A stretch of DNA of 57,951 nucleotides from Acidobacteriota bacterium. GTDB taxonomy: Bacteria > Acidobacteriota > Aminicenantia > UBA2199. The notes beneath the pieces are model-generated. The model was given only the letters and a program-made list of their open reading frames with translations, made no database searches and was not told the DNA's origin. The position numbers and the translations under genes were made by a program. The stretch's first letter is position 1. Every line of letters starts with the position of its first letter. Shown one piece after another: positions 1 to 57,951 of this stretch. Location of the stretch: assembly GCA_022711715.1 (NCBI GenBank), contig JAKLEC010000004.1, forward strand, positions 1 through 57,951, in the 5' to 3' direction.

Positions 1-2696
1 CGCAGCAGCTGGGTGCGGTTGGCCACGCCGAGCTTGCGCAGGACGTGGTGCACGTGGATCTTGACCGTGCTCAGCTCGATGAACAGCTGCTCGCCGATCT
101 CCTTGTTTGACCGCCCCTTCAGCAGCAGCAGGGCGATCTCGCGCTCGCGCGGCGACAGGGTGCACTGTTCAAACAGCTGGTCCATGGCGTCGGCGGTGCG
201 GACCTTCGCCGCCCGCCGCCGCAGCCGCGTGCGGCTCCATTCGTAGGACAGGAACAGCGCGGCGGCGACGGCCAGGGAGAGGAACCACCCGGTCCGCCAC
301 CAGGGCGGGCGGACGCGGATGACCAGCCTGGCCTCGCGCTCGTTCCACAGGCCGTCGCGGTTGGAGCCGCGCACGCGGAAGACGTACTTTCCCGGCGGCA
401 GGCGCGAGAAGGAGGCCAGGCGGCGGCGGGCGTCGACCGGGATCCAGTCGTCGGTCAGCCCCTCCAGCATGAAGGCGTAGAGGTTCTTTTCCGGCGCCGC
501 GTAGTCCAGGGCGGAGAACTCGAACGAGAACAACTGGTCCTTCGGGCCGAGCTCGATCTCGGTCGCCTCCCAGACCGGGCGGGGCAGCCGAACCTCGCGG
601 TTCTGTACCCGGAATGAGGTGATGAGCACGGGGGGCACGTAGGGATCGTCGACGATGTCGAGGGGATCGAAGATGTTGAAGCCGTTGCTCCCGCCGGCGA
701 AGATCTTGCCGGTGCCGTCGAGGAGGCAGGAGCCGCTGATGAACGCCTTGCCCTGCAGACCGTCGCTGACGTCGTAGTTGCGGACCTGCCCCGTCCGCGG
801 GGTGAACCTCGTCAGTCCCTCGTTGGTCATCAGCCAGAGATCGCCAGCGCGGTCCTCGACGATGCCGGTGATCATGTCGCTGGCCAGGCCGTCGGCCCGG
901 GTGAAGCGGCGGAACGTTCCCGTTTCCCGGTCCATGCGGTTCAGGCCGCCGTTCAGGGTGCCGATCCACAATCCACCGTGCCGGTCCTCGTGCAGGCAGA
1001 AGACGTAATCGTTGCCCAGGCTGGCCGGGTCGGCGGGATCATGGCGAAAGCGGCGGAAGGCGCCCGTTTCGCGGTCCAGGCGGTTGAGCCCGCCGCCGTA
1101 GGTGCCGATCCAGAGCGAGCCCGAGCGGTCCTCCAGGATGGCGCGCACGATGTTGTCGCTGAGGCTGCGGGGATCCCCCTCGACGAACTGGAAGCGGGTG
1201 AACGGGCCGCCCTCGCGGTCCAGGCGGTTGAGCCCGCCGCCGTAAGTGCCGATCCAGAGCGAGCCGGCCATGTCGCGACATAGGCTGAGGACCCGGTCAT
1301 GGCTGATGCTGTGCGGGTCGTCGGCATCGTGGCGGAAGGGCGTGTTGCGCCCGCTCCGGCGGTCGAAGAGATGCAGCCCGTTGCCGTCGGTCCCCAGCCA
1401 TAGGCCTCCGGCGCCGTCGCCCAGCAGGCAGCGAACCGGGGCCCGGTACAGTCCGTCCTCATCGCCGCGGCCGTAACCGTGGTGGCTGAAGGAGTTCTCC
1501 CGCCGGTCCAGGCGGTCCAGGCCGCCGAGCGTGCCGATCCACAGGCCCCCGTCCGGGTCCTCCCAGAAGGAGTAGACGGTGTTGCTGCCCAGGCTGTCGG
1601 GGCGGCCGGGGATGGAGCGGCAATGGAGGAATTTCTTGCGCTTGGGATTGAAGCGGTCGACGCCGCGGTCGTCGGTGCCGATCCACAGGATGCCCGAGCG
1701 GTCCTCGCAGAGCGCGCTGACCTGGTCGGAGCCCAGGCTCAGGGCGTCGAGCGGATCGTGGCGCTGCAGGGCCACGGCCTCGCTTCGGGGGTCCAGGCAG
1801 GCCAGGCCCGCCTCCGTCCCCAGCCAGATGCGGCCGTCGCGGTCGGCGATGATGGCGTTGACGACATCGCGGCGGGGCGCTCCCGCGCGCTCCGGCTGGA
1901 TGGGAATGCGGCGGGACCTGCCCGTGCGCGGGTCGAAGCGGTTCAGCCCGTCCCGGGTGCAGACCCAGAGGACGCCCTGCCGGTCCGGCAGGACGCGGTA
2001 AAGGAAGTCGCTGCTCAGGCTGGACGGGTCTTTCGTGTCGTTGCGATAGCAGGTGAACTGGCCGCTGGCGGGCGCGAAGCGGACGAGGCCGCCGCCGAAG
2101 GTGGCGAGCCAGAGCGCGCCGTCGCGGTCCTCGACGATGTCATGGATGTGATTGCTGGCGCCGGGACGGTCGATGGCCAGCGGAAAGCGGGTGAAGCGCC
2201 CGCTGCGGCGGTCGAGGCGGTCCAGGCCGGCGTCGGTGCCCACCCAGAAGTTGCCGGCGCGGTCCTCGTAAATGGCGCCGACGATGTCGTTGCTGAGCGA
2301 ATCGGGCCGGTCCGCCGCATGGCGGTAGTGGTGGAAGCCGCCGCCCGATGGGTCGAGGCGGTCCAGGCCGCCGTTCAGGGTGCCGATCCAGAGGACCCCC
2401 TCCCGGTCCTCGTAGATCTTGAGGATGGCGCTGTGGCTCAGGCTGGTGGTGTCGCCTGGAACCGGCAGGAAGACGGAGAAATCATAGCCGTCGAAGCGGT
2501 TCAGGCCGTTCTCGGTGCCGAACCACATGAAGCCACGGCGGTCCTGAATGATGGTGTAGACGGTGTTCTGCGAAAGCCCCTCATCCCGGCCGATATGCGC
2601 GAAGCTCGCGTCCCCGCACTGCGGAAAAAGGCGCGGGAATACCAGGAGGATGAGCGCGATGAACCAGGATAGGGCATGGCCTTTCTTGCTGTCCAT
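1..2696 (-). CDS. Membrane-anchored sensor/regulator with a signal or TM segment, beta-propeller repeats (two-component-regulator propeller type), a Y_Y_Y-like domain, a TM helix and a C-terminal LuxR-type HTH. The 3' end runs off the window start, with roughly 9 codons missing.
   Basis: Absent from the ORF track because its stop codon lies off-window. Hand translation from the ATG at 2696 gives an uninterrupted frame: MDSKKGHALSWFIALILLV..GFMWFGTENGLNRFDGY.., many DRxGxLW[IV]GTxxGLxR[FL]D repeats, ..ALDYAAPEKNLYAFMLEG.., TM WFLSLAVAAALFLSYEW, then SPREREIALLLLKGRSNKEIGEQLFIELSTVKIHVHHVLRKLGVANRTQLL. Paralog of 2970..5813. Confidence 0.8.
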   Translation of the reverse strand, partial: MDSKKGHALSWFIALILLVFPRLFPQCGDASFAHIGRDEGLSQNTVYTIIQDRRGFMWFGTENGLNRFDGYDFSVFLPVPGDTTSLSHSAILKIYEDREGVLWIGTLNGGLDRLDPSGGGFHHYRHAADRPDSLSNDIVGAIYEDRAGNFWVGTDAGLDRLDRRSGRFTRFPLAIDRPGASNHIHDIVEDRDGALWLATFGGGLVRFAPASGQFTCYRNDTKDPSSLSSDFLYRVLPDRQGVLWVCTRDGLNRFDPRTGRSRRIPIQPERAGAPRRDVVNAIIADRDGRIWLGTEAGLACLDPRSEAVALQRHDPLDALSLGSDQVSALCEDRSGILWIGTDDRGVDRFNPKRKKFLHCRSIPGRPDSLGSNTVYSFWEDPDGGLWIGTLGGLDRLDRRENSFSHHGYGRGDEDGLYRAPVRCLLGDGAGGLWLGTDGNGLHLFDRRSGRNTPFRHDADDPHSISHDRVLSLCRDMAGSLWIGTYGGGLNRLDREGGPFTRFQFVEGDPRSLSDNIVRAILEDRSGSLWIGTYGGGLNRLDRETGAFRRFRHDPADPASLGNDYVFCLHEDRHGGLWIGTLNGGLNRMDRETGTFRRFTRADGLASDMITGIVEDRAGDLWLMTNEGLTRFTPRTGQVRNYDVSDGLQGKAFISGSCLLDGTGKIFAGGSNGFNIFDPLDIVDDPYVPPVLITSFRVQNREVRLPRPVWEATEIELGPKDQLFSFEFSALDYAAPEKNLYAFMLEGLTDDWIPVDARRRLASFSRLPPGKYVFRVRGSNRDGLWNEREARLVIRVRPPWWRTGWFLSLAVAAALFLSYEWSRTRLRRRAAKVRTADAMDQLFEQCTLSPREREIALLLLKGRSNKEIGEQLFIELSTVKIHVHHVLRKLGVANRTQLL

Positions 2697-2969
2697 GTTG
2701 CCGTGACCTCGGGCGGCGGACGATCCGGCCTGTGCCGCCGTCGCGGCCGCACCGGTGGATGAGTTCGTGGTACTTGCCGCCTTAGGTCGTCATGGATAAG
2801 ACGCTTCTGCCGGCGGAGTTGTTTCATTTTTTTTATATATATTCAGCGGAGTCGGCAGAAAGCGTGGGCGGATGCGAGCAAAAGTTCAATTATCTGAATC
2901 GGCGGCCGGGCGGCGGATCCCGCCGCCGACCGCTGCCGGCGGCGATCGCTCTCTCCGGCCCCCGGCGGG

Positions 2970-5813
2970 CTATTTCACCTGCAGGTTCTGCAGGAGGCGC
3001 AGCAGCTGGGTGCGGTTGCGCACGCCGAGCTTGCGCAGGACGTTGTGTACATGGATCTTGACCGTGCTCAGTTCGATGAACAGCTTCTCGCCGATTTCCT
3101 TGTTATTCAGCCCCTTGAGCAGCAGCCGGGCGATCTCGCGTTCGCGCGGGGAAACCGCACAGCGGTCGAAGAGCTGCTCCATGGCCTCTTCCGTCCGCAC
3201 CCGCCGCGCCCGGCGGTGGATGCGCGTGCGGTTCCATTCATATGCCGCCAGCCCCGAGGCGGCCGCCAGCAGCGACAGGAACCACCACGCCTTCCACCAG
3301 GGGCCGCGCACGCGGATGACCAGCCGGGCCTCCTGGTCGCTCCACACCCCGTCGCTGCTGGAGCCGCGCACGCGGAAGACGTAGCGGCCGGGCGACAGGG
3401 TGGAGAACGAGACGGAGCGGTGGCGGGCGTCGGCCGCGATCCAGCCGGAGGTCAGCCCCTCCAGCTTGTAGGCGTAGCGGTTTTTCATGGGCGCCGCGTA
3501 GTCCAGGGCGGCGAACTCGAGGGAAAACAGGTAGTCCTTGGGATGGAGGACGATTTCGCCGGTCTCCCAGATCGGCTTCTGCAGCTTGACCTCCCTGTTC
3601 AGCACCTTGAGCGAGGTGATGCGCACCGGCGGCACATAGGGGCTGTCGCGGATCTCCTCCGGGATAAAGGCGTTGAAGCCGTTCACGCCGCCGAAGAACA
3701 TCTCGCCGCTGGGGCTCAGCAGGTAAGCCCCGAAGTTGAACTCGTTGGCCTGCAGCCCGTCGTGGACGTCGAAATTCCTGAACGTCCCGGCCCGCGGGTC
3801 GAAACGCGACAGCCCCTCGAAGGTGCTGAGCCAAAGGCGGCCGGAGCGGTCCTCCAGCATGCCGTAGATCTCGTTGCAGGGCAGGCCGTCGCGCTTGGTG
3901 AAGCAGGTGAAGGCGCGGCGCGCGGGATCGAGGCGGTTCAGCCCTCCGCCCCAGGTGGCGATCCAGAGGTTTCCCTGCCTGTCCTCGTGAAGGCAGAAGA
4001 TGTAGTTGCTGCTCAGGCCCTTGCCTCCGCCTGCCTCGCTGGTGTAGCGGACGAATTTGCCGGTCTCGGGGACGAGACGGTTGAGCCCGCCGCCGTAGGT
4101 GCCGACCCAGAGGACGCCGGAGCGGTCCTCGAGTATGGCGCGCACCTCGTCGTTTCCCAGGCTGGCCGGGTCGCGCTCGTCGTGCCGGTAGCGGCTGAAT
4201 GTTCGACTGCCGGGGTGGAAGCGGTTCAGCCCCCCCTTCATCGTGCCGATCCACAGCGTGCCGCTGCGGTCCTCGCACAGCGCGCGGATCTGGTCGTCAC
4301 TCAGGCTGGCGGGATCCCTCGGGTCGTTGCGGAACGCGCGGAACGTCCCTTGCCGGCGGTCGAACAGGTTGAGCCCTCCGCTCTCGGTACCGACCCAGAA
4401 AGCGCCGCGGCTGTCGACGAGCAGGTTGCGGATGTGCGGTTGGCTGGGCCCGCGGTCGCTTCCCGCTTGGTGGCGGTAATGGCGGAAGACGCTCCTGTCC
4501 GCGGAGAGGTGCGCGAGTCCGTCCCACGTCCCGACCCACAGGGTGCCGTCGGGGTCCTCGTGGAATGAGAAAACCTCGGGATCGCCGAGGCTGTCTTCGT
4601 GGCAGGGGACCGGGTAGAAATGGCTGAAATTCTTCTGCTGGCCGTGGACCTTGCCGAGCCCGCTCCATGTCCCGATCCAGAGAATCCCGGAGCGGTCCTC
4701 ACAGAACGAAGTGACCTGGTCGGAGCACAGGCTGCCGCCGTCGCTCGGGTCGTGGCGAAAGCGGACGAAGCCGCCGTCCCGGGGATCGCGGCGCAGCAAC
4801 CCCTCCTCGGAGGCGATCCACAGCCGGCCGGCACGGTCCTCGCATAGGGCATTGGCCTGCAGGGTCGCGGGCGAGCCCTGCCGCCCGGCCAGGCGCTCGA
4901 ACCTGTTGCTGCGCCGGTCGAAGCGATCGAGGCCGGCCTGGGTCCCGATCCATAGGGCGCCGGCGCGGTCCTCGAGGAGGGCCAGGATGCGGTCGTGGCT
5001 GAGGCTCGCCCCTTCTCCGGGGCGGCTGTAAAAGCGGGTGAAGGCGCCGCCGCGCTCGAGCCGGTTCAGCCCCTGATCGGTGCCGATCCAGAGCGCACCC
5101 TCGCGGTCCAGGCACAGCGCATTGACCTGGTCGTGGCTGAGGCTCGCCTCGTCGTTGGGGCGGTGGCGGTAGGCGGTAAAGCGGCCGGCAGCCCGGTCGA
5201 AGCGGTTCAGCCCGTGATTGGTGCCCACCCACAGCGAGCCGTCGCCATTTTCGACGATCGCCTGGACGATGCTGCCGCTGAGCCCGCCGGGAGGGACGGG
5301 AAATTTCCAGTAGGCGTGGAAAACGCCGGCGGCCGGGTCGAATCGGCTCAGTCCGCCGTTGTGGGTGCCGATCCAGAGGGTGCCGTCCCTGCTCTCCATG
5401 AGCTTCACGACGTGGTTCTGGTTCAGGCTGGATGGGTCGCCCGGGACGTGGCGGAATTCGCTGAAGGTGTAGCCGTCGTATCGGTAGAGGCCGTTCTCGG
5501 TGGCGAACCACAGGAATCCCTGGCGGTCCTGCAGAATGTCGAACACGACGCTGGGAGTGAGCCCGGCGGCGGCCGGGACTTTTTCAAAGCGGGGACTGCC
5601 CCGGGCCGCGGCCAAGCCGGGGCGGAAAAAGATGAGCAGCGCCGCAAGCAAGAGCAGGGAATCTGTCCGGTTTTTCACCCTGCGCCCAGCGGCGTGGAGG
5701 GCGATTCGCTTGGGATGGCTCATGAACATCCATGGTCCTGCCAGTCGCTCGCTGATTTCAGGCCTGTTGGGTTCATCTGCTGCGGAGCGATACTGGATAG
5801 ATGTCCGGGCCAT
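2970..5813 (-). CDS. Membrane-anchored propeller/Y_Y_Y/LuxR-HTH regulator, paralog of the upstream partial gene
   Basis: 947-aa ORF with repeated DRxGxLW[IV]GT..GLxRFD propeller motifs, Y_Y_Y-like LEFAALDYAAPMKNRYAYKLEG, TM WWFLSLLAAASGLAAYEW, and a C-terminal LuxR HTH REREIARLLLKGLNNKEIGEKLFIELSTVKIHVHNVLRKLGVRNRTQLL. Alternative starts at 5729 and 5723 (MFMSHPK). No histidine kinase or receiver domain is seen. Confidence 0.85.
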   Translation of the reverse strand: MARTSIQYRSAADEPNRPEISERLAGPWMFMSHPKRIALHAAGRRVKNRTDSLLLLAALLIFFRPGLAAARGSPRFEKVPAAAGLTPSVVFDILQDRQGFLWFATENGLYRYDGYTFSEFRHVPGDPSSLNQNHVVKLMESRDGTLWIGTHNGGLSRFDPAAGVFHAYWKFPVPPGGLSGSIVQAIVENGDGSLWVGTNHGLNRFDRAAGRFTAYRHRPNDEASLSHDQVNALCLDREGALWIGTDQGLNRLERGGAFTRFYSRPGEGASLSHDRILALLEDRAGALWIGTQAGLDRFDRRSNRFERLAGRQGSPATLQANALCEDRAGRLWIASEEGLLRRDPRDGGFVRFRHDPSDGGSLCSDQVTSFCEDRSGILWIGTWSGLGKVHGQQKNFSHFYPVPCHEDSLGDPEVFSFHEDPDGTLWVGTWDGLAHLSADRSVFRHYRHQAGSDRGPSQPHIRNLLVDSRGAFWVGTESGGLNLFDRRQGTFRAFRNDPRDPASLSDDQIRALCEDRSGTLWIGTMKGGLNRFHPGSRTFSRYRHDERDPASLGNDEVRAILEDRSGVLWVGTYGGGLNRLVPETGKFVRYTSEAGGGKGLSSNYIFCLHEDRQGNLWIATWGGGLNRLDPARRAFTCFTKRDGLPCNEIYGMLEDRSGRLWLSTFEGLSRFDPRAGTFRNFDVHDGLQANEFNFGAYLLSPSGEMFFGGVNGFNAFIPEEIRDSPYVPPVRITSLKVLNREVKLQKPIWETGEIVLHPKDYLFSLEFAALDYAAPMKNRYAYKLEGLTSGWIAADARHRSVSFSTLSPGRYVFRVRGSSSDGVWSDQEARLVIRVRGPWWKAWWFLSLLAAASGLAAYEWNRTRIHRRARRVRTEEAMEQLFDRCAVSPREREIARLLLKGLNNKEIGEKLFIELSTVKIHVHNVLRKLGVRNRTQLLRLLQNLQVK

Positions 5814-5852
5814 GGGATCGGTTCCATTTGCCCCCCCAAAAAAGCAGGGGAA

Positions 5853-5881
5853 ATAATACGATCGCCGCGAAAAAAAATCAA
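5853..5881 (-). promoter_or_regulatory. Sigma70-like promoter for the 2970..5813 gene (TTGATT-17-TATTAT read on the minus strand)
   Basis: The reverse complement reads ttgatt + 17 nt + tattat, about 40 nt upstream of the ATG at 5813. Confidence 0.5.
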
Positions 5882-5912
5882 CTTTTCAGCGATATGCGCC
5901 GTCCGCGGTTTC

Positions 5913-5921
5913 TGGTATAAT
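5913..5921 (+). promoter_or_regulatory. Extended -10 promoter element (TGgTATAAT) upstream of eno
   Basis: tggtataat at 5913..5921, about 30 nt upstream of the eno ATG. GGAGA RBS at 5941..5945. Confidence 0.45.
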
Positions 5922-5923
5922 AG

Positions 5924-7234
<1,311 letters not shown>

Positions 7235-7253
7235 CTTGGGGGACCGTCCTTCC

Positions 7254-7364
7254 AAAGGTAAAAGGAAAAAGTAAAAAGGTAAAAGTGAAGCGGGCAATTT
7301 CCGAACCGGTTGCATGAGCGATTTTTTTGCTTACTTTTCCCTTTTTCCTTTTACCTTTTTCCTT
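7254..7364. repeat. Purine-rich module (AAAAGGT-type tract, 7254..7291) and its pyrimidine-rich inverted copy (7329..7364), forming a long imperfect hairpin just 3' of eno
   Basis: aaaggtaaaaggaaaaagtaaaaaggtaaaagtgaagc, about 37 nt of loop, then gcttacttttccctttttccttttacctttttcctt. Hand pairing gives a bulged stem of about 30 bp. Confidence 0.8.
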
Positions 7365-7378
7365 ATTAGTATTTGCCG

Positions 7379-8596
7379 ATGAATACGCCAGACAATCCCG
7401 TCGGCCGCAATCTGTGGAAGATCGTGGCCCTGAAGTTCCTCGGCGATTTCCTGCCCATCGCGCCGGTCCTGATCCTCTTTTATACGGCCAACGGACTGAA
7501 TTCCACGCAGATCTTCACCATCCAGGCCGTGTTCCACCTGGCGGTGCTGCTGCTGGAGGTCCCCTCCGGCTACCTGGCCGACGTGATCGGCCGCAAGCGC
7601 ACCCTGGTATTCGGCGCGATCTTCTTCCCGCTGGGGCTCGCCCTCTACACCAGCGGCCGGAGTTTCGCCGCCTTCATCGCCGCCGAGACGCTGCTGGCCG
7701 TCAGCGTCAGCATGCGCTCGGGCTGCGACTCGGCGCTGCTTTTCGACAGCCTGCGCCAGCTCGGCCGCGAGGGGGAGTACAAGCGCTTCGAGGGGCGCTG
7801 CGCCCTGTTCGCCCGCACCGGCACGGCGGTCTCCTCGGTGGCCGGCGGCCTGCTGGCCGCGGTCTTCCTGCGCCTGCCCTTCCTGGTCAACACGGCCGCC
7901 GCGCTGCTCATGCCGGCGCTCTCCCTGGGCCTGAGCGAGCCCGAGCGCGAAAAGCGGCCCGGCAAGAACCCGCTGCGCGACATCCTGCGCATCTGCCGCG
8001 ACTGCCTGCTGCGGGCCTCCATCCGGCCGCTGATCCTTTCCTGCGGGCTGCTCATGGCCAGCAACCTGACCGCCCTCTGGGCGTACTTCCTCCTCTACCA
8101 GGAGCTCGGCATCGGCGTCGGCTGGTTCGGCGTCCTATTCGCCGTCTTCCAGCTGGCCGGCGCCCTGGGCGGGGCGGTCGCCCATCCCTTCAGCGAGCGA
8201 TTCGGGCATCGGCCGCCGCTGTTCCTGGCCCTGCTCAGCCCCTTGTTCTATGTCCTGATCGGCCTGTTCCCCAGCGCCCGGCTGCTGCCGCTGGTTATGG
8301 CCAACGCCTTCCTCTGGAACCTGGCCTACCCGGTCCTTTTGGAGCGGCTGAACCGCCAGGTCGGCTCCGACGTGCGCGCTACCGTCCTCTCGCTGGCGGG
8401 CATGGCGGGCAGCGTGACCTTCATCGTGGTTGCGCCCCTGTTCGGCCGCCTGGTCGACGCCGTCTCCCTGTCCGCCGCTTTCGTCGCCCTGGGGGCGTTT
8501 TTCCTCCTGGCTGGCGGCTGGCTGCTGGCGGCCATGCTCCGGAACTGGCCAGAAGCCGAGGCAAGGCAAAAGGCAAAAGGCGAAAGGCAAAAGTGA
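7379..8596 (+). CDS. MFS transporter
   Basis: Multi-TM protein with an MFS-like loop motif GYLADVIGRKRT. The ORF track starts at TTG 7373 and the first ATG is 7379. The last ~13 codons and the stop lie inside an AAAGGC repeat tract. Confidence 0.8.
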   Translation: MNTPDNPVGRNLWKIVALKFLGDFLPIAPVLILFYTANGLNSTQIFTIQAVFHLAVLLLEVPSGYLADVIGRKRTLVFGAIFFPLGLALYTSGRSFAAFIAAETLLAVSVSMRSGCDSALLFDSLRQLGREGEYKRFEGRCALFARTGTAVSSVAGGLLAAVFLRLPFLVNTAAALLMPALSLGLSEPEREKRPGKNPLRDILRICRDCLLRASIRPLILSCGLLMASNLTALWAYFLLYQELGIGVGWFGVLFAVFQLAGALGGAVAHPFSERFGHRPPLFLALLSPLFYVLIGLFPSARLLPLVMANAFLWNLAYPVLLERLNRQVGSDVRATVLSLAGMAGSVTFIVVAPLFGRLVDAVSLSAAFVALGAFFLLAGGWLLAAMLRNWPEAEARQKAKGERQK

Positions 8597-8681
8597 AAAC
8601 CGTTGCCTGGCGATGTTTTTCTGATTTTAGAAGTTCGTTGAATGCTGTTGCTATCACTGACACAAACACGAACACTAACAC
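8558..8681. repeat. Repeat modules at the MFS 3' end: an AAAGGC/AAAAGG tract (8558..8600) plus a WAACAC hexamer tract (8651..8681, reverse form of the GTGTTW module)
   Basis: gaggcaaggcaaaaggcaaaaggcgaaaggcaaaagtgaaaac, then ..gctgttg ctatcactgacacaaacacgaacactaacac. Confidence 0.8.
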
Positions 8682-8745
8682 GGAGAGATCGTTCTTCTCT
8701 CTCCTCGGGTGCTTGGAATTTTGAGTTTGATTCAAGGGGGAATCG

Positions 8746-9459
8746 ATGAAAAATCTGACCTATTCTATAGCCCCTGATGTCTTCGCGGCGTTTCCCGGTT
8801 ACCGCCGCGGCGTGGTGGTCGCCCGCGGGGTGCGCAACGGCGATTCGCCGCCCGAGCTGGCCGCTATGCTGCGGAGCGAGGAGGCCCGGGCGCGGCAGCG
8901 GCTGAGCCTGGAGACGCTGACCGCCGAGCCGCAGCTGGCTTCGTGGCGCGAGGCCTTCCGCCGGCTGGGCTACAAGCCCGGCGAATTCCGGCCTTCGATC
9001 GAGGCGCTGCTGCGCCGGGTGCTGAAGGGGCAGGAGCTGCCCGCGATAAACGGTCTGGCCGACATCGGCAACATCGTCTCGCTGCGCCGCCTGCTCCCGG
9101 TGGGGGGCCACGCCGTCGACGTGCTGGCCCGGGACATCGCCCTGCGGCCGGCGAGCGGGGCGGAGGAGTTCGTCCCCTTCGGCACGGAGGAAGTCGAACG
9201 CCCGTCGGCGGGGGAGTTCATCTTCGCCGAGGGGAACAGGGTCCTGACCCGGCGCTGGATCTGGCGCCAGGCGAACCATACCCTGCTGCTGCCCGGAACG
9301 ACCGCCGTCGAGATCAACCTCGACGCCCTGCCGCCGGTCACCGACGAGGAGCTGCAGGAGGCGGCGCGCGATGCGATGGAGCTGGTCGGCCGCTTTTGCG
9401 GCGGCTCCTGCCGCTTCACTGTCTTGTGCCGGGACAATCCGGCCATGAGCCTGGATTGA
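8746..9459 (+). CDS. B3/B4 tRNA-binding domain protein (PheT B3/4-like, stand-alone)
   Basis: 237 aa with an N-terminus typical of stand-alone B3/4 proteins: ..IAPDVFAAFPGYRRGVVVARGVRNG.. and ..FRPSIEALLRRVLKGQELPAINGLADIGN... RBS aaggggg precedes the ATG. Confidence 0.7.
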   Translation: MKNLTYSIAPDVFAAFPGYRRGVVVARGVRNGDSPPELAAMLRSEEARARQRLSLETLTAEPQLASWREAFRRLGYKPGEFRPSIEALLRRVLKGQELPAINGLADIGNIVSLRRLLPVGGHAVDVLARDIALRPASGAEEFVPFGTEEVERPSAGEFIFAEGNRVLTRRWIWRQANHTLLLPGTTAVEINLDALPPVTDEELQEAARDAMELVGRFCGGSCRFTVLCRDNPAMSLD

Positions 9460-9539
9460 CCTGACGGCCAGTCCATTGATGCCGAAAACCGGCCAAAACC
9501 ATATCCACTTCGCGGACGTATGTACACTTTGGAAAACAA

Positions 9540-9557
9540 AATTCAAAAAATTGAATT
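9540..9557. promoter_or_regulatory. AT-rich palindrome AATTCAA-N4-TTGAATT upstream of the M16 peptidase pair (candidate operator)
   Basis: Perfect 7-bp inverted repeat with a 4-nt spacer in an otherwise GC-rich genome, about 50 nt upstream of the ATG at 9610. Confidence 0.3.
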
Positions 9558-9609
9558 AGCATCGGGAGTCAAGGAGCGCATCGTCAATTTCTTACATAAG
9601 GAGAGGCAC

Positions 9610-11115
9610 ATGACACGCAAGATCATGAGGACCGCCATGGTCCTGACGGCCCTGCTGGCGTTCGCCGCCGGCGGGGTCCTGGCCGCCCAGGGCATGGAAA
9701 AGATGAAGGCCCAGGTCCATGAGAAGACGCTGGCCAACGGCATGAAGTTCATCGTCATGGAGCAGCACGAGGCGCCGGTGGCCTCGTTCCACGTCTATGC
9801 CGACGTGGGCAGCGCCCAGGAATCGTACGGCATCACCGGCATCTCGCATATCCTGGAGCACATGGCCTTCAAGGGCACGACCTCCGTGGGCACCAAGGAC
9901 TATGCCGCCGAGTCCAAGGTGCTGGACGAGCTGGATCGCGTCTACGGGGAGCTGGCCCGCGAGCGGTCGCGCCTCAAGCCCGACGATAAGCGCGTGAACG
10001 AGCTGAAAGCCCGCTTTGAGGAGCTGCAGAGGCAGGCCAAGGAGTTTGTCGTCAACAACGAGTACTTCGATATGGTCATGCAACAGGGCGACACCGGAGT
10101 CAACGCCTATACCAACTACGACGCTACGCAGTACATTAACAGCCTGCCGGCCAACAAGCTCGAGTTCTGGATGGCCGTCGCCTCCGACCGCTTCCTGAAC
10201 CCGGTCTTCCGCGAGTTCTACAAGGAGCGCGACGTGATCATGGAGGAGCGGCGCCTGGGGGTGGAGACGCAGCCCATCGGCAAGCTGATCGAGGACTTCA
10301 TGGCCACGGCCTACAAGGCGCATCCCTACCACCATTATGTCGTCGGCCACATGTCCGACCTGCAGCGCATCACCCACCAGGACGTGAAGGACTATTTCCG
10401 CAAGTACTACTCGCCCAGCAACCTTACGGCGGCCATCGTCGGCGATGTCGACCCGGTTGAGGTCTTCCGCCTGGCCGAGCTCTATTTCGGGCGCATCCCC
10501 AGCGGCCCGCGCCCCGAGCCGCTGCGCACGGTCGAGCCCGAGCAGTGGGGCGAGCGCCGGGTCGCGGTCACGGCCCAGTCGCAGCCGGTGCTGCTGGTGG
10601 GCTATCACAAGCCCGATTCCCGCCACGCCGACAACGGTGCCCTGGACGCTCTGGCCAACATCATCGGCCAGGGCCGCTCCTCGCGGCTGTGGGAGACGCT
10701 GGTGAAGAAGGAGAAGGCGGCCGCCCAGGTGGCCTGCATGAACAACTTCCCCGGTGACAAGTATCCCAACCTGATCGCCTTCTTCTCCATGCCCAGCAAG
10801 GACAAGACCGCCGCCCAGTCGCTGGAGCTGATCGACCGCGAGATCGAGAAGGTCAAGAAGGACGGCGTCACGCCGCAGGAGCTGGCCAAGTACAAACAGA
10901 TGACCAAGAAGGCCCTGATCGGCCAGATGAAGTCCAACGCCCGCCTGGCGGCGCTGCTGACCCGCTACGACGTGGTGGAGGGTGACTGGCGGCTGCTGTT
11001 CGACGAGCTCGCCGCCATCGAGCGCATCACCGCCGCCGACGTGCAGCGTGTGGCCGGCACCTACCTGGTCGCCCGCAACCGCACCATCGGCGAGATCGTG
11101 CCCGAAACAAAGTAA
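9610..11115 (+). CDS. M16 (pitrilysin) family zinc peptidase, catalytic subunit type
   Basis: HxxEH zinc motif HILEHMAFKGT and a signal-like N-terminus MTRKIMRTAMVLTALLAFAAGGVLA. The ATG at 9610 follows aaggagagg. The ORF-track start at 9520 is probably too early. Confidence 0.85.
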   Translation: MTRKIMRTAMVLTALLAFAAGGVLAAQGMEKMKAQVHEKTLANGMKFIVMEQHEAPVASFHVYADVGSAQESYGITGISHILEHMAFKGTTSVGTKDYAAESKVLDELDRVYGELARERSRLKPDDKRVNELKARFEELQRQAKEFVVNNEYFDMVMQQGDTGVNAYTNYDATQYINSLPANKLEFWMAVASDRFLNPVFREFYKERDVIMEERRLGVETQPIGKLIEDFMATAYKAHPYHHYVVGHMSDLQRITHQDVKDYFRKYYSPSNLTAAIVGDVDPVEVFRLAELYFGRIPSGPRPEPLRTVEPEQWGERRVAVTAQSQPVLLVGYHKPDSRHADNGALDALANIIGQGRSSRLWETLVKKEKAAAQVACMNNFPGDKYPNLIAFFSMPSKDKTAAQSLELIDREIEKVKKDGVTPQELAKYKQMTKKALIGQMKSNARLAALLTRYDVVEGDWRLLFDELAAIERITAADVQRVAGTYLVARNRTIGEIVPETK

Positions 11116-11127
11116 AGGAAGGACCCC

Positions 11128-13242
11128 ATGAAAAAGAAGATCACGGTATCGTGGATCTGCGCCGCCGTCGCGCTGGCGCTGCTTGCTTCGCCGCTGGCGG
11201 CGCAGAAGAACCCCAAGGACAAGTTCGACTTTCCCAAGCTGGGGGCGCTGCGCACCCCGCCGGTGCTGCAGAAGACGATGAAGAACGGCATCCGCCTGTT
11301 CCTCATCGAGGACCACCGTTTTCCCACCATTGACCTGCGCGGCATGTTCTTCGCCTCCTCGGCCTTCGAGCCCGCGTCCAAGGCCGGCTTGGCCGGACTC
11401 ACCGGCACGGTGCTGCGCACCGGCGGTGCCGGGGCGCTGAGCGGCGACGAGATCGACCGCCGGCTGGAGACCATGGCCGCCGACATCGAGACCGGCATTG
11501 ACAGCGAGAGCGCCTCGGTCTACGTTTCCATGCTCAGGGAGAGCCTGGACAAGGTATTGCCGATCTTCGCCGACGTCCTGCGCCGGCCGCGCTTCGAGGC
11601 GGAGAAGATCGATCTGGCCAAGATCGAGGCGCGCAGCGCCATCTCGCGGCGCAACGACGACGTCGGTCAGATCGCCGAGCGCGAGTTCATCAAGCTGATC
11701 TACGGGGCCGACAGCCCCTATGCCCGCCAAAATGAGTACGCCACCATCGACGCCGTCGGCCGCGACGACATGCTCGCCTTCTACCGCGAGTACTTCCACC
11801 CCGACAACCTGTGGCTCGCCGTCTGGGGCGACTTCGACAGCCGGCAGATGGCGCGCAAGCTCGAGGCGGTCCTCGGCGACTGGCCGGCCTCCGGCCGCAA
11901 GCTGCCTTCCCTGCCCGAGGTGAGCTACGACTATCCGCGCACGGTCAACCTGGTCGAAAAGGGGGACGTCAACCAGTCGAACATCGCCGTCGGCCATATC
12001 GGCGGACTGCTGAGCGATCCCGACTACGCGGCGCTCTCGGTGATGAACCGCATCCTCTCCTTCGACCGCATGTTCAAGAGGATCCGCACCGACGAGGGGC
12101 TGGCCTACTCGGTATGGGGCTACTACGGTGCCGGCTACAAGGTTCCGGGAGCGTTTTCCGCCGGCGCCCAGACCAAGTCGGAGTCGACGGTCAAGGCCAT
12201 CACGATCATGCTGGAGGAGATGAAGCGCCTCCGCGAGCAGGAGGTCAGCGACGAGGAGCTGCGGCGCGCCAAGGACCAGTTCCTCAACTCCTACGTCTTC
12301 CAGTTCGACAGCCGCGCCAAGATCATCCGCCGCCTGCTCACCAACGCCTACTACGGCTACCCGCTCGACTTCAATGAGCAGCTGATCCGCCGCATCGAGA
12401 CGGTGACCAAGGCCGACGTGCTGGCGGCGGCGCAAAAACACCTGCGCCCCGACCAGGTGCAGGTGCTGGTGGTGGGCAAGAGCGCCGACTTCGATCAGCC
12501 GCTGAGCACGCTGGGAAAGGTGAACCTCATCGACATCGCCATCCCGCTGCCGGCCGGCGAGAAGGGGCCCGAGGCCACCGCCGAGTCGCTGGCCCAGGGA
12601 CAGGAGCTCTTCGCCAAGGCCGTCGCCGCCATGGGCGACCCGGCCAAGGTCATGGCCGTGCGCGGCATGCGCATGGAAGGCGACCTGCTGCAGAGCACGC
12701 CGATGGGCGAGATGACCCTGGCCGCCGAGGTCGTCACCGCCTATCCCGACAAGGTGCGCTTCGCCCTCGACACCCCCGGCGGCAGGATGAACATGATCGT
12801 CAACGGCGCCAAGGGGATCATCCGCATGCCCCAGGGCTCCATGCCCCTGCCCGAGGCCGAGCGCAAGAACATCCTGGACAACTTCCTGCGCGAACCGTTC
12901 TATGTATGGCAGAACGCCGGCCAGTACAAGATCCAGGCGCTGGGGCGCCTGCCCTTTGCCGGCCAGGAGGCGCTTGCCCTGGCCATCTCCGGAAGGGGAG
13001 TGGAGTTCCGCCTGTTCCTGGACCCGCAGACGATGCTGCCCCTGGGCAATTCCTATTCGTCGGTGACCCAGGAGGGGCCGGCAACGGTCGAGGAACGCCT
13101 TTCCGACTACCGCGACGTGGACGGCGTCAAGGTCCCGTTCAAGACCGAGTCCTGGGCCAACGGCAAAAAGGTCTCCGCCCAGACCGTCAAGACGCTGCAA
13201 CTGAATCCCGAGGCCAAGGAAGAGCTGTTCAAGGTCGAGTAG
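11128..13242 (+). CDS. M16 family peptidase-like protein lacking HxxEH (non-catalytic partner) with a ~230-aa C-terminal extension
   Basis: Signal peptide MKKKITVSWICAAVALALLASPLAA. M16 fold-like N-half with GLAGLTGTVL in place of HxxEH. The extra C-terminal domain (residues ~470-704) looks possibly LolA-like, unverified. Confidence 0.75.
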   Translation: MKKKITVSWICAAVALALLASPLAAQKNPKDKFDFPKLGALRTPPVLQKTMKNGIRLFLIEDHRFPTIDLRGMFFASSAFEPASKAGLAGLTGTVLRTGGAGALSGDEIDRRLETMAADIETGIDSESASVYVSMLRESLDKVLPIFADVLRRPRFEAEKIDLAKIEARSAISRRNDDVGQIAEREFIKLIYGADSPYARQNEYATIDAVGRDDMLAFYREYFHPDNLWLAVWGDFDSRQMARKLEAVLGDWPASGRKLPSLPEVSYDYPRTVNLVEKGDVNQSNIAVGHIGGLLSDPDYAALSVMNRILSFDRMFKRIRTDEGLAYSVWGYYGAGYKVPGAFSAGAQTKSESTVKAITIMLEEMKRLREQEVSDEELRRAKDQFLNSYVFQFDSRAKIIRRLLTNAYYGYPLDFNEQLIRRIETVTKADVLAAAQKHLRPDQVQVLVVGKSADFDQPLSTLGKVNLIDIAIPLPAGEKGPEATAESLAQGQELFAKAVAAMGDPAKVMAVRGMRMEGDLLQSTPMGEMTLAAEVVTAYPDKVRFALDTPGGRMNMIVNGAKGIIRMPQGSMPLPEAERKNILDNFLREPFYVWQNAGQYKIQALGRLPFAGQEALALAISGRGVEFRLFLDPQTMLPLGNSYSSVTQEGPATVEERLSDYRDVDGVKVPFKTESWANGKKVSAQTVKTLQLNPEAKEELFKVE

Positions 13243-13258
13243 TTCCCGGTCTTTCGGC

Positions 13259-13295
13259 GGCGGGGCGCCCTCAGGCGCCCCGCCTTTTTTATTTT
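13259..13295 (+). terminator. Rho-independent terminator after the M16 pair
   Basis: Perfect 11-bp stem ggcggggcgcc / ggcgccccgcc with a 4-nt loop, followed by ttttttatttt. Confidence 0.8.
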
Positions 13296-13398
13296 CCTCA
13301 CGCAGGTTCGTACATGGGTTTGGCTGTGTATGGACAAGTATAAAGCCAACAGGACGAGGGATGGGATGAAATTCCAGTTTCCGAACAAGCTGAGGCAA

Positions 13399-13471
13399 GT
13401 GTCAGTGTGAGTGTCAGTGTCAGCAAATCCAAACGGAAATGATGCTAGATTCTTGCTGTCACTGTCACTGC
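13399..13471. repeat. GTGWCA hexamer module pair (13399..13424 and 13455..13471)
   Basis: gtgtcagtgtgagtgtcagtgtcagc, 30 nt, then gctgtcactgtcactgc. The hexamer is quasi-palindromic, so the two tracts can pair with about one mismatch per repeat. Confidence 0.7.
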
Positions 13472-13652
13472 GCTTCGTTTGGGTCATTTGGACATTGGTG
13501 TTTTAGTCTTACCAGGTCGTACGCTTTATGAGTGAAATTATCTGCGAATTTGTGAAAGAATCATTTTCAGCTCCTGCCTTGCGCGCGCTTGCCGGCCGCG
13601 GTAAGATGGGATCCATCCGGGCGCTCCGGGCGGCCGGCAGCGAGGTGAACGC

Positions 13653-14177
13653 ATGAACAGCACGTCGGTCAAGCTATACCGCCTGCGCGGGATCTTCGTC
13701 GCCTATTATGTCCTGAAGTCGGTCGCCGGGGCGATCGTGGCCTGGGGCGTCTTCCGCCAGCTGGCCGACAATTACCGCGCCGAGATGAGGCCCTGGACAC
13801 CCGGCGCCCTGAGATCCTTCAGCCTGGCGATCACCGTGCTGGTCCTGGTCCTGGCCTGGCTGGTCTTCGGCCAGCTGCTGCGGCGCCGGAACTGGGCGCG
13901 GCTGCTGCTGCTGGTCCTGGGCTGGCTGGCCGTGCTCAGCGCCGTCTTCAGCCTGCTGACGGCGAGCCAGCTCACCGAGATGAGCGGCTGGCTGGCGCGC
14001 CTCGTTCCCGGTATCGACCTCGACTGGGAGAGGCTGCTGCGCTTCGACCGCGTCCAGAAGGTCTTCGAGCTCCTGTTCTGGGGCTACCTGATCGCGGTGC
14101 TGCAGTTCGACCGGGCGGTGCGCGCCGAGTTCCAGCCCGGCGCTCCGTCCGCCGACGCGCCCGGAGAGCCGAAATGA
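13653..14177 (+). CDS. Hypothetical integral membrane protein (about 4 TM)
   Basis: 174-aa ORF with hydrophobic segments. Its stop overlaps the pirin start (ATGA at 14174..14177). Confidence 0.55.
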   Translation: MNSTSVKLYRLRGIFVAYYVLKSVAGAIVAWGVFRQLADNYRAEMRPWTPGALRSFSLAITVLVLVLAWLVFGQLLRRRNWARLLLLVLGWLAVLSAVFSLLTASQLTEMSGWLARLVPGIDLDWERLLRFDRVQKVFELLFWGYLIAVLQFDRAVRAEFQPGAPSADAPGEPK

Positions 14178-15043
14178 GCGCCGTCCGTGCCGTCCGCGAG
14201 CTGCGCCGCGGCGTCGCCACCCTGGAGGGGGCGGGAGTCCGTCTGCGGCGGCTGTTCGGGTTCGAGAAAGTGCCGGGGCTCGATCCCTTCCTCCTGCTCG
14301 ACGATTTCAGCTCGGACGAGGCGGACGATTACCTGGCCGGCTTCCCCTGGCACCCCCACCGCGGCATCGAGACCATCACCTACGTGCTGCGGGGCGAGAT
14401 CGAGCATGGAGACAGCCTGGGCAACGCCGGCGTGATCGGACCCGGCGACGTGCAGTGGATGACCGCCGGCTCGGGCATCGTCCACCAGGAGATGCCGCGC
14501 GAGGGCCGGCTGCCGGGGCTGCAGGGGTTCCAGCTGTGGGCCAACCTGCCGGCGGCCGAGAAGATGATGCCTCCGCGCTACCGCGGCGTCGCCGCCCGGG
14601 ACATTCCGCTGCTGACGCTGCCGGGCGGGGCCAAGGTGCGGATCGTCTGCGGCCGGGTCGGGAACGTCGAGGGACCGGTGCGCGGCATCCGCATCGATCC
14701 CGAGTATCTCGACGTCGAGCTGCCGGCAGGCGCCGCCTTCCGCCGCGAACTGCCCGCCGCTCATGCGGCCTTCGCCTATGTGTTCGCCGGCTCCGGCCGC
14801 TTCGCCGATCCCGCCTCGCGGCAGGCGACCGCCGGCACCCTGGCGGTCTTCGGCGACGGGGACGCCGTCGAGGCCGTCGCCGGCTCCGGGGGCCTGCGCT
14901 TCCTGCTGGTCTCGGGGCGGCCGCTGCGCGAGCCGGTGGCCTGGCGCGGGCCGATCGTCATGAACACCCAGGAGGAACTGCGCCGCGCCTTCGCCGAGTA
15001 CGAGGCCGGGACCTTCCTGAAGCACAGGGCCGTCATGGGTTGA
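14174..15043 (+). CDS. Pirin family protein
   Basis: Cupin/pirin motifs GFPWHPHRGIETITYVLRGEIEHGDS and VQWMTAGSGIVHQEMP. Confidence 0.9.
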   Translation: MSAVRAVRELRRGVATLEGAGVRLRRLFGFEKVPGLDPFLLLDDFSSDEADDYLAGFPWHPHRGIETITYVLRGEIEHGDSLGNAGVIGPGDVQWMTAGSGIVHQEMPREGRLPGLQGFQLWANLPAAEKMMPPRYRGVAARDIPLLTLPGGAKVRIVCGRVGNVEGPVRGIRIDPEYLDVELPAGAAFRRELPAAHAAFAYVFAGSGRFADPASRQATAGTLAVFGDGDAVEAVAGSGGLRFLLVSGRPLREPVAWRGPIVMNTQEELRRAFAEYEAGTFLKHRAVMG

Positions 15044-15073
15044 GGAGCCCGAAGGGCGCGCCGGGAGGAGGAG

Positions 15074-15346
15074 ATGAGGGAGACGCTGCGGGAACTGATC
15101 GGCCGGGAGATCGTCGTCGACACCCGCTCGCACTGGATGTACATCGGCCGCCTGGAGGCGGTGCGCGACGACTCGCTGCAGCTGGCCGAGGCCGACGTAC
15201 ACGACGGGACCGAGGGCAGCCTGCCCAAGGAGCGCTACGTCCTGTCCTCCTGCGAGACCGGGATCAAGGCCAACCGCCGCTCGGTCTACGTCAACCTGGA
15301 GTACGTGGTCAGCGTGTCGCCCCTGGACGAGGTCATCCGCTACTGA
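15074..15346 (+). CDS. Hypothetical small protein (90 aa)
   Basis: ORF with coding-like composition between pirin and the GIY-YIG gene. No recognisable motif. Confidence 0.45.
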   Translation: MRETLRELIGREIVVDTRSHWMYIGRLEAVRDDSLQLAEADVHDGTEGSLPKERYVLSSCETGIKANRRSVYVNLEYVVSVSPLDEVIRY

Positions 15347-15352
15347 CGCGCG

Positions 15353-15634
15353 ATGCCCTGGTTCCTGTACCTGCTCCGTTGCGGCGACGGCTCGCTTTAC
15401 ACGGGAATCTCCAACGACGTGGCGCGCCGCCTGGCCGCCCATCGCGCCGGCCGCGGGGCGCGATACCTGCGGGGCCGGGGGCCGCTGACCCTGGTGCGCC
15501 GCATCCGCGTCGGCAGCCGCAGCGACGCCCTGCGGGCCGAGCACCGGGTCAAGAGCCTGAAGAAAGAGCGCAAGGAAAAGCTGGCCCTGGGCAAGGTCAG
15601 GCTGAAGGATATTCTGAATAACGATCTATCGTGA
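15353..15634 (+). CDS. GIY-YIG nuclease family protein (UPF0213-like)
   Basis: MPWFLYLLRCGDGSLYTGISNDVARRLAAHRAGRGARYL is the GIY-YIG signature. The stop codon lies inside the ATCGTGACG start of a repeat arm. Confidence 0.85.
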   Translation: MPWFLYLLRCGDGSLYTGISNDVARRLAAHRAGRGARYLRGRGPLTLVRRIRVGSRSDALRAEHRVKSLKKERKEKLALGKVRLKDILNNDLS

Positions 15635-15721
15635 CGCGTAACGCGTAACGCGTGACGCGAAGCAGCAAAGGATCGAGCGATTGCGGTTTCTCGTCACTCG
15701 TCACGCGTCACTCGTCACGAT
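15628..15721. repeat. Inverted pair of the GTCACGC/GTTACGC heptamer module, forming a long hairpin between convergent genes
   Basis: The left arm atcgtgacgcgtaacgcgtaacgcgtgacgcg (15628..15659) and the reverse complement of the right arm ctcgtcactcgtcacgcgtcactcgtcacgat (15690..15721) match at about 27 of 32 positions. The loop is about 30 nt. Confidence 0.85.
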
Positions 15722-15736
15722 GGTTCGTGTGAGTCC

Positions 15737-16231
15737 CTAGCCGCCCGACGTCTGCGGGAAGGCCGTGTTGGAATACAGGTACTCGACCTTCTCCTTGTGC
15801 TTCAGCTCCTGGTTGGCCATGGCCAGCAGCATGTCCTTCACTTCGCCGGCGGGCTGCGCCTCGGCCAGGCCGGAATAGAACTTGTAGGAGTTCCACTCGC
15901 GGTGGGCGGCGACCAGGTAGACCTCGCTGCTGTTCATGTTCTTCTTGGGGTCGGGCTTGGCGGCGTACTCCGCGACGTGGTAGTCGATCGGCGTCTCCAT
16001 GCCCAGGGCGGTGAACTTCTTCTCGCCCTTCAGGTAGGCCTCCAGGAACTCCTTGTGGGCCTTTTCCTCGCCGGCCAGAAACAGCAGCGTTTCCCTGGCC
16101 AGCTTGTCCTCGACCCGGTCGTGCAGGCCGAGGTAGAAAGTGCGGGCCTCCTCCTCGTTCTTGATGGCGAGCCCGATCAGGCTGCGCAGGCTGTTGTCTT
16201 GCATGTCTTTCCTCCTTGCTTCCTTCTTCAA
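15737..16231 (-). CDS. Ferritin-like / rubrerythrin-family di-iron protein
   Basis: 164 aa with ExxH-type helices: AIKNEEEARTFY, LAGEEKAHKEFL, AMANQELKHKEKVEYL. Confidence 0.7.
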   Translation of the reverse strand: MKKEARRKDMQDNSLRSLIGLAIKNEEEARTFYLGLHDRVEDKLARETLLFLAGEEKAHKEFLEAYLKGEKKFTALGMETPIDYHVAEYAAKPDPKKNMNSSEVYLVAAHREWNSYKFYSGLAEAQPAGEVKDMLLAMANQELKHKEKVEYLYSNTAFPQTSGG

Positions 16232-17340
16232 AGGCTGAGTTGGGCGCTGAACATGAGCTGGCCGGTCTTCACCTTGTCGGACTGGAAATGGCGGCTTTCG
16301 AACAGGGCATACTCCAGGCCGAAACTGACGCCCGAGCCGGCGGCGAACTGGATGCCCGCCAGCAGGGCGGCGGTCTTCTTCAGCTCGCGCGCGGCCAGCT
16401 GCTCCTCGTCATGCAGGTCCTCGAAGGCATAACCCAGCCAGCCGCTCCACTTGCCCCTGGCCAGCAGCAGCTCCGACCAGAAGGAAGAGGCCTTCTTGCC
16501 GGTCAGCTCCTGGGCCGCCGGGTCGGCATGGATGGCGGCGCGGCTCATCACATAGGCCAGGTTGGCGCCGGTGGCAAACTCGCCCTTCAGCGACAGGTGC
16601 TTGCAGAGGGCCAGGCTCCAGTCGGCGCCGATGCCGGCCATGTCGACCTTGTTCTTGAAGGCGATCCCGGTCAGGGCGGCGTTCTCGCGGCCGTAGATCC
16701 CCGAAAGTCCGAGTTGGTATTTTGCGCCTGCGCCCAGCTTGAGTCCCAGGCGCGACTGCAGCACCGGCATCCGGGCCGACCAGCCGCCGGCGGTCGCCGG
16801 GTCGCTGACGGAGAGGGCCGCGCTGAAATGGGGAGCCTCATAGGCGTAGCGCACCTGGGCGTGGCGGAAGCCGAGGTTGCCGGTCTGCCATAGGTAGCCG
16901 TTGATCATCAGCGTGGTCGGCCCCAGCGGCGAGAACAGGTCCCAGGCCTGGCCGAAGAGCAGGCTGTGCCCCTTCCTGCCCAGGGTGAAATAGCCCTGGC
17001 GGAAGCGCGGCTTCATCTGGTTGGGCGTCGTGGCGTCGAAGAAGTCGAACTCCAGGACGGCGGCGAGGTTCACGCCTTTGGCCAGGGGCGTTCCGGCGTA
17101 CTTGAAGCCGAAGCGGGTGTGGGTGGCCGAGAGGTAGAGGCTGCCGTCGCCGGCCACGGCGTAGCGGGGAAAGGTCAGGCCGTTGATTCCCCCGTCCTGG
17201 CAGGCGGCGTCGAGCTTGAAGAAGCCGTAGAGGTGCAGTTTGTTCTTTTCCGTGTCGACCAGGGCGATGTCGGCGAAGGCCGGCAGGCCCGAGAGAAGGA
17301 TCGCGGTGCAGAGGAAACAAAACAGGACGGTTCGTTTCAT
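16228..17340 (-). CDS. Putative outer-membrane beta-barrel porin
   Basis: Signal peptide MKRTVLFCFLCTAILLSGLPAFA, with alternating beta-strand-like sequence throughout. Its stop overlaps the downstream rubrerythrin-like start by 4 nt. Confidence 0.6.
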   Translation of the reverse strand: MKRTVLFCFLCTAILLSGLPAFADIALVDTEKNKLHLYGFFKLDAACQDGGINGLTFPRYAVAGDGSLYLSATHTRFGFKYAGTPLAKGVNLAAVLEFDFFDATTPNQMKPRFRQGYFTLGRKGHSLLFGQAWDLFSPLGPTTLMINGYLWQTGNLGFRHAQVRYAYEAPHFSAALSVSDPATAGGWSARMPVLQSRLGLKLGAGAKYQLGLSGIYGRENAALTGIAFKNKVDMAGIGADWSLALCKHLSLKGEFATGANLAYVMSRAAIHADPAAQELTGKKASSFWSELLLARGKWSGWLGYAFEDLHDEEQLAARELKKTAALLAGIQFAAGSGVSFGLEYALFESRHFQSDKVKTGQLMFSAQLSL

Positions 17341-17405
17341 GTGGACCTCGCTAGTTTTCTGCCATTCTACCCGATTGGCCGGTTCATTTCAACGGAACCA
17401 AGCAT

Positions 17406-17718
17406 CCGTGTCCGTGACGGTGACCGTGTCAGCAAGAAACCGCTCAACGATTACTTTGTGTTAGTGTTTGTGTTAGTCAATGCCAGAGCCGACCTCTTGC
17501 TGTTGCGAATCCCGAATTACGAATCACGAATTACGATAGGCCCTTTGTTGTTTCCTTTCACGCATAACGCATAACGTATAACGATAGGTTGTTGTTTTCC
17601 GTACGCCGTACGCCGTGCGCCGAGTCCAGTTCGTCCCCGTCACTCGTTTCTTGTCACGTGTCACGATCGGTCGATCCGATGCTGTTCTCGTCACGCGTCA
17701 CGCGTTACGCGTCACGAT
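17406..17718 (+). repeat. Full seven-module mosaic repeat array (module order M1-M2-M3-M4-M5-M6-M7)
   Basis: M1 GTGWCN hexamers 17406..17433. M2 GTGTTW 17455..17476. M3 ACGAATY heptamers 17505..17537. M4 ACGCATA 17558..17585. M5 GTACGCC 17599..17622. M6 GTCAC-type 17638..17667. M7 GTCACGC/GTTACGC 17687..17718. Confidence 0.9.
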
Positions 17719-17732
17719 AGCTCGTTGCTTTT

Positions 17733-18470
17733 TCAATAATTGATCAGGATGGGCCTGGGCTTGAGCACGTGGCCGACCAGCGCCAGGCCGCTGCGGCGGA
17801 CGACGGCCAGCGCCCGCGTGGTCAGCGTGGTCTGCGACACCAGGAGCGGGACGCCGGCCTGCAGGCACTTGAGCGCCATCTCGGCCGAGACGCGGCCGGT
17901 GGTGAACAGGCCGCAGCGGCCGAAATCGATGCCGGCGGCGAGCCCCCAACCGATCACCTTGTCGACGCTGTTGCTGCGGCCGATGTCCTCGCGGCTGGCC
18001 AGGATGCGCCGGCGGTCCATGTCGGCCAGCATGGAGCAGTGGATGCCGCCGTGGCGGCGGAAGCGGGCCGCCCGGCCGGGGAGTTGCTCCATTAGGGCGA
18101 CGGCCTGCGCCAGGGTGAACGTGAAGCCGCGGCGCACGCGGGGCGGAGCGGAGTACCTCCGGGCCGGCATGGCCCCGCCCGAGGGCCCTGTCACCTGGTC
18201 GGGGTCGAAGCGCAGGCCGCCGCGGCGCAGCCGGACCAGCGCCCGGCCGCCGGCCAGGCGCAGCGAGGCCAGGTCATTGGCCGAGGCGATCAGCCCCTGG
18301 CTGAAGATCCAGCCCAGGGCCAGCTCGCGGCGGCCGAAAGGGGAGCAACTGAGGCTCGCCAGCGGCCGGCCGTCGACCACGACGGTCAACAGCGTCTCCG
18401 CCGGCAGGTCGACCAGGCCGATCTGCCGCCGTTCAGGCGTCCCTGCCCTTCCGGCTCTCAATGTAGGCAT
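17733..18470 (-). CDS. fdhD: Formate dehydrogenase accessory sulfurtransferase FdhD
   Basis: GGIHCSML..REDIGRSNSVDKVIGW..TTGRVSAEMALKCLQAGVPLLVSQTTLTTRAL. The 5' end as drawn overlaps the mobA 3' end by 38 nt, so the true start may be internal. Confidence 0.8.
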   Translation of the reverse strand: MPTLRAGRAGTPERRQIGLVDLPAETLLTVVVDGRPLASLSCSPFGRRELALGWIFSQGLIASANDLASLRLAGGRALVRLRRGGLRFDPDQVTGPSGGAMPARRYSAPPRVRRGFTFTLAQAVALMEQLPGRAARFRRHGGIHCSMLADMDRRRILASREDIGRSNSVDKVIGWGLAAGIDFGRCGLFTTGRVSAEMALKCLQAGVPLLVSQTTLTTRALAVVRRSGLALVGHVLKPRPILINY

Positions 18471-19020
18471 GGTACTCCTCGATGGTGTTCAGGTTGCGGA
18501 ACCATTCCTGCCCGTCCATGGGTACGAAGGCCGTGCGGCAGACGGCGAAGAGCGACGAGATGCGCAGGTCGCCGGCGGCCAGTTGTTTTTCGATGACCGG
18601 CACGATCGAGCGGTCATAGGCGGCGAACAGCGGCTCGAACTTGCCGTCGCGGTAGCGGGGCACCACGATCTCGTTTCCCCGCGTACGGGCCAGGATGCGG
18701 CGCACGAAGGACAGGTCGACGACCGGGATGTCGCAGGCCAGCACGAAGTTGACGCGGCAGGGCGAGGCGCGCAGCGCGGTGAGGATGGCCGGCAGCGGTC
18801 CCCGGCCCGGCGTCTCATCCACCACGATCGGCAGCCCCAGAAAGGCCAGCTTCCTTCTGTCGCCGGCGCTGACCAGGATGGCGGCGAAGCAGGGGCGGAT
18901 CTGCTCGATGAGCGCCTCGATGAGGGTGCGGCCGCGGAAGGGGAGCAGCGGCTTGTCCCGGCGCATGCGCCGGCCGCGTCCTCCCGCCAGGACGATCGCC
19001 GCTACGGGTTCGGAACTCAT
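18433..19020 (-). CDS. mobA: Molybdenum cofactor guanylyltransferase MobA
   Basis: N-terminal AAIVLAGGRGRRMRRDKPLLPFRGRTLIE nucleotidyltransferase motif, 195 aa. Confidence 0.8.
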   Translation of the reverse strand: MSSEPVAAIVLAGGRGRRMRRDKPLLPFRGRTLIEALIEQIRPCFAAILVSAGDRRKLAFLGLPIVVDETPGRGPLPAILTALRASPCRVNFVLACDIPVVDLSFVRRILARTRGNEIVVPRYRDGKFEPLFAAYDRSIVPVIEKQLAAGDLRISSLFAVCRTAFVPMDGQEWFRNLNTIEEYHAYIESRKGRDA

Positions 19021-19032
19021 GGCAGGGGGAGG

Positions 19033-19428
19033 TCAGGATCCGGGCTTGACGCCTTCACGGCTGATGAAGCCCTCGTCGGCTCCGGCCGGCCTGTCTTTCA
19101 TGAAGGAGGCCAGGAACGCCTTCTGCGCTTCGCTGTTGTCCTTGAAGCGCGCGCCGATGGAGAAGAGGAGCCCGGGAGGCAGGGCGGCATACTTGCTGCC
19201 GTCGAAGGGGGCGACCTCGGCGCGGTTGATCTCGATGTCGAACTCCTGCTGGCGGTTGTCGCGCCCGATCAGGTAGATCTTGTAGCTGGAGCCGACCACC
19301 GGCTGAAAGTTGCTGACCAGGTTGATTCCTTCGCGGCTGATGTTATTGGCCACGAAGCTGACCACGTTCAGCAGCTTGCCCTTGATCTCCCGTGACACGT
19401 CGAAGCGCGCGCTCTTTCTTTTTTCCAT
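19033..19428 (-). CDS. PilZ domain protein (c-di-GMP receptor type)
   Basis: Starting at MEKRKSARFDV, both PilZ motifs are present: RxxxR (RKSAR) and [DN]xSxxG (NISREG). The ORF-track start at 19467 is probably too early. Confidence 0.75.
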   Translation of the reverse strand: MEKRKSARFDVSREIKGKLLNVVSFVANNISREGINLVSNFQPVVGSSYKIYLIGRDNRQQEFDIEINRAEVAPFDGSKYAALPPGLLFSIGARFKDNSEAQKAFLASFMKDRPAGADEGFISREGVKPGS

Positions 19429-19479
19429 GTCCCTCCGCTCCTGAAGGAAAGGACCATGGTAGCACAACGCGGGACGGAA

Positions 19480-20070
19480 TCAAGCGCCGGGATGCCGGCG
19501 GGCGAGGAACTCCTCGGGGTAGGGCTGGGTCTCGGTCTTCTCGCCGAACACGGCGAACCCGGCCCGGAGATATTTTTCCAGCGCCTGGGGGTGGTCGTAC
19601 TCGCAGGTGTGCAGCCACACGCGCCGCGTCTCGCCCTTCCAGGCGCGGCGGACGGCCCAGTCGAGGAAGAACCGGCCCAGCCCGCGGCCGATGAACGCCG
19701 GCAGCAGGCCGAAGTAGGCGATCTCCGCTTGCGTCGCGACGCGGCGGTCGAGCTCGGCGAAGCCGGCGACCTGGCAGCCGGCGTACAGCAGCTGGACTTC
19801 GGTCTCCTCCGCCTGGAGGAGCGCCCGCAGCTCCTCCTCGGCCATGAGCAGCCGCCCGCTCCAGCCCCATTCGCCGCCGACGGCGCGGAACAGCCGCCGG
19901 TACTCGACCGGGCCCGGCCGCTGCCAGCGCTTCACCTCGCAGCCGAAGGGCAGAGGCACCGGCGGAGTGCGGGGCGGCTCCGTCATCTCCAGGTACGTCG
20001 TGCGCACCGGCACCAGCCGGTAGCCGGCAGGCAGTTGTTGGTCGGTCGAGCGACTCGTCATGCTTTTCAT
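19480..20070 (-). CDS. GNAT family N-acetyltransferase
   Basis: Acetyl-CoA binding-like motif LLPAFIGRGLGRFFLDWAVRRAW, 196 aa. Confidence 0.75.
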   Translation of the reverse strand: MKSMTSRSTDQQLPAGYRLVPVRTTYLEMTEPPRTPPVPLPFGCEVKRWQRPGPVEYRRLFRAVGGEWGWSGRLLMAEEELRALLQAEETEVQLLYAGCQVAGFAELDRRVATQAEIAYFGLLPAFIGRGLGRFFLDWAVRRAWKGETRRVWLHTCEYDHPQALEKYLRAGFAVFGEKTETQPYPEEFLARRHPGA

Positions 20071-20107
20071 GTATCACAGCCTTTGCATATTTTCAAATAT
20101 CGAACTC

Positions 20108-20234
20108 AGGGAAAGGCAGAGGGAAGAGTCAGGGATGGCAGAGGGAAGAGCGTGTGGGAAAAAGCCCTTTCCAAACCTCCTTCCCACTTTATCTTCCCTC
20201 TGTCTTTCCCTCTGCCTCTCCCTCTCTCTTTCCT
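20108..20234. repeat. Purine-rich AGAGGGA-type module (20108..20150) with a pyrimidine-rich inverted copy (20187..20234)
   Basis: agggaaaggcagagggaagagtcagggatggcagagggaagag ... ctttatcttccctctgtctttccctctgcctctccctctctctttcct. Strongly strand-asymmetric imperfect inverted repeat. Confidence 0.8.
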
Positions 20235-20251
20235 GATCCTCGAGATGCCGG

Positions 20252-20280
20252 TTGAGTCGAGCCCTGCTTTTTGCTACCAT
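20252..20280 (+). promoter_or_regulatory. Candidate sigma70-like promoter (TTGAGT-17-TACCAT) for the 20313 gene
   Basis: Hexamers with 17-nt spacing, about 33 nt upstream of the ATG. Confidence 0.35.
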
Positions 20281-20312
20281 TCCGTTTCGTAGGAACCGCA
20301 TGAGGATGAGGC

Positions 20313-21461
20313 ATGCCTGAAGAAAAAAGGCGCTATTATTTCATCGACCAGTTCCGCGGCTGGGCCGTGGTGTTCATGATCGAGACCCACGTGGTCAACG
20401 CCTTCCTGCATTACGGCCTGCGCTCTTCGCTGCTGTACCGATCCCTCGACTTTTTCAACGGCCTGATCGCCCCCTCCTTTGTGTTCATCGCCGGCTTTTC
20501 GTTCGGGCTCGTCGCCGAGCGCAAGTGGGACGACTTCCTGCGCCCGGGCAAGGTCTTCCGGAAGCAGTTCATGCGCTGCCTGCAGATCCTGCTGGCCGGC
20601 TACCTGCTGCACATGCCGCAGTTCTCCCTGGACCGGCTTCGTCATTCGCTTCACTGGGGCCAGAAGCACATTTTCTGGGGCGTGGACGTGCTGCACGCCA
20701 TCGCCGTCTCGCTGCTGCTGATGCTCCTCTTCATCCCGCTGTGGCGGCGCCGCGAGCGCTATTTTGCCTTCCTCGCCGCCGCCGGCCTTGCCGTTTCGCT
20801 GCTGACGCCGCTGCTCCGGTCGCTTCCCGTCGAGGCCTACCTGCCCTGGGCCCTGTCGGGGTATCTGAAGCGGCTGCCGTTCTCGCAGTTCCCCCTCTTC
20901 CCCTGGATGGGCTACGCCTTTCTGGGCGCCGCGGTCTGCCGGCTGTGGCAGGAGGCGAAGCGCAACGACCGGGAGGAGCGCTTCTTCCGCCTGCTCTTCT
21001 ATGCCGGCCTCTCCCTGGTCGCCGTTTTCCTGGTCATCGCCCTGCAGCCCATCACTCCCGTCGCCATGGGCTCGTTCAACCCGGCCAAGCCCCTGTTCTT
21101 CTTCCTGAAGCTGGGCATCGTCGCGGTGCTTCTCTCGCTGCTGTGGCGGCTGGAGCGGAGGAACGGCGAGAGGCCCGTGCTCATCACCCGGGTCGGCCAG
21201 GAGTCGCTGCCGGCCTACGCCTTTCATATCGCCGTCATCTTTGGCGGCTTCTTCGGCCCCCATGGCCACAGCCTGGCTTTCCTGATCAAGATGACCCGCT
21301 CCTGGCCGCAGGTGCTGGCCATGGCCGTTGTCCTGATCCTGGTAACAGGCGCGCTGTCGCTGGCATGGCACCAGCTGAAAAAAAGCCGGCCCACAGTAGC
21401 CAAGCGGGTGTTCTGGTCCGGAGTGGCGGCATTGGTCCTGTATATGGTCTTCCGCTATTGA
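20313..21461 (+). CDS. DUF1624 / heparan-alpha-glucosaminide N-acetyltransferase-like membrane acyltransferase
   Basis: N-terminal RRYYFIDQFRGWAVVFMIETHV motif and about 10 TM segments. Confidence 0.7.
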   Translation: MPEEKRRYYFIDQFRGWAVVFMIETHVVNAFLHYGLRSSLLYRSLDFFNGLIAPSFVFIAGFSFGLVAERKWDDFLRPGKVFRKQFMRCLQILLAGYLLHMPQFSLDRLRHSLHWGQKHIFWGVDVLHAIAVSLLLMLLFIPLWRRRERYFAFLAAAGLAVSLLTPLLRSLPVEAYLPWALSGYLKRLPFSQFPLFPWMGYAFLGAAVCRLWQEAKRNDREERFFRLLFYAGLSLVAVFLVIALQPITPVAMGSFNPAKPLFFFLKLGIVAVLLSLLWRLERRNGERPVLITRVGQESLPAYAFHIAVIFGGFFGPHGHSLAFLIKMTRSWPQVLAMAVVLILVTGALSLAWHQLKKSRPTVAKRVFWSGVAALVLYMVFRY

Positions 21462-21491
21462 TAGGGGCCGGCTAGGTACTTATAGGGCTTC

Positions 21492-21659
21492 AAGGTTCGA
21501 CGTTCGAGGTTCGACGTTCGACGTAACGAAAACCAACTCGCTTGGGTGCCGAAGAGGTCTAGTCAGGGGCTGATCGTTATTTCTGAAAGATCACGATCGA
21601 AGATCTGTAAATTGCTGTTACTTGTCACGCGTCACGCGTTACGCGTTACGCGTCACGAT
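21492..21659 (+). repeat. Partial repeat array: a GTTCGAS heptamer tract (21492..21528) and the M7 tract GTCACGC/GTTACGC (21621..21659)
   Basis: aaggttcgacgttcgaggttcgacgttcgacgtaacg, then tcacgatcg..attgctgtta linker signatures, then cttgtcacgcgtcacgcgttacgcgttacgcgtcacgat. Confidence 0.8.
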
Positions 21660-21691
21660 AATCCTTTTCTGTGCTGCCGCTACCACTATCA

Positions 21692-22378
21692 CTAAGCAGA
21701 CAGGAAATTAGAAAAGATCTGCTGGTTCTGGGCCAGGTCAGAATCGTCCTTCCTGTCGTCAAAGTAGCGTTTCCTGAAATCGGGGGAAGAGGCTTCTTCC
21801 GCAGTGAAGATCTCCTCGATGCTGCCGGGGCCGTACTCGGGGTGGAACTGCACTCCCCAGACAGGCAGGTTTTTCATCTGGAAGGCCTGCACGGCGCAAT
21901 CGAGGGTCGAGGCCAGGACGGAAAATTCAATTCCCAGGCCGGTCACTTCGTCGAAATGGGTTACGACCGAGACCAGGGGCTTGCGGATGCCGGCGAAGAG
22001 CGGATTGGCCTGGAAGCTGATCTCCCGAAAGCCGAATTCCGGGGTCGGCGAGTGGCGGACATGCTCCTTTCCCAGGAGCTCCTTGGCGATGAACTGGTGG
22101 CTGTAGCAGATGCCGAGGACCGGCTTCCTCGCCTGGATGAACTCCCGCAATGCCTTTGCCAGAGGCCTTTCCCACGGATGATCGTCCACCACCGACGCCT
22201 CCGAGCCCGACATGATCATGTGGCTGAAGCGGGACAGGTCGGGCAGCTGGGGATGGTTCAGCGGCCGCCATAATTTGACTCCCATCCTGGCCTTTGCAGC
22301 GCAGCCCAACATCAGGCGGTCGAACGTCGCGGCATAGGCGTCGGCAACAAACGTGTCGGCAACCAGCAGCATGTCCAA
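21692..22378 (-). CDS. Class I glutamine amidotransferase-like protein
   Basis: Nucleophile elbow VLGICYSHQFI and VWGVQFHPEY (His/Glu of the triad). Confidence 0.8.
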   Translation of the reverse strand: MDMLLVADTFVADAYAATFDRLMLGCAAKARMGVKLWRPLNHPQLPDLSRFSHMIMSGSEASVVDDHPWERPLAKALREFIQARKPVLGICYSHQFIAKELLGKEHVRHSPTPEFGFREISFQANPLFAGIRKPLVSVVTHFDEVTGLGIEFSVLASTLDCAVQAFQMKNLPVWGVQFHPEYGPGSIEEIFTAEEASSPDFRKRYFDDRKDDSDLAQNQQIFSNFLSA

Positions 22379-22409
22379 CTCCTTCGCGCCGTATTATACA
22401 CGAGTTCAG

Positions 22410-22713
22410 CGTCCGTGACAGTGCCCAGGGGAACCCCAACGACCTCTTTGTGTTAGTGTTTGTGTTTGTGTTGGCAAACGCAAGAGCTGACCTCTTGCTG
22501 TTACGAATCACGAATGACGAATTACGAATTACGATTGATCCCTTGCTTTTTCTCATCACGCATTACGCATAACGCATGACGATAGATCCAGATGTTGTTC
22601 CTCGTCACTCGTCACCCTGGATCGTACCGTGCTGTTGCCGTACGCCGTACGCCGTATGCCGTACGCCTTACGCCGAGTTCATTCCGTTCTCGTCACGCGT
22701 CACGCGTCACGAT
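22410..22713 (+). repeat. Full mosaic repeat array (order M1-M2-M3-M4-M6-M5-M7) ending 8 nt from the stop of the AmpG-family gene
   Basis: M1 22410..22425, M2 22447..22474, M3 22501..22535, M4 22553..22583, M6 22601..22617, M5 22637..22675, M7 22689..22713. Confidence 0.9.
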
Positions 22714-22720
22714 AGCTCGT

Positions 22721-24205
22721 TCATTTCTTCGGCACCCAGATCAGCAGGATCATGGCGGGGATCGAGATTAGAAAGCTGACGCCGAACATGCCGCTGTAGC
22801 CGAGCCAGGAGGCGATGAAGCCGCTGCTGACGCCGGCGACGATGCCGCCCAGGCTCATCAGTCCGGAGCCGATGGCGAAGTGGGCCGCCTTGAACTCCAT
22901 TTTGCAGATGCGCATCAGGAAGGTGGTCAGCACCGCCGTGCCCAGGCCGCTGGCGAACTGCTCGAAGCCGGTCACGCCGGCAAACGCCGCCAGGTTGAAG
23001 ACGCCGACGGGAACCGGGACCGCCGCGCCGGTGTTCACCTGCAGGAAATGGGAGAAATACCCCGCCAGGAGCATGTAGACGACGTTGGTCAGGTTCTGCG
23101 CCAGCAGAAAGGGCCAGATCACCCGCTTTAGGCCGAAGCGCGAGATCATCCAGCCGCCGATCAGCGCGCCGGCGATGGAGCAGGGCAGGCCGATGCCGCC
23201 GGCGATCCAGCCGTAGTGCTCCTTGATGCCCAGGTCGACCGCGAACGCCGATACCATGGAACTGACCATGAACTCGCCGCTGCGCACCAGGATGATGAAG
23301 GCCAGGACCAGGCCGATCTTTTCCTGGTCCATGAAGGTCAGGAAGGCCCGGCCGTAGAACGAGTCGGGATCGCGGGTCAGGACGGCGGCCAGCCGGCGGC
23401 GGAACGCGGCCAGCAGGACCAGCGCCAGCAGCAGCCCCAGGCCGATGACGCGGGGAAAATTCAACTCGGCAAGCAGGGGAGACGAGGTCTTCCAGCCGAC
23501 GAAGGGCGCCGAATTGAAGAACCAATAAACGGCGGCGACGAGGGCGATGGCGAGCGCGACGTTGCGCGCCACCCGCGCCCTGGCGAAGAGGCCGAGCATG
23601 GCGCGGAAGGAGCGGCGCTGCGCTTCGCACTCGGGTAGGAAGAAATAATGGTAGGCGGCCAGCAGGCCCAGCAGCAGCCCGGAGAGCAGAAAGGCCAGGA
23701 CCCAGGAGACCGTGGTGCCGATGGTGACGATCACCCCGGTGCCGGTCAGCATGGCCACGCGATAGGCCATCACCCGGTAGCCGAGGAACTTCGTCTGCTG
23801 CGCCTTGTCCAGCGCCGCCAGGTAGTAGCCGTCGATGGCGATGTCGTGGGTGGCGGCGACGAAGGCGGCGATGAAGAACAGCACGGCAACCAGGCGTGGC
23901 GCCGTCGGCATGGGCACGAGGAAGGCGGCAGCGCCGATGAGAACGGCCAGCATCGCCTGCATGGCCAGCAGCCAGCGCTTCTTGGTGGCGAACTCGTCCA
24001 CCAGCGGACCCCAGAAGAACTTGAGGATCCAGGGCAAACCGAAGAATGTGGTCAGTCCCACCGCTTCCAGGCTGACGCCGCGGTCGCGGAAGAAGACGGC
24101 GGAGACCGAACGGATCACGGAAAAGGGGAACCCCTCCGCGAAATAGGTGCTGAAGCACCAGATGTGCGTTTTTCCAGCGATGGATGTCGGCTTGTCTCCG
24201 GCCAT
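22721..24205 (-). CDS. MFS transporter, AmpG (muropeptide/acetyl-CoA transporter) family
   Basis: FSTYFAEGFPFSVIRSVSAVFFRDRGVSLEAVGLTTFFGLPWILKFFWGPLVDEF matches the conserved AmpG N-terminal pattern. 494 aa, multi-TM. Confidence 0.75.
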   Translation of the reverse strand: MAGDKPTSIAGKTHIWCFSTYFAEGFPFSVIRSVSAVFFRDRGVSLEAVGLTTFFGLPWILKFFWGPLVDEFATKKRWLLAMQAMLAVLIGAAAFLVPMPTAPRLVAVLFFIAAFVAATHDIAIDGYYLAALDKAQQTKFLGYRVMAYRVAMLTGTGVIVTIGTTVSWVLAFLLSGLLLGLLAAYHYFFLPECEAQRRSFRAMLGLFARARVARNVALAIALVAAVYWFFNSAPFVGWKTSSPLLAELNFPRVIGLGLLLALVLLAAFRRRLAAVLTRDPDSFYGRAFLTFMDQEKIGLVLAFIILVRSGEFMVSSMVSAFAVDLGIKEHYGWIAGGIGLPCSIAGALIGGWMISRFGLKRVIWPFLLAQNLTNVVYMLLAGYFSHFLQVNTGAAVPVPVGVFNLAAFAGVTGFEQFASGLGTAVLTTFLMRICKMEFKAAHFAIGSGLMSLGGIVAGVSSGFIASWLGYSGMFGVSFLISIPAMILLIWVPKK

Positions 24206-24262
24206 GGTTTCAGAATGGTAGTACAGCGGCTAGGAGATGTAAATAGGGCGAGTTAATGCGGC

Positions 24263-24540
24263 CTGTGACGAGAACGGAATGAACTCGGCATACGGCGCAC
24301 GGCATACGGCGTACGGCAACGGCTCGATACGATCCGGGGTGATGAGGAACAGAAGCATCTGGATCTATCGTTATGCGTTATGCGTGAAAAGAAACAACAA
24401 GGGGCCTATCGTAATTCGTGATTCGTAATTCGTGATTCGCAACAGCAATAGACCGGCTCTTGCATTTGCTAACACTAACACAAACACGAACACAAAGAGG
24501 TCGTTGAGTTTCTTGCTGACACTGTCACCGACACCGACAC
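24263..24540 (-). repeat. Mosaic repeat array in reverse orientation (M7 remnant-M5-M6-M4-M3-M2-M1 read left to right on the + strand), abutting the tilS stop codon
   Basis: 24265..24289 is the exact reverse complement of 22672..22696 (25 nt). The modules cggcatacggcgcacggcatacggcgtacggc, atcgttatgcgttatgcgtga, atcgtaattcgtgattcgtaattcgtgattcgc, ctaacactaacacaaacacgaacacaaa and gctgacactgtcaccgacaccgacac are all present. Confidence 0.9.
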
Positions 24541-25908
24541 CTAGGGCTTGATCGAAATCCTAACGAACGGCCCTTTGTCGCCGTCCTGGACGGCGAAGGC
24601 GGCGGCCAGGGGCGAGCCGCAGGCCCAGACCAGCCGGCCGTCGCCATTCTCCAGCACCGGCCGCAGCGGCCGCAGCGGCGCCGGCACTCCCGAGGCGCGG
24701 ACCATCTCGATCACGGCTTGCCGGTAAGGTGAGTGGATCTTGCGGTACTTGTCGCCCGGCTTTGGCGGCCGCAGGCGCAGGGGGAAGCGCAGCTTCCCCT
24801 CGGCCACGACGACGGAGAAGTTGTCCCGCGGCGGCTGGAAGCGGCCGGTCCGGCTCACCGTCACTGCCGCCCCGATCTCCGGGATGGACCGGCGGCCCGT
24901 GCCCGTGACCTCGAGGCGATAGCCCTTGACGCGCAGGGAGTCCGGATGGATCCAGCCCTTGGCGAAGCTCAGGTTCACTCCCGGCAGGGAGAGTCCGCGG
25001 CCGGTCTCCACGCTCTCCAGGAAGGCGGCGACGTGCTCGCTGCCGATCCCCAGCAGGTCGCCCTTGACCCGGCGCAGGTACTCGCGGGCCAGGTGGCGGG
25101 CCATGGCCGGGTGCAGCCCGGCGAAGGCGCGAGCCGGCAGGACGCTCCCCAGCCGGAGCTCGCGCTCCAGGATGCGCCGCGTCTCCTGCTGGAAGTGGTC
25201 GAACTCGTCCTGCAGCAGGAGCACGGTGCGGAAGACGCGGTCCTCGACGTCGGGCTCGATGGCCCGCGCCGCCGGCATCAAGTCGTGGCGGATGCGGTTG
25301 CGCAGGAAGTCGTGTTCCAGGTTGGTCGGGTCGCGATAGAAGGCGATGGCGTTGCGCTCCAGGAACGCCAGGACCTCCCCGGAGGAGAAGACCAGCAGCG
25401 GGCGGACGATGTGCCTTTCCTTGCTGGCATAGATCGCCGAGAGCCCCTGCAGGCCGCTGCCGCGGAAGAGCTTGATGAAGAAGGTCTCGGCCAGGTCGGA
25501 GCGGCTGTGGGCCGTGGCGATGCGCACCGGGCCGGAGCCGGCCGGGGCCAGCCGCCGCGCCAGCGAGTGGAAGAAATCGTAGCGCGAGATCGAGGCGGCG
25601 TGCTCGAGGTTCAGCCGGTTCTCCTCGCGGAAGCGCCGCACGTCGCGGCCGCCGGTCTCGAGCTCGATGCCGCGGCCGGAGCAGAAGGCGCGCGCCCACT
25701 CCTCCTCGGCAGCGGCGTCGGGGCGCAGGCGATGGTTGAAGTAGGCGGCGACCAGGCGAAAGGGGAGGAACCTCCGCAGTTCCTGCAGCAGGACGGCGGC
25801 GGCGACCGAGTCCTTGCCGCCGGAAAAGCCGAGGACGACGGTATCGCCGGGGAGAATGAGGCCGTGGCGCTCGATATTGTCCTTGAACGGCGGGAAGAGG
25901 AGCTTCAT
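24541..25908 (-). CDS. tilS: tRNA(Ile)-lysidine synthase TilS
   Basis: PP-loop VVLGFSGGKDSVAAAVLL. The start is taken at MKLLFPPFKD (ATG 25908), because the 504-aa track ORF extends through the tRNA gene. Confidence 0.88.
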   Translation of the reverse strand: MKLLFPPFKDNIERHGLILPGDTVVLGFSGGKDSVAAAVLLQELRRFLPFRLVAAYFNHRLRPDAAAEEEWARAFCSGRGIELETGGRDVRRFREENRLNLEHAASISRYDFFHSLARRLAPAGSGPVRIATAHSRSDLAETFFIKLFRGSGLQGLSAIYASKERHIVRPLLVFSSGEVLAFLERNAIAFYRDPTNLEHDFLRNRIRHDLMPAARAIEPDVEDRVFRTVLLLQDEFDHFQQETRRILERELRLGSVLPARAFAGLHPAMARHLAREYLRRVKGDLLGIGSEHVAAFLESVETGRGLSLPGVNLSFAKGWIHPDSLRVKGYRLEVTGTGRRSIPEIGAAVTVSRTGRFQPPRDNFSVVVAEGKLRFPLRLRPPKPGDKYRKIHSPYRQAVIEMVRASGVPAPLRPLRPVLENGDGRLVWACGSPLAAAFAVQDGDKGPFVRISIKP

Positions 25909-25942
25909 GGCCACCCCGGCGGTCCCCAGGGAGAGGGGAAAA

Positions 25943-26015
25943 TAGCGGCGGAGGGAATTGAACCCCCGACATAACGGATATGAGCCGTCTGCTCTACCAA
26001 CTGAGCTACGCCGCC
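25943..26015 (-). tRNA. tRNA with anticodon CAU: elongator tRNA-Met or tRNA-Ile2 (lysidine type); not an initiator
   Basis: Hand-folded cloverleaf: GGCGGCG TA GCTC AGTTGGTA GAGC A GACGG CTCATAT CCGTT ATGTC GGGGG TTCAATT CCCTC CGCCGCT A. 73 nt, G1-U72 wobble, no encoded CCA. It lacks the initiator 1x72 mismatch and the three G-C pairs in the anticodon stem. Confidence 0.9.
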
Positions 26016-26076
26016 ATACAGGGCCAATTATACCCGAAACCGCAGAGCTTCGCAATATGGGAACAGACGACCTTTC

Positions 26077-26252
26077 CTGACGCGTAATGCGTGACGCATG
26101 ACGGGGAACAGCAGCATCTGGATCAATCGTTATGCGTTATGCGTAATGCGTTATGCGTGATGAGAAACAGCAAATAACCTATCGTGAATCGTGATCCGCA
26201 ACGGAAAGATATCGGTTCATGCTGTTACTAACACTATCACTAACACTAACAC
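26077..26252 (-). repeat. Partial mosaic array in reverse orientation (M7-like, M4, M3, M2), ending 10 nt before the stop codon (26263..26265) of the TPM-domain gene
   Basis: ctgacgcgtaatgcgtgacgcatgacgg, atcgttatgcgttatgcgtaatgcgttatgcgtga, atcgtgaatcgtgatccgc, ctaacactatcactaacactaacac. The linker gaacagcagcatctggatcaatcgttatgcg is nearly identical to 24348..24378. Confidence 0.85.
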
Positions 26253-26262
26253 TGCGTTCGTT

Positions 26263-27600
26263 TTAGAACTTTCTGCTGGCTCCGCCGCCGCCGGAGCGGC
26301 CGCCGCCGAACGAGCCCGAGGGACGCGAAGAGCCGGCCGAGGATGAACTTGGCGTGGAGAGGCGCGGCGTCGAGGACTCCCGGGTCTTGGCGTAGTTGCA
26401 CTTGGGGTTGAGGCAGGTCTCGGTGGTCCGCGTCCTTCCGCCTTGCTCCCTCGTGGCCGCCAGCAGGGTGGTCGTGCTCGATTTCAGGGTGCGGCGCCCG
26501 CATTGCGGGCACTTCGACGCCTTGCCCAGCTTCACGGCCAGCTTCTCGTCGGCGCCGCACTTCGGGCAGCGCCAGAACTCGTAGTCCATGCCGCCCGCCT
26601 TCTCCTCGGCCGCCTCCTCGGTGCTCAGCATCACGTCGTCCTCGCTGTCGGCGGCCATGTCCATGGCGGCGCCGCACTTGACGCAGGGGAGATGGTAGGA
26701 GTCGAGGCGCTTTTTCAGCACCCGGCCGGTGAAAAGGCGGCCGAATGTGGCCAGCCCCGGCGCGGCCAGCATGGCCACGAACGGCGTGAGGAAGTCCTTG
26801 CCGAAGCCGAGGACCAGGAAGAAAGAGATCACGCCGCCGATCCAGGCCAGGATGACGCTGGCGGGCGTGCCGCCGGCGATCCTGGCGCGGGCGGCCCGGC
26901 CGCGCGCCTTGTTGAAACGCGCCATGGTGAGGCCGATGGCCAGCAGGGCGAAGGCCAGGATGCCGCCCCCGAAGTACAGGGAGGAGCGCAGCGGGTCCCA
27001 CTTCCCCTTCTTCTTCGGCTGGGGGAGGTTTTTGGGCTTGGGCGGCACCGCCTCGGCCGGCCAGGCCGTCGGCTCGGTGATCGTCAGGGGAACGTCGCCG
27101 GCGGCCTGTATGGCGACGTTGCGGGCGGCCAGGAACAACCCGCGGCCGAAGCGGCCGTCGCGGAGCTGGGCCAGCGCCTCGCGCTCGAGCAGGCGCGAGG
27201 CCAGGGCGTCGGGGATGTCCCCTTCCAACCCGTAGCCCACCTCGAGGCGCACCAGGCGTTCGTCGCGCGAGCAGAGCAGGAGCAGTCCGTTGTCCTTGCC
27301 CTTCACGCCGATGCCGAAGCGGCGGAACACCTTCTCGGCGAACTCCTCGATGACCAGGCCGCCCAGGTCGCCGACCGTGACCACGGCCAGCTCGGCCGTC
27401 GTCTTCGCCTGCAGCTCGCGGCAGACGCCGTCGATCAGCGCCCGGTATTCCGGGGACAGGACGCCGCCGCCGTCGGAGACGAAGGAGTTGTCGGCGCGTC
27501 GCGGGTTGACGACCTCGTCGGGCGATTCGGCCGCCAGCGGCAACAGCAGGGCGGCGATGGCGAGAAAGGGCAGCAGGGAGCGGGTCCGGTACATGCGCAT
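26263..27600 (-). CDS. TPM-domain (YgcG-like) membrane protein with a C-terminal multi-zinc-ribbon region and a Gly-rich tail
   Basis: Signal MRMYRTRSLLPFLAIAALLLPLAA. TPM motifs AELAVVTV..KDNGLLLLCSRDERLVRLEVGYGLEG. TM segments. Four CxxC pairs (CVKCG, CPKCG, CPQCG, CLNPKC). Tail GSFGGGRSGGGGASRKF. The ATG at 27600 is preceded by ggagga. Confidence 0.75.
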   Translation of the reverse strand: MRMYRTRSLLPFLAIAALLLPLAAESPDEVVNPRRADNSFVSDGGGVLSPEYRALIDGVCRELQAKTTAELAVVTVGDLGGLVIEEFAEKVFRRFGIGVKGKDNGLLLLCSRDERLVRLEVGYGLEGDIPDALASRLLEREALAQLRDGRFGRGLFLAARNVAIQAAGDVPLTITEPTAWPAEAVPPKPKNLPQPKKKGKWDPLRSSLYFGGGILAFALLAIGLTMARFNKARGRAARARIAGGTPASVILAWIGGVISFFLVLGFGKDFLTPFVAMLAAPGLATFGRLFTGRVLKKRLDSYHLPCVKCGAAMDMAADSEDDVMLSTEEAAEEKAGGMDYEFWRCPKCGADEKLAVKLGKASKCPQCGRRTLKSSTTTLLAATREQGGRTRTTETCLNPKCNYAKTRESSTPRLSTPSSSSAGSSRPSGSFGGGRSGGGGASRKF

Positions 27601-27673
27601 GCGGTTCCTCCAGAAGAGAGATTGTAAGCGATTGGCGCGGGAAATACAAAAAACGGGGGGGAAAGGAATTTTG

Positions 27674-27702
27674 TTGACAGGCGAATTAAAGTGTATTATA
27701 TA
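27674..27702 (+). promoter_or_regulatory. Sigma70-like promoter TTGACA-17-TATATA for the GntR/ABC operon, overlapping a candidate GntR operator (tgtattatatatgtggtaca)
   Basis: Consensus -35 with exact 17-nt spacing and an AT-rich -10. The TGTA-N12-TACA dyad spans the -10. Confidence 0.55.
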
Positions 27703-27734
27703 TGTGGTACAATGAAGGATCATGGGGAACCGAC

Positions 27735-28100
27735 ATGAACCTGACGATCGACGCCAATTCGCCGCTGCCGGTTTATCAGCAGATCATGCAGGCGATTAAG
27801 CTGGAGATACTTTCCGGAGGCCTGCGCGACGGCGACCCGCTGCCCTCGATCCGCGACCTGGCCAAGCTGCTGCGCGTCAACCCCAACACCGTAGCAAAGG
27901 CCTATTACGCTTTGGAGGCCGAGGGCTTCAGCGAAGGACGCACGGGCAGCGGCAGCCGGGTCAAGGCGCCGCCGGGGCGGCAGGACGCGCTGCGCCGGGC
28001 CATGCTGGAGGGGGAGCTGCGGGCCTTCCTGGAAAAGGCGGTAGCGCTCGGCTTTTCCGCGGCTGACGTCACGAAGATGATCGAAAAGGTGGGCCAATGA
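27735..28100 (+). CDS. GntR family transcriptional regulator, YtrA-like (short C-terminus)
   Basis: PLPVYQQIMQAIKLEILSGGLRDGDPLPSIRDLAKLLRVNPNTVAKAYYALEAEGF winged-helix motif, about 121 aa. The stop overlaps the next start (ATGA at 28097). Confidence 0.85.
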   Translation: MNLTIDANSPLPVYQQIMQAIKLEILSGGLRDGDPLPSIRDLAKLLRVNPNTVAKAYYALEAEGFSEGRTGSGSRVKAPPGRQDALRRAMLEGELRAFLEKAVALGFSAADVTKMIEKVGQ

Positions 28101-28942
28101 ACCAGTCCTTGATCGAAGTCCATGACCTGCGGCTCGGCTACACCCGCAAGCGGGTGATCGACGGGCTGAGCGTCTCCCTGCGCCGGGGCGAGTGGGCCGT
28201 GATCGCCGGCCGCAACGGCGCGGGGAAAAGCACGCTGCTGCGCGCCCTGGCCGGCGTTCTCCTGGCGGACGGCGGGAGTATCCTCCGCTCCGCCGAGGCG
28301 ACGCCGGAGAAGATCGGCTTCATTTCCGACCGCTTCAGCCTCTTCGAGGACTGGACGGTCACCCGGGCGATCGGTTTCCACTGCCGCGCCTTCGGCATCG
28401 GTTCCTTCGATGACGGCCTGCTCCGGCGCGTCGGCATCGCAGGGAAAACCCGCATCCACGACCTCTCGGCAGGCGAGCGGGCCATCGTCCATCTCTCGCT
28501 GGCGCTGGCGCAGCGGCCGTCGCTGCTGCTCGTCGACGAGGTGCTGCACGTCCTCGATCCCTTCGTCCGCGACCTTTTCGTCGGGGCGCTGATCGAGGCC
28601 ATTGCGGTCCGCCAGGCCGCGGTGGTCACCGTGAACCACGTCTTCAGCGAGATCGAGAGGCTCCCCGACCGGGTGCTGGTCATGGAGGCGGGACGCTTCG
28701 CCGTCGACGCCCCGCCCGACGAGCTGCGCGCCGGGATGAAGAAAGTGATCGGCCGCGAGCCGCTGCCACAGGCGCTGCCCTGCCTGTTCAGCCGGGCAGA
28801 CGGCGAATACAAGGAATACTTCATCCATCCATTCCAGGAAGAAATGCGCAGGGAGCACGGACTGGACTTCCAGGACGTCGCCCTGGGCGAGATCATCAAG
28901 GCATTCATCGGAGGCGGCTATGAGCGGAAAAGAATGGCGTGA
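28097..28942 (+). CDS. ABC transporter ATP-binding protein
   Basis: Walker A GRNGAGKST, signature LSAGERAIV, Walker B LLLVDE. Confidence 0.9.
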   Translation: MNQSLIEVHDLRLGYTRKRVIDGLSVSLRRGEWAVIAGRNGAGKSTLLRALAGVLLADGGSILRSAEATPEKIGFISDRFSLFEDWTVTRAIGFHCRAFGIGSFDDGLLRRVGIAGKTRIHDLSAGERAIVHLSLALAQRPSLLLVDEVLHVLDPFVRDLFVGALIEAIAVRQAAVVTVNHVFSEIERLPDRVLVMEAGRFAVDAPPDELRAGMKKVIGREPLPQALPCLFSRADGEYKEYFIHPFQEEMRREHGLDFQDVALGEIIKAFIGGGYERKRMA

Positions 28943-30818
28943 GGTCGGCCGGCAGTCGTTGTACTTCCTGCTGGCCGCGGCCGGCATGGTCCTGCTGGCG
29001 ATCGTCGGCGACCGGCTGAGCCATACGCCCATCAGCGGCGAAAGGATCGCCATCCTCCTGGGGTTGTGGCTCCTGATGTTTTCCATGTTCATGGGCCTTT
29101 CGCCCTTCGCCATGGACTCCAAGCAGAAGGGGATGGAGTATCTGCTCACCCTGCCATACTCACGTCGCCGGCTGCTGCTCATCAAGCTCCTGCCGCGCCT
29201 GGCCGCGGTCATCCTCTTCTACCTGGCATTCGCGGCGTTCTACGGCCTCGCAGGCAACGCCGCCTTCGGCGGGGGATTCACCGTTTTCAGCCTGACATGT
29301 TTTGCATTGTTCTTAATCTCCTTTTCCCTTGCGGTCGTCCACGAGAATTTCATCATCCAGTCGCTCTGGGCCGGCGTCGCCCTGTGCGGCTACCTGGCTC
29401 TTTGCCTGTGGGTGTGCGTCCTGGGCTTTGCCTGGAAGTTCGACATGCCGGCTTCCTGGATCGAGCCCCGCATCTGGGCCGGGCTTTCCTATGACACGCC
29501 CACGCTGCTCGTGTCGATTGCCGTTTTCATGCTGCTGGCCACACCTTTCATCGTCTCCTTCTTCCTTGCCTTCAAAAAGTTCGATCTAAAGCCGGCCCGG
29601 ACCTTCAACCGCCGGCAGTTCCGGCTGTTCCTGCCGCAGCTGCTAGTGGCTTGCGCGGTTGCCATGGGAGTCACTTATCTCGTGCAAAGCCATTCCCCCG
29701 GCTGGGAGCCAAGGCATTTTCTTCTCAGCGGCCAGCGCTTGCTCAAGGCCGATTTCCCCGGCAAGCTGACCTTGTTCGCCGAGGACGGTCGGCGAGCCGT
29801 TGACACGAAAAGTAAAGTATCCTGGGCTCGACTGCTGCTCGAGCAAGAACGGCGATTGTTTATGAGCGGCTTTGATCGGCATGACGGTTCGCGGATCATC
29901 GGCTACCTGGACAAAACCGATCTTTCTTGGAAAGTGCTTCACCGCATTCCCCGAACGTATGCCGTCGCGAACGGTGATCTGGGGATCCGCTTTGACGGAG
30001 CGAACTTCGTCTATTTGTACAGCCGACCGACCGAGCAGGGGGGGCTTGCTGAAGGAGTCCGTCCCTCTGGCGCATTCAGCGCGATGCATCTGGTATGGGT
30101 GGACCCGGCCAGTGGCCAGAGCAAGACGCTCGGGTTTCAGACCCCTTCCGGCGGCAGAAACAATGAGCCCTGGCTCATGGGCAGTGATGAATGCAATGGC
30201 CGGCGCTACTGGCTTGTCGCCCTCCGCGGACCCAGTGTCCTTCGCTTGTGGGCGGACGGCCGCTGCGAGGAGCTGGGCCTGTCCGAGAGGATTCCGGTCT
30301 ATGCCGGAGGGCTTCTGTTCACCTTCAGGAGAGGCTCCCTGGTCGTGATTCGGCTCCTGGAATCCGGGATCGAGATCGTCAAGGAGATTCCCGGGAATTT
30401 CGGCATGGGAAATCCGTATTTCTTTTCCTTGGGAGACGGCCAGGCGAGCGAGGTTTATGCCGAACGGGATGAACGGATCGTGCGCATCGACCTGGCTACC
30501 ATGAGCATCGATGATGTCGGCCCCGCACGCGGTTTCCTCCACAGGGTGCCGCCTGGCGATTTCTATTTTGTCGAGTTCGAGAACTGGCCCCCCCAAAGCA
30601 ACGACAAGTGGAATAAGCTGTACCGCCTGAAGGGGGGCCGGATGATCCTTTTAAAGCAGTTCGATTTCAATGAAGCCGGGCATGGATACCTTATCGTGAA
30701 TGCCAACGGCGTCGAGATGATCCAGTCGCCGGTGAAGGACGGCAAGGTGGCAAAAGCGACCCAGAGGTTCTTCGCCTTTCCCGACCTGCGCGAGCTGCGA
30801 TTCAAGGGATTGGATTGA
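28920..30818 (+). CDS. Membrane protein: ABC-2-like permease N-half (about 6-7 TM) fused to a ~380-aa C-terminal domain of unknown function
   Basis: 632-aa ORF overlapping the ATPase gene by 23 nt. Contains the MEYLLTLPYSRRRLLLIKLL motif typical of ABC-2 permeases. The C-terminal half has no motif I recognise. Confidence 0.6.
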   Translation: MSGKEWREVGRQSLYFLLAAAGMVLLAIVGDRLSHTPISGERIAILLGLWLLMFSMFMGLSPFAMDSKQKGMEYLLTLPYSRRRLLLIKLLPRLAAVILFYLAFAAFYGLAGNAAFGGGFTVFSLTCFALFLISFSLAVVHENFIIQSLWAGVALCGYLALCLWVCVLGFAWKFDMPASWIEPRIWAGLSYDTPTLLVSIAVFMLLATPFIVSFFLAFKKFDLKPARTFNRRQFRLFLPQLLVACAVAMGVTYLVQSHSPGWEPRHFLLSGQRLLKADFPGKLTLFAEDGRRAVDTKSKVSWARLLLEQERRLFMSGFDRHDGSRIIGYLDKTDLSWKVLHRIPRTYAVANGDLGIRFDGANFVYLYSRPTEQGGLAEGVRPSGAFSAMHLVWVDPASGQSKTLGFQTPSGGRNNEPWLMGSDECNGRRYWLVALRGPSVLRLWADGRCEELGLSERIPVYAGGLLFTFRRGSLVVIRLLESGIEIVKEIPGNFGMGNPYFFSLGDGQASEVYAERDERIVRIDLATMSIDDVGPARGFLHRVPPGDFYFVEFENWPPQSNDKWNKLYRLKGGRMILLKQFDFNEAGHGYLIVNANGVEMIQSPVKDGKVAKATQRFFAFPDLRELRFKGLD

Positions 30819-30860
30819 TCGCCCGGGCCTGATGGCAGAATTCCGTTCCAACCGCCACGC

Positions 30861-30889
30861 TTGCAAAAGGGTCCATCCGCTCCTATAAT
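30861..30889 (+). promoter_or_regulatory. Sigma70-like promoter TTGCAA-17-TATAAT for the M2 peptidase operon
   Basis: Exact 17-nt spacing and a consensus -10. RBS aggagga at 30908..30914, ATG at 30919. Confidence 0.6.
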
Positions 30890-30918
30890 ATTTTTTTTCG
30901 GAAAATTCAGGAGGATCC

Positions 30919-32625
30919 ATGAGATTTCAGATCAAGCTGATTTTATCCCTCATAGGAGTGACGTTACTGGCCCTTGCCGCCTGGGCCGCCGCCGGCAAAT
31001 CCGCTTCCGGCGATGAAGCCGCATTTCGCAAGTTTTTAAAGATGTACGAGGCCCGGGTCATGCCGCTGAGCCGCGAAGCCGCCCTGGCCAGCTTCCAGGC
31101 CTCGATCAGCGGCAAGGACGGGGATTACCAGAAATCGTCTGCCCTGCAAATCCAGTTGAACAAGGCCAGCGCCGACCCGCAGGAGTTCGCCAGCCTGAAG
31201 CGTTTCCGGAAAAACGGGCAGGTGCAAGAGCCGCTGCTGAAGCGCCAGCTGGACATCATTTACGACAGCTACCTGGAGAACCAGATCCCGGGCGCGCAGA
31301 TGGAGGAGATGGTCAAGCTCCAGGCGCAGATCGAGCAGAAGTTCAACACCTTCCGCATCCGCATGGATGACAAAGTGTTTAGCGACAACGACGCCGAGGA
31401 GATCCTGCGCACGTCGACCGACTCCGGCCAGCTGGAAAAAGTATGGAAGTCCAGCAAGGAGATCGGCCGCGTGGTCGCCCCCGACATCCTGAAGCTGGTG
31501 AACCTGCGCAACGCCGCCGCCCGGCAGCTGGGCTTTGCCAATTTCCAGCAGATACAGCTGAAACTGGGCGAGCAGGACCCGGAGCAGATCGAAGCCCTTT
31601 TCGATGAATTGGACGAGTTGACGCGCGGCGGTTTCGCCGGGCTGAAAAACGACATCGATGCCTTCCTGGCTACGCGCTGCGGCATTGCCAGGGAGCAACT
31701 CCAGCCCTGGCACTACCAGAACCGCTTCTTCCAGGAGGCGCCGGTCATCTACCCGGTGGATCTCGACTCCTATTACAAGGACAAGGACCTGGTCGCCCTG
31801 GCCAAAGCGTACTTCGCCGGCATGGGCCTGAACATCGACGACGTCGTCGGCCGCAGCGACCTGTTCGAAAAGCCGGGCAAGTACCAGCACGCTTTCTCCA
31901 GCGACATCGACCGCGCCGGCGACGTGCGCGTCCTGTGCAGCGTCAAGCCCGACGCCTACTGGATGAACACCCTGCTGCACGAGTTCGGCCACTCGGTCTA
32001 CGCCAAGTTCAACGACCGCTCGCTGCCCTGGACGCTGCGCGACGCCGCCCACGCCTTCACCACCGAGGCGATCGCCAACCTGTTCGGACGCTTCGCCGCG
32101 TCGCCGTTCTGGCTGCGTGCCATGGCGGGTGTCAGCGCCGCCGAAAGCGAGCGCATCGCCGAGCCGCTGCGCAAGTCCCTGCGCCTGCAGCAGATGGTCT
32201 TCAGCCGCTGGGCCCAGGTGATGTTCCGCTTCGAAAAGAGCATGTACGAGGATCCCGGCCAGGACCTGAACCGCCGCTGGTGGGAACTCGTCGAAAAATA
32301 CCAGCTGCTGAAGATGCCCGCCGGCCGCAACGAGCCCGACTGGGCGGCCAAGATCCACATTGCCCTCTATCCCTGCTACTACCATAATTACCTGATGGGC
32401 GAGCTCCTCGCTTCCCAGCTCTTTTATCAGATCGCGGATAGGGTCCTGAAAAGTCCCGATGCGGAAGGCGAATGCTTCGTCAACCGCCCCGAAGCGGGAC
32501 GCTACCTGATCGATAAGGTGTTCCGGCCGGGCATGCGCTGGCCCTGGGCGGAGATGATCGAGCGCGCCTGCGGCGAGAAGCTCACCGCCGCCCACTACGC
32601 CCGGCAGTTCGTCGGCGGCAAGTAG
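30919..32625 (+). CDS. Secreted zinc metallopeptidase, M2 (angiotensin-converting-enzyme-like peptidyl-dipeptidase) family
   Basis: Signal peptide. HEFGH plus a downstream ..AHAFTTEAIANLFG aligns with the M2 pattern HExxH-(23-24)-EAxxD. An M3 family assignment is not excluded. Confidence 0.65.
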   Translation: MRFQIKLILSLIGVTLLALAAWAAAGKSASGDEAAFRKFLKMYEARVMPLSREAALASFQASISGKDGDYQKSSALQIQLNKASADPQEFASLKRFRKNGQVQEPLLKRQLDIIYDSYLENQIPGAQMEEMVKLQAQIEQKFNTFRIRMDDKVFSDNDAEEILRTSTDSGQLEKVWKSSKEIGRVVAPDILKLVNLRNAAARQLGFANFQQIQLKLGEQDPEQIEALFDELDELTRGGFAGLKNDIDAFLATRCGIAREQLQPWHYQNRFFQEAPVIYPVDLDSYYKDKDLVALAKAYFAGMGLNIDDVVGRSDLFEKPGKYQHAFSSDIDRAGDVRVLCSVKPDAYWMNTLLHEFGHSVYAKFNDRSLPWTLRDAAHAFTTEAIANLFGRFAASPFWLRAMAGVSAAESERIAEPLRKSLRLQQMVFSRWAQVMFRFEKSMYEDPGQDLNRRWWELVEKYQLLKMPAGRNEPDWAAKIHIALYPCYYHNYLMGELLASQLFYQIADRVLKSPDAEGECFVNRPEAGRYLIDKVFRPGMRWPWAEMIERACGEKLTAAHYARQFVGGK

Positions 32626-32629
32626 GGCC

Positions 32630-33973
32630 ATGGCCGCCGCGAGCGGGCGCCAGGCGGGCGGCGGGGCGGGAAGCTGGCTCGCCCGCTACCGGCGCCAAGG
32701 ACGCGAGGCGCTGGAGCTGGCCTTGACCGACGTCCCGGGCTACGCCGAATGGCGGCGCTTCGACCCCGGCCCGCGCGCCCCGCTCGACGAGCGTTATGCC
32801 GCGCTGCCGGCCCTGACCAAGCACGAGCTGCGCGCCCATTTCCCGGCCGGTTTCGTGCCCCGCCAGCGCGAGCTCGGCCCGGGCCTGGCCGCCGGCGAGG
32901 TGGAGTTCGCCCAGACCAGCGGCAGCACCGGCGATCGCGTGACGCTGGTCTTCAATCCCGCCTGGTGGGAGGAGTCGGAGCGCGCCGCCTGGGGGCTCAA
33001 CCGCCATGCCCGCCGCGTTGCCGACGGCCGCCACCGCGAGGCGGTGCTGGCCTCGCCGCGCTGCGTCGGCCCCGGCTACAGCCCCCGGCCGCTGAGCGTC
33101 GCCGAGCGCACCATCGGCCGCCACCTCTACGTCAACCAGAAGCTCAATCCCGCCGCCTGGACCGCCGCTGACGTGCGGCGCATGGCCCAGGAGATCAACG
33201 ACTACGAGCCGGTGGCCATCGAGGGCGATCCGGCCTATCTGGCGGCCTTCTGCCGCCAGGCAGGGGCATGGGGGACGAGGATGTGGCAGCCGCGCATCAT
33301 TTTCCTTACCTACACCTTTCCCTCGCGCCTGTACCGGCGCCAGATCGCCGCAGTGTTCCGGGCGCCGCAGGTCAGCTCCTACGGCTCGACCGAAACCGGG
33401 CACGTGTTCATGGAGTGCGAGGCGGGGCGGCTGCACCAGAACGTCGAGCACTGCCGGGTCGACTTCCTGCCCTGGCTTTTCCGCCACGGCGGCCCGCAGC
33501 GGGGCCGCATCCTGGTCACCGTGTTCCACAACCCCTGGTTCGCGGTGCTGCGCTTCGATATCGGCGACGTGGTGCGCCTCGACGACCGCGGCCCCTGCCC
33601 CTGCGGCCGCGGCCAGGGTATGGCGCTGCGCGCCGTCGAGGGGCGGGTCAGCGACGTGACCTTCGACCGCGAGGGCAACGCCGTCAGCGTCGACGACCTC
33701 GACGCCCTGCTGGCCGACCTGCCGGGGCTGGCGGGGTGGCAGCTGGAGCTGCCGCGGCCCGGCCAGATGCGCCTGCGCATGCTCGCCGCGCCGGGGGGGC
33801 GGCGGCCGGGCAGCGCCCAGGCTCGCGAACGGCTGCGCCGGCTCTACGGTGACCGCGTCCGCGTCGAGGCGGCGGTAGAGAAGGCGCTGCTGCACGAGCT
33901 TTCGGGAAAGATCCGCTTCGTGCGCACGGCCTACCCCGTTGACCACGCGGCCCTGTGGCGGAGCAAGCGGTGA
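32630..33973 (+). CDS. Adenylate-forming ligase of the phenylacetate-CoA ligase / coenzyme F390 synthetase (CapK-like) family
   Basis: AMP-binding loop FAQTSGSTGDRV, with a length (447 aa) and C-terminal lobe typical of the PaaK/F390 family. Confidence 0.65.
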   Translation: MAAASGRQAGGGAGSWLARYRRQGREALELALTDVPGYAEWRRFDPGPRAPLDERYAALPALTKHELRAHFPAGFVPRQRELGPGLAAGEVEFAQTSGSTGDRVTLVFNPAWWEESERAAWGLNRHARRVADGRHREAVLASPRCVGPGYSPRPLSVAERTIGRHLYVNQKLNPAAWTAADVRRMAQEINDYEPVAIEGDPAYLAAFCRQAGAWGTRMWQPRIIFLTYTFPSRLYRRQIAAVFRAPQVSSYGSTETGHVFMECEAGRLHQNVEHCRVDFLPWLFRHGGPQRGRILVTVFHNPWFAVLRFDIGDVVRLDDRGPCPCGRGQGMALRAVEGRVSDVTFDREGNAVSVDDLDALLADLPGLAGWQLELPRPGQMRLRMLAAPGGRRPGSAQARERLRRLYGDRVRVEAAVEKALLHELSGKIRFVRTAYPVDHAALWRSKR

Positions 33974-34650
33974 AAGCGGCCGGGCTCGTCCTGCTCGCAG
34001 GCGACCCCGGCCGCCGCGGCGTCCGGCGCGACCCGCTGCTGGAGGAGGCTCTGGCACGCTTCGGCCGGGCGCGTCCCGGCGTGGCCTACGTGGGCGCCGC
34101 CAGCCAGGACAACCGCCTCTTTTTCTTGTGGATCTCCTCCCTGCTGAAGAAGGCGGGGGCGGGCGCCGTGCGCCTGGCGCCGCTGGCCGGGCGGCGGGGT
34201 GATCCGCAGCAAGCCCTGGCGATTCTGGAAGACGCCGACGTCGTATTCGTCAGCGGCGGCGATGTCGGGCTCGGCATGGGCATCCTGGGCGCGACGGGCC
34301 TCGACGGGCCCCTGCGCCGGCTCGGCAGCTCCGGCAAGCCGTTCATCGGCCTGTCGGCCGGCAGCATCATGCTGGCCCGCAGCTGGGTGGCCTGGGCCGA
34401 CGAGAGCAACGACGCCAGCGCCGCGCCGTTCCCCTGCCTGGGGCTGGCGCCGCTGTTGTGCGATACCCACGGCGAGGGCGAGGGCTGGCAGGAGCTGCGC
34501 ATGCTGCTGCGCCTGACCGGCGAGCCGTCCGGCTTCGGCATCCCCGCCGGCGCCGCCCTGGCCGTCGGCCGCGACGGCTCACTGGCAGCGCTCGGCAAGC
34601 CCGTGCGGCGGCTGACCGCGACCGGGAGCTTGGACAACCTGGAGCCTTGA
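33955..34650 (+). CDS. Peptidase S51 (dipeptidase E / cyanophycinase-like) family protein
   Basis: ADVVFVSGGDV and nucleophile motif GLSAGSIML, then CDTHGEGEGW. An alternative GTG start at 33970 forms a GTGA overlap with the upstream stop. Confidence 0.65.
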   Translation: MAEQAVKAAGLVLLAGDPGRRGVRRDPLLEEALARFGRARPGVAYVGAASQDNRLFFLWISSLLKKAGAGAVRLAPLAGRRGDPQQALAILEDADVVFVSGGDVGLGMGILGATGLDGPLRRLGSSGKPFIGLSAGSIMLARSWVAWADESNDASAAPFPCLGLAPLLCDTHGEGEGWQELRMLLRLTGEPSGFGIPAGAALAVGRDGSLAALGKPVRRLTATGSLDNLEP

Positions 34651-34658
34651 GCCGGTCC

Positions 34659-34742
34659 TTCGTGATTCGTAATTCGTAAAAACAATAGCCGAGCCATTGC
34701 TGTTTTCTTCCGAATTACGAATTACGTCTCACGAATTGCGAA
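34659..34742. repeat. Inverted pair of the ACGAATY heptamer module, forming a hairpin 3' of the S51 gene
   Basis: ttcgtgattcgtaattcgtaa, about 30 nt including the attgctgtt linker signature, then ccgaattacgaattacgtctcacgaattgcgaa. Confidence 0.8.
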
Positions 34743-34819
34743 GCACTGCCATCTCCTGCAACCATTTCCATCTCCCGTGCATCTTAGTCGGTGAAACGCG
34801 AATTACGAGGAGGTTTCGC

Positions 34820-35839
34820 ATGGATAAATTCAACAAGCTGAGCGGCAGCGTCAAGGCCTTGTTCACCGTGGCGCTGGCCCTGTTCCTGACCGGAGCCCTG
34901 GTGCTGCTGGCGGCGGAGAAGAGCCCCGCCAAGCCTGAGCGCGGCTTCCTGGGCATCTCGGTGAGCCCCCTGGAAGACGACGAACTGCAGGAGCTGGGGG
35001 TCAAGCACGGCGTGCGCGTCGAGGCCGTCGAAAAAGAGAGCGCGGCCGGGAAGGCCGGCATCCTGGAGGATGACGTCATCCTGGCGGTGGAAGGCGAAAA
35101 GGTTCGCAGCCCGCAGGGCTTGACCGAGATCATCCGCGACCTCGCGCCGGGCACCGCGGTCAAGATCTCCATCCAGCGCCAGGGAAAAGCGCATGAGGTC
35201 AAGGCCGTGCTGGGCAGGCTGGAGCGGCCCAAGCACATGGTATGGAAGTCGGCGCCGATGTTGAAGCATTTCTCGTCCGCCCCCTATTTGGGCGTGAGCA
35301 TCCTGGATGCCGATGCCGACCTCGCCTCCTATTTCGGCGTCAAGGCCGGCGAGGGGGTGCTGGTCACCGGCGTGGTCAAGGACACGGCGGCGGAAAAGGC
35401 GGGCTTCAAGGCCGGCGACGTCATCGTGGCCATGAACGACAAGCCGGTGCAGGGCAGCGGCGACGTGCACAAGGCGCTGGCCGGGCTCGAGAAGGGCGCG
35501 ACCGTGACGGTGACGGTCGTGCGCCACGGCAAGCGCGAAACGCTCAAGGCCGCGCCCGACTTCGACCGCCAGCGGCGGATCATCCGCATCTTCAAGGGCG
35601 GCAAGGACATCGACCTCGGGCATCTCGAGCTGCCGGAGATGGACGTCGAGATCCCCGAGATGCCCGGGATGGACGTCGAGGTCCCCGAGCCGCCCGACAC
35701 CGAGGTGATCATCAGCCGGGTCCGCGAGGACCTGGAGCGCAACCGCGAGTGCCTGGAGCGAGCGCGGGAAAAAATGGGCGAGGCGCGCGTCCGCGTCCTG
35801 AAGAAGATCCAGGAGGCCGGCGCGAGCCATATGATCTGA
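34820..35839 (+). CDS. Membrane-anchored tandem-PDZ domain protein (no protease domain)
   Basis: The ATG at 34820 follows gaggagg. N-terminal TM. Two PDZ-like units (GFLGISV..AGKAGILEDDVILAVEG and YLGVSI..AEKAGFKAGDVIVAMND). Confidence 0.75.
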   Translation: MDKFNKLSGSVKALFTVALALFLTGALVLLAAEKSPAKPERGFLGISVSPLEDDELQELGVKHGVRVEAVEKESAAGKAGILEDDVILAVEGEKVRSPQGLTEIIRDLAPGTAVKISIQRQGKAHEVKAVLGRLERPKHMVWKSAPMLKHFSSAPYLGVSILDADADLASYFGVKAGEGVLVTGVVKDTAAEKAGFKAGDVIVAMNDKPVQGSGDVHKALAGLEKGATVTVTVVRHGKRETLKAAPDFDRQRRIIRIFKGGKDIDLGHLELPEMDVEIPEMPGMDVEVPEPPDTEVIISRVREDLERNRECLERAREKMGEARVRVLKKIQEAGASHMI

Positions 35840-35863
35840 TTCATCTCCTTCCTCCTTATCTCC

Positions 35864-35893
35864 GGGACGGGCGCCAGCCCGTCCCATTTTTTT
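35864..35893 (+). terminator. Rho-independent terminator after the PDZ gene
   Basis: gggacgggc gcca gcccgtccc (perfect 9-bp stem) followed by a T7 run. Confidence 0.8.
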
Positions 35894-35910
35894 CTTCCAA
35901 TCAATTTGCG

Positions 35911-36030
35911 CAAAGGAAAAAGGTAAAAGTCAAAAGGTAAAAGGTGAAAGTGGAAGGCCCTTTATCGGTGAAGTGTCAAGATATTTAGTTCTGTGATTGC
36001 TGTTGCTAACACTAACACTATCACTATCAC
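35911..36030. repeat. Purine-rich AAAAGGT module (35911..35957) plus a WAACAC/ATCACT hexamer module (36005..36030)
   Basis: caaaggaaaaaggtaaaagtcaaaaggtaaaaggtgaaagtggaagg ... ttgctgttgctaacactaacactatcactatcac. Confidence 0.8.
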
Positions 36031-36042
36031 TTCTTTTTGCGG

Positions 36043-36636
36043 CTACTTGCGCGCGGAGAAGAGGCGGAAGGGGAAGACCGGGTCGCGGCGGGGGAGCGCC
36101 GAGGGGTAGACCCGGTCGCTGGCGCCCGACACCTCCTCCACGGTGAAAAAGGCGTCGGGCAGGGTCTCGCGGATCAGCTCGCGGACCTGGGGCAGGTGCT
36201 GGCGGCGGATGACGGTGAACACGAGCTCGACGGGCCCCTCGGCCCCCTGCGCCGGCACCAGGGTGAAGCCGAAGCGCAGGTCGTGCAGGCGGCGGCGGAA
36301 TTCGCCGCTCCCCGCCGGGGTGATGACGCGCAACAGCACCATGCCCAGGGTGAGGCGGCGCTCGATGGCCTGGCCGATGGCCGTGCCGGCGGCGAAGCCG
36401 CCGGCGTAGGCGATGTAGGCCACCGGGTGCGAGACCCGCTTCATGATCTGGCCGATGGCCAGGAGCCAGACCAGCACCTCGAAGAAGCCGACCAGCGGCG
36501 CCAGCCGGCGCGCGCCGCGCGAGATGGACACGATGCGGATGGTTTGCAGGCTGACGTCGACGATGCGCGCCAGGAAGATGAGCAGCGGCAGCACGACCCA
36601 CACGAACAGGAAGGATTGGCTGAATGGCTGATCCAT
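36043..36636 (-). CDS. UPF0316 family membrane protein (DUF2179-containing)
   Basis: VVLPLLIFLARIVDVSLQTIRIVSISRGARRLAPLVGFFEVLVWLLAIGQIM plus a C-terminal soluble domain, 197 aa. Confidence 0.7.
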   Translation of the reverse strand: MDQPFSQSFLFVWVVLPLLIFLARIVDVSLQTIRIVSISRGARRLAPLVGFFEVLVWLLAIGQIMKRVSHPVAYIAYAGGFAAGTAIGQAIERRLTLGMVLLRVITPAGSGEFRRRLHDLRFGFTLVPAQGAEGPVELVFTVIRRQHLPQVRELIRETLPDAFFTVEEVSGASDRVYPSALPRRDPVFPFRLFSARK

Positions 36637-36707
36637 GTTTCATTGTAGCAGATTGACAGGCGGGCGGCAATCGCGCTACAGTGTGGCGAACCTGCGAAGG
36701 AGGCATC

Positions 36708-36914
36708 ATGACCAAGCTCGCGCGCATGAAGGCGGTGAATGTTCTCCTGGCCCTGCTTCTGGCTGTCACGGCGCTGACCGGGATTCTGCACGGGCACCTC
36801 GGGACGGAGGCGTTCGCCCATGTCCATGTCCCCTGCGGCCTGCTGCTGCTGGTCCTGTCCATGGTGCACCTGGTGCTGAACTGGAGCTGGGTCAAGGCCA
36901 ACCTCTTCCGCTGA
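36708..36914 (+). CDS. Small 2-TM membrane protein, DUF4405-like
   Basis: The ATG at 36708 follows gaaggagg. Contains the conserved-looking sequence HVHVPCGLLLLVLSMVHLVLNW. A candidate TTGACA-18-TACAGT promoter lies at 36653..36682. Confidence 0.5.
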   Translation: MTKLARMKAVNVLLALLLAVTALTGILHGHLGTEAFAHVHVPCGLLLLVLSMVHLVLNWSWVKANLFR

Positions 36915-36945
36915 CCGCGGCCGCGCCCGGCCGCCAGGAGGGCCC

Positions 36946-37284
36946 ATGAAGAAATGGTTCGCGATCCTGCTGCTCGCCTGCGCGCTGCCCCTTGCCGCCC
37001 ACCCGCCGCGCTCCGTCGAGCTGGGCTATGACGGCGAGACAGCGACGCTGGCCGTGAAGGTGCTGCACCGGGTCGGCGATCCGGACCGGCACTTCATCTC
37101 ACGCATCGAAGTGCGCTCGGGAAAGGAGCTGCTGGCCGAGAAAACGTACGACCGCCAGGAAACGGCGTCCGGCCGCGATGAGGCGTTCTCGTTCGCCGAG
37201 CGGCCGCTGAAGGACGGGGAAACGCTGACCGTCACCGCCTTCTGCAACATCTCGGGGGAGAAGAGCGCCGAACTGAAGCCCTGA
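36946..37284 (+). CDS. Secreted small protein of unknown function (possible Ig-like SoxZ/desulfoferrodoxin-type fold)
   Basis: Signal peptide MKKWFAILLLACALPLAA. HPP..LHRVGDPDRHFISRIEV loosely resembles Hx(n)H[FY]I motifs of those folds. Weak evidence. Confidence 0.45.
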   Translation: MKKWFAILLLACALPLAAHPPRSVELGYDGETATLAVKVLHRVGDPDRHFISRIEVRSGKELLAEKTYDRQETASGRDEAFSFAERPLKDGETLTVTAFCNISGEKSAELKP

Positions 37285-37302
37285 GGCCGACGCCGGGCGC
37301 GT

Positions 37303-37587
37303 TCAGCGCTGGAGCGTGACCTCCTGCTCGCGCAGCTGGATGGTGAGAGTCATGCTGCGGTGGCGCATGTCGAGAAAGACCAGCTGGATGTCCAGGTTCT
37401 CGTGCTTCTCCATGGCCATCAGGCGGGTGGCGATCTCCATCAGGGCGGAGGCGCTCATCTGCTCGCAGTTGAGCTCGGCGCGGATCTTGGCCGAGTTGCC
37501 GCTGTCGAACTGGTCGATGCGCAGGATGCCGAAGCCGTGCTGGGCGAATACGTCGTAGATCAGCTGCGGCTCATAGGTGTTCTTCAT
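37303..37587 (-). CDS. Hypothetical protein (94 aa)
   Basis: ORF with a plausible start (MKNTYEPQ). No recognisable motif. Confidence 0.4.
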   Translation of the reverse strand: MKNTYEPQLIYDVFAQHGFGILRIDQFDSGNSAKIRAELNCEQMSASALMEIATRLMAMEKHENLDIQLVFLDMRHRSMTLTIQLREQEVTLQR

Positions 37588-37678
37588 CGCCTTTCCCCTG
37601 CCACGCCGTTACGGGCGGCTCCCGCGGCCGGGACCCGTTCCCCGCGCCCCCTATTCTCCGCCTGTTGGCGGCGGAATG

Positions 37679-38266
37679 TCAACCCGGGGGAGGGGGGCGC
37701 CGCCTGTCCCGCCATGCGCGCCACAGCGCCAGGCAGAAGGCGGCGCCGCCGACGAGCGCGGCCTCGCGCAGCGCCGCCGCCAGGTTGTGGCGGCTGAGAA
37801 TGCTGATGAAGAAGTCGCCGGCGTCGGCGGAACGGGTGACGTCAAGGAAGATCGGCCGCGAGGCGATGAAATAGCGCCCGGAGACGGGCCACAGCAGGGG
37901 CAGGCCGAAGGGCGGGACATGGTCGACGGCGAAACAGTCGAGAAGCAGGTGGGAGGAAAGGATCAGGAAGGCGGCGGCCGCCATCGGCCAGAGGCGCCGC
38001 CTCGCCGGCACGGCCCGGCGCCCCGCGAGGCGGAACAGCCCCGCGGCCAACAGGGCGACGGCGAGCGCCGCCCCCAGGCTGTGGAACACCCCGTGATGAT
38101 AGAGGTTGGGACGGCCCAGGAGCAGGCCGGGCAGGAAGTCGGCGTCGGGGAGATTGGCCAGCAGCACGCAGAAGAGGGCGTCGTGCCAGCCTTTGCGGAA
38201 GAAGAGTCCCCGCCAAACCCGCTGCAAGCCGATGCCGGCCAGGGCATGGCCGACGGGAAGGGGCAT
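37679..38266 (-). CDS. Membrane-bound metal-dependent hydrolase, YdjM/DUF457 family
   Basis: Starts at MPLPVGHALAGIGL.., with HHGVFHSLG and SHLLLD motifs. The ATG at 38266 lies 2 nt after the upstream stop. The 265-aa track ORF over-extends. Confidence 0.65.
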   Translation of the reverse strand: MPLPVGHALAGIGLQRVWRGLFFRKGWHDALFCVLLANLPDADFLPGLLLGRPNLYHHGVFHSLGAALAVALLAAGLFRLAGRRAVPARRRLWPMAAAAFLILSSHLLLDCFAVDHVPPFGLPLLWPVSGRYFIASRPIFLDVTRSADAGDFFISILSRHNLAAALREAALVGGAAFCLALWRAWRDRRRPPPPG

Positions 38267-38268
38267 GG

Positions 38269-39762
38269 TCAGGCGCGGCCGCGCAGCCGGGACAGCACCC
38301 GTTCGCACTCCTGCTGCCAGCGCAGGTCGCTCCAGGAAAACAGCGGGCGCAGGCGCGGCAGCAGCTCGCGGGCGCGGCGGGCGTTCTCGCCCAGCCCGCT
38401 GCGGCGGAACAGCAGGTCGTCGAGATGGACGATCGCCTCCTCCTCGACCAGCTCGCGCAGGCTCTCGGCGCTCCAACCGGGGGGCGGCTCCCAGTCATAG
38501 GCGAAGAACCAGCGGCCGGAGTTGGCCGCCTCGGGCGGCGCGAGAGGCCTTGGTTTGGCGGAGGGAAATATCCTCTTCATGGCTTTGGCGGCCACCAGGC
38601 GGGAGGTGGTGTATTTGACGCCCGAGACGCTGTACAGCCCCATCGGGCCCTGAACGGCGCCATGGTTCAGGATCACTTCGCGCGCGGCCAGGCGGCCGGC
38701 GGCGGTGGCGGGCAGGATGCCGGCGTAAACGGCCTCGATGTCGCCTTCCTGGATGGACAGCTCGGGAACGGCATCGTTCAGGTCGGCGATGAAGGCGGCG
38801 ATCTCCTCGGGACGCGGCTCGGCAGCGCTCCGCTCGTCGTCCAGCAGCACTTCGCCGGTGCCGGCCAGCATGCGCCCCTGCCAGCTGTGCACGAAATAGG
38901 TGTGGCTCGGGCCCCGGCGCGGGGTGAGGGCCAGGGCGCACTCGCTCAGCGCCTTGCGGCGGAACAGCACGTTGAACAGCAGCAAGCGGCGGCGCATGAG
39001 GCGCGGCTGGTCCTGGTCGAACTTTTGCGCCAGCTCGCGGCACCAGGGACCGGCGGCGTTGACCACCAGCGGGGCGCGGAACTCCAGCCTTTGTCCGCTC
39101 AGGCGGTCCAGGGCCAGCACGCCCGCCACCCGCTCGTCGTGGCGCAGCAGGTTCTCCGCCTCGACGTAGTTGAGGGCGCCGGCGCCAAGGGTGCAGGCCC
39201 AGCGCAGCAGCTCCATCAGCAGGCGCTGGTGCTCGGGCATGGCGGCGTCATACCAGAGCGCCGCTCCCTGCAGCCCGCGGCGCTCGGCCTGGGGAAACAG
39301 CTCCAGCGTGCGCCCGCGGCCGACCAGCCGCCCCATGGGCAGGCGGCGCTCGCCGGATACGCCGCGGTTGCGGCAGGCGCCCAGCGTGTCGTTCAGCAGC
39401 AGGGCCGGCCCCATGACCGCCGGGCGCATGAGCCCGCGGCCGTACAGGGGCATCAGGCAGGGGAGCACCCGCGCCAGGGCCGGCAGGCGGGACAGGAACC
39501 AGCGCCGCTCGCCGACCGACTCGAAGAAGCGCGGCACGTCGAGCGACTGCAGGTAGCGCAGGCCGCCGTGGAGGGTGCGCAGGTGGTTGCGGCTGGTGGC
39601 GCCGCCGAAGTCGTCGCGCTCGAGCAGCAGGGCGCGCTTGCCGCGCCGGCCCGCCTCGAGGGCCAGCATCACCCCGTACACGCCGCCGCCGACGATGATC
39701 AGGTCGTGGCGGGCCTGCGCCGCCGTCACCGGGTTGCGGTCGATGCGCGACACGCCCGTCAC
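38269..39762 (-). CDS. FAD-dependent oxidoreductase of the glycerol-3-phosphate dehydrogenase (GlpD/GlpA) family
   Basis: HDLIIVGGGVYGVMLALEAGRRGKRALLLERDDFGGATSRNHLRTLHGGLRYL. A GTG start at 39762 forms a GTGA overlap with the upstream stop. The 1057-aa track ORF is an out-of-frame read-through of the upstream gene. Confidence 0.8.
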   Translation of the reverse strand: MTGVSRIDRNPVTAAQARHDLIIVGGGVYGVMLALEAGRRGKRALLLERDDFGGATSRNHLRTLHGGLRYLQSLDVPRFFESVGERRWFLSRLPALARVLPCLMPLYGRGLMRPAVMGPALLLNDTLGACRNRGVSGERRLPMGRLVGRGRTLELFPQAERRGLQGAALWYDAAMPEHQRLLMELLRWACTLGAGALNYVEAENLLRHDERVAGVLALDRLSGQRLEFRAPLVVNAAGPWCRELAQKFDQDQPRLMRRRLLLFNVLFRRKALSECALALTPRRGPSHTYFVHSWQGRMLAGTGEVLLDDERSAAEPRPEEIAAFIADLNDAVPELSIQEGDIEAVYAGILPATAAGRLAAREVILNHGAVQGPMGLYSVSGVKYTTSRLVAAKAMKRIFPSAKPRPLAPPEAANSGRWFFAYDWEPPPGWSAESLRELVEEEAIVHLDDLLFRRSGLGENARRARELLPRLRPLFSWSDLRWQQECERVLSRLRGRA

Positions 39763-41375
39763 TCGCCCTGGCGCGGAGCGCGGCGCAGGGGGGCGGCGCC
39801 GGACTGGGGCGGCGGCGCGGCCGGCGAGGCCGCGGCGGCATAATCGCCGGCATGGCCGCCGCGGTCGACGGCCTGCAGCCGGAAATAGACCTGCGGCAGG
39901 AAGGGGAAGAGGATGAAGGTGTGATGGCTTTCCCCCGAGTCGAGAGCGTAGGAGTACGCCTGCGGCAGGAAATCGAATTCGATGCGGAAGTGGTCGAAGT
40001 CCGACTCGTAGCAGGGGTCCCACGAGGCGGTGCGCTGCAGCGCGCTCGCGGCGTCGAGGACCCTGACGTTGCGGGGCGGCAGCGGCGGGAAGGCCACCAG
40101 GGCGCCGGAGAACAGCGTGGCCAGCAGTCGGTGCCCCTCGGCGTTGGGATGGTTGCCGCTGCTCACGTCGGGGATGACGTCCTCCAGCAGCGCCTTCCAG
40201 CCGTCGGGAGGGTTCGTCTCCATGAACGCCGTCAGGGCGTCGATGCAGGGCACGCCCTCGTCCGCGGCCAGGTCCCGGATGCCGCCGCTGAGGGCGCGCA
40301 GGTGCTCCCAGTAATAGTCGCTGGCGGCGACGCCGGCCTTGCTCGGCGTGAGGGTGGCGGCGATGACGCGCATGCCCAGGGACTTGGCCTCGTCGATGAT
40401 GAAGCGCAGGTTCTCCAGGGAGCTGTCGAGGGAGAAGCTCTTCTTGATGACGTCGTTGACGCCCAGCATCAGGAGCAGGTAGAGGCCGGGGGTGGCCGCC
40501 AGCTCCTGCCGGGCGCGCGTCGCCCCGTCGAGGGTGGTGTCGCCCGGGACGCCCAGGTTGACGGCCGACGAGGCGCCGTAATAGGCCGGGTCGCCGGGGT
40601 CGGACATCATCTCGCCCATCCGCGTGAGGAAGCACAGGTCGAGGCGCTGCACGCCCTCGACCTTGCCCCAGGTGATGCTGTCGCCGAAGCCGACGTAGGT
40701 GTTGTAATACTCGGGAACGACCGTTGCCGCGTGCCCGCCCGGGGCCGCGGCCAGCGGCTCGCGCCGAAGCAGGACGCAGTCCCCCTGCGGCGGGACGAAG
40801 CGGTAGCGGAAGCGTTCCCACAGGGTGCGCGCGCCGATCTCCAGCCCGCTGCCAACGCGCTCGACAACGAACTCCTTTTCCGACTCGCGGGTGGCGGTCA
40901 GCTGGGTGAACCGCCCAGATTCCGCGTCCCAGTAATAGAGGTCGTCGTTGCCCGAGCGGTTGGCCAGGAACACCAGCCCCTCCTGGCGGCCTCCGGTCTC
41001 GACGACCTGCGGCGGGCCGATGAAGGAGAAGCCGCCGTCGACGAGGATGCGGCTGCGGCCGAGCCGGAAATCGTAGCCGGCCAGGCGGTCGGCCCCGGGA
41101 CGGTGGTTGAGCCAGAAGACCCAGAAGTTGCCGTCGCCGGTCCGCGTGGCCAGGTAGATGTTCTCGCCCGCCATGCCGGCGCTGAGGTCGGCCGTCCGCG
41201 CCCCCTCCAGCCGCAGCCCGGCGCGGCCGGGGGAGTGGAGGGCCCGTACCACATACGGCCGGCCCTGGAACTCGAAGCGCTCCGCGACCTCCGAGGCGTC
41301 CCGGCCGCCCCGGAGCGGCGCGGACGCCGCGGCCAATACCAGCAGGGGGAGAATGGACCTGGCGAGGGATTTCAT
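39759..41375 (-). CDS. Secreted SGNH/GDSL hydrolase with a ~230-aa N-terminal domain and a C-terminal Fn3-like domain
   Basis: Signal MKSLARSILPLLVLAAASAPL. SGNH blocks VGFGDSITWG, LLMLGVNDV and GNHPNAEGH. Confidence 0.75.
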   Translation of the reverse strand: MKSLARSILPLLVLAAASAPLRGGRDASEVAERFEFQGRPYVVRALHSPGRAGLRLEGARTADLSAGMAGENIYLATRTGDGNFWVFWLNHRPGADRLAGYDFRLGRSRILVDGGFSFIGPPQVVETGGRQEGLVFLANRSGNDDLYYWDAESGRFTQLTATRESEKEFVVERVGSGLEIGARTLWERFRYRFVPPQGDCVLLRREPLAAAPGGHAATVVPEYYNTYVGFGDSITWGKVEGVQRLDLCFLTRMGEMMSDPGDPAYYGASSAVNLGVPGDTTLDGATRARQELAATPGLYLLLMLGVNDVIKKSFSLDSSLENLRFIIDEAKSLGMRVIAATLTPSKAGVAASDYYWEHLRALSGGIRDLAADEGVPCIDALTAFMETNPPDGWKALLEDVIPDVSSGNHPNAEGHRLLATLFSGALVAFPPLPPRNVRVLDAASALQRTASWDPCYESDFDHFRIEFDFLPQAYSYALDSGESHHTFILFPFLPQVYFRLQAVDRGGHAGDYAAAASPAAPPPQSGAAPLRRAPRQGE

Positions 41376-41383
41376 GGGGCTCC

Positions 41384-41412
41384 ATTGTATTGGAATCGCC
41401 TGGTCTTGTCAA
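41384..41412 (-). promoter_or_regulatory. Sigma70-like promoter TTGACA-17-TACAAT whose -10 ends 8 nt before the SGNH start codon
   Basis: The minus strand reads ttgaca agaccaggcgattccaa tacaat ggagcccc ATG. Confidence 0.5.
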
Positions 41413-41510
41413 TTTCGCCGGACGCGGCGTAACGGGGAGCATGACGGGCCCAGGCCCCGGGTGTCCGGAGCGCCTTCAACGCCCTTGGCGGGCCCTCTCC
41501 CGGGGAAGGA

Positions 41511-43070
41511 TCATTGCCGGCACAGCTCCAGGCCCAGCCCCAACGAAAAGCGGCGCAGGTCGTCGTTGGCGCCGTCGACGAAATCGAGGCTGGCCTGGAC
41601 GACCAGGTTGAAGCGGTGGCTGAGCGCCCAGGCCGCGCCGACTCCGGGCTCGATCACCAGGGAGTAGCGCCTGGACCGCTCGTCTTCGCCGTCACTGCGC
41701 ATCATGCCGGCGACGGTGCGCAGACGCACCCCGAAGCGGCCTTGCTTCAGCAGCGGATAGTCGATGGCCAGTCCCCAGAACGGCGGCCGGCTGCCCGCTC
41801 CCGCCCCGACGCGGCCGAAGCCGACCAGGCCGAACGCCAGCGATTCGCCCAGCCTCCCGCCCAGCTGCATGCCGGGCATGAAGGTCCAGCGCCCCTCGTA
41901 GCGGGACATCTTGCCGATGAACTGGGCATGGAAATGGAGCCGTTTGCCCGCGTCCGGCCTGTTTTGCCGCCGGGCCTCGCGGTCGCCGCGGGCGATGGCG
42001 TCGAGGATCTCGGTGCGCGAGAACCCCCCTTCCCCGACCTCCCGGCTGCCGCTGCCGGCGACCTCCACCTCCGCCTCGCGCACCTCGCTCTCGTCGACGA
42101 CGACGAGCCGGTAGCGTCCGCGGGCCAGCTCCACCTCCAGCTCCGCCTCCGCCGCCTTGGGGAACTCCATCACCAGGGTGCCCGAGCGGTCGTGGATGAA
42201 GACGCGGCCGGCCAGGCCCCGGCCGAGGCGCAGCCGCGCGTCGCCGCTGCGCAGGTCGGTGAGCACCACGTCGCCGGTCCCCGACATCTGGATGTCGTAG
42301 CTGGGGTGCTGCGGGCCGCCGGAGGCCCGCTCGGTCTGGCGCAGGGTCTCGGCGAACGCGTACTGGTAGGCCTCGCTTAGCGTCACGCGGCCGTCCGCGG
42401 AGGCGTCGGCGGCGCCCCGCAGCCCGGTGAGCAGGGCGCGGGTGAAAAAGGAGCCGCGGACGCGCTCTGACTCCTGGGACGCCTCGTCGGCCGAGCTGGA
42501 GGTCATGACGGCGTAGCCCTTCATGGCGAAGGCGGCGTCCAGCATGAAGGGCGGGCGGGCGCGGCCGCCCTTGAAGCGGATGAAGGCGCCCGAGGCGCAG
42601 GAGTCGAGGATGACGACGCGGGCGTCGGCGTCCAGCCCGTCCAGCCAGCCGCGCAGCTCGCGGTAGGAGACGCGCTCGCGGCCCAGCAGCAGGCCGTCGG
42701 CGTCGGCGTGGCCGGAATAGTAGAACAGCGCCTCCAGGCGGGGCTGCGACGGGCGCAGGCGCGACAGCCGCTCGCGCAGGCGCCCCATCTCCCAGAGCAG
42801 TGCCTCGCGGCGCGGCTCCAGCAGCAGGCGGCTGTCGTCGGGGGCGATCCCGCCCAGCCCCTCCAGCACCTGGATCACGGCCTTGGCGTCGCTCACGGCG
42901 TAGCGCAGGCGCTCGCGGCCCGGCCCGCCGTCGTTCGCGCCGATGACCAGCGAGAAGCGGCGCATGGACCCGGCGGGAGAACCCGGGTCGCCGCGCATCG
43001 GGGCCGCCGCCGCCAGGAGCAGCGCGCACAGGAGGCCATGCCGCGCGATCACGCCCATCCCGGCCCTCAT
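41511..43070 (-). CDS. Caspase-like (peptidase C14) protein with a signal peptide and a C-terminal beta-rich, possibly outer-membrane-barrel, region
   Basis: Starts at MRAGMGVIARHGLLCALLLAAAAP. The His/Cys dyad contexts are FYYSGHADADG (His codon 42708..42710) and VVILDSCASGAF (Cys codon 42597..42599). ATGA overlap with the upstream gene. Confidence 0.8.
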   Translation of the reverse strand: MRAGMGVIARHGLLCALLLAAAAPMRGDPGSPAGSMRRFSLVIGANDGGPGRERLRYAVSDAKAVIQVLEGLGGIAPDDSRLLLEPRREALLWEMGRLRERLSRLRPSQPRLEALFYYSGHADADGLLLGRERVSYRELRGWLDGLDADARVVILDSCASGAFIRFKGGRARPPFMLDAAFAMKGYAVMTSSSADEASQESERVRGSFFTRALLTGLRGAADASADGRVTLSEAYQYAFAETLRQTERASGGPQHPSYDIQMSGTGDVVLTDLRSGDARLRLGRGLAGRVFIHDRSGTLVMEFPKAAEAELEVELARGRYRLVVVDESEVREAEVEVAGSGSREVGEGGFSRTEILDAIARGDREARRQNRPDAGKRLHFHAQFIGKMSRYEGRWTFMPGMQLGGRLGESLAFGLVGFGRVGAGAGSRPPFWGLAIDYPLLKQGRFGVRLRTVAGMMRSDGEDERSRRYSLVIEPGVGAAWALSHRFNLVVQASLDFVDGANDDLRRFSLGLGLELCRQ

Positions 43071-43840
43071 TTTCTCAGCCGCAGCGAAACCTGGCCGCAG
43101 CCGCGGGGCAGTTCCAGCGGCGCGGTCATGGCCGACCCGCCGGAGGCGGCCAGCGTCCGGGCTGCGGACAGCACGTCGGCGACGGCCAGCGGCGCGCCGG
43201 AGAAGACGAAAAAGAAGCGCTCGAAGCGGGGCGCCTCGTCCAGCTCGAACGATCGCGGCAGGAGCGTGCGCCCGCCCGGGCGCAGGTCCGTGCCGCCGTC
43301 CTCCCGCTCCGGGAAATGAAGGGTGACGCCGCCGCCGCCGTCGATGGAGACGATCACGCCGTGCGCCGCCTTCCCGGGGATATAGGCCAGCTGCAGTCGT
43401 TCGCCCCGGCGCGCCGAGCTCCCGTCCGCCAGCGGGGCGCCGTCCCCGCCCTGGCGGAACACCAGGAGGGCGGGCGCCGCGTCGCCGCCCTTGACGCCGA
43501 TGTAATCTCCGCCGCCCGGCCGCTGCCTCAGCGCGGGGGGGAGCAGGAGCAGCAGCAGGGCCGCCGCCGCCAGCGCCGGAACGGCGGCCCAGGCCAGGCG
43601 CAAGCGGCGGGGCGTTGCGGGCGGAGCCCCATGGGCGCGCTCGAGGATCCGCGGGACGGTCCGCTCCGCCGGGTAGGCGGCCCGAATCTCCACGTCGGAA
43701 CGCCGCAGCGTTTCCAGCGCCGAGCGCAGCCCCGGGTCGCGCTCCAGCTCCCTGCGCACGCGGCGGCGCTCCCGGGCGGGCAGCTCGTCCAGCAGGTAGC
43801 GCTCCAGCATCCACTCCGGTATGCGCGTCTCCCGGCTCAT
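43067..43840 (-). CDS. Anti-sigma factor-like membrane protein (N-terminal sigma-binding helix region, one TM, periplasmic domain)
   Basis: Lies immediately downstream of the ECF sigma gene. WMLERYLLDELPARERRRVRRELERDPGLRSALETL resembles anti-sigma N-domains. TM AAVPALAAAALLLLLLPP. Confidence 0.6.
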   Translation of the reverse strand: MSRETRIPEWMLERYLLDELPARERRRVRRELERDPGLRSALETLRRSDVEIRAAYPAERTVPRILERAHGAPPATPRRLRLAWAAVPALAAAALLLLLLPPALRQRPGGGDYIGVKGGDAAPALLVFRQGGDGAPLADGSSARRGERLQLAYIPGKAAHGVIVSIDGGGGVTLHFPEREDGGTDLRPGGRTLLPRSFELDEAPRFERFFFVFSGAPLAVADVLSAARTLAASGGSAMTAPLELPRGCGQVSLRLRK

Positions 43841-43857
43841 CTACTCCTCCTGCGCCT

Positions 43858-44367
43858 TCACGGCTCCGCCCCGGCCGTGTCGCGGGCAAGGACGCGGGCG
43901 CGGAACTCCCGCAGCCGCTTCCTCACGCCGCCGGCCGACAAGCCCACTTCGCGTCCCACCTCGCGGTAGGTCATGCCGTCGACGAAGTGCAGCACGGCGA
44001 TCTCCCGCGTCGAGGGGCGCTCGCGGCGGAAGATCCTGTCCAGGACGACGCCCGCCAGGGTTCGCGACTCCTGATCGGCCGCGCAGGCGATGTCCTCCAA
44101 AACCCCCTCGCCGTCATCTTCCCGCCGCACGCGTCCGGCGCGGATCACGTTGAGGCAGACGTTGGTCGCCATGCGGTAGAGGAGGCTGGAGGGGAAGCGG
44201 CCGTGCAGCCGGTCGCGGTGGGTCAACAGGCGGACGAAGACCTCCTGCAGGGCGTCGACCGCCTGGTCCTCGTCGCGGAGCAGGCGGCGGCAGCGGCGCA
44301 GTACCATGGGCGCGTAGCGCCGGTACAGCCGGTCCACGTCGATGGGAGTGCCCCCCGTTTCGGCCAT
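43858..44367 (-). CDS. ECF-type RNA polymerase sigma-70 factor
   Basis: Region 2 (DEDQAVDALQEVFVRLL) and the region 4 HTH (MTYREVGREVGLSAGGVRKRL), 169 aa. Confidence 0.9.
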   Translation of the reverse strand: MAETGGTPIDVDRLYRRYAPMVLRRCRRLLRDEDQAVDALQEVFVRLLTHRDRLHGRFPSSLLYRMATNVCLNVIRAGRVRREDDGEGVLEDIACAADQESRTLAGVVLDRIFRRERPSTREIAVLHFVDGMTYREVGREVGLSAGGVRKRLREFRARVLARDTAGAEP

Positions 44368-44517
44368 AGCGTTGTTCCGTGGTTCCTTTCATAGTCAGTA
44401 TAACACAACGAGGGGGAAACCGCGCTACCGCGCCGGTTTTCTCGGCCGGCGGTAACGCATGGGGCCCCAGCGCGTGTTGCAACAGTGATGGCGGGCGGGG
44501 CCCGCACAGGAGGCGCA

Positions 44518-45096
44518 ATGAAACGAGCCGTGATATCGCTCATCGTGATGGGGCTGGCGACTGCGCCGGCGTTCTCCCGCGGGGACGGCTATGAACCGGG
44601 AGTGGTGGTGGTCGGCGTCTTCGGCAACGTCCTCGGCGGCATTGCCGGCGGGCTCCTGGGGGCGAGGATGAGCCGTGATGAACACGGAGCGCTGCCGCCC
44701 GCGGCCATCGGCGCCCTGGCCGGCTCCGTGATCGGCAGTTCCCTGGCGGTCCATTGGGCCGCGGCGCGGCGCGGCGGCCTGGGGATGGCCGTACTGGGCG
44801 CCGTGGCCGGAGAGCTCGCCGCCGTCACCGCCCTGTCGGTCCTGGGCGGCACGGACGACCTCGGGCTGGCGGCCCTCATTCCCTTCGTGGTCCTGCCGCC
44901 GCTGGGCGCCGCCATCCTTCATGGCCGCTCGTGGAGCGGGCGCGCAATTCGCGGCGACAGCGGGCTCGTACGCTTGGCCGGAGGCAGGCTCGGGCTGGGG
45001 ATGCCCGGCTTCGCGGTCCACCCGGTCCGCACCCCCGGTTTCAAGGCCGGCGCTGCGTGGCGCTGTGACGTGCGCCTCCTCAGCGTGGAACTGTGA
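44518..45096 (+). CDS. Hypothetical Gly/Ala-rich (glycine-zipper-like) membrane or outer-membrane protein
   Basis: The ATG at 44518 follows aggagg. Signal-like MKRAVISLIVMGLATAPAFS, with repeated GxxxG/AxxxG stretches. Confidence 0.45.
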   Translation: MKRAVISLIVMGLATAPAFSRGDGYEPGVVVVGVFGNVLGGIAGGLLGARMSRDEHGALPPAAIGALAGSVIGSSLAVHWAAARRGGLGMAVLGAVAGELAAVTALSVLGGTDDLGLAALIPFVVLPPLGAAILHGRSWSGRAIRGDSGLVRLAGGRLGLGMPGFAVHPVRTPGFKAGAAWRCDVRLLSVEL

Positions 45097-45735
45097 TGTG
45101 CCGGGCACTCGGGATCGTGAGAGGTGCCATGAATCGGAGACACGAGCCTGGTAGGCATGAGCGGCATGACGGCACAACGACCGTCATCCCGCTCATTCTG
45201 CTTCTCGCGTCATTCCCGCTGCTGGCGGCGCGGCGGCGGGGAGCGACGGTGGAGGTGTGGATGATCGACGGCGCCCGGATTCGCGGCGAGCTCCTGTCCG
45301 TCCGCAACAACATGCTGGTCGTTCACGACCGGCAGCGGGACAGCGGGGCCGTGCTGGACGCCCGGGACGTCGACGAGGTGCGCATCCTGAAAAAGCCGCG
45401 CTGGCTGGCGGGAGTGGCCTTCGGCGCCTTGGTCGGGGCGGCGGCGGGCGCCGTCCTGTGCGGCACGGCCCACGACGGAGACGGCGGAGAGCAGGCGGGG
45501 GCCGTTGTCATGGCCCTGAAGATCGGCGGCCTGGCGATGGCCGCCGGCGGCCTCATCGGCGCCCACGGGCCGCCGGTGATGGTCGTGCGTTTCTCCGGCC
45601 TGACGGCCGAAGGGATCGAGTCCGGCCTGCGGGGCCTGCAGCCGCTTGCCCGCTGCGGGGGCGACGCTCCCTGCCCCGGAGAACGGACGCCGCGCCAGCG
45701 GCCCCGCACAGGACCGATGGCGACGGGCGCGGTGC

Positions 45736-45749
<14 letters not shown>
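45093..45749 (+). CDS. Hypothetical membrane-anchored protein
   Basis: The ORF's GTG start overlaps the upstream stop (GTGA). Alternative ATGs at 45096 and 45129. The 3' end overlaps the convergent ettA by 14 nt. No motif, so the coding status is uncertain. Confidence 0.35.
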
Positions 45750-47430
<1,681 letters not shown>

Positions 47431-47466
47431 GTCATTCCTCCTGGGACGGGGTCATGGCGGGGGGGG

Positions 47467-48762
47467 TCAGTGCCGGGAGCGCGGGCGCGGGCCGCCCGAG
47501 CGCATGCGCGGGCCGCCGGGGCGCGGGCGGCCGCCGTGGGGCCTGCCGGCGCCGGGACGGCCGCCGCGGCCATGCCCGCCGCGGTCGCCGTGCTCGCGCC
47601 GGTCATGGAAAGTGAGGTGGCGGCTCTGGTCGGGCAGGAACAAATCGTCCTCGGGGAAGATGACGGGGATCCGGCCGTGGATCAGCTCCTGGATGCCGTC
47701 CAGGTTCTGGGCGTACTTCTCGCAGGACAGGGTGACCGCCTTGCCGCTCTTGCCGGCGCGGGCGGTGCGGCCGATGCGGTGGACGTAGCTCTCGCTCTCG
47801 TTGGGCACGTCGTAGTTGACCACCATGTCCAGGTCCTCGATGTGCAGGCCGCGGGCGGCGACGTCGGTGGCCACCACGATCTTCTCCTTGCCGGACTTGA
47901 AGTCGTCGATGACCTGCTGGCGCTTGCTCTGGGCCAGGTCGCCGGTGAGGAACTCGTTTTCGTGGCCGTTGGCCGCCAGGCGCCGGCTCAGGCGCTCGGC
48001 GTCGCGCTTCATGTTGGTGAAGATCAGGACGCTGCGCGGCCGGTCGCGCTTGAGGATGCCCAGCAGCAGGCTGACCTTCTCCTGGCTGCCCACGTGGTAG
48101 AGCTCCTGGTTGACGGCGTCGACGGTGATCTTTTCCGGTGTGATGGCGACGCGCTCCGGGTTGTTCATGTGCTCGCGGGCGATCCCCAGCACCGGGCCCG
48201 ACAGGGTGGCGCTGAACAGCATGGTCTGGCGGTACTCCACCGCCGGGACGCGGCGCAGGATGCGGCGGATGTCGGGCAGGAAGCCCATGTCGAACAGGCG
48301 GTCGGCCTCGTCGATGACCAGGAAGCCGATGCCCTTCATGCTCAGCGTGCCCTTCTGCTCCAGGTCGAGCAGGCGGCCGGGCGTGCCGACCATGATGTCC
48401 ACGCCGCGCTTCAGCGCCGCCTCCTGGCGGTTGTAGCCGACACCGCCGTAGAAGCAGCCGGTGCGCACGTTGAGATGGCGGCCGATGTTCCTGGCCTCCT
48501 CCTCGATCTGCACGGCCAGCTCGCGGGTGGGGGCGACGATCAGCGCCCGGCGCCAGGCGGCGGCCACCGCCAGCTGGCGCTGGAAGATGGTGATCAGGAA
48601 GGCGGCGGTCTTGCCGGTGCCGGTCTGCGATTGCACGGCCACGTCGGTGCCGGCCAGGGAGTGGACCAGTGTCTTTTCCTGGACCGGGGTCAGGGCGGTG
48701 AAGCCCATGTCCCGGATCCCCTGCAGCAGCCGGGGATCGAGTTGCAGTTCTTCGAATGTCAT
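47467..48762 (-). CDS. DEAD-box ATP-dependent RNA helicase with an Arg/Gly-rich C-terminal tail
   Basis: Q-motif region GFTALTPVQ, AQTGTGKT-like SQTGTGKTAAF, DEAD (VIDEADRL), SAT, and the tail GGHGRGGRPGAGRPHGGRPRPGGPR. Confidence 0.92.
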   Translation of the reverse strand: MTFEELQLDPRLLQGIRDMGFTALTPVQEKTLVHSLAGTDVAVQSQTGTGKTAAFLITIFQRQLAVAAAWRRALIVAPTRELAVQIEEEARNIGRHLNVRTGCFYGGVGYNRQEAALKRGVDIMVGTPGRLLDLEQKGTLSMKGIGFLVIDEADRLFDMGFLPDIRRILRRVPAVEYRQTMLFSATLSGPVLGIAREHMNNPERVAITPEKITVDAVNQELYHVGSQEKVSLLLGILKRDRPRSVLIFTNMKRDAERLSRRLAANGHENEFLTGDLAQSKRQQVIDDFKSGKEKIVVATDVAARGLHIEDLDMVVNYDVPNESESYVHRIGRTARAGKSGKAVTLSCEKYAQNLDGIQELIHGRIPVIFPEDDLFLPDQSRHLTFHDRREHGDRGGHGRGGRPGAGRPHGGRPRPGGPRMRSGGPRPRSRH

Positions 48763-48927
48763 GATGTTTTATTTACCTCAGGTTCCATATTCATTGAGGG
48801 GGCGGGAGTATGGCCGGGAACGGACGCGCGCTGGTTTGGGTTCCTTTCTCGCCCTCGCGAAAACCGGATCTCTTAATCCGCTATGATAGCCCAAGTCGGC
48901 GGCAAAGTCAATCAGATCAACCGATCG

Positions 48928-49003
48928 ATCGTGACGCGTGACGCGTAACGCGTGACGAGGAGCCGCGTGGGAACGACCTGTCGTGACGCGTCACGCGTCA
49001 CGC
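48928..49003. repeat. M7 heptamer module (reverse form, 48928..48959) plus a palindromic GTGACGCGTCAC tract (48981..49003)
   Basis: atcgtgacgcgtgacgcgtaacgcgtgacgag ... tcgtgacgcgtcacgcgtcacgc. Confidence 0.8.
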
Positions 49004-49038
49004 TTATCTTGTAAAACGGCGGCATCTGTGCTAAAAAT

Positions 49039-50001
49039 ATGGCAATGAGCAAGACCCTGGTTTCCATCGTCATCCCCGTCTACAACGAGGCCGAGAACGT
49101 CGCCCTGCTGCACGGGGAGATCGCCGCCGCCGTCGCCGGCCGCCCCGAGGAGTACGAGATCATCTTCGTCGACGACGGCAGCGGCGACGGCTCGCTGGCG
49201 GCGCTGAAGCAGCTCCACGAGCGCGACGCGCGTGTGCGCATCATCCAGTTCCGCAAGAACTTCGGGCAGAGCGCCGCCATCTCGGCCGGCTTCGAGAACA
49301 GTCGCGGCGAGGTGGTGGTGGCCATGGACGCCGACCTGCAGAACGACCCGGCCGACATCCCGCGCGTCGTGGACAAGGTCCTCGAGGGCTACGACATCGT
49401 CAACGGCTGGCGCCGCGACCGCCGCGACAAGTGGCTCACGCGCCGCCTGCCCTCCTTCTTCGGCAACAGGCTGGTCTCCTGGATCACCGGCGTCCACCTG
49501 CACGACTACGGCTGCACCCTGCGCGGCTTCCGCGGCGAGGTGGTCAAGAACCTGAAGCTCTACGGCGAGATGCACCGCTACATCCCGGCCATCGCCTCGC
49601 GCATGGGCATCCGCTCCACCGAGATCGTCGTGCACCACCGCGAGCGCCGCTTCGGCCGCTCCAAGTACGGGCTGGGGCGCACCTTCCGGGTCATCCTCGA
49701 CGTGATCTCCATCAAGTTCCTGCTGACCTACTCGCACCGGCCGCTGCAGGTGTTCGGCGGCGCCGGCCTGCTGATGTTCCTGGCCGGCCTGGTCAGCGGC
49801 CTCTACCTCAGCTACGAGAAGTTCGTCATGCACCAGGCCATCGCCGGCCGGCCGCTGCTCTTCTTCACGCTGCTGATGTTCTTCCTCGGCTTCCAGGCCA
49901 TCTCGCTGGGCCTGCTGGCGGAGATGCTCTCGCGCATCTACCACGAGGGTCTGGACAAGAACGAGTACGTCATCCGCGAGCGCATCGGGTTCGATCGTTG
50001 A
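49039..50001 (+). CDS. Family 2 glycosyltransferase (polyprenyl-phosphate sugar transferase type, C-terminal TM helices)
   Basis: VSIVIPVYNEAENV..EIIFVDDGSGDGS..MDADLQNDP, with two C-terminal TM segments. Confidence 0.88.
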   Translation: MAMSKTLVSIVIPVYNEAENVALLHGEIAAAVAGRPEEYEIIFVDDGSGDGSLAALKQLHERDARVRIIQFRKNFGQSAAISAGFENSRGEVVVAMDADLQNDPADIPRVVDKVLEGYDIVNGWRRDRRDKWLTRRLPSFFGNRLVSWITGVHLHDYGCTLRGFRGEVVKNLKLYGEMHRYIPAIASRMGIRSTEIVVHHRERRFGRSKYGLGRTFRVILDVISIKFLLTYSHRPLQVFGGAGLLMFLAGLVSGLYLSYEKFVMHQAIAGRPLLFFTLLMFFLGFQAISLGLLAEMLSRIYHEGLDKNEYVIRERIGFDR

Positions 50002-51164
50002 AGATCCTGATGATCGCCCCGGAGCCCTTCTTCGAGCCCAGGGGCACGCCCTTTTCCGAGTACTTCCGCATCCGGGCGCTGGCGGCGCTCGGCCACCAGG
50101 TCGACCTGGTCACCTATCCCTTCGGCGCCGACCGCGACATCCCCGGGCTGCGCATCTTCCGCAGCTGGCGCCCGCCCGGCATCCGCGCGGTCAGGACGGG
50201 CCCTTCGGCGGCCAAGCTGCTCCTCGATCTCTTCCTGTTTTTCAAGGCCCTGGGACGGGGGCTGCGCGGGGGCTACGACCTGGTCCACAGCCACGAGGAG
50301 GGAAGCCTGATGGCCGTGGCCATCCAGAAGTTGACCCGCATGCCGCACCTGTACGACATGCACTCCTCGCTGGCGCAGCAGATGGACAACTTCCAGTTCA
50401 GCCGCTCGCGGCTGCTCGCCGGCCTCTTCCGTTTCTTCGAGAAGGTCGCGCTGCGCAACGCCCGCTCGGTCATCGTCATCTGCCGCGCGCTGTACGACCA
50501 TGCCGCCGCCGTCACCGATCCCGCCAAGCTGACCCTGATCGAGAACTTCATGGACGACCGCCCCGCCTGCCTGGACGAGGCGAAGGTCCGCGCCCTGCGC
50601 GGGCGGTTCGCTCCCGGCGGCGAGCGTGTCGTCCTCTATGCCGGCACGCTGGAGGCCTACCAGGGCATCCCGCTGCTCCTCGACAGCATGGAGCGGCTGG
50701 GCGACGAGTACCGCCTGGTGCTGGCCGGCGGCGACCCGCAGCAGGTGGAGGACCTCCGCCGCTCGCTGGCCGGCCGCGGCCTGCAGGAGCGGGTCGTCCT
50801 CCTCGGCCGGCAGCCCGCCGCCGAGATGCCGGCCCTGCTGCAGGCGGCCGACGTCCTGGCATCGCCGCGCTCGCGAGGGACGAACATCCCCCTGAAGGTG
50901 TACTCCTACCTGGCCAGCGGCAAGCCGGTGGTGGCCACCGACCTGCCCACCCACACCCAGACCCTCACTCCCGACATCGCCGTGCTGGCCCCGCCCGAGC
51001 CCGCGGCCTTCGCCGCCGCCATTGCCCGTGCCGCCGGCCCCGAGGGTCGGGCCGCCGCCGGCCGCGCCCGGGAGTTCTGCCGCCGCCACTACGCGCCGGA
51101 GCGCTACCAGGAGCTGGTCGCCGCCGCCCTGGCCAAGGCCGTTCCCGGCTCCGGCGCGGCCTGA
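49998..51164 (+). CDS. Family 4 (GT-B) glycosyltransferase
   Basis: The TTG at 49998 (TTGA overlap with the GT2 stop) gives MKILMIAPEPFFEPRGTP. A C-terminal E(x7)E-like region is present. Alternative ATG at 50010. Confidence 0.8.
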   Translation: MKILMIAPEPFFEPRGTPFSEYFRIRALAALGHQVDLVTYPFGADRDIPGLRIFRSWRPPGIRAVRTGPSAAKLLLDLFLFFKALGRGLRGGYDLVHSHEEGSLMAVAIQKLTRMPHLYDMHSSLAQQMDNFQFSRSRLLAGLFRFFEKVALRNARSVIVICRALYDHAAAVTDPAKLTLIENFMDDRPACLDEAKVRALRGRFAPGGERVVLYAGTLEAYQGIPLLLDSMERLGDEYRLVLAGGDPQQVEDLRRSLAGRGLQERVVLLGRQPAAEMPALLQAADVLASPRSRGTNIPLKVYSYLASGKPVVATDLPTHTQTLTPDIAVLAPPEPAAFAAAIARAAGPEGRAAAGRAREFCRRHYAPERYQELVAAALAKAVPGSGAA

Positions 51165-51314
51165 AGATCCGCCCAGCGCCTGGGTTTGACAAAGAAATGG
51201 TGTTGTGTTAAGGAAATGGCGGAGGCAGGCCATGACGAGTTCAGCCCGGGCGGCCGCCTGGCCGCGGCGGGAAATGCCGGCCGCGGGCCGGCGCAGCCGC
51301 ATCACCCGTCCCGG

Positions 51315-53093
51315 ATGAACATCCATTTCTTCGCCAAGAGCGACATCGGCCGCGTCCGCGCCGCCAACGAGGATTATTTTCTCAGCGAAAAGATCTCCGA
51401 CAACGAGTACCTGTTCGTCGTCGCCGACGGCATGGGCGGCCATCAGGCCGGCGACATCGCCTCCAAGCTGGCCTCGGAGTCGTTCCTCGACCACTACCGC
51501 GGGCTGAGGAAGAAGGGGGCGGCCGTGGCCGCCGCCATCGACCAGTCGGTGCGCCGGGCCAACCTGGTGGTGTTCCGCAAGGCTGCCGCCGACGTCGAGA
51601 AACGCGGCATGGGCACGACCTTCTCGGCCGTGGTCATCGCCGGCATGAAGGCCTTCATCGCCCATGTCGGCGACTCGCGCGTCTACCTGGTCCGCCGCAA
51701 CCGCATCAAGCGCCTCACCACCGACCATTCCTTCGTGGAGAAGCTGGTCGAGGAGGGGAGAATCTCCGCCGACGAAGCCCGCGACCACCCGCAGAAGAAC
51801 GTCCTGTACATGTCGCTGGGCGCCCGCGAAAGCTTCACCCCGGAGATCGTGAACGACATCCTCCTCGAGGACGGCGACGCCCTGGTCATGTGCTCCGACG
51901 GCCTGAGCAACATGGTGGACGACGACACGCTGATGAACGTCGCCATGGGCGGCTACCCCCAGGAGGCCGCCGAGGAGCTGGTGCGCCTGGCCAACGACCA
52001 CGGCGGCGCCGACAACATCACCGTGCAGGTGATCCGCCTGGGCACGCTGGAGACGCTGGAGAAGACCAAGCCCATCCGCATCGGCCGGCCGCGGCGCAAG
52101 GTGGCCAAGGGGACGGCGGCGCTGCTGCTCTTCGCCCTGCTCGCCGTCCTGGCCTACCGCCTCTTCCTCTCCCCGGGCGGCGAAAACGGCAACGGCGCCG
52201 CCGCCGGCGCCCTGGCGGTCCCGGCTCCGCCGCCGCCGCGGGTCTGGACGCCGCGCCTCGGCGAGATCGGCTCCGCGCGCCTGAACGGCCTGGGGGTGAC
52301 CGCCGCCGACTGCCGTTTCCTGAGCGCGCGCAAGCTGTATGCCGTGCGCGCCGGCCGCCTTTCCGTGTACGACCTGGACACCGCCGGCCTGCTTTCCATC
52401 GAGCTGGCGGCGGGCGAGCAGGTCGTCCCCAGCCGCGGCGCCGGCGTTTTCCTGCTGCGGCGCGAGGCGACCCGCGATCCCGGCTATGTGCTCATGCGCC
52501 AAGGGATGGCGCGGCCGCTGCTGCGCATCCGCCATGACGGTCAGGTGAATTCCCGGGAGAGCCGGCCGGGCGGCACGTCCCTGTACCGCATCGCCGGCCT
52601 CGAGGGGGACGTGATCCCCGACTACATCGACGACGATTTTTTCCTCTTCCACGACCAGGGCCATTATTACGGAATCCGCGACTGGAGCAGGCCCGAGGGG
52701 CTGGCCGCGGCCATCGGCGGCCTGGCCGTCGCCGCCGGCGGCCGCCTGGCCTTTCAGGCCCAGGCCGGCGGCACGGTCATGCTGCACCATGATCCGGCCT
52801 CCGGGCGCGCCGTCCTCTACCGCCTTGCCGGCGGCGTGGAGAGACTCGGCGAGTACTCCCTGCCGGCGGCGCCGCAGCCGCTGCTGCTGGAGTACGCCGG
52901 CGCCGGCGCTCTGGTCGCCTATTATGCCGACGGCTGCGCCAAGTGGTCCGGCGACCGCCAGCAGGCGAAAGGACGCTATACCCTAGGCAATTTCCAGTTG
53001 CGCGCCGCCAAGGTCATGGCCGATCTGGCCGACGGCCGCAAGCTCGTCGTCGACGACGGCAACCAGCTGTTCTCCCTGGTCTGCGAACCATGA
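51315..53093 (+). CDS. PP2C-family Ser/Thr phosphatase with a TM segment and a ~320-aa C-terminal domain
   Basis: DIGRVRAANEDYF, VADGMGGHQAGDIAS, CSDGLSN, GGADNITV, then TM AALLLFALLAVLAYRLF. Upstream starts at 51186 and 51216 are less likely. Confidence 0.85.
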   Translation: MNIHFFAKSDIGRVRAANEDYFLSEKISDNEYLFVVADGMGGHQAGDIASKLASESFLDHYRGLRKKGAAVAAAIDQSVRRANLVVFRKAAADVEKRGMGTTFSAVVIAGMKAFIAHVGDSRVYLVRRNRIKRLTTDHSFVEKLVEEGRISADEARDHPQKNVLYMSLGARESFTPEIVNDILLEDGDALVMCSDGLSNMVDDDTLMNVAMGGYPQEAAEELVRLANDHGGADNITVQVIRLGTLETLEKTKPIRIGRPRRKVAKGTAALLLFALLAVLAYRLFLSPGGENGNGAAAGALAVPAPPPPRVWTPRLGEIGSARLNGLGVTAADCRFLSARKLYAVRAGRLSVYDLDTAGLLSIELAAGEQVVPSRGAGVFLLRREATRDPGYVLMRQGMARPLLRIRHDGQVNSRESRPGGTSLYRIAGLEGDVIPDYIDDDFFLFHDQGHYYGIRDWSRPEGLAAAIGGLAVAAGGRLAFQAQAGGTVMLHHDPASGRAVLYRLAGGVERLGEYSLPAAPQPLLLEYAGAGALVAYYADGCAKWSGDRQQAKGRYTLGNFQLRAAKVMADLADGRKLVVDDGNQLFSLVCEP

Positions 53094-54913
53094 TCAAGGT
53101 CGGCGAAAGGCTCGGGAACTTCCTCATCCGCGCCGAGATCGGCCACGGCGGCATGGGCACCATCTATTACGCCACCGATACCATGCTCAACCGCGAGGTG
53201 GCCCTGAAAGTCGTGCATCCGCAGCTGGCGGACAACCAGCAGCTGATGGAGCGCTTCAAGATCGAGGCCATGACCCAGGCGCGCCTCAACCATCCCGGCA
53301 TCGTCACCATCTTCAGCTTCAACCGCATCGAGGACGAGTACGTCATCGCCATGGAATACGTCGAGGGCCGCAGCCTGAAGGAGATCCTGCAGGAGCGCAA
53401 GCAGCTCCATCCCGCCGAGGCCGTCGACATCATCACCCAGGTGGCGGAAGGGCTGCGTTACGCCCACGCCCACAACGTCATCCATCGCGACATCAAGCCG
53501 GCCAACATCCTGGTCGGCCGCGACGGCAAGGTGAAAATCTCGGACTTCGGCATCGCCAAGATCTTCGGCGTCCAGGGGCTGACCAAGACCGGAATGCTGA
53601 TCGGCACCCCCTGGTACACGTCGCCCGAGCAGATCCTGGGCAAGGACATCGACTTTCGCACCGACCTCTACTCCCTCGGGGTCACCTTCTACGAGGTGCT
53701 CACCGGCCGTGTGCCTTTCGACTCCGACACCAACTCCGAGTTCCAGATCCAGAAGGCCCACCTGGAGACTCCGCCCCCCCGGCCCTCCATCTACAACCCG
53801 GAGATCGGCATCAAGCTGGAGCGCTTCATCCTGCTCGCCCTGCAGAAGAAGGTCGAAAAGCGCTTCCAGAGCGCCCGCGAGATGATCGACGAGCTCAACC
53901 GCATCCGCCTGGAGCTGACGCGGGCCGGCATGGCCTGTTCCCCCGGCGTCACCCAGAGGATCGACAGGCCCGGCGCCTCCCGCCGGCGCTGGCTGCTGGC
54001 GCCGCTCAAGGGCCTGGCCTTCCTGCTGCTGCTGGCCGCCGGCATCGTCCTCTTTCTCCTGCTGTCGGGCAAGAAGGGAATGGACGAGAAGGGAGCGGCC
54101 GCCGCGCCCGCGCTCAGCGAGGCCCGGCCGGCCCTATCCGCGGCTGCCGCCGCGCCGGGACCCGTTGCCGGCCAGGACGCGCCGCCGCCCGCCGCCGCCC
54201 CGGCCGCCGGCGGAACGGACGCCGGAGCGACCGCGGAGACGCCGGCAGAGGGGACGGCCCCGGTTGAAGCGAAAGAGGAGAAGGCCCCGGCCGGCGGCGC
54301 GGGCGCTGCCAGGGAAATGGCCCTGCCCGACCCAGGGAACGCCGCCGCGTCCCCGGCCGTGCCTGCCGGCGGCCGGGCGGACGTTCCGTCCCGGGAGGTG
54401 CCGCCGGAAGAGAACCTGGGCCGGCTGGAGGATTCCCTGGTCCGGCTGCGCTCGCTGCTGGAATCGCGCAACCTGCCGGCCGCCGACCGCCTGGCCAACG
54501 CCCTGCTGCGCGCCAACGTCGATCGCCGCGCCTACCCCCTGCTGGGCAAGGTCAAGTTCCATGCCGGCCAATTCACCATCGCCGAGCGCCTCTGGACGCA
54601 GGCGCTGCAGGACAACCTGCCCGTCACCCTCGAGATCGGGCATGTCCATGGCGGCGTCGATGACGTCTGCTTCGGGCAGCTCAAGTTCAAGAAGCAGCTC
54701 ATCCTGTTCAACTCCGATTCCCTGGGCAGCCACAGCTTCGCCCTCGGCGCCGGGAACATCCAGCCGCTCACGCTGGGCGACGACATGACCATCCGCATCG
54801 CCGGCAGCGCCGGCGGCCAGGAGGTCGGCGAACGCTTCGTGGTGACCGGCATGCTGCGCCGGGCGCAAAAGAGCCGATTCCTCGTGGATTTCATCAATCG
54901 CCACGTTCGCTAG
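53090..54913 (+). CDS. Ser/Thr protein kinase (Hanks type) with a TM, an Ala/Pro-rich linker and a C-terminal domain
   Basis: ATGA overlap with the PP2C stop. GHGGMGTIY, VALK, HRDIKPANILV, DFGIAK, GTPWYTSPE. Confidence 0.9.
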   Translation: MIKVGERLGNFLIRAEIGHGGMGTIYYATDTMLNREVALKVVHPQLADNQQLMERFKIEAMTQARLNHPGIVTIFSFNRIEDEYVIAMEYVEGRSLKEILQERKQLHPAEAVDIITQVAEGLRYAHAHNVIHRDIKPANILVGRDGKVKISDFGIAKIFGVQGLTKTGMLIGTPWYTSPEQILGKDIDFRTDLYSLGVTFYEVLTGRVPFDSDTNSEFQIQKAHLETPPPRPSIYNPEIGIKLERFILLALQKKVEKRFQSAREMIDELNRIRLELTRAGMACSPGVTQRIDRPGASRRRWLLAPLKGLAFLLLLAAGIVLFLLLSGKKGMDEKGAAAAPALSEARPALSAAAAAPGPVAGQDAPPPAAAPAAGGTDAGATAETPAEGTAPVEAKEEKAPAGGAGAAREMALPDPGNAAASPAVPAGGRADVPSREVPPEENLGRLEDSLVRLRSLLESRNLPAADRLANALLRANVDRRAYPLLGKVKFHAGQFTIAERLWTQALQDNLPVTLEIGHVHGGVDDVCFGQLKFKKQLILFNSDSLGSHSFALGAGNIQPLTLGDDMTIRIAGSAGGQEVGERFVVTGMLRRAQKSRFLVDFINRHVR

Positions 54914-54923
54914 AGGAGGGAGG

Positions 54924-55508
54924 ATGAAACAAGACCGTCTCGCGGCGCCGCCCGCTGCCGGGCGCGCCTGCGCCGCCTTTTCCTTTGCCGGCTTTTGGCG
55001 GGAGAACCAGGCCACGCTGCTCCTGGCCGTCGTCGCCGTGGCCGTCGTCGCCGCGCTGCTGTTCTGGCTTGCGCGCCGCCGCCGCCAGGACTCCTTTCCC
55101 GAGCTGCGCCCCGGGCAGCCCGGAGCCGGGTCGGCCGACGATTTCTCCGCCACGCTGATCGAGGGGCAGGCGGAACCGCCAGAGCGCCCTGCCGCCCCTT
55201 CCCCCGGCCTGCACGGAAAGATTGAGGTGCTGGTCCACGGCCAGGTGATCAGCTCCTTCCTGGTCACCGACAACCCGCTGCCCATCGGCCGCGACCCCGG
55301 CCAGGCCCTGGTCGTCATCCAGGAGCCGATCGTCTCCAAGCTCCATTGCCAGGTCTTCGCCCGCGGCGGCCAGGTCTTCGTCAAGGACCTGAACTCGACC
55401 AACGGCGTCTATGTCCGCGAGGAAAAGATCGCTGAACGCCCGCTCCAAGACGGCGACCAGGTATTCCTGGGCAAGAAAGGAACGGTGCGGATCGTCTATC
55501 ACGCATAG
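54924..55508 (+). CDS. FHA domain protein with an N-terminal TM anchor
   Basis: PIGRDPGQALVVIQEPIVSKLHCQVFARGGQVFVKDLNSTNGVYV is the FHA core. Confidence 0.85.
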   Translation: MKQDRLAAPPAAGRACAAFSFAGFWRENQATLLLAVVAVAVVAALLFWLARRRRQDSFPELRPGQPGAGSADDFSATLIEGQAEPPERPAAPSPGLHGKIEVLVHGQVISSFLVTDNPLPIGRDPGQALVVIQEPIVSKLHCQVFARGGQVFVKDLNSTNGVYVREEKIAERPLQDGDQVFLGKKGTVRIVYHA

Positions 55509-55516
55509 GAGGAAGA

Positions 55517-55966
55517 ATGAAGCGCTGCGCATGGATCCTGCTGGTCCTCGTTCTCTCCGGCGGGCTGTTCGGGCAGCAGGCGGTCGACGGGGACGCCCTC
55601 CTGGCCGACCCCGAGTGGCGGAGCGGCTACGACGGCTGCCAGCCCGATCCGGCTCTCCTCGCAAGCCTGCGCGAGCGGATCCGCGGCTCTCGCCTGGAGG
55701 TCTACTTCGCGTTCTGGTGCGGCGACTCGCGCAACCACGTCCCCGTGTTCAAGAAGATCGTCGACCTCCTGGACCTCCCCGAGCTGGCGGTCGAGTATTT
55801 CGCGGTGGAGCGCAAGGCCTCTCCGGAGCAGAAGTATTACGTCGCGGGCAAGGGGGTGGAGCGCGTGCCCACCTTCATCGTGTACCGCGACGGCAGCGAG
55901 ATCGGGCGCATCATCGAGAATCCAAAGGTATCCATACTAGAAGACCTATTGAACATCGTACTCTAG
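55517..55966 (+). CDS. Secreted thioredoxin-fold protein with a CxxS (WCGDS) motif
   Basis: Signal MKRCAWILLVLVLSGGLFG, VYFAFWCGDSRNHVP, and ..VPTFIVYRDGSEIGRI typical of the Trx fold. Confidence 0.6.
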   Translation: MKRCAWILLVLVLSGGLFGQQAVDGDALLADPEWRSGYDGCQPDPALLASLRERIRGSRLEVYFAFWCGDSRNHVPVFKKIVDLLDLPELAVEYFAVERKASPEQKYYVAGKGVERVPTFIVYRDGSEIGRIIENPKVSILEDLLNIVL

Positions 55967-56046
55967 GTACTTGGCGTACGGCCGGCGGCCTCGACGGACC
56001 GCCGCGGCGTACGGTTGACGGCAACAGCATTCATGAAGAACTCGGT

Positions 56047-56293
56047 GCCAGTGTCAGTGATGATGTCAGCAGGAAGCTCAGCGGCTTCCTTGTGTTCGTG
56101 TTTGTGTTAGCAAACGCATGAACCGATCTCTTGCCGTTTCGAATAACGAATCACGACAGATCCCTTGCTGTCTCTCATCCCGCATCACGCATGACGCATA
56201 ACGAGAGAACTAGATGCGGCTCATCCTCGTCACCCTGGATCGTATCGTGCTGTTGCCGTACACCGTATGCCGTACGCCGTGAGCCGTACGCCG
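56047..56293 (+). repeat. Mosaic repeat array (order M1-M2-M3-M4-M6-M5, no M7) between convergent genes, preceded by a GTACGGC-type hairpin at about 55975..56016
   Basis: gccagtgtcagtgatgatgtcagc, cttgtgttcgtgtttgtgttag, ttcgaataacgaatcacgac, cccgcatcacgcatgacgcataacgag, ctcgtcaccc, gccgtacaccgtatgccgtacgccgtgagccgtacgccg. 56226..56264 matches 22608..22646 at about 37 of 39 positions. Confidence 0.9.
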
Positions 56294-56303
56294 AGCTCGG
56301 CAT

Positions 56304-57951
56304 TCAGTTCAGGTAAGGGCTAAGCTCCAGCACGGACGGCGGATTGCTCTGCTTCCTGAAGTACTCCGGCACGAGGGCCATGCCCAGGGCCGCCTCATCG
56401 GCGGTGCGGTAACGGCCCCAGAGCACCAGCCAGCAGGCTCGGCCGTCGCGGCTGGTCTTGTTGAGCAGGAAGAAGCCATCCTTGTCGGCCAGCTGGCCGT
56501 AGGCGGCGCGCACCGACGCCTTCAGGCAATCCATCTCCAGCAGGATGCTGAACTTGACGCCGGATTCCAGCATGATGCCGCGCCAGATGTCGCCCGCCGC
56601 CTTGAAGTTCCCGGTGGCGAAGCGCCGGCCGGCCTCCGCTTCGCCTTCCCGGGAGGGAGCGGGCGGGGGGTTGGCCGCGGTGACGGCTGGCGTGTCCGGC
56701 GGCAGCTCCGTGCGGCTCGGACCGGAGCCGGGCTTCTGCTCCGCGTCAGGAAGGGAGCCGGGCTCGGTGGTTTCCCGGGCGGCGCTCTCTTTCTCGCCGG
56801 CGACGGCAGTCCCGGCCGCGGACTCCTGCGCCGGGGGGGCCGCCTTGGGCGGCGCCTGGCGGGTCGCCGTCGCCTTCGCCGCCTCCGGCGCCCGCGGCTT
56901 GCCGTCGCGGGTGATCCACAGGAACGCGCCGGCGATGGCGGCCACCAGCAGGATCGTGAGCAGCGGCATGCTCGGCAGGCGCGACTTCGCCTTCTCCGGC
57001 CTCTGGAACGGGGCCGGATGCGGCCGCGGCCGCGGCTCCGGCTTCGCAGGCGCGATCTCCGCCTTGTCCTCCGTCGCCGCCGCGGCCGTTTCCGGCGGCA
57101 GCAGGTCGGGGAACTCGGGCAGTTCCCGCTCCGCCGCCGCCTCTTGCTGCGGCTCGATCTCCGGCACCGCGGCCAGGGGGATGTCCTGGATGGCCGTTTC
57201 GTCGATCATGGCCGGCATCTCGATGTCGACCTCGGCGGGGGCGTCGGCCGGCGACTGGCCGAACATGCTGTCCAGCTCCCCGAAGTCGATGCCGGCCGGC
57301 TTCTCGGCTTCTTTTTTGGTCAGCAATCCCGACAGCAGGAAGAAATAAAGGATCTTCAGGATGCGGTATTTCCCCTCGGCGGGATAGTCGAGAAGAACGG
57401 ATTCCAGCCGCTGGGGCTGGCTGAAGCGCGAGAGCACGCCCTGCATCTCGGTGTCGAGGGGATAGCGGCTCCTCTGGGTGGGATCGGGATTCATCTGCAG
57501 CTCTCCCGCCATGGAGCCCAGCTCCTCCCAGACGATGTTCACGTCCATCTGTCCCAGGATGTACTGGATGACGATGACGGGGATGTCCAGGTCCAGGCTC
57601 ACCATGCGATTGGGGGGCGGCTCCTGCACGAGCTGGTAGTTGCCCGTGCTCCAGCGCAGGACGCTCATGGCGATGAGGCGGGCCTGCTCGCGCGTGGCCT
57701 GGATCAGGACCTCCAGGGTGATGACCCCGTTCTCGACCAGGATCTTGCCGAACGTCTCGCTGATCTTGTTGCCGGCCTGGTAGGGGGCGAGGGCATTGGG
57801 ATCGATCAGCTTCTTGGCCAGCAAGACATGATCGATGCGGTCGGCCTCGTCGGCGGAGATGGCCCAGCTGATCCGGCCGCGGTTGAGATAGAATACCTTC
57901 AGCAGCTCGTTCTGGCGGAAGTAGAGGATGCCGGTCTGCTCCTGTTCGTGC
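56304..57951 (-). CDS. DUF4388 (PatA-like N-terminal) domain protein with an Ala/Pro-rich linker, a TM and a C-terminal SPOR-like domain. The 5' end runs off the window.
   Basis: The frame stays open upstream of the track start: HEQEQTGILYFRQNELLKVFYLNRGRISWAISADEADRIDHVLLAKKL (DUF4388-like). TM LLTILLVAAIAGAFLWI. The C-terminus ACWLVLWGRYRTADEAALGMALVPEYF looks SPOR-like. Confidence 0.65.
   Translation of the reverse strand, partial: HEQEQTGILYFRQNELLKVFYLNRGRISWAISADEADRIDHVLLAKKLIDPNALAPYQAGNKISETFGKILVENGVITLEVLIQATREQARLIAMSVLRWSTGNYQLVQEPPPNRMVSLDLDIPVIVIQYILGQMDVNIVWEELGSMAGELQMNPDPTQRSRYPLDTEMQGVLSRFSQPQRLESVLLDYPAEGKYRILKILYFFLLSGLLTKKEAEKPAGIDFGELDSMFGQSPADAPAEVDIEMPAMIDETAIQDIPLAAVPEIEPQQEAAAERELPEFPDLLPPETAAAATEDKAEIAPAKPEPRPRPHPAPFQRPEKAKSRLPSMPLLTILLVAAIAGAFLWITRDGKPRAPEAAKATATRQAPPKAAPPAQESAAGTAVAGEKESAARETTEPGSLPDAEQKPGSGPSRTELPPDTPAVTAANPPPAPSREGEAEAGRRFATGNFKAAGDIWRGIMLESGVKFSILLEMDCLKASVRAAYGQLADKDGFFLLNKTSRDGRACWLVLWGRYRTADEAALGMALVPEYFRKQSNPPSVLELSPYLN

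Follow-up and report, generated by a model that had tools for sequence, protein, structure and literature searches.

Tandem repeat tracts in the intergenic spacers

The window is a 57,951-nt stretch of DNA that includes genes for enolase, MFS transporters, a GIY-YIG protein, rubrerythrin, FdhD, and tRNA-Met. The host, an uncultured bacterium, belongs to Aminicenantes (Acidobacteriota), judged by named homologues of 75-82% identity, and has a GC content of about 66%. Tracts of 3-6 tandem copies of a 6- or 7-nt unit are found in 14 of the 25 intergenic spacers (Table 1). Tracts were detected with Tandem Repeats Finder and direct reading, and a separate stringent caller was used for counts. All 14 sites and ten unit types listed in the initial annotation are present, as are its three forms: ordered arrays, inverted-pair hairpins, and isolated modules.

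With the stringent caller, 19 of 22 tracts of period 5-7 are intergenic, and intergenic DNA makes up 5,351 nt (9.2%) of the window. In 200 dinucleotide-preserving shuffles, intergenic tracts average 0.015 and never exceed 1, compared with the 19 observed. In the host, the repeat family occupies about 40% of the intergenic DNA.

Table 1. Repeat elements of the window, with the range of the period-6/7 tracts (Tandem Repeats Finder and reading), predicted folds, and setting.
Element	Position	Strand	Tracts (kb)	Setting and fold
Hairpin: (AAAGGWA)n arm, apical linker, (TWCCTTT)n arm	7254..7364	.	7.25-7.36	Tandem Repeats Finder arms 7254-7285, 7334-7364; between enolase stop (7234) and MFS start (7379); -37.6 kcal/mol, z = -3.9
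(AAGGCAA)n tract, then leader TGCTGTT + (NNACAC)n hexamer tract	8563..8681	+	8.56-8.68	(AAGGCAA)n tract forms the last codons and stop of MFS gene; MFS_1 domain ends at residue 348/405
Hairpin (AGTGTC)n / (CTGTCA)n, leader CTTGCTGT	13398..13470	.	13.40-13.47	Downstream of canonical terminator 13259-13284
Long hairpin (GTGACGC/GTAACGC)n ... (GTCACKC)n	15620..15725	.	15.62-15.73	Between convergent GIY-YIG and rubrerythrin genes; first unit contains GIY-YIG stop codon; -60.9 kcal/mol, z = -7.5
Array A17	17405..17726	+	17.40-17.73	Between FdhD stop and promoter-like site of 370-aa gene
Hairpin of AGAGGGA-type units	20106..20233	.	20.11-20.23	Divergent promoter spacer; -70 kcal/mol
Isolated (GTTCGAS)n module	21489..21524	+	21.49-21.66 (with next)	Found by Tandem Repeats Finder
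Isolated module: leader TTGCTGTTACT, (GTYACGC)n, GATAA	21613..21660	+	21.49-21.66 (with previous)
Array A22	22406..22720	+	22.41-22.72	Module order as in A24 and A56; end 4 nt from stop codon of AmpG-like MFS; promoter-like site overlaps left edge
Array A24	24265..24541	-	24.27-24.54	Inverted orientation; 0-1 nt from TilS-like stop codon
Partial array A26	26068..26253	-	26.07-26.25	Between TPM-phosphatase stop codon and tRNA-Met promoter-like site
Hairpin (RATTCGT)n - AAACAATAG ... CATTGCTGTT - (CGAATTA)n	34655..34745	.	34.66-34.75	Begins 5-8 nt past S51 peptidase stop codon; -28.1 kcal/mol, z = -3.9
(AAAGGTA)n module, then leader TTGCTGTTG + (CTAACA/CTATCA)n	35912..36031	+	35.91-36.03	Between convergent genes, downstream of canonical terminator 35864-35885
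Inverted pair (GTGACGC)n / (GTCACGC)n	48922..49003	.	48.92-49.00	Divergent DEAD-helicase / glycosyltransferase spacer; -45 kcal/mol, z = -2.7
Array A56	56003..56296	+	56.00-56.30	Between convergent genes; begins with inverted GCCGTAC-like module carrying AACAGCA; final (GCCGTAC)n tract 10 nt from PatA_N stop codon

Short-read contigs of other samples break exactly at the tracts (L003 ends at 13424, L004 starts at 7340, and L006 ends at 34594), as would be expected if the repeats came from misassembly or misbinning of repetitive reads. Such an origin is extremely unlikely because five independent assemblies, made from different samples with different pipelines, contain the array sequence in identical or near-identical form. 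The assemblies sharing the window sequence include the NCBI MAG, two JGI metagenomes, and Logan assemblies. Related genomes also carry the same elements with clean differences in unit number.

Searches of the window with Rfam covariance models returned only tRNA-Met at gathering score, leaving the repeats without a match. At E<=1, the only further matches are sub-threshold and resemble miRNA precursors, and they fall on the 20.1-kb hairpin. A search of fifteen related loci against Rfam gave zero matches, and the repeats have no match in the viral contig collection. The absence of a transposase, integrase, or cas gene from the window, reported in the initial annotation, is upheld by Pfam.

Modular architecture

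The basic module has a polarity: a ~10-20-nt leader containing TGCNGTT comes first, then a single 6- or 7-nt unit repeated 3-6 times in tandem, and heptamer tracts terminate in ACGATAG. In 24 of 67 tracts, TGCNGTT occurs within 20 nt on one side only, versus 0.8% of background windows, and the polar leader is enriched about 20-fold. The description in the initial annotation lacks this conserved leader. Each tract is internally homogeneous and uses a limited set of units, with at least 10 unit types in the window, most of them without G-runs. Hexamer modules participate alongside heptamer modules.

Modules in head-to-head pairs have a common apical stem, which reads GCAACAGCA...TGCTGTTGC in the best-preserved copies, and pairs with complementary tracts form a long hairpin. 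The only sources of palindromy are two paired tracts and the AACAGCA/TGCTGTT head. The predicted folds of the inverted pairs range from -28 to -70 kcal/mol.

Where modules follow one another in series, they make up ~300-bp arrays whose order is conserved. In A17, this order is [GTGWCN]n, [GTGTTW]n, [ACGAATY]n-ACGATAG, and [ACGCATA]n-ACGATAG, followed by [CCGTACG]n, a GTCACTC remnant, and [CGTCACG]n-ATAGCTCGTT. Alignment places the same module order in A17, A22, A24, A56, and the partial array A26, and the non-repetitive linkers shared by the five arrays are 65-90% identical. The arrays are oriented either way relative to transcription, A17 and A22 being opposite to A24 and A26, all in minus-strand gene contexts. 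Compared with shuffles, one strand of the arrays folds with z = -0.7 and the other with z = -2.1 to -3.2. The dispersed family and modular mosaic architecture recognized in the initial annotation are real.

Position relative to genes

Several elements begin 0-12 nt from a stop codon, in agreement with the initial annotation, and tracts enclose two stop codons (15632-15634 and 8594-8596). All four convergent spacers of the window carry some element. The elements had also been described as absent from promoter spacers, which does not hold. Two of the six divergent spacers carry hairpins (20.1 and 48.9 kb), and promoter-like hexamers directly adjoin A17, A22, A24, and A26.

Elements located 0-12 nt past stops and ahead of the next promoter-like site would suit selected cis-acting RNA structures in 3' UTRs or intercistronic RNA, e.g., for termination, for blocking 3'-5' exonucleases, or as RNase III sites, similar to enterobacterial REP/BIME, with the arrays as multi-hairpin versions. 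The hairpins are predicted to be very stable and are preserved in relatives despite unit changes, and most heptamer repeats of Xanthomonas are transcribed (PMC4692102). As the main explanation, this is possible but rather unlikely. At 13.26 and 35.86 kb, canonical terminators with a GC stem and a T-run stand apart from the repeats and upstream of them, so the repeats are not the general terminators. Most elements lack a following T-run, two hairpins are in divergent promoter spacers, and the arrays occur in both orientations relative to transcription, with one strand no better than shuffles.

Comparison with related genomes

The relatives compared are L123 (98.5% identical), L128 (about 88-90%), the more distant L145 and L148, and L146. 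L123 differs from the window by exact 7-nt indels at 21634-40, 22637-43, and 22691-97. For A22, this amounts to two 7-nt indels, along with one 4-nt indel, and for the module at 21613..21660 to a one-unit indel. At the 13.4-kb spacer, L123 has non-homologous modules in place of those in the window. Four further copies of the module-3 junction are found on three other contigs of this relative, which contain 5-7 tracts per 6-11 kb each and are as rich as the window. These copies support the genome-wide occurrence suggested in the initial annotation.

In L128, most orthologous spacers hold modules unlike those of the window, which argues against a locus-specific function; all seven spacers compared carry some element. 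An AGAGGGA hairpin occupies the site of A24, and the element at 21496-21693 (about 200 nt) is inverted in another spacer. The L128 ortholog of the 15.6-kb hairpin is built of GTGACGA / TTGTCAC units and has a predicted fold of -63.2 kcal/mol. The arms of the window and L128 hairpins have each shifted to different unit variants. G-U pairs make the L128 hairpin 12.7 kcal/mol more stable on one strand than on the other, a point in favor of selected RNA structure, whereas most units of the window arms now carry a C-T mismatch through drift, a point against it.

The AGAGGGA hairpin at 20106..20233 is conserved in position in L123, L128, and L146, with a fold of -74.4 kcal/mol in L128. It is retained at this position in genomes down to 78% protein identity, and compensatory changes are seen, in at least one of the sequences, at 8 of its 35 pairs.

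At the A17 site, L145 and L148 lack the array and carry a canonical intrinsic terminator, so that A17 takes the terminator's place in the window, which also favors an RNA role. A24 and A26 are absent in both, and the genes flanking the A24 site overlap in L148. The architecture of the 34.7-kb hairpin recurs in L148. Otherwise, spacers compared in these more distant relatives are empty or hold an ordinary terminator.

Whole-unit indels between close relatives are consistent with a pure mutational by-product of in-place polymerase slippage, with neither module dispersal nor shared ancestry. Heptamers are the commonest class of long simple-sequence repeats in many bacteria (Mrazek 2007, as summarised in PMC4679880). 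This origin is nevertheless very unlikely. It is contradicted by the non-repetitive linkers shared, together with module order, among the five arrays, and the enriched polar leader and the 200-nt element in different spacers of two genomes also speak against it.

Relation to known repeat systems

In a CRISPR array, direct repeats of 23-50 nt alternate with unique spacers of about the same length, and cas genes usually accompany them. The units here are 6-7 nt and contiguous, with no spacers and no cas genes in the window, and CRISPR is rejected. MITEs have terminal inverted repeats and a target-site duplication and are related to a parent IS. The hairpin forms of the window have inverted arms; no clean filled/empty pair was found in the window's clade, and no parent IS was seen. 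No target-site duplication or mobilising enzyme was found for the window family. The initial claim that the architecture is unlike known systems is too strong, since dispersed intergenic tandem heptamers have already been described.

STRR are intergenic and of high copy number, and STRR units such as CCCCAGT, TTGGTCA, and CAACAGT belong to heterocystous cyanobacteria; none of these is among the window tracts. Cyanobacterial STRR are tandem heptanucleotides (Mazel et al. 1990, as cited in PMC4692102), and Microcystis and Elizabethkingia have mixed assemblages of different heptamers (PMC4679880). The window likewise has dispersed tandem heptanucleotide tracts with several unit types per genome, which can be mixed in one spacer. 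Dispersed, high-copy intergenic amplification of heptamers is found here as in STRR, its genome-wide extent being inferred from the other contigs of the close relative. The differences are the Acidobacteriota/Aminicenantes host of ~66% GC, the unit sequences, the polar leaders, the ordered ~300-bp arrays, and the hexamer modules.

Xanthomonas has 70-75 inverted GGGAATC pairs per genome that are capable of forming stem-loops, and Nostoc has intergenic GGGGAYT heptamer repeats (Rehm et al. 2015, PMC4692102). Features in common with the window are high GC, ~4 units per tract, inverted pairs, independence from IS elements, and repeat length that varies among close species while position is retained. 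In contrast, Xanthomonas has one dominant G-rich, quadruplex-forming unit, whereas the window has at least 10 unit types and head-to-tail arrays. Between Xanthomonas species, 83-90% of repeats are at the same locus; turnover of the window family is much faster.

TAACTGA direct repeats are found in Beggiatoaceae, Cyanobacteria, and Bacteroidetes (MacGregor 2015, PMC4679880). They resemble the window tracts in their 2-6-copy heptamer sets across intergenic DNA, patchy distribution across phyla, and 7-nt indels between strains. They are mostly a few nt upstream of start codons in one orientation, whereas those of the window are mostly after stops and in both orientations. In a search built on the single heptamer GTYACGC, this unit is abundant in at least three distant lineages. 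(GTYACGC)n is plentiful in Bacteroidota and in a clade of low GC, where it is often 4-33 nt upstream of start codons and immediately 5' of Shine-Dalgarno sequences. The low-GC clade also shows insertion/deletion of a tract-bearing element, at one filled/empty site flanked by similar 11-mers. This clade resembles the TAACTGA case more closely than the window's elements do. A GCTGTT linker lies beside the tract in three xanthomonad-like metagenome loci, which were chosen by the search pattern.

LSSR5-11 are over-represented long tandem repeats of 5-11 nt, predominantly heptamers, of free-living bacteria (Mrazek et al. 2007, as summarised in PMC4679880). The window tracts are 5-11-nt tandem repeats beyond compositional expectation, with heptamers predominating; variation comes from slippage in LSSR5-11 and probably also here. 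LSSR5-11 is a purely statistical class, read in that summary as in-place expansion, whereas the window tracts are dispersed homologous modules with shared linkers.

REP/BIME of enterobacteria and REPINs of Pseudomonas (PMC3116915) are, like the window family, abundant extragenic elements with few motif and linker types and inverted-pair hairpins at gene 3' ends, and the REP/BIME element itself lacks a transposase. The REP unit is a 20-40-nt imperfect palindrome, joined to others in alternating orientation by defined linkers, in contrast to tandem 6/7-mers, and identity with REP/BIME is rejected on these grounds. A RAYT transposase gene flanked by REPs accompanies REP families; no Y1 transposase (RAYT) is seen in the 58-kb window.

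Origin and possible functions

Homogeneous tracts, a limited unit set, and genome-wide recurrence could suggest binding-site arrays for sequence-specific DNA- or RNA-binding proteins, with unit types recruiting different paralogues. Candidate binders would be a nucleoid protein, a ToxR-like winged-helix regulator, or S1/Csp/CsrA-type RNA binders. ToxR is a winged-helix regulator acting on TTTTGAT heptads. RNA binders of the S1/Csp/CsrA type were proposed for TAACTGA repeats by MacGregor (PMC4679880), and heptamer repeats altered promoter activity in Nostoc reporters (bioRxiv 10.1101/2022.06.06.494920). The abundance of GTYACGC and its location 5' of Shine-Dalgarno sequences in the low-GC clade point the same way. 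Its presence in several phyla could be convergence, as about 1,170 heptamer classes exist (own calculation), each lineage uses many, and one heptamer was searched. Orthologous genes in relatives 88-90% identical have different units or none, indicating no gene-specific regulon, and no link between the elements and a candidate binder is seen in the window. Binding-site arrays are an improbable explanation.

The leading explanation, somewhat probable, is that the repeats form a dispersed family of selfish or near-neutral DNA, STRR/BIME-like and shaped by slippage and turnover between spacers, with 3'-end hairpins as a possible secondary function. The family would be genome-wide and consists of small non-coding repeats, with no mobility gene of its own in the window. 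Genome comparison shows that tracts gain and lose whole units, and that entire elements have been exchanged, inverted, or relocated to other spacers within <2-12% sequence divergence. Replication slippage would account for the changes in unit number, and each tract is probably homogenised independently, as suggested by the window and L128 arms at 15.6 kb. Spread would occur via recombination or some mobilising activity. The elements would accumulate mainly where insertion is tolerated, i.e., between a stop codon and the next promoter. Transcribed hairpins may secondarily serve as 3'-end structures, by analogy with REP/BIME.

Several observations count against this reading, among them that neither a mobilising enzyme nor a target-site duplication was found for the window family. 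The presence of an element in every convergent spacer and in all seven orthologous L128 spacers could reflect a need for "any element" and not tolerance. The location of A17 at the place of an ancestral terminator hints, from sequence comparison, at a functional take-over in the window lineage. The position-conserved AGAGGGA hairpin, with its apparently compensatory pairs, counts against a selfish or near-neutral family. The abundance and pre-start placement of (GTYACGC)n in other lineages are hard to call purely neutral.

The family is a new, elaborate example of the long-known bacterial heptamer repeats. Its modular leader-plus-tract architecture and its host are new, and its kind is already known from STRR, long simple-sequence repeats, and the GGGAATC pairs of Xanthomonas.

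Distribution and authenticity of the tracts

Tandem Repeats Finder and direct reading of the sequence recover period-6/7 tracts at every site, and with every unit type, named in the initial annotation. Under a stringent caller, 19 of 22 period-5-7 tracts are intergenic, although intergenic DNA makes up only 5,351 nt (9.2%) of the window; 200 dinucleotide-preserving shuffles give an expectation of 0.015 against the 19 observed. Elements occupy 14 of the 25 spacers of at least 40 nt (convergent, 4/4; co-directional, 8/15; divergent, 2/6). By a tally of the listed parts, they total ~2.2 kb, or ~40% of intergenic DNA.

Five independent assemblies contain the same sequence, and in other samples short contigs terminate exactly within tracts. 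The repeats are thus genuine and dispersed, and assembly error, raised initially as a possible explanation, is effectively excluded with near certainty. A metagenome scan finds four further copies of the module-3 junction in GCA_016294905.1, spread over three other contigs with 5-7 tracts per 6-11 kb each, in agreement with the genome-wide system first proposed. The repeats are real, dense, and genome-wide.

The gene map is drawn from genes called on contig DAOOTP010000006.1 (GCA_035390365.1) and Pfam scans of unannotated ORFs. The window is identical to a JGI contig (sample 3300010429), has a GC content of ~66%, and holds 50 protein genes and one tRNA-Met. The organism is present in JGI digester samples 3300010429 and 3300009838. 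As previously stated, neither the gene calls nor the Pfam scans reveal a transposase, integrase, or cas gene in it. Homologues of the AmpG-like MFS transporter (75-82% identity) carry the source names Candidatus Aminicenantes or Acidobacteriota. Two neighbouring large paralogous genes encode 907 and 902 aa and are 78% identical in DNA over the compared stretch; the 902-aa product has Reg_prop beta-propeller repeats, Y_Y_Y, and a LuxR/GerE helix-turn-helix domain. Internal ~141-144-nt repeats of these genes dominate direct-repeat output and have no relation to the heptamer elements.

Module anatomy

The basic module is composed of a polar leader, TGCNGTT, and a tract of one tandem 6- or 7-nt unit. 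The leader lies within 20 nt on one side only in 24 of 67 tracts from the window and its relatives, and on both sides in none; its background frequency is 0.8% of windows. Composite arrays at ~17, 22, 24, and 56 kb (A17, A22, A24, A56) and a partial one at ~26 kb (A26) have a conserved module order, partly permuted in A17. Modules 1-2 are inverted with respect to the others. At the head-to-head junction, the paired leaders form a small inverted repeat (GCAAGAG...CTCTTGC in A22), best preserved as GCAACAGCA...TGCTGTTGC in loci L133, L140, and L144. Complementary tracts at such a junction produce a long hairpin, as at 7.25, 13.4, 15.6, 20.1, 34.7, and 48.9 kb. These six sites fold at -28 to -70 kcal/mol (z = -2.7 to -7.5).

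Many units are one substitution apart (GTCACGC, GTTACGC, ATTACGC, ATAACGC, ATCACGC, ATCACGA, ATTACGA, GTCACTC), which suggests that the modules first diverged from each other and that each tract was later homogenised separately.

In the AGAGGGA hairpin, the G-rich arm has five GGG runs, 8-11 nt apart. With such long loops its predicted G-quadruplex potential is weak, and this hairpin is the sole window element resembling the heptamers that form quadruplexes in Xanthomonas and Nostoc.

Protein C-termini appear to be remodelled by repeat insertion. The GIY-YIG stop codon, TGA, falls within the first CGTGACG unit of the 15.6-kb hairpin, and the protein has 93 aa (90 aa in relative L128). In the 405-aa MFS gene, an (AAGGCAA)n tract supplies the final ~11 codons and the stop.

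Several candidate rules for the units were rejected. Stop codons in all three frames are supplied by GTGACGC and RATTCGT, but GCCGTAC lacks them on both strands, and those of ACGCATA are confined to the opposite orientation. Restriction-type palindromes at unit junctions (ACGCGT, CGTACG) are not general, being absent from ACGCATA, GTGTTA, and AAAGGTA. CRISPR, riboswitch, and tRNA-derived origins are ruled out on anatomy.

Features of the repeat elements and their surroundings (window coordinates unless a locus is named)
Feature	Coordinates	Structure	Basis
Array module 1		[GTGWCN]n, then AGCAAGAAAC...	array alignment A1
Array module 2		[GTGTTW]n, then AGCAAAYGCAAGAGCCGAYCTCTTGCTGTT	array alignment A1
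Array module 3		[ACGAATY]n ACGATAG, then ...TTGCTGTTTCTC	array alignment A1
Array module 4		[ATCACGC/ACGCATW]n ACGATAG, then ...GTGCTGTT	array alignment A1
Array module 5		[GCCGTAC]n, then GCCGAGTTCATTCCGTTCT	array alignment A1
Array module 6		[CGTCACG]n, then ATAGCTCGTT	array alignment A1
Paralogous 907- and 902-aa genes	1-5678, minus strand		
Paralogue DNA compared	1-300 vs 2998-3297		
(AAGGCAA)n tract in 405-aa MFS gene	8563-8596		
Canonical terminators	13259-13284; 35864-35885		
15.6-kb hairpin	15620-15725	arms GTGACGC / GTCACKC	
GIY-YIG stop codon	15632-15634	TGA	
Promoter-like sites beside arrays	17392-17364; 22421-22393; 24243-24215; 26055-27	descending coordinates	
Region after fdhD, window lineage	17341-17732	A17	
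fdhD terminator region, L145; L148	L145:9468-9619; L148:8666-8814	AATTAGCTTGTTA...TAACAAGTTAATT + T-run	
Array stretches with G-U pairing	22400-22725; 17396-17735	minus-strand RNA only	
AGAGGGA hairpin	20106-20233		
AGAGGGA hairpin, G-rich arm	20106-20160		
Exact 7-nt indels against L123	21634-40; 22637-43; 22691-97		
Low-GC palindromic element type 1		ATGAGAAT..tract..ATTCTCATATAAA	
Low-GC palindromic element type 2		GGACTGTAAGAAAATAAC..tract..GTTATTTC.TGACAAC	
Low-GC palindromic element type 3		AGGAATAGAATTTTATTAATTGTCTC..tract..GAGACAGTTATTTAATT	
Low-GC filled site; empty site	L024:1800-1960; L088:2756-2769	left flank TTATATAAATT, right element end TCATATAACTT (filled)	
Xanthomonad-like inverted pairs	L136:5150-5230; L137; L142:7130-7210	GGGATTC / CCGAATC	

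Turnover among relatives

The closest relative, L123 (GCA_016294905.1), is syntenic with the window and 98.5% identical to it. The two differ by exact 7-nt indels at three places and by one 4-nt indel. Replication slippage would lie behind such unit changes. As the sole process acting in place, slippage is very improbable and effectively excluded. In the 13.38-13.56-kb spacer, L123 has a non-homologous replacement built from other family modules.

L128, at ~88-90% identity, has family elements in 7/7 orthologous spacers, mostly unlike those of the window. Its TilS-MFS spacer contains an AGAGGGA hairpin, whereas the window has array A24. The 200-nt element at 21.5-21.7 kb of the window is found inverted in the FdhD-370aa spacer of L128. 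The 15.6-kb hairpin, between convergent GIY-YIG and rubrerythrin genes, is retained in L128 with arms GTGACGA / TTGTCAC, in contrast to those of the window; the arms have evidently been homogenised to other units.

More distant relatives, L145-L148, were compared at 71-82% protein identity. In L148 the TilS and MFS genes overlap, and in L145 and L148 the region upstream of tRNA-Met is without an array. After FdhD, both have a conserved intrinsic terminator, an AT-rich stem followed by a T-run, and then a promoter-like site. In the window lineage this terminator is absent and A17 stands at its position. The AGAGGGA hairpin is kept in L146, and L147 and L148 contain different elements of the family. 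Element load is high in the window, L123, L128, L146, and L147 and low in L145 and L148. By these alignments, the repeat family evidently turns over between spacers.

Transcription signals and RNA folding

Both strong canonical terminators of the window lie upstream of repeat elements, so general termination is not the role of the repeats. In co-directional spacers, arrays are located between the upstream stop codon and the promoter-like site of the next gene. A role as protein-binding arrays is rather unlikely; reporters in Nostoc do show modulation of promoter activity by heptamer repeats (bioRxiv 10.1101/2022.06.06.494920). Both array orientations are found here within minus-strand gene contexts.

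Folded as RNA, A22 has no advantage over shuffles on one strand (z = -0.7) and a moderate one on the other (z = -3.2); the value for A17 is z = -2.1. On the minus strand only, (GUGACGC)n can pair with (GCGUUAU)n through G-U wobble, hence array values of -2.1 to -3.2 there versus -0.7 on the other strand. Modules differing by transitions would thus be potential RNA partners on one strand. Taken together, terminator, orientation, and folding results do not point the arrays to any strand-specific function as RNA. As 3'-end structures, hairpin forms could play a part, and the AGAGGGA hairpin has compensatory changes at 8/35 pairs, though among only five sequences. That the elements are selected RNA structures is a tentative alternative, on balance unlikely.

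Related tracts in other lineages

The (GTYACGC)3 22-mer GTYACGCGTYACGCGTYACGAT occurs at >116 loci in GTDB species genomes, in three groups. The first is made up of high-GC MAGs that look Aminicenantes-like, some of which bear the label Clostridia or Patescibacteria, and the second of several Bacteroidota. The third is a low-GC (36-39%) clade labelled Vulcanimicrobiota or Synergistia (loci L008-L122 in JBEHWO, JBEHWP, DAIOEN, and CAYSLJ records). The 22-mer has no match among IMG/VR viral contigs, giving no sign of a phage vector.

Some of these labels are questionable. The 'Clostridia' MAG L007 has 84% DNA identity to the window across a coding stretch, the 'Patescibacteria' MAG L056 shares 71% identity with Aminicenantes locus L080 over ~600 nt, and the high-GC 'Clostridia' MAGs L061 and L082 bear the same elements; all four look Aminicenantes-like. 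Vulcanimicrobiota MAGs (ER1, ER2, CTOTU7676) match 'uncultured Synergistia' SRP239243_co1_332 (L016 and L038, each against L098). Their DNA identity reaches 96% over kilobases, so one or more of the phylum labels must be wrong, and the low-GC clade is rejected as two phyla and treated as one lineage.

In the low-GC clade, the tract is central in three palindromic element types, or precedes start codons by 4-33 nt, directly 5' of the Shine-Dalgarno sequence. In the latter setting, the tract stands between an upstream CCTC and a downstream GGAGG, an arrangement that could sequester the Shine-Dalgarno sequence; it is missing from the window's clade, and anti-SD/SD pairing was set aside as an explanation. 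A filled and an empty site differ by a ~170-nt tract-bearing palindromic element, inserted or deleted. The filled site is just upstream of an orthologous gene, where the element seems either to have duplicated a -10-like box or to have taken its place. In a search for a parent gene, low-GC loci with at least two tracts had ordinary genes between neighbouring tracts.

Beyond the tract, (GTYACGC)n flanks differ by lineage. A shared 'GAT' tract end, first taken as cross-phylum conservation, was imposed by the search pattern and is withdrawn. Because the search targeted one heptamer, convergence is a possible source of the tract across groups.

Three xanthomonad-like high-GC metagenome loci, selected by search pattern, contain GGGATTC/CCGAATC inverted pairs, the repeat studied in Rehm et al. 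2015. At the apex, their linker, AACAGC...CTCTTGCTGTT, includes GCTGTT and matches the leader of the Aminicenantes modules.

Relation to known repeats and significance

To our knowledge, over-abundant intergenic bacterial heptamers, noted in 1990 (STRR) and 2007 (long simple-sequence repeats), are without an accepted origin or function. For the elements here, the best reading is that of a dispersed, modular repeat family of STRR/BIME-like type. Rfam, at gathering and relaxed thresholds, returns nothing relevant in the window and 15 related loci, and tandem 14-mers in any rotation are not printed in searchable literature text.

As summarised in PMC4679880, the long simple-sequence repeats of many free-living bacteria are most often heptamers, for which slippage was the proposed cause (Mrazek 2007). 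Cyanobacteria carry STRR heptamers. Sets of TAACTGA are present in Beggiatoaceae, Cyanobacteria, and Bacteroidetes; strains differ by 7-nt indels, and assemblages of mixed heptamers are described (PMC4679880). In Xanthomonas each genome has ~180 GGGAATC repeats, among them 70-75 inverted pairs, and most of the repeats are transcribed (PMC4692102). To regard the elements as unlike anything described would go too far: heptamer repeats of this kind are already in the literature, while no description was found there of a polar leader, ordered multi-module arrays, or rapid module replacement, nor a report of these repeats from Aminicenantes.

A broader reading groups the Aminicenantes modules, the Xanthomonas GGGAATC pairs, the Bacteroidota and low-GC (GTYACGC)n tracts, and perhaps STRR as a single class of 'hairpin head plus tandem heptamer' elements that spans phyla. 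A shared enzymatic activity would give rise to these elements and disperse them: it would recognise an AACAGCA/TGCTGTT-type head and template or propagate heptamer tracts. This reading is speculative and improbable; if true, the elements would be mobile or generated DNA of a new kind rather than products of passive slippage.

With moderate confidence, the elements are probably tolerated or selfish DNA, with a possible secondary role for hairpins at gene 3' ends. In practice, they break short-read assemblies, leaving contigs that end in repeats, and at the ends of genes they make reading frames longer or shorter. They belong to a known, unexplained kind of heptamer repeat and extend its hosts to a new lineage, the uncultured Aminicenantes. 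Also added is a modular grammar of polar leader, homogenised tract, and end motif (ACGATAG in heptamer tracts), joined head-to-head or serially, with comparative evidence at 98.5%, ~89%, and 71-82% relatedness for unit indels, tract-wise homogenisation, and wholesale module replacement. The leader motif, if general, would provide a handle for finding what spreads the elements.

Follow-up and report, generated by a model that had tools for sequence, protein, structure and literature searches.

Between a gene of the FdhD family and a gene for a protein of 370 amino acids, both on the reverse strand, lies a spacer of 320 bases that is filled by seven tracts of short tandem repeats, here called array A (Table 1). 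What kind of sequence is this array, how has it come to be where it is, and does the order of its tracts reflect a signal or its descent? A preliminary description had read it as a canonical array with a higher-order period of about 47 bp and a shared ACG heptad register, hinting at a factor that reads the repeats or at structure-prone DNA. Our analysis covers the window, i.e., the whole stretch of 57,951 nucleotides (58 kb, GC 67%) from the host genome, and about 150 kb from relatives. The relatives were collected via the 370-aa protein and are mostly labelled Candidatus Aminicenantes, two of them 'uncultured Clostridia'. There is good support for array A being a copy of a mosaic repeat that is non-coding, dispersed and specific to the lineage of Candidatus Aminicenantes, and equally good support for this repeat being a composite form of the heptanucleotide simple-sequence repeats previously described in cyanobacteria, Xanthomonas and Beggiatoaceae.

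The window is ~99.99% identical to contig DAOOTP010000006.1 (MAG GCA_035390365.1) and to a JGI digester contig, and array A is identical between the NCBI, JGI and ENA assemblies. Contigs from short reads break within arrays. As array A is identical across assemblies and contigs end inside the arrays, it is real sequence that is repeated elsewhere in the genome and no assembly artefact. This has a practical side, since arrays fragment short-read assemblies of uncultured Aminicenantes and may be misread by gene callers and repeat finders. The ~30 window proteins scanned against Pfam are products of ordinary chromosomal genes. Array A ends ~12 nt upstream of the -35 hexamer of the 370-aa gene, and the TTGAAA/TAGAAT promoter is also kept in relatives without an array at the FdhD spacer.

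Table 1. Coordinates of array A, its parts, its neighbours and the other copies of the composite in the window.
Feature	Position	Strand	Remarks
370-aa gene downstream of array A	16228-17340	-	without Pfam match
Promoter-like site of 370-aa gene, TTGAAA-17 nt-TAGAAT	17364-17392	-	
Array A	17405-17720		spacer between two - strand genes (320 bases)
M1, hexamer tract GTGWCN x ~4.3	17405-17431	- (reverse polarity)	TRF 17405-17430, period 6
M1 linker motif	17431-17439	-	AGCAAGAAA on + strand, TTTCTTGCT on - strand
M2, hexamer tract TTTGTG/TTAGTG x 3.3-3.8	17455-17477	- (reverse polarity)	TRF period 6/12
Composite centre, imperfect palindrome CCAGAG-CCGAC-CTCTTG	17480-17508	.	modules point outward from centre
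Linker TTGCTGTT 5' of M3	17497-17504	+	
M3, (AATnACG) x ~4, n = C/T	17505-17539	+	TRF 17506-17536, period 7/14; end ACGATAG 17533-17539
Linker TTGTTGTT 5' of M4	17545-17552	+	
M4, (CATnACG) x ~3.4	17558-17587	+	TRF 17560-17583, period 7; end ACGATAG 17581-17587
Linker TTGTTGTT 5' of M5	17589-17596	+	M6' module of copies B, C, D, E missing here
M5, (CCGTACG) x 3.4	17599-17624	+	TRF 17599-17622, period 7
M6, degenerate GTCAC-type tract	17638-17669	+	without TRF call; end ACGATCG 17663-17669
Linker TGCTGTT 5' of M7	17680-17686	+	
M7, (CGTnACG) x 4, n = C/T	17687-17720	+	TRF 17689-17716, period 7; end ACGATAG 17714-17720
Shared right terminus CTCGTT	17721-17726	+	homology of copies A and B extends to here
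FdhD-family gene	17733-18470	-	Pfam E = 5e-44; stop codon 17733-17735
Copy B	22400-22700		
Copy C	24261-24544	reverse	
Copy D	26068-26291	reverse	
Copy E	56041-56319		

All seven tracts are found where the preliminary description had placed them. Six are called by TRF, and the remaining one, M6 (17638-17668), is too degenerate for a call but readable as CGTCACT CGTTTCT TGTCACG TGTCACG AT. M3, M4, M5 and M7 have a period of 7 with 3.4-4.0 copies and 88-94% matches (TRF). The heptamers listed earlier for the array (ACGAATY, ACGCATA, ACGCCGT and ACGCGTY) are all present, while M1 and M2 are hexamers without ACG. On the reverse strand, M1 reads (GACACG/GTCACC)n with two GTGAC sites inside, and M2 reads (TAACAC/AAACAC)n. 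These two are the same kind of module as the others on the opposite strand, preceded there by TTTCTTGCT and TTGCGTTTGCT, and the linker motif of M1 is also seen ahead of tracts on the reverse strand in copies B, C and E as well as in relatives. M5 is a run of CGTACG palindromes (CGTACG plus C) that can alternatively be read as ACG-c-CGT, i.e., the same half-sites in another arrangement, while M7 is indeed a run of ACGCGT palindromes, three of which are found.

The linker motifs that had been described are in place, TTGCTGTT or TTGTTGTT before M3, M4 and M5 and TGCTGTT before M7, and so are the ends, as M3, M4, M6 and M7 all terminate in YACGAT followed by [AC]G. In the forward modules, the order is TCTTGYTGTT, 0-8 pyrimidine-rich bases, 3-6 tandem units and a terminal ACGAT(A/C)G, and there is good support for a polar module of this kind, ~40-55 bp long, as the building block of the array. 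It is also well supported that about seven such modules are joined in a fixed order round a small central palindrome, with M1-M2 facing left and M3-M7 facing right. This palindrome lies at the M2/M3 junction and is imperfect, GCAAACGCAAGAG-loop-CTCTTGCTGTTGC. It is degenerate in array A but clearer in copy B (TTGGCAAACGCAAGAG / CTCTTGCTGTTACGAA, 16 nt, 75% complementary, 5-nt loop), and the central hairpin is also seen in the consensus fold of the copies, columns 240-258.

The ~47-bp period turned out to be weak. The starts of the tracts in array A are spaced by 49, 50, 53, 41, 39 and 49 bp (mean 46.8, sd 5.5), but the autocorrelation, with peaks of z = 7.0 (lag 7) and z = 4.2 (lag 14), does not exceed 3.8 at lags 35-60 (best at lag 51). 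Across the family, the spacing lies anywhere between 35 and 94 bp (mean 58, sd 20) and tracks the tract length, so that the value of ~47 bp describes no more than a loose size of the module. The shared heptad register fared no better: the tracts have the ACG composition in common but not its position, the ACG phases modulo 7 being 5, 4, 5, 2 and 4 in M3-M7. We infer that both the 'period' and the 'register' are by-products of modular descent and not a ruler.

Tracts with a period of 6 or 7 are strongly over-represented, with 44 in the window compared to 0-2 in each of ten shuffles. The arrays occupy 14 intergenic gaps and cover 2,559 bp, or 4.4% of the window, at a GC content of 49%. The grammar of the module holds throughout, as TTGYTGTT occurs 10 times in the window (0.99 expected), every time just 5' of a tract, and all 11 of the 11 matches to ACGATWG are located at the 3' ends of tracts with matching polarity. 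Units are re-used, ACGCGTC in 7 tracts of the window, AATTACG in 6, and AACGCAT and ACGCCGT in 5 each, and about ten unit types coexist in this repeat family. Two other approaches to the tracts were set aside. The 5-mers enriched in the flanks of tracts against a whole-genome background are confounded by the AT-richness of the spacers, and avoidance of restriction sites was rejected, as the scarcity of ACGCGT outside arrays is shared by several further palindromes and the sample was a small one.

Not only the tracts but the ~300-bp composite itself is dispersed. Searching the 58 kb with a profile of the alignment yields five copies (nhmmer E = 1e-52 to 1e-88). Copies A and C are 86.6% identical across 179 bp, and the linkers are conserved between the copies just as the tracts are. 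Aligning the arrays had been proposed as a check of the conserved module order, and the five copies in the window are collinear, with differences that consist of whole-module indels. What could be taken for a swap of M5 and M6 between copies becomes such indels after re-alignment. The label 'canonical' is however a loose one for array A: the other four copies carry a module M6', enclosed by GATCCAG...CTGGATC, that is missing from A, and array A has in M6 an additional M7-type module that copy B does not have. The copy number within tracts also varies between the paralogous copies, but no copy-number or strain-level length polymorphism of array A is found across independent assemblies and samples. 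The composites are found in both orientations to the flanking genes, in co-directional, convergent and divergent gaps, and no terminal inverted repeats or target-site duplications are visible at the ends of copies A-E. Array A is not a CRISPR array either, as its linkers share only a motif of 7-10 nt and its 'spacers' are microsatellites that are re-used at other loci.

A comparison of the units reveals what the tracts have in common. Across all copies, M3, M4 and M7 were split into 64 units, and these read AATnACG, CATnACG and CGTnACG. T3, A5, C6 and G7 are essentially invariant, position 4 is free (H = 1.1-1.7 bits), and the three types differ only at positions 1-2, which are AA, CA or CG. 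The feature shared by these modules is more than 'ACG'; it is a broken palindrome, (C/A)(G/A)T-n-ACG. In the units of M7, M6 and M1 the conserved core is exactly GTnAC, again with a free central base. That M3, M4 and M7 share T-n-ACG with the same variable position fits divergence from one proto-module. It is well supported that the modules are paralogues of one proto-module and that the ACG-type units are one-step variants of (C/A)(G/A)T-n-ACG. Divergence from an ancestral unit, as suggested in the preliminary description, is in this way supported both by the shared polar frame and by units that differ only at their first two bases. Its companion idea, that each copy homogenised its own heptamer, is not supported. 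Homogenisation is incomplete, as n varies inside tracts, and a C-T-C-T pattern is common to copies A and C, so the pattern of n is inherited and not re-homogenised.

The density of the core is much higher inside arrays than elsewhere, 17.6/kb compared to 1.2/kb (14-fold) for GTNAC and 73-fold for CGTNACG, while control broken palindromes are 1-4.7-fold denser; these statistics are partly circular, as the arrays had been defined by their tracts. Array A alone contains nine GTNAC and seven ATNAC sites. The pattern of an invariant core with a free n looks like constraint on each unit, and the GT-n-AC core may mark a putative protein-binding site.

Nine related Aminicenantes genomes, in which the neighbouring protein is 67-90% identical, carry arrays as well. 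Some units are common to the relatives (ACGCGTC, AAAAGGC, AACACT and ACACTG), while others are species-specific (AACGTCT, AAATTCC and AACCGTC). The M1-M2 start and the CTTGYT linker recur in the relatives, and CTTGYT is found 13 times upstream of tracts in eight of them (2.3 expected). Among the 67 non-coding heptamer tracts of nine Aminicenantes genomes, 44 contain ACG/CGT, compared to 13.6 +/- 3.2 for letter-shuffled units, and the ACG/CGT and TnAC cores are ~3-fold enriched across species. A third of the tracts in the family are A-rich and without the core (AAAGGYA, AAATTCC and AAAAGTC), at equivalent positions and in the same inverted pairs. The spacer between the FdhD and 370-aa genes is arrayless in six relatives (67-77% protein identity), where it consists of 80 nt with the conserved promoter only, and these sites are too diverged to fix the boundaries of an insertion. 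In three relatives (73-90% identity) the same spacer has other module sets, relative L007 sharing only the M6-M5 segment. Array content at orthologous sites turns over fast.

The turnover can also be followed where tracts are inverted. At the convergent GIY-YIG / rubrerythrin site (15630-15718), an inverted tract pair is present in every genome but the heptamer differs. Ten genomes, which between them use at least five heptamer types, retain the hairpin at this site, and in all of them the fold is a long one (z = -3 to -10.8). The inner stem of these hairpins is made up of the linker motif (AGCAAGA / TCTTGCT). One strain is otherwise identical to the window over 2.6 kb, and all 53 of its 53 differences fall inside 15589-15743, where GACGCGT units have become GATTCGT on both hairpin arms; this is a single comparison. 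The conservation of hairpin shape is the only functional signal found.

Array A itself has little of this structure. The suggestion of structure-prone DNA is correct for M7 (-8.8 kcal/mol as single-stranded DNA, z = -2.2), while none of the other six folds better than its shuffles, i.e., six of the seven tracts in A are not self-folding palindromic units of the REP/BIME/REPIN type. Folding both strands of the whole array, another check that had been proposed, gave an unremarkable result, with z = +0.4 for the forward strand and z = -2.1 to -2.7 for the reverse strand. When four copies are folded together, the consensus structure is a weak one (-33 kcal/mol across 351 columns) and receives no support from the covariation term (+0.81). 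Rfam 15 has nothing at E <= 1 in 17300-17800, and the only match at gathering level in the window is tRNA-Met. A structured RNA spanning the composite was rejected, given folds that are weak and inconsistent between strands, no covariation and no Rfam match. A strand test for RNA hairpins based on G.U asymmetry was likewise abandoned, as the orthologues split and some favour either strand. Readings of array A as a promoter or a terminator were also dropped; the array lies upstream of the -35 hexamer, and no T-run follows any stem.

We suggest that the array is a mosaic heptamer repeat with turnover of modules. In this scenario, a composite would be copied into spacers between a stop codon and the next promoter. 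The copies then gain, lose or swap whole modules, a turnover that the comparisons above show. Its cause would probably be ectopic recombination or gene conversion via the shared linkers and cores, together with slippage inside the tracts. Where tracts are inverted, a long hairpin is kept while its sequence is replaced. Composites in direct orientation, like array A, most probably represent spacer DNA of this family that is tolerated, and if the composites have a role, it should be independent of orientation, for example the separation of transcription units. Taken as a whole, we give this explanation about an even chance of being correct. A neutral spacer leaves the invariant T3, A5, C6 and G7 next to a free position 4, and the enrichment of the core across species, unaccounted for.

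In several bacterial phyla, no long simple-sequence repeats are more over-represented than tandem heptamers, whose role, to our knowledge, has never been established. These include the STRR of cyanobacteria, GGGAATC in Xanthomonas, GGGGAYT in Nostoc and TAACTGA in Beggiatoaceae, cyanobacteria and Bacteroidetes (PMC4679880, PMC4692102). The repeats have from 2 to tens of copies, are over-represented in intergenic regions, re-use few units in both orientations and often form inverted pairs (70 in X. campestris), their function being unknown (PMC4679880, PMC4692102; Mrazek 2007 as cited there). Array A agrees with this in its head-to-tail 7-nt units of at least ~3 copies (M3, M4, M5 and M7; M1 and M2 have period 6), in the over-representation and intergenic concentration of its tracts (44 versus 0-2; 14 gaps) and, within the window, in the small repertoire of re-used units. 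In contrast, one or a few units dominate in the known cases and the tracts are single or paired, whereas here ~10 types coexist and up to seven tracts with polar linkers are joined in fixed order into a ~300-bp composite that is itself dispersed. The Aminicenantes units are also CpG-centred broken palindromes and not G-runs or TAACTGA. In the literature searched, no description of such repeats in Aminicenantes or Acidobacteriota was found, and the ordered multi-module form and the shared GT-n-AC core appear to be undescribed. The family therefore offers clues beyond the classic cases: many related unit types side by side, a polar frame of the modules, one free position per unit, and hairpins whose shape persists through replacement of the heptamer, even between strains with identical flanks (in a single comparison). 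Two questions become sharper, namely which protein would bind GTnAC heptads and whether arrays stop or stabilise transcripts.

Other dispersed repeats share the mosaic organisation. BIME/REP are found in enterobacteria, REPINs in Pseudomonas and BOX in pneumococcus. REP units are imperfect palindromes of 20-40 bp whose conserved end is of the GTAG type, and they are associated with RAYT (Y1 HUH) transposases, and the boxB repeats of BOX are 45-bp units. The Aminicenantes units are instead microsatellite tracts of heptamers, and neither a GTAG-type end nor, among the ~30 window proteins scanned, a RAYT was found. The likeness lies in the organisation, as BIME/REP, REPINs and BOX are also intergenic, dispersed, non-coding mosaics with conserved linkers and a variable number of modules in both orientations (REPINs: PMC3116915). 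Inverted doublets of BIME/REP/REPIN form hairpins, as the inverted tract pairs do here.

Two systems in which a protein reads similar sequences are functional or sequence analogies. The parS sites of plasmid pSM19035 consist of 7-10 contiguous WATCACW heptads, each bound by one dimer of the RHH protein omega, with at least 4 heptads needed; there are six such sites on the plasmid, overlapping regulated promoters and adjoining the gene of the binding protein (PMC9499535). The likeness to array A, which is only a functional analogy, is the run of gapless 7-bp units, direct or inverted. The M3 units AATCACG and AATTACG match WATCACW at 5-6 of 7 positions, M4 and M7 at fewer, and the contiguity and the number of at least 4 are present. 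Here, however, there are probably hundreds of chromosomal sites of several unit types, no ribbon-helix-helix (RHH) gene is present among the ~30 window proteins scanned, and array A does not overlap a promoter. YbaB, a nucleoid protein, is nearly universal in bacteria and abundant enough for many sites, and its gene is absent from the window. EbfC/YbaB recognises GTnAC whatever the base at n, and in Borrelia its sites are two or three isolated GTnAC motifs and not heptad tracts (PMC2665219). Array A carries the GTnAC sequence, a likeness of sequence alone. Other YbaB homologues have different or no sequence preferences.

The main rival to tolerated spacer DNA follows from these analogies. The tracts could serve as a platform for a small dimeric DNA-binding protein, which would read GTnAC or (C/A)(G/A)T-n-ACG at 7-bp steps; cooperative coating would then turn the spacer into one that organises or insulates transcription units, and the outer bases specific to each module would be drift. 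An invariant T-n-ACG with a free n in the 64 units is as expected if the dyad of a dimer runs through n, and the enrichment of GTNAC and CGTNACG in arrays is well above that of control broken palindromes, although these statistics are, as noted, partly circular. The 3-6 contiguous gapless units per tract, direct or inverted and in either gene orientation, the location of several tracts next to promoters and the match of the M3 unit AATCACG to WATCACW at 6 of 7 positions all point the same way, and there are precedents in RHH omega on contiguous heptads (PMC9499535) and EbfC on GTnAC (PMC2665219). However, no candidate gene is present among the ~30 window proteins scanned, the third of the family's tracts that lack the core occupy the same positions and inverted pairs, M1 and M2 step by 6 and not 7 bp, M5 has GTAC without a central base, and hundreds of sites per genome would need a very abundant protein. 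On balance, we consider such a reader possible but improbable. A broader version, by analogy with the known proteins, is that ACG-type tracts genome-wide would be dyad heptads for an abundant YbaB/EbfC-like or RHH dimer and the composites protein-coated spacers, which we regard as rather doubtful. If true, it would provide the first defined reader and function for bacterial heptamer repeats, which have been unexplained since ~1990.

The composites might also be non-autonomous elements of the MITE or REPIN type, moved by a transposase that would recognise the TCTTGYTGTT/ACGATAG ends or the hairpins. The dispersed similar copies with defined shared termini (...ACGATAGCTCGTT), the presence or absence at orthologous sites, the cassette replacement between strains and the resemblance of inverted tract pairs to REP doublets (REPINs; PMC3116915) would fit such an origin. 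But neither terminal inverted repeats nor target-site duplications are recognisable in the five copies, no transposase or RAYT-like gene is found among the ~30 window proteins scanned against Pfam, and the copies vary by internal modules, which fits recombination better than cut-and-paste; we therefore find mobility of this kind unlikely. Action as RNA seems quite unlikely to us. Array A would then be the 3' UTR of a mobA-fdhD transcript on the reverse strand, with a hairpin that ends or stabilises the message through pairing of rcM7 with rcM4 via G.U pairs and CGUnACG-type tracts, or it would be a small RNA in its own right, or act as a sponge on a heptad-binding RNA protein. The reverse strand folds better than shuffles in array A (z = -2.68; -2.1 in a second estimate), copies B, D and E show the same tendency (z = -1.8 to -3.4), M4 and M7 of copy B could pair over 18 nt (83% complementary), and the inverted-pair relatives of the tracts are clear hairpins near the 3' ends of genes. 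The forward strand (z = +0.4), copy C (z = -0.2), the weak four-copy fold with its covariation term of +0.81, the inverted pairs that show no strand preference, and the lack of both an Rfam match and a T-run after the stems all speak against it. Composites also lie in both orientations to genes, so the transcribed strand differs between copies. Hypermutable contingency loci, in which slippage alters the spacing or strength of an adjacent promoter (phase variation), are suggested by short tandem repeats near promoters whose copy number differs between paralogous copies, but every independent assembly examined has the same array A, the tracts are found upstream of -35 or past stop codons and not within promoter elements or reading frames, the neighbours are ordinary housekeeping genes, and the units are imperfect, which suppresses slippage. 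We consider this reading highly improbable.

Similar sequences occur outside the lineage. In a scan of metagenomes with a loose pattern of 14 specified bases, the matches listed include many unrelated contigs and show (CGTGATG)n / (CATCACG)n hairpins to be widespread, although they give no census of this family, and multi-tract arrays are also present in loci of other taxa among the matches listed; the wider phenomenon therefore extends beyond the Aminicenantes. Scans of viral contigs did not find the composite itself. They did find (ACGAATT)n tracts, in unrelated phage contigs with a GC content of 24-57%.

The inverted tract pair between the GIY-YIG and rubrerythrin genes, i.e., two heptamer tracts that face each other and can form a hairpin, is present in all ten genomes compared (the window, L003 and L007–L014, with the equivalents in L007–L014 at ~11600–11800). 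The heptamer itself has changed at least five times across these genomes, while the inverted pair is retained. For example, one strain whose flanks are otherwise identical has GATTCGT units in place of GACGCGT units in both the left and the right hairpin arms. The left hairpin arms of L003 and the distant relative L013 are nearly identical. In the window, the GIY-YIG reading frame (93 aa, 15353–15634) stops within the left arm's first heptamer; read by eye, the frame of several relatives apparently continues across the entire left arm before a stop codon. Two of the close relatives, L008 and L009, are publicly titled "uncultured Clostridia bacterium", which looks like a labelling error.

Repeat-associated and neighbouring features (window coordinates unless stated)
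Feature	Position	Strand	Details
Inverted heptamer tract pair	15589–15743		hairpin 15630–15718; gap of convergent GIY-YIG and rubrerythrin genes
Other inverted tract pairs	7254–7364, 20106–20233, 34659–34742, 48930–49003		long hairpins
Second composite family	8563–8682, 35912–36031; L008 173–373
Intrinsic terminator	13259–13284		canonical; 11-bp GC stem and T-run; after second M16 peptidase gene
tRNA-Met	25942–26016	-	anticodon CAT; own promoter-like site

The units of the other four inverted pairs are AAAGGTA, CAGAGGGAAGAG (a 12/22-nt unit), AATTACG and ACGCGTC, and two of the four hairpins lie in gaps between divergent genes with a promoter-like site immediately downstream. The second composite family has the order (AAAGGYA)n, a 50–70-nt linker, TGCTGTTGC and (TAACAC)n. 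Here, (TAACAC)n follows the linker motif that also precedes M2, the hexamer tract of array A, and is oriented opposite to M2.

The canonical terminator of the second M16 peptidase gene shows that the organism also uses ordinary terminators; a tract pair is found 110 nt beyond it. The tRNA-Met gene is located upstream of composite copy D, i.e., at lower coordinates, and the ORF listed over it is a spurious overlap.

Similar structures are found elsewhere. Among the matches listed, intergenic inverted-heptamer hairpins occur in unrelated metagenome contigs with a GC content of 36–66% (L020, L026, L066, L069, L089, L096, L124, L129 and L133), including (CGTGATG)n-loop-(CATCACG)n, (GTCAGTG)n/(CACTGAC)n and (CAGTTTT)n/(AAAACTG)n, and some of these contigs also contain multi-tract arrays. 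The Aminicenantes composite was not found in the IMG/VR viral contigs L137–L146. These diverse contigs (GC 24–57%) carry (ACGAATT)n in 3–9 copies, in some cases adjoining a second heptamer tract.

The palindrome ACGCGT is concentrated in the arrays, which hold 19 of its 21 sites in the window; outside them, two sites are observed against 6.5–14.6 expected, depending on the Markov order used. Several further 6-bp palindromes (TCGCGA, ATGCAT, AAGCTT and ACCGGT) are likewise scarce in the window.

Logan contigs from several public short-read runs (L003–L005 and L149–L157) terminate at window positions 17698, 17542, 21631, 22638 and 24432. These break points all fall inside tracts, namely those of composite arrays A, B and C and the tract at 21624, and thus the repeats fragment assemblies of this organism.
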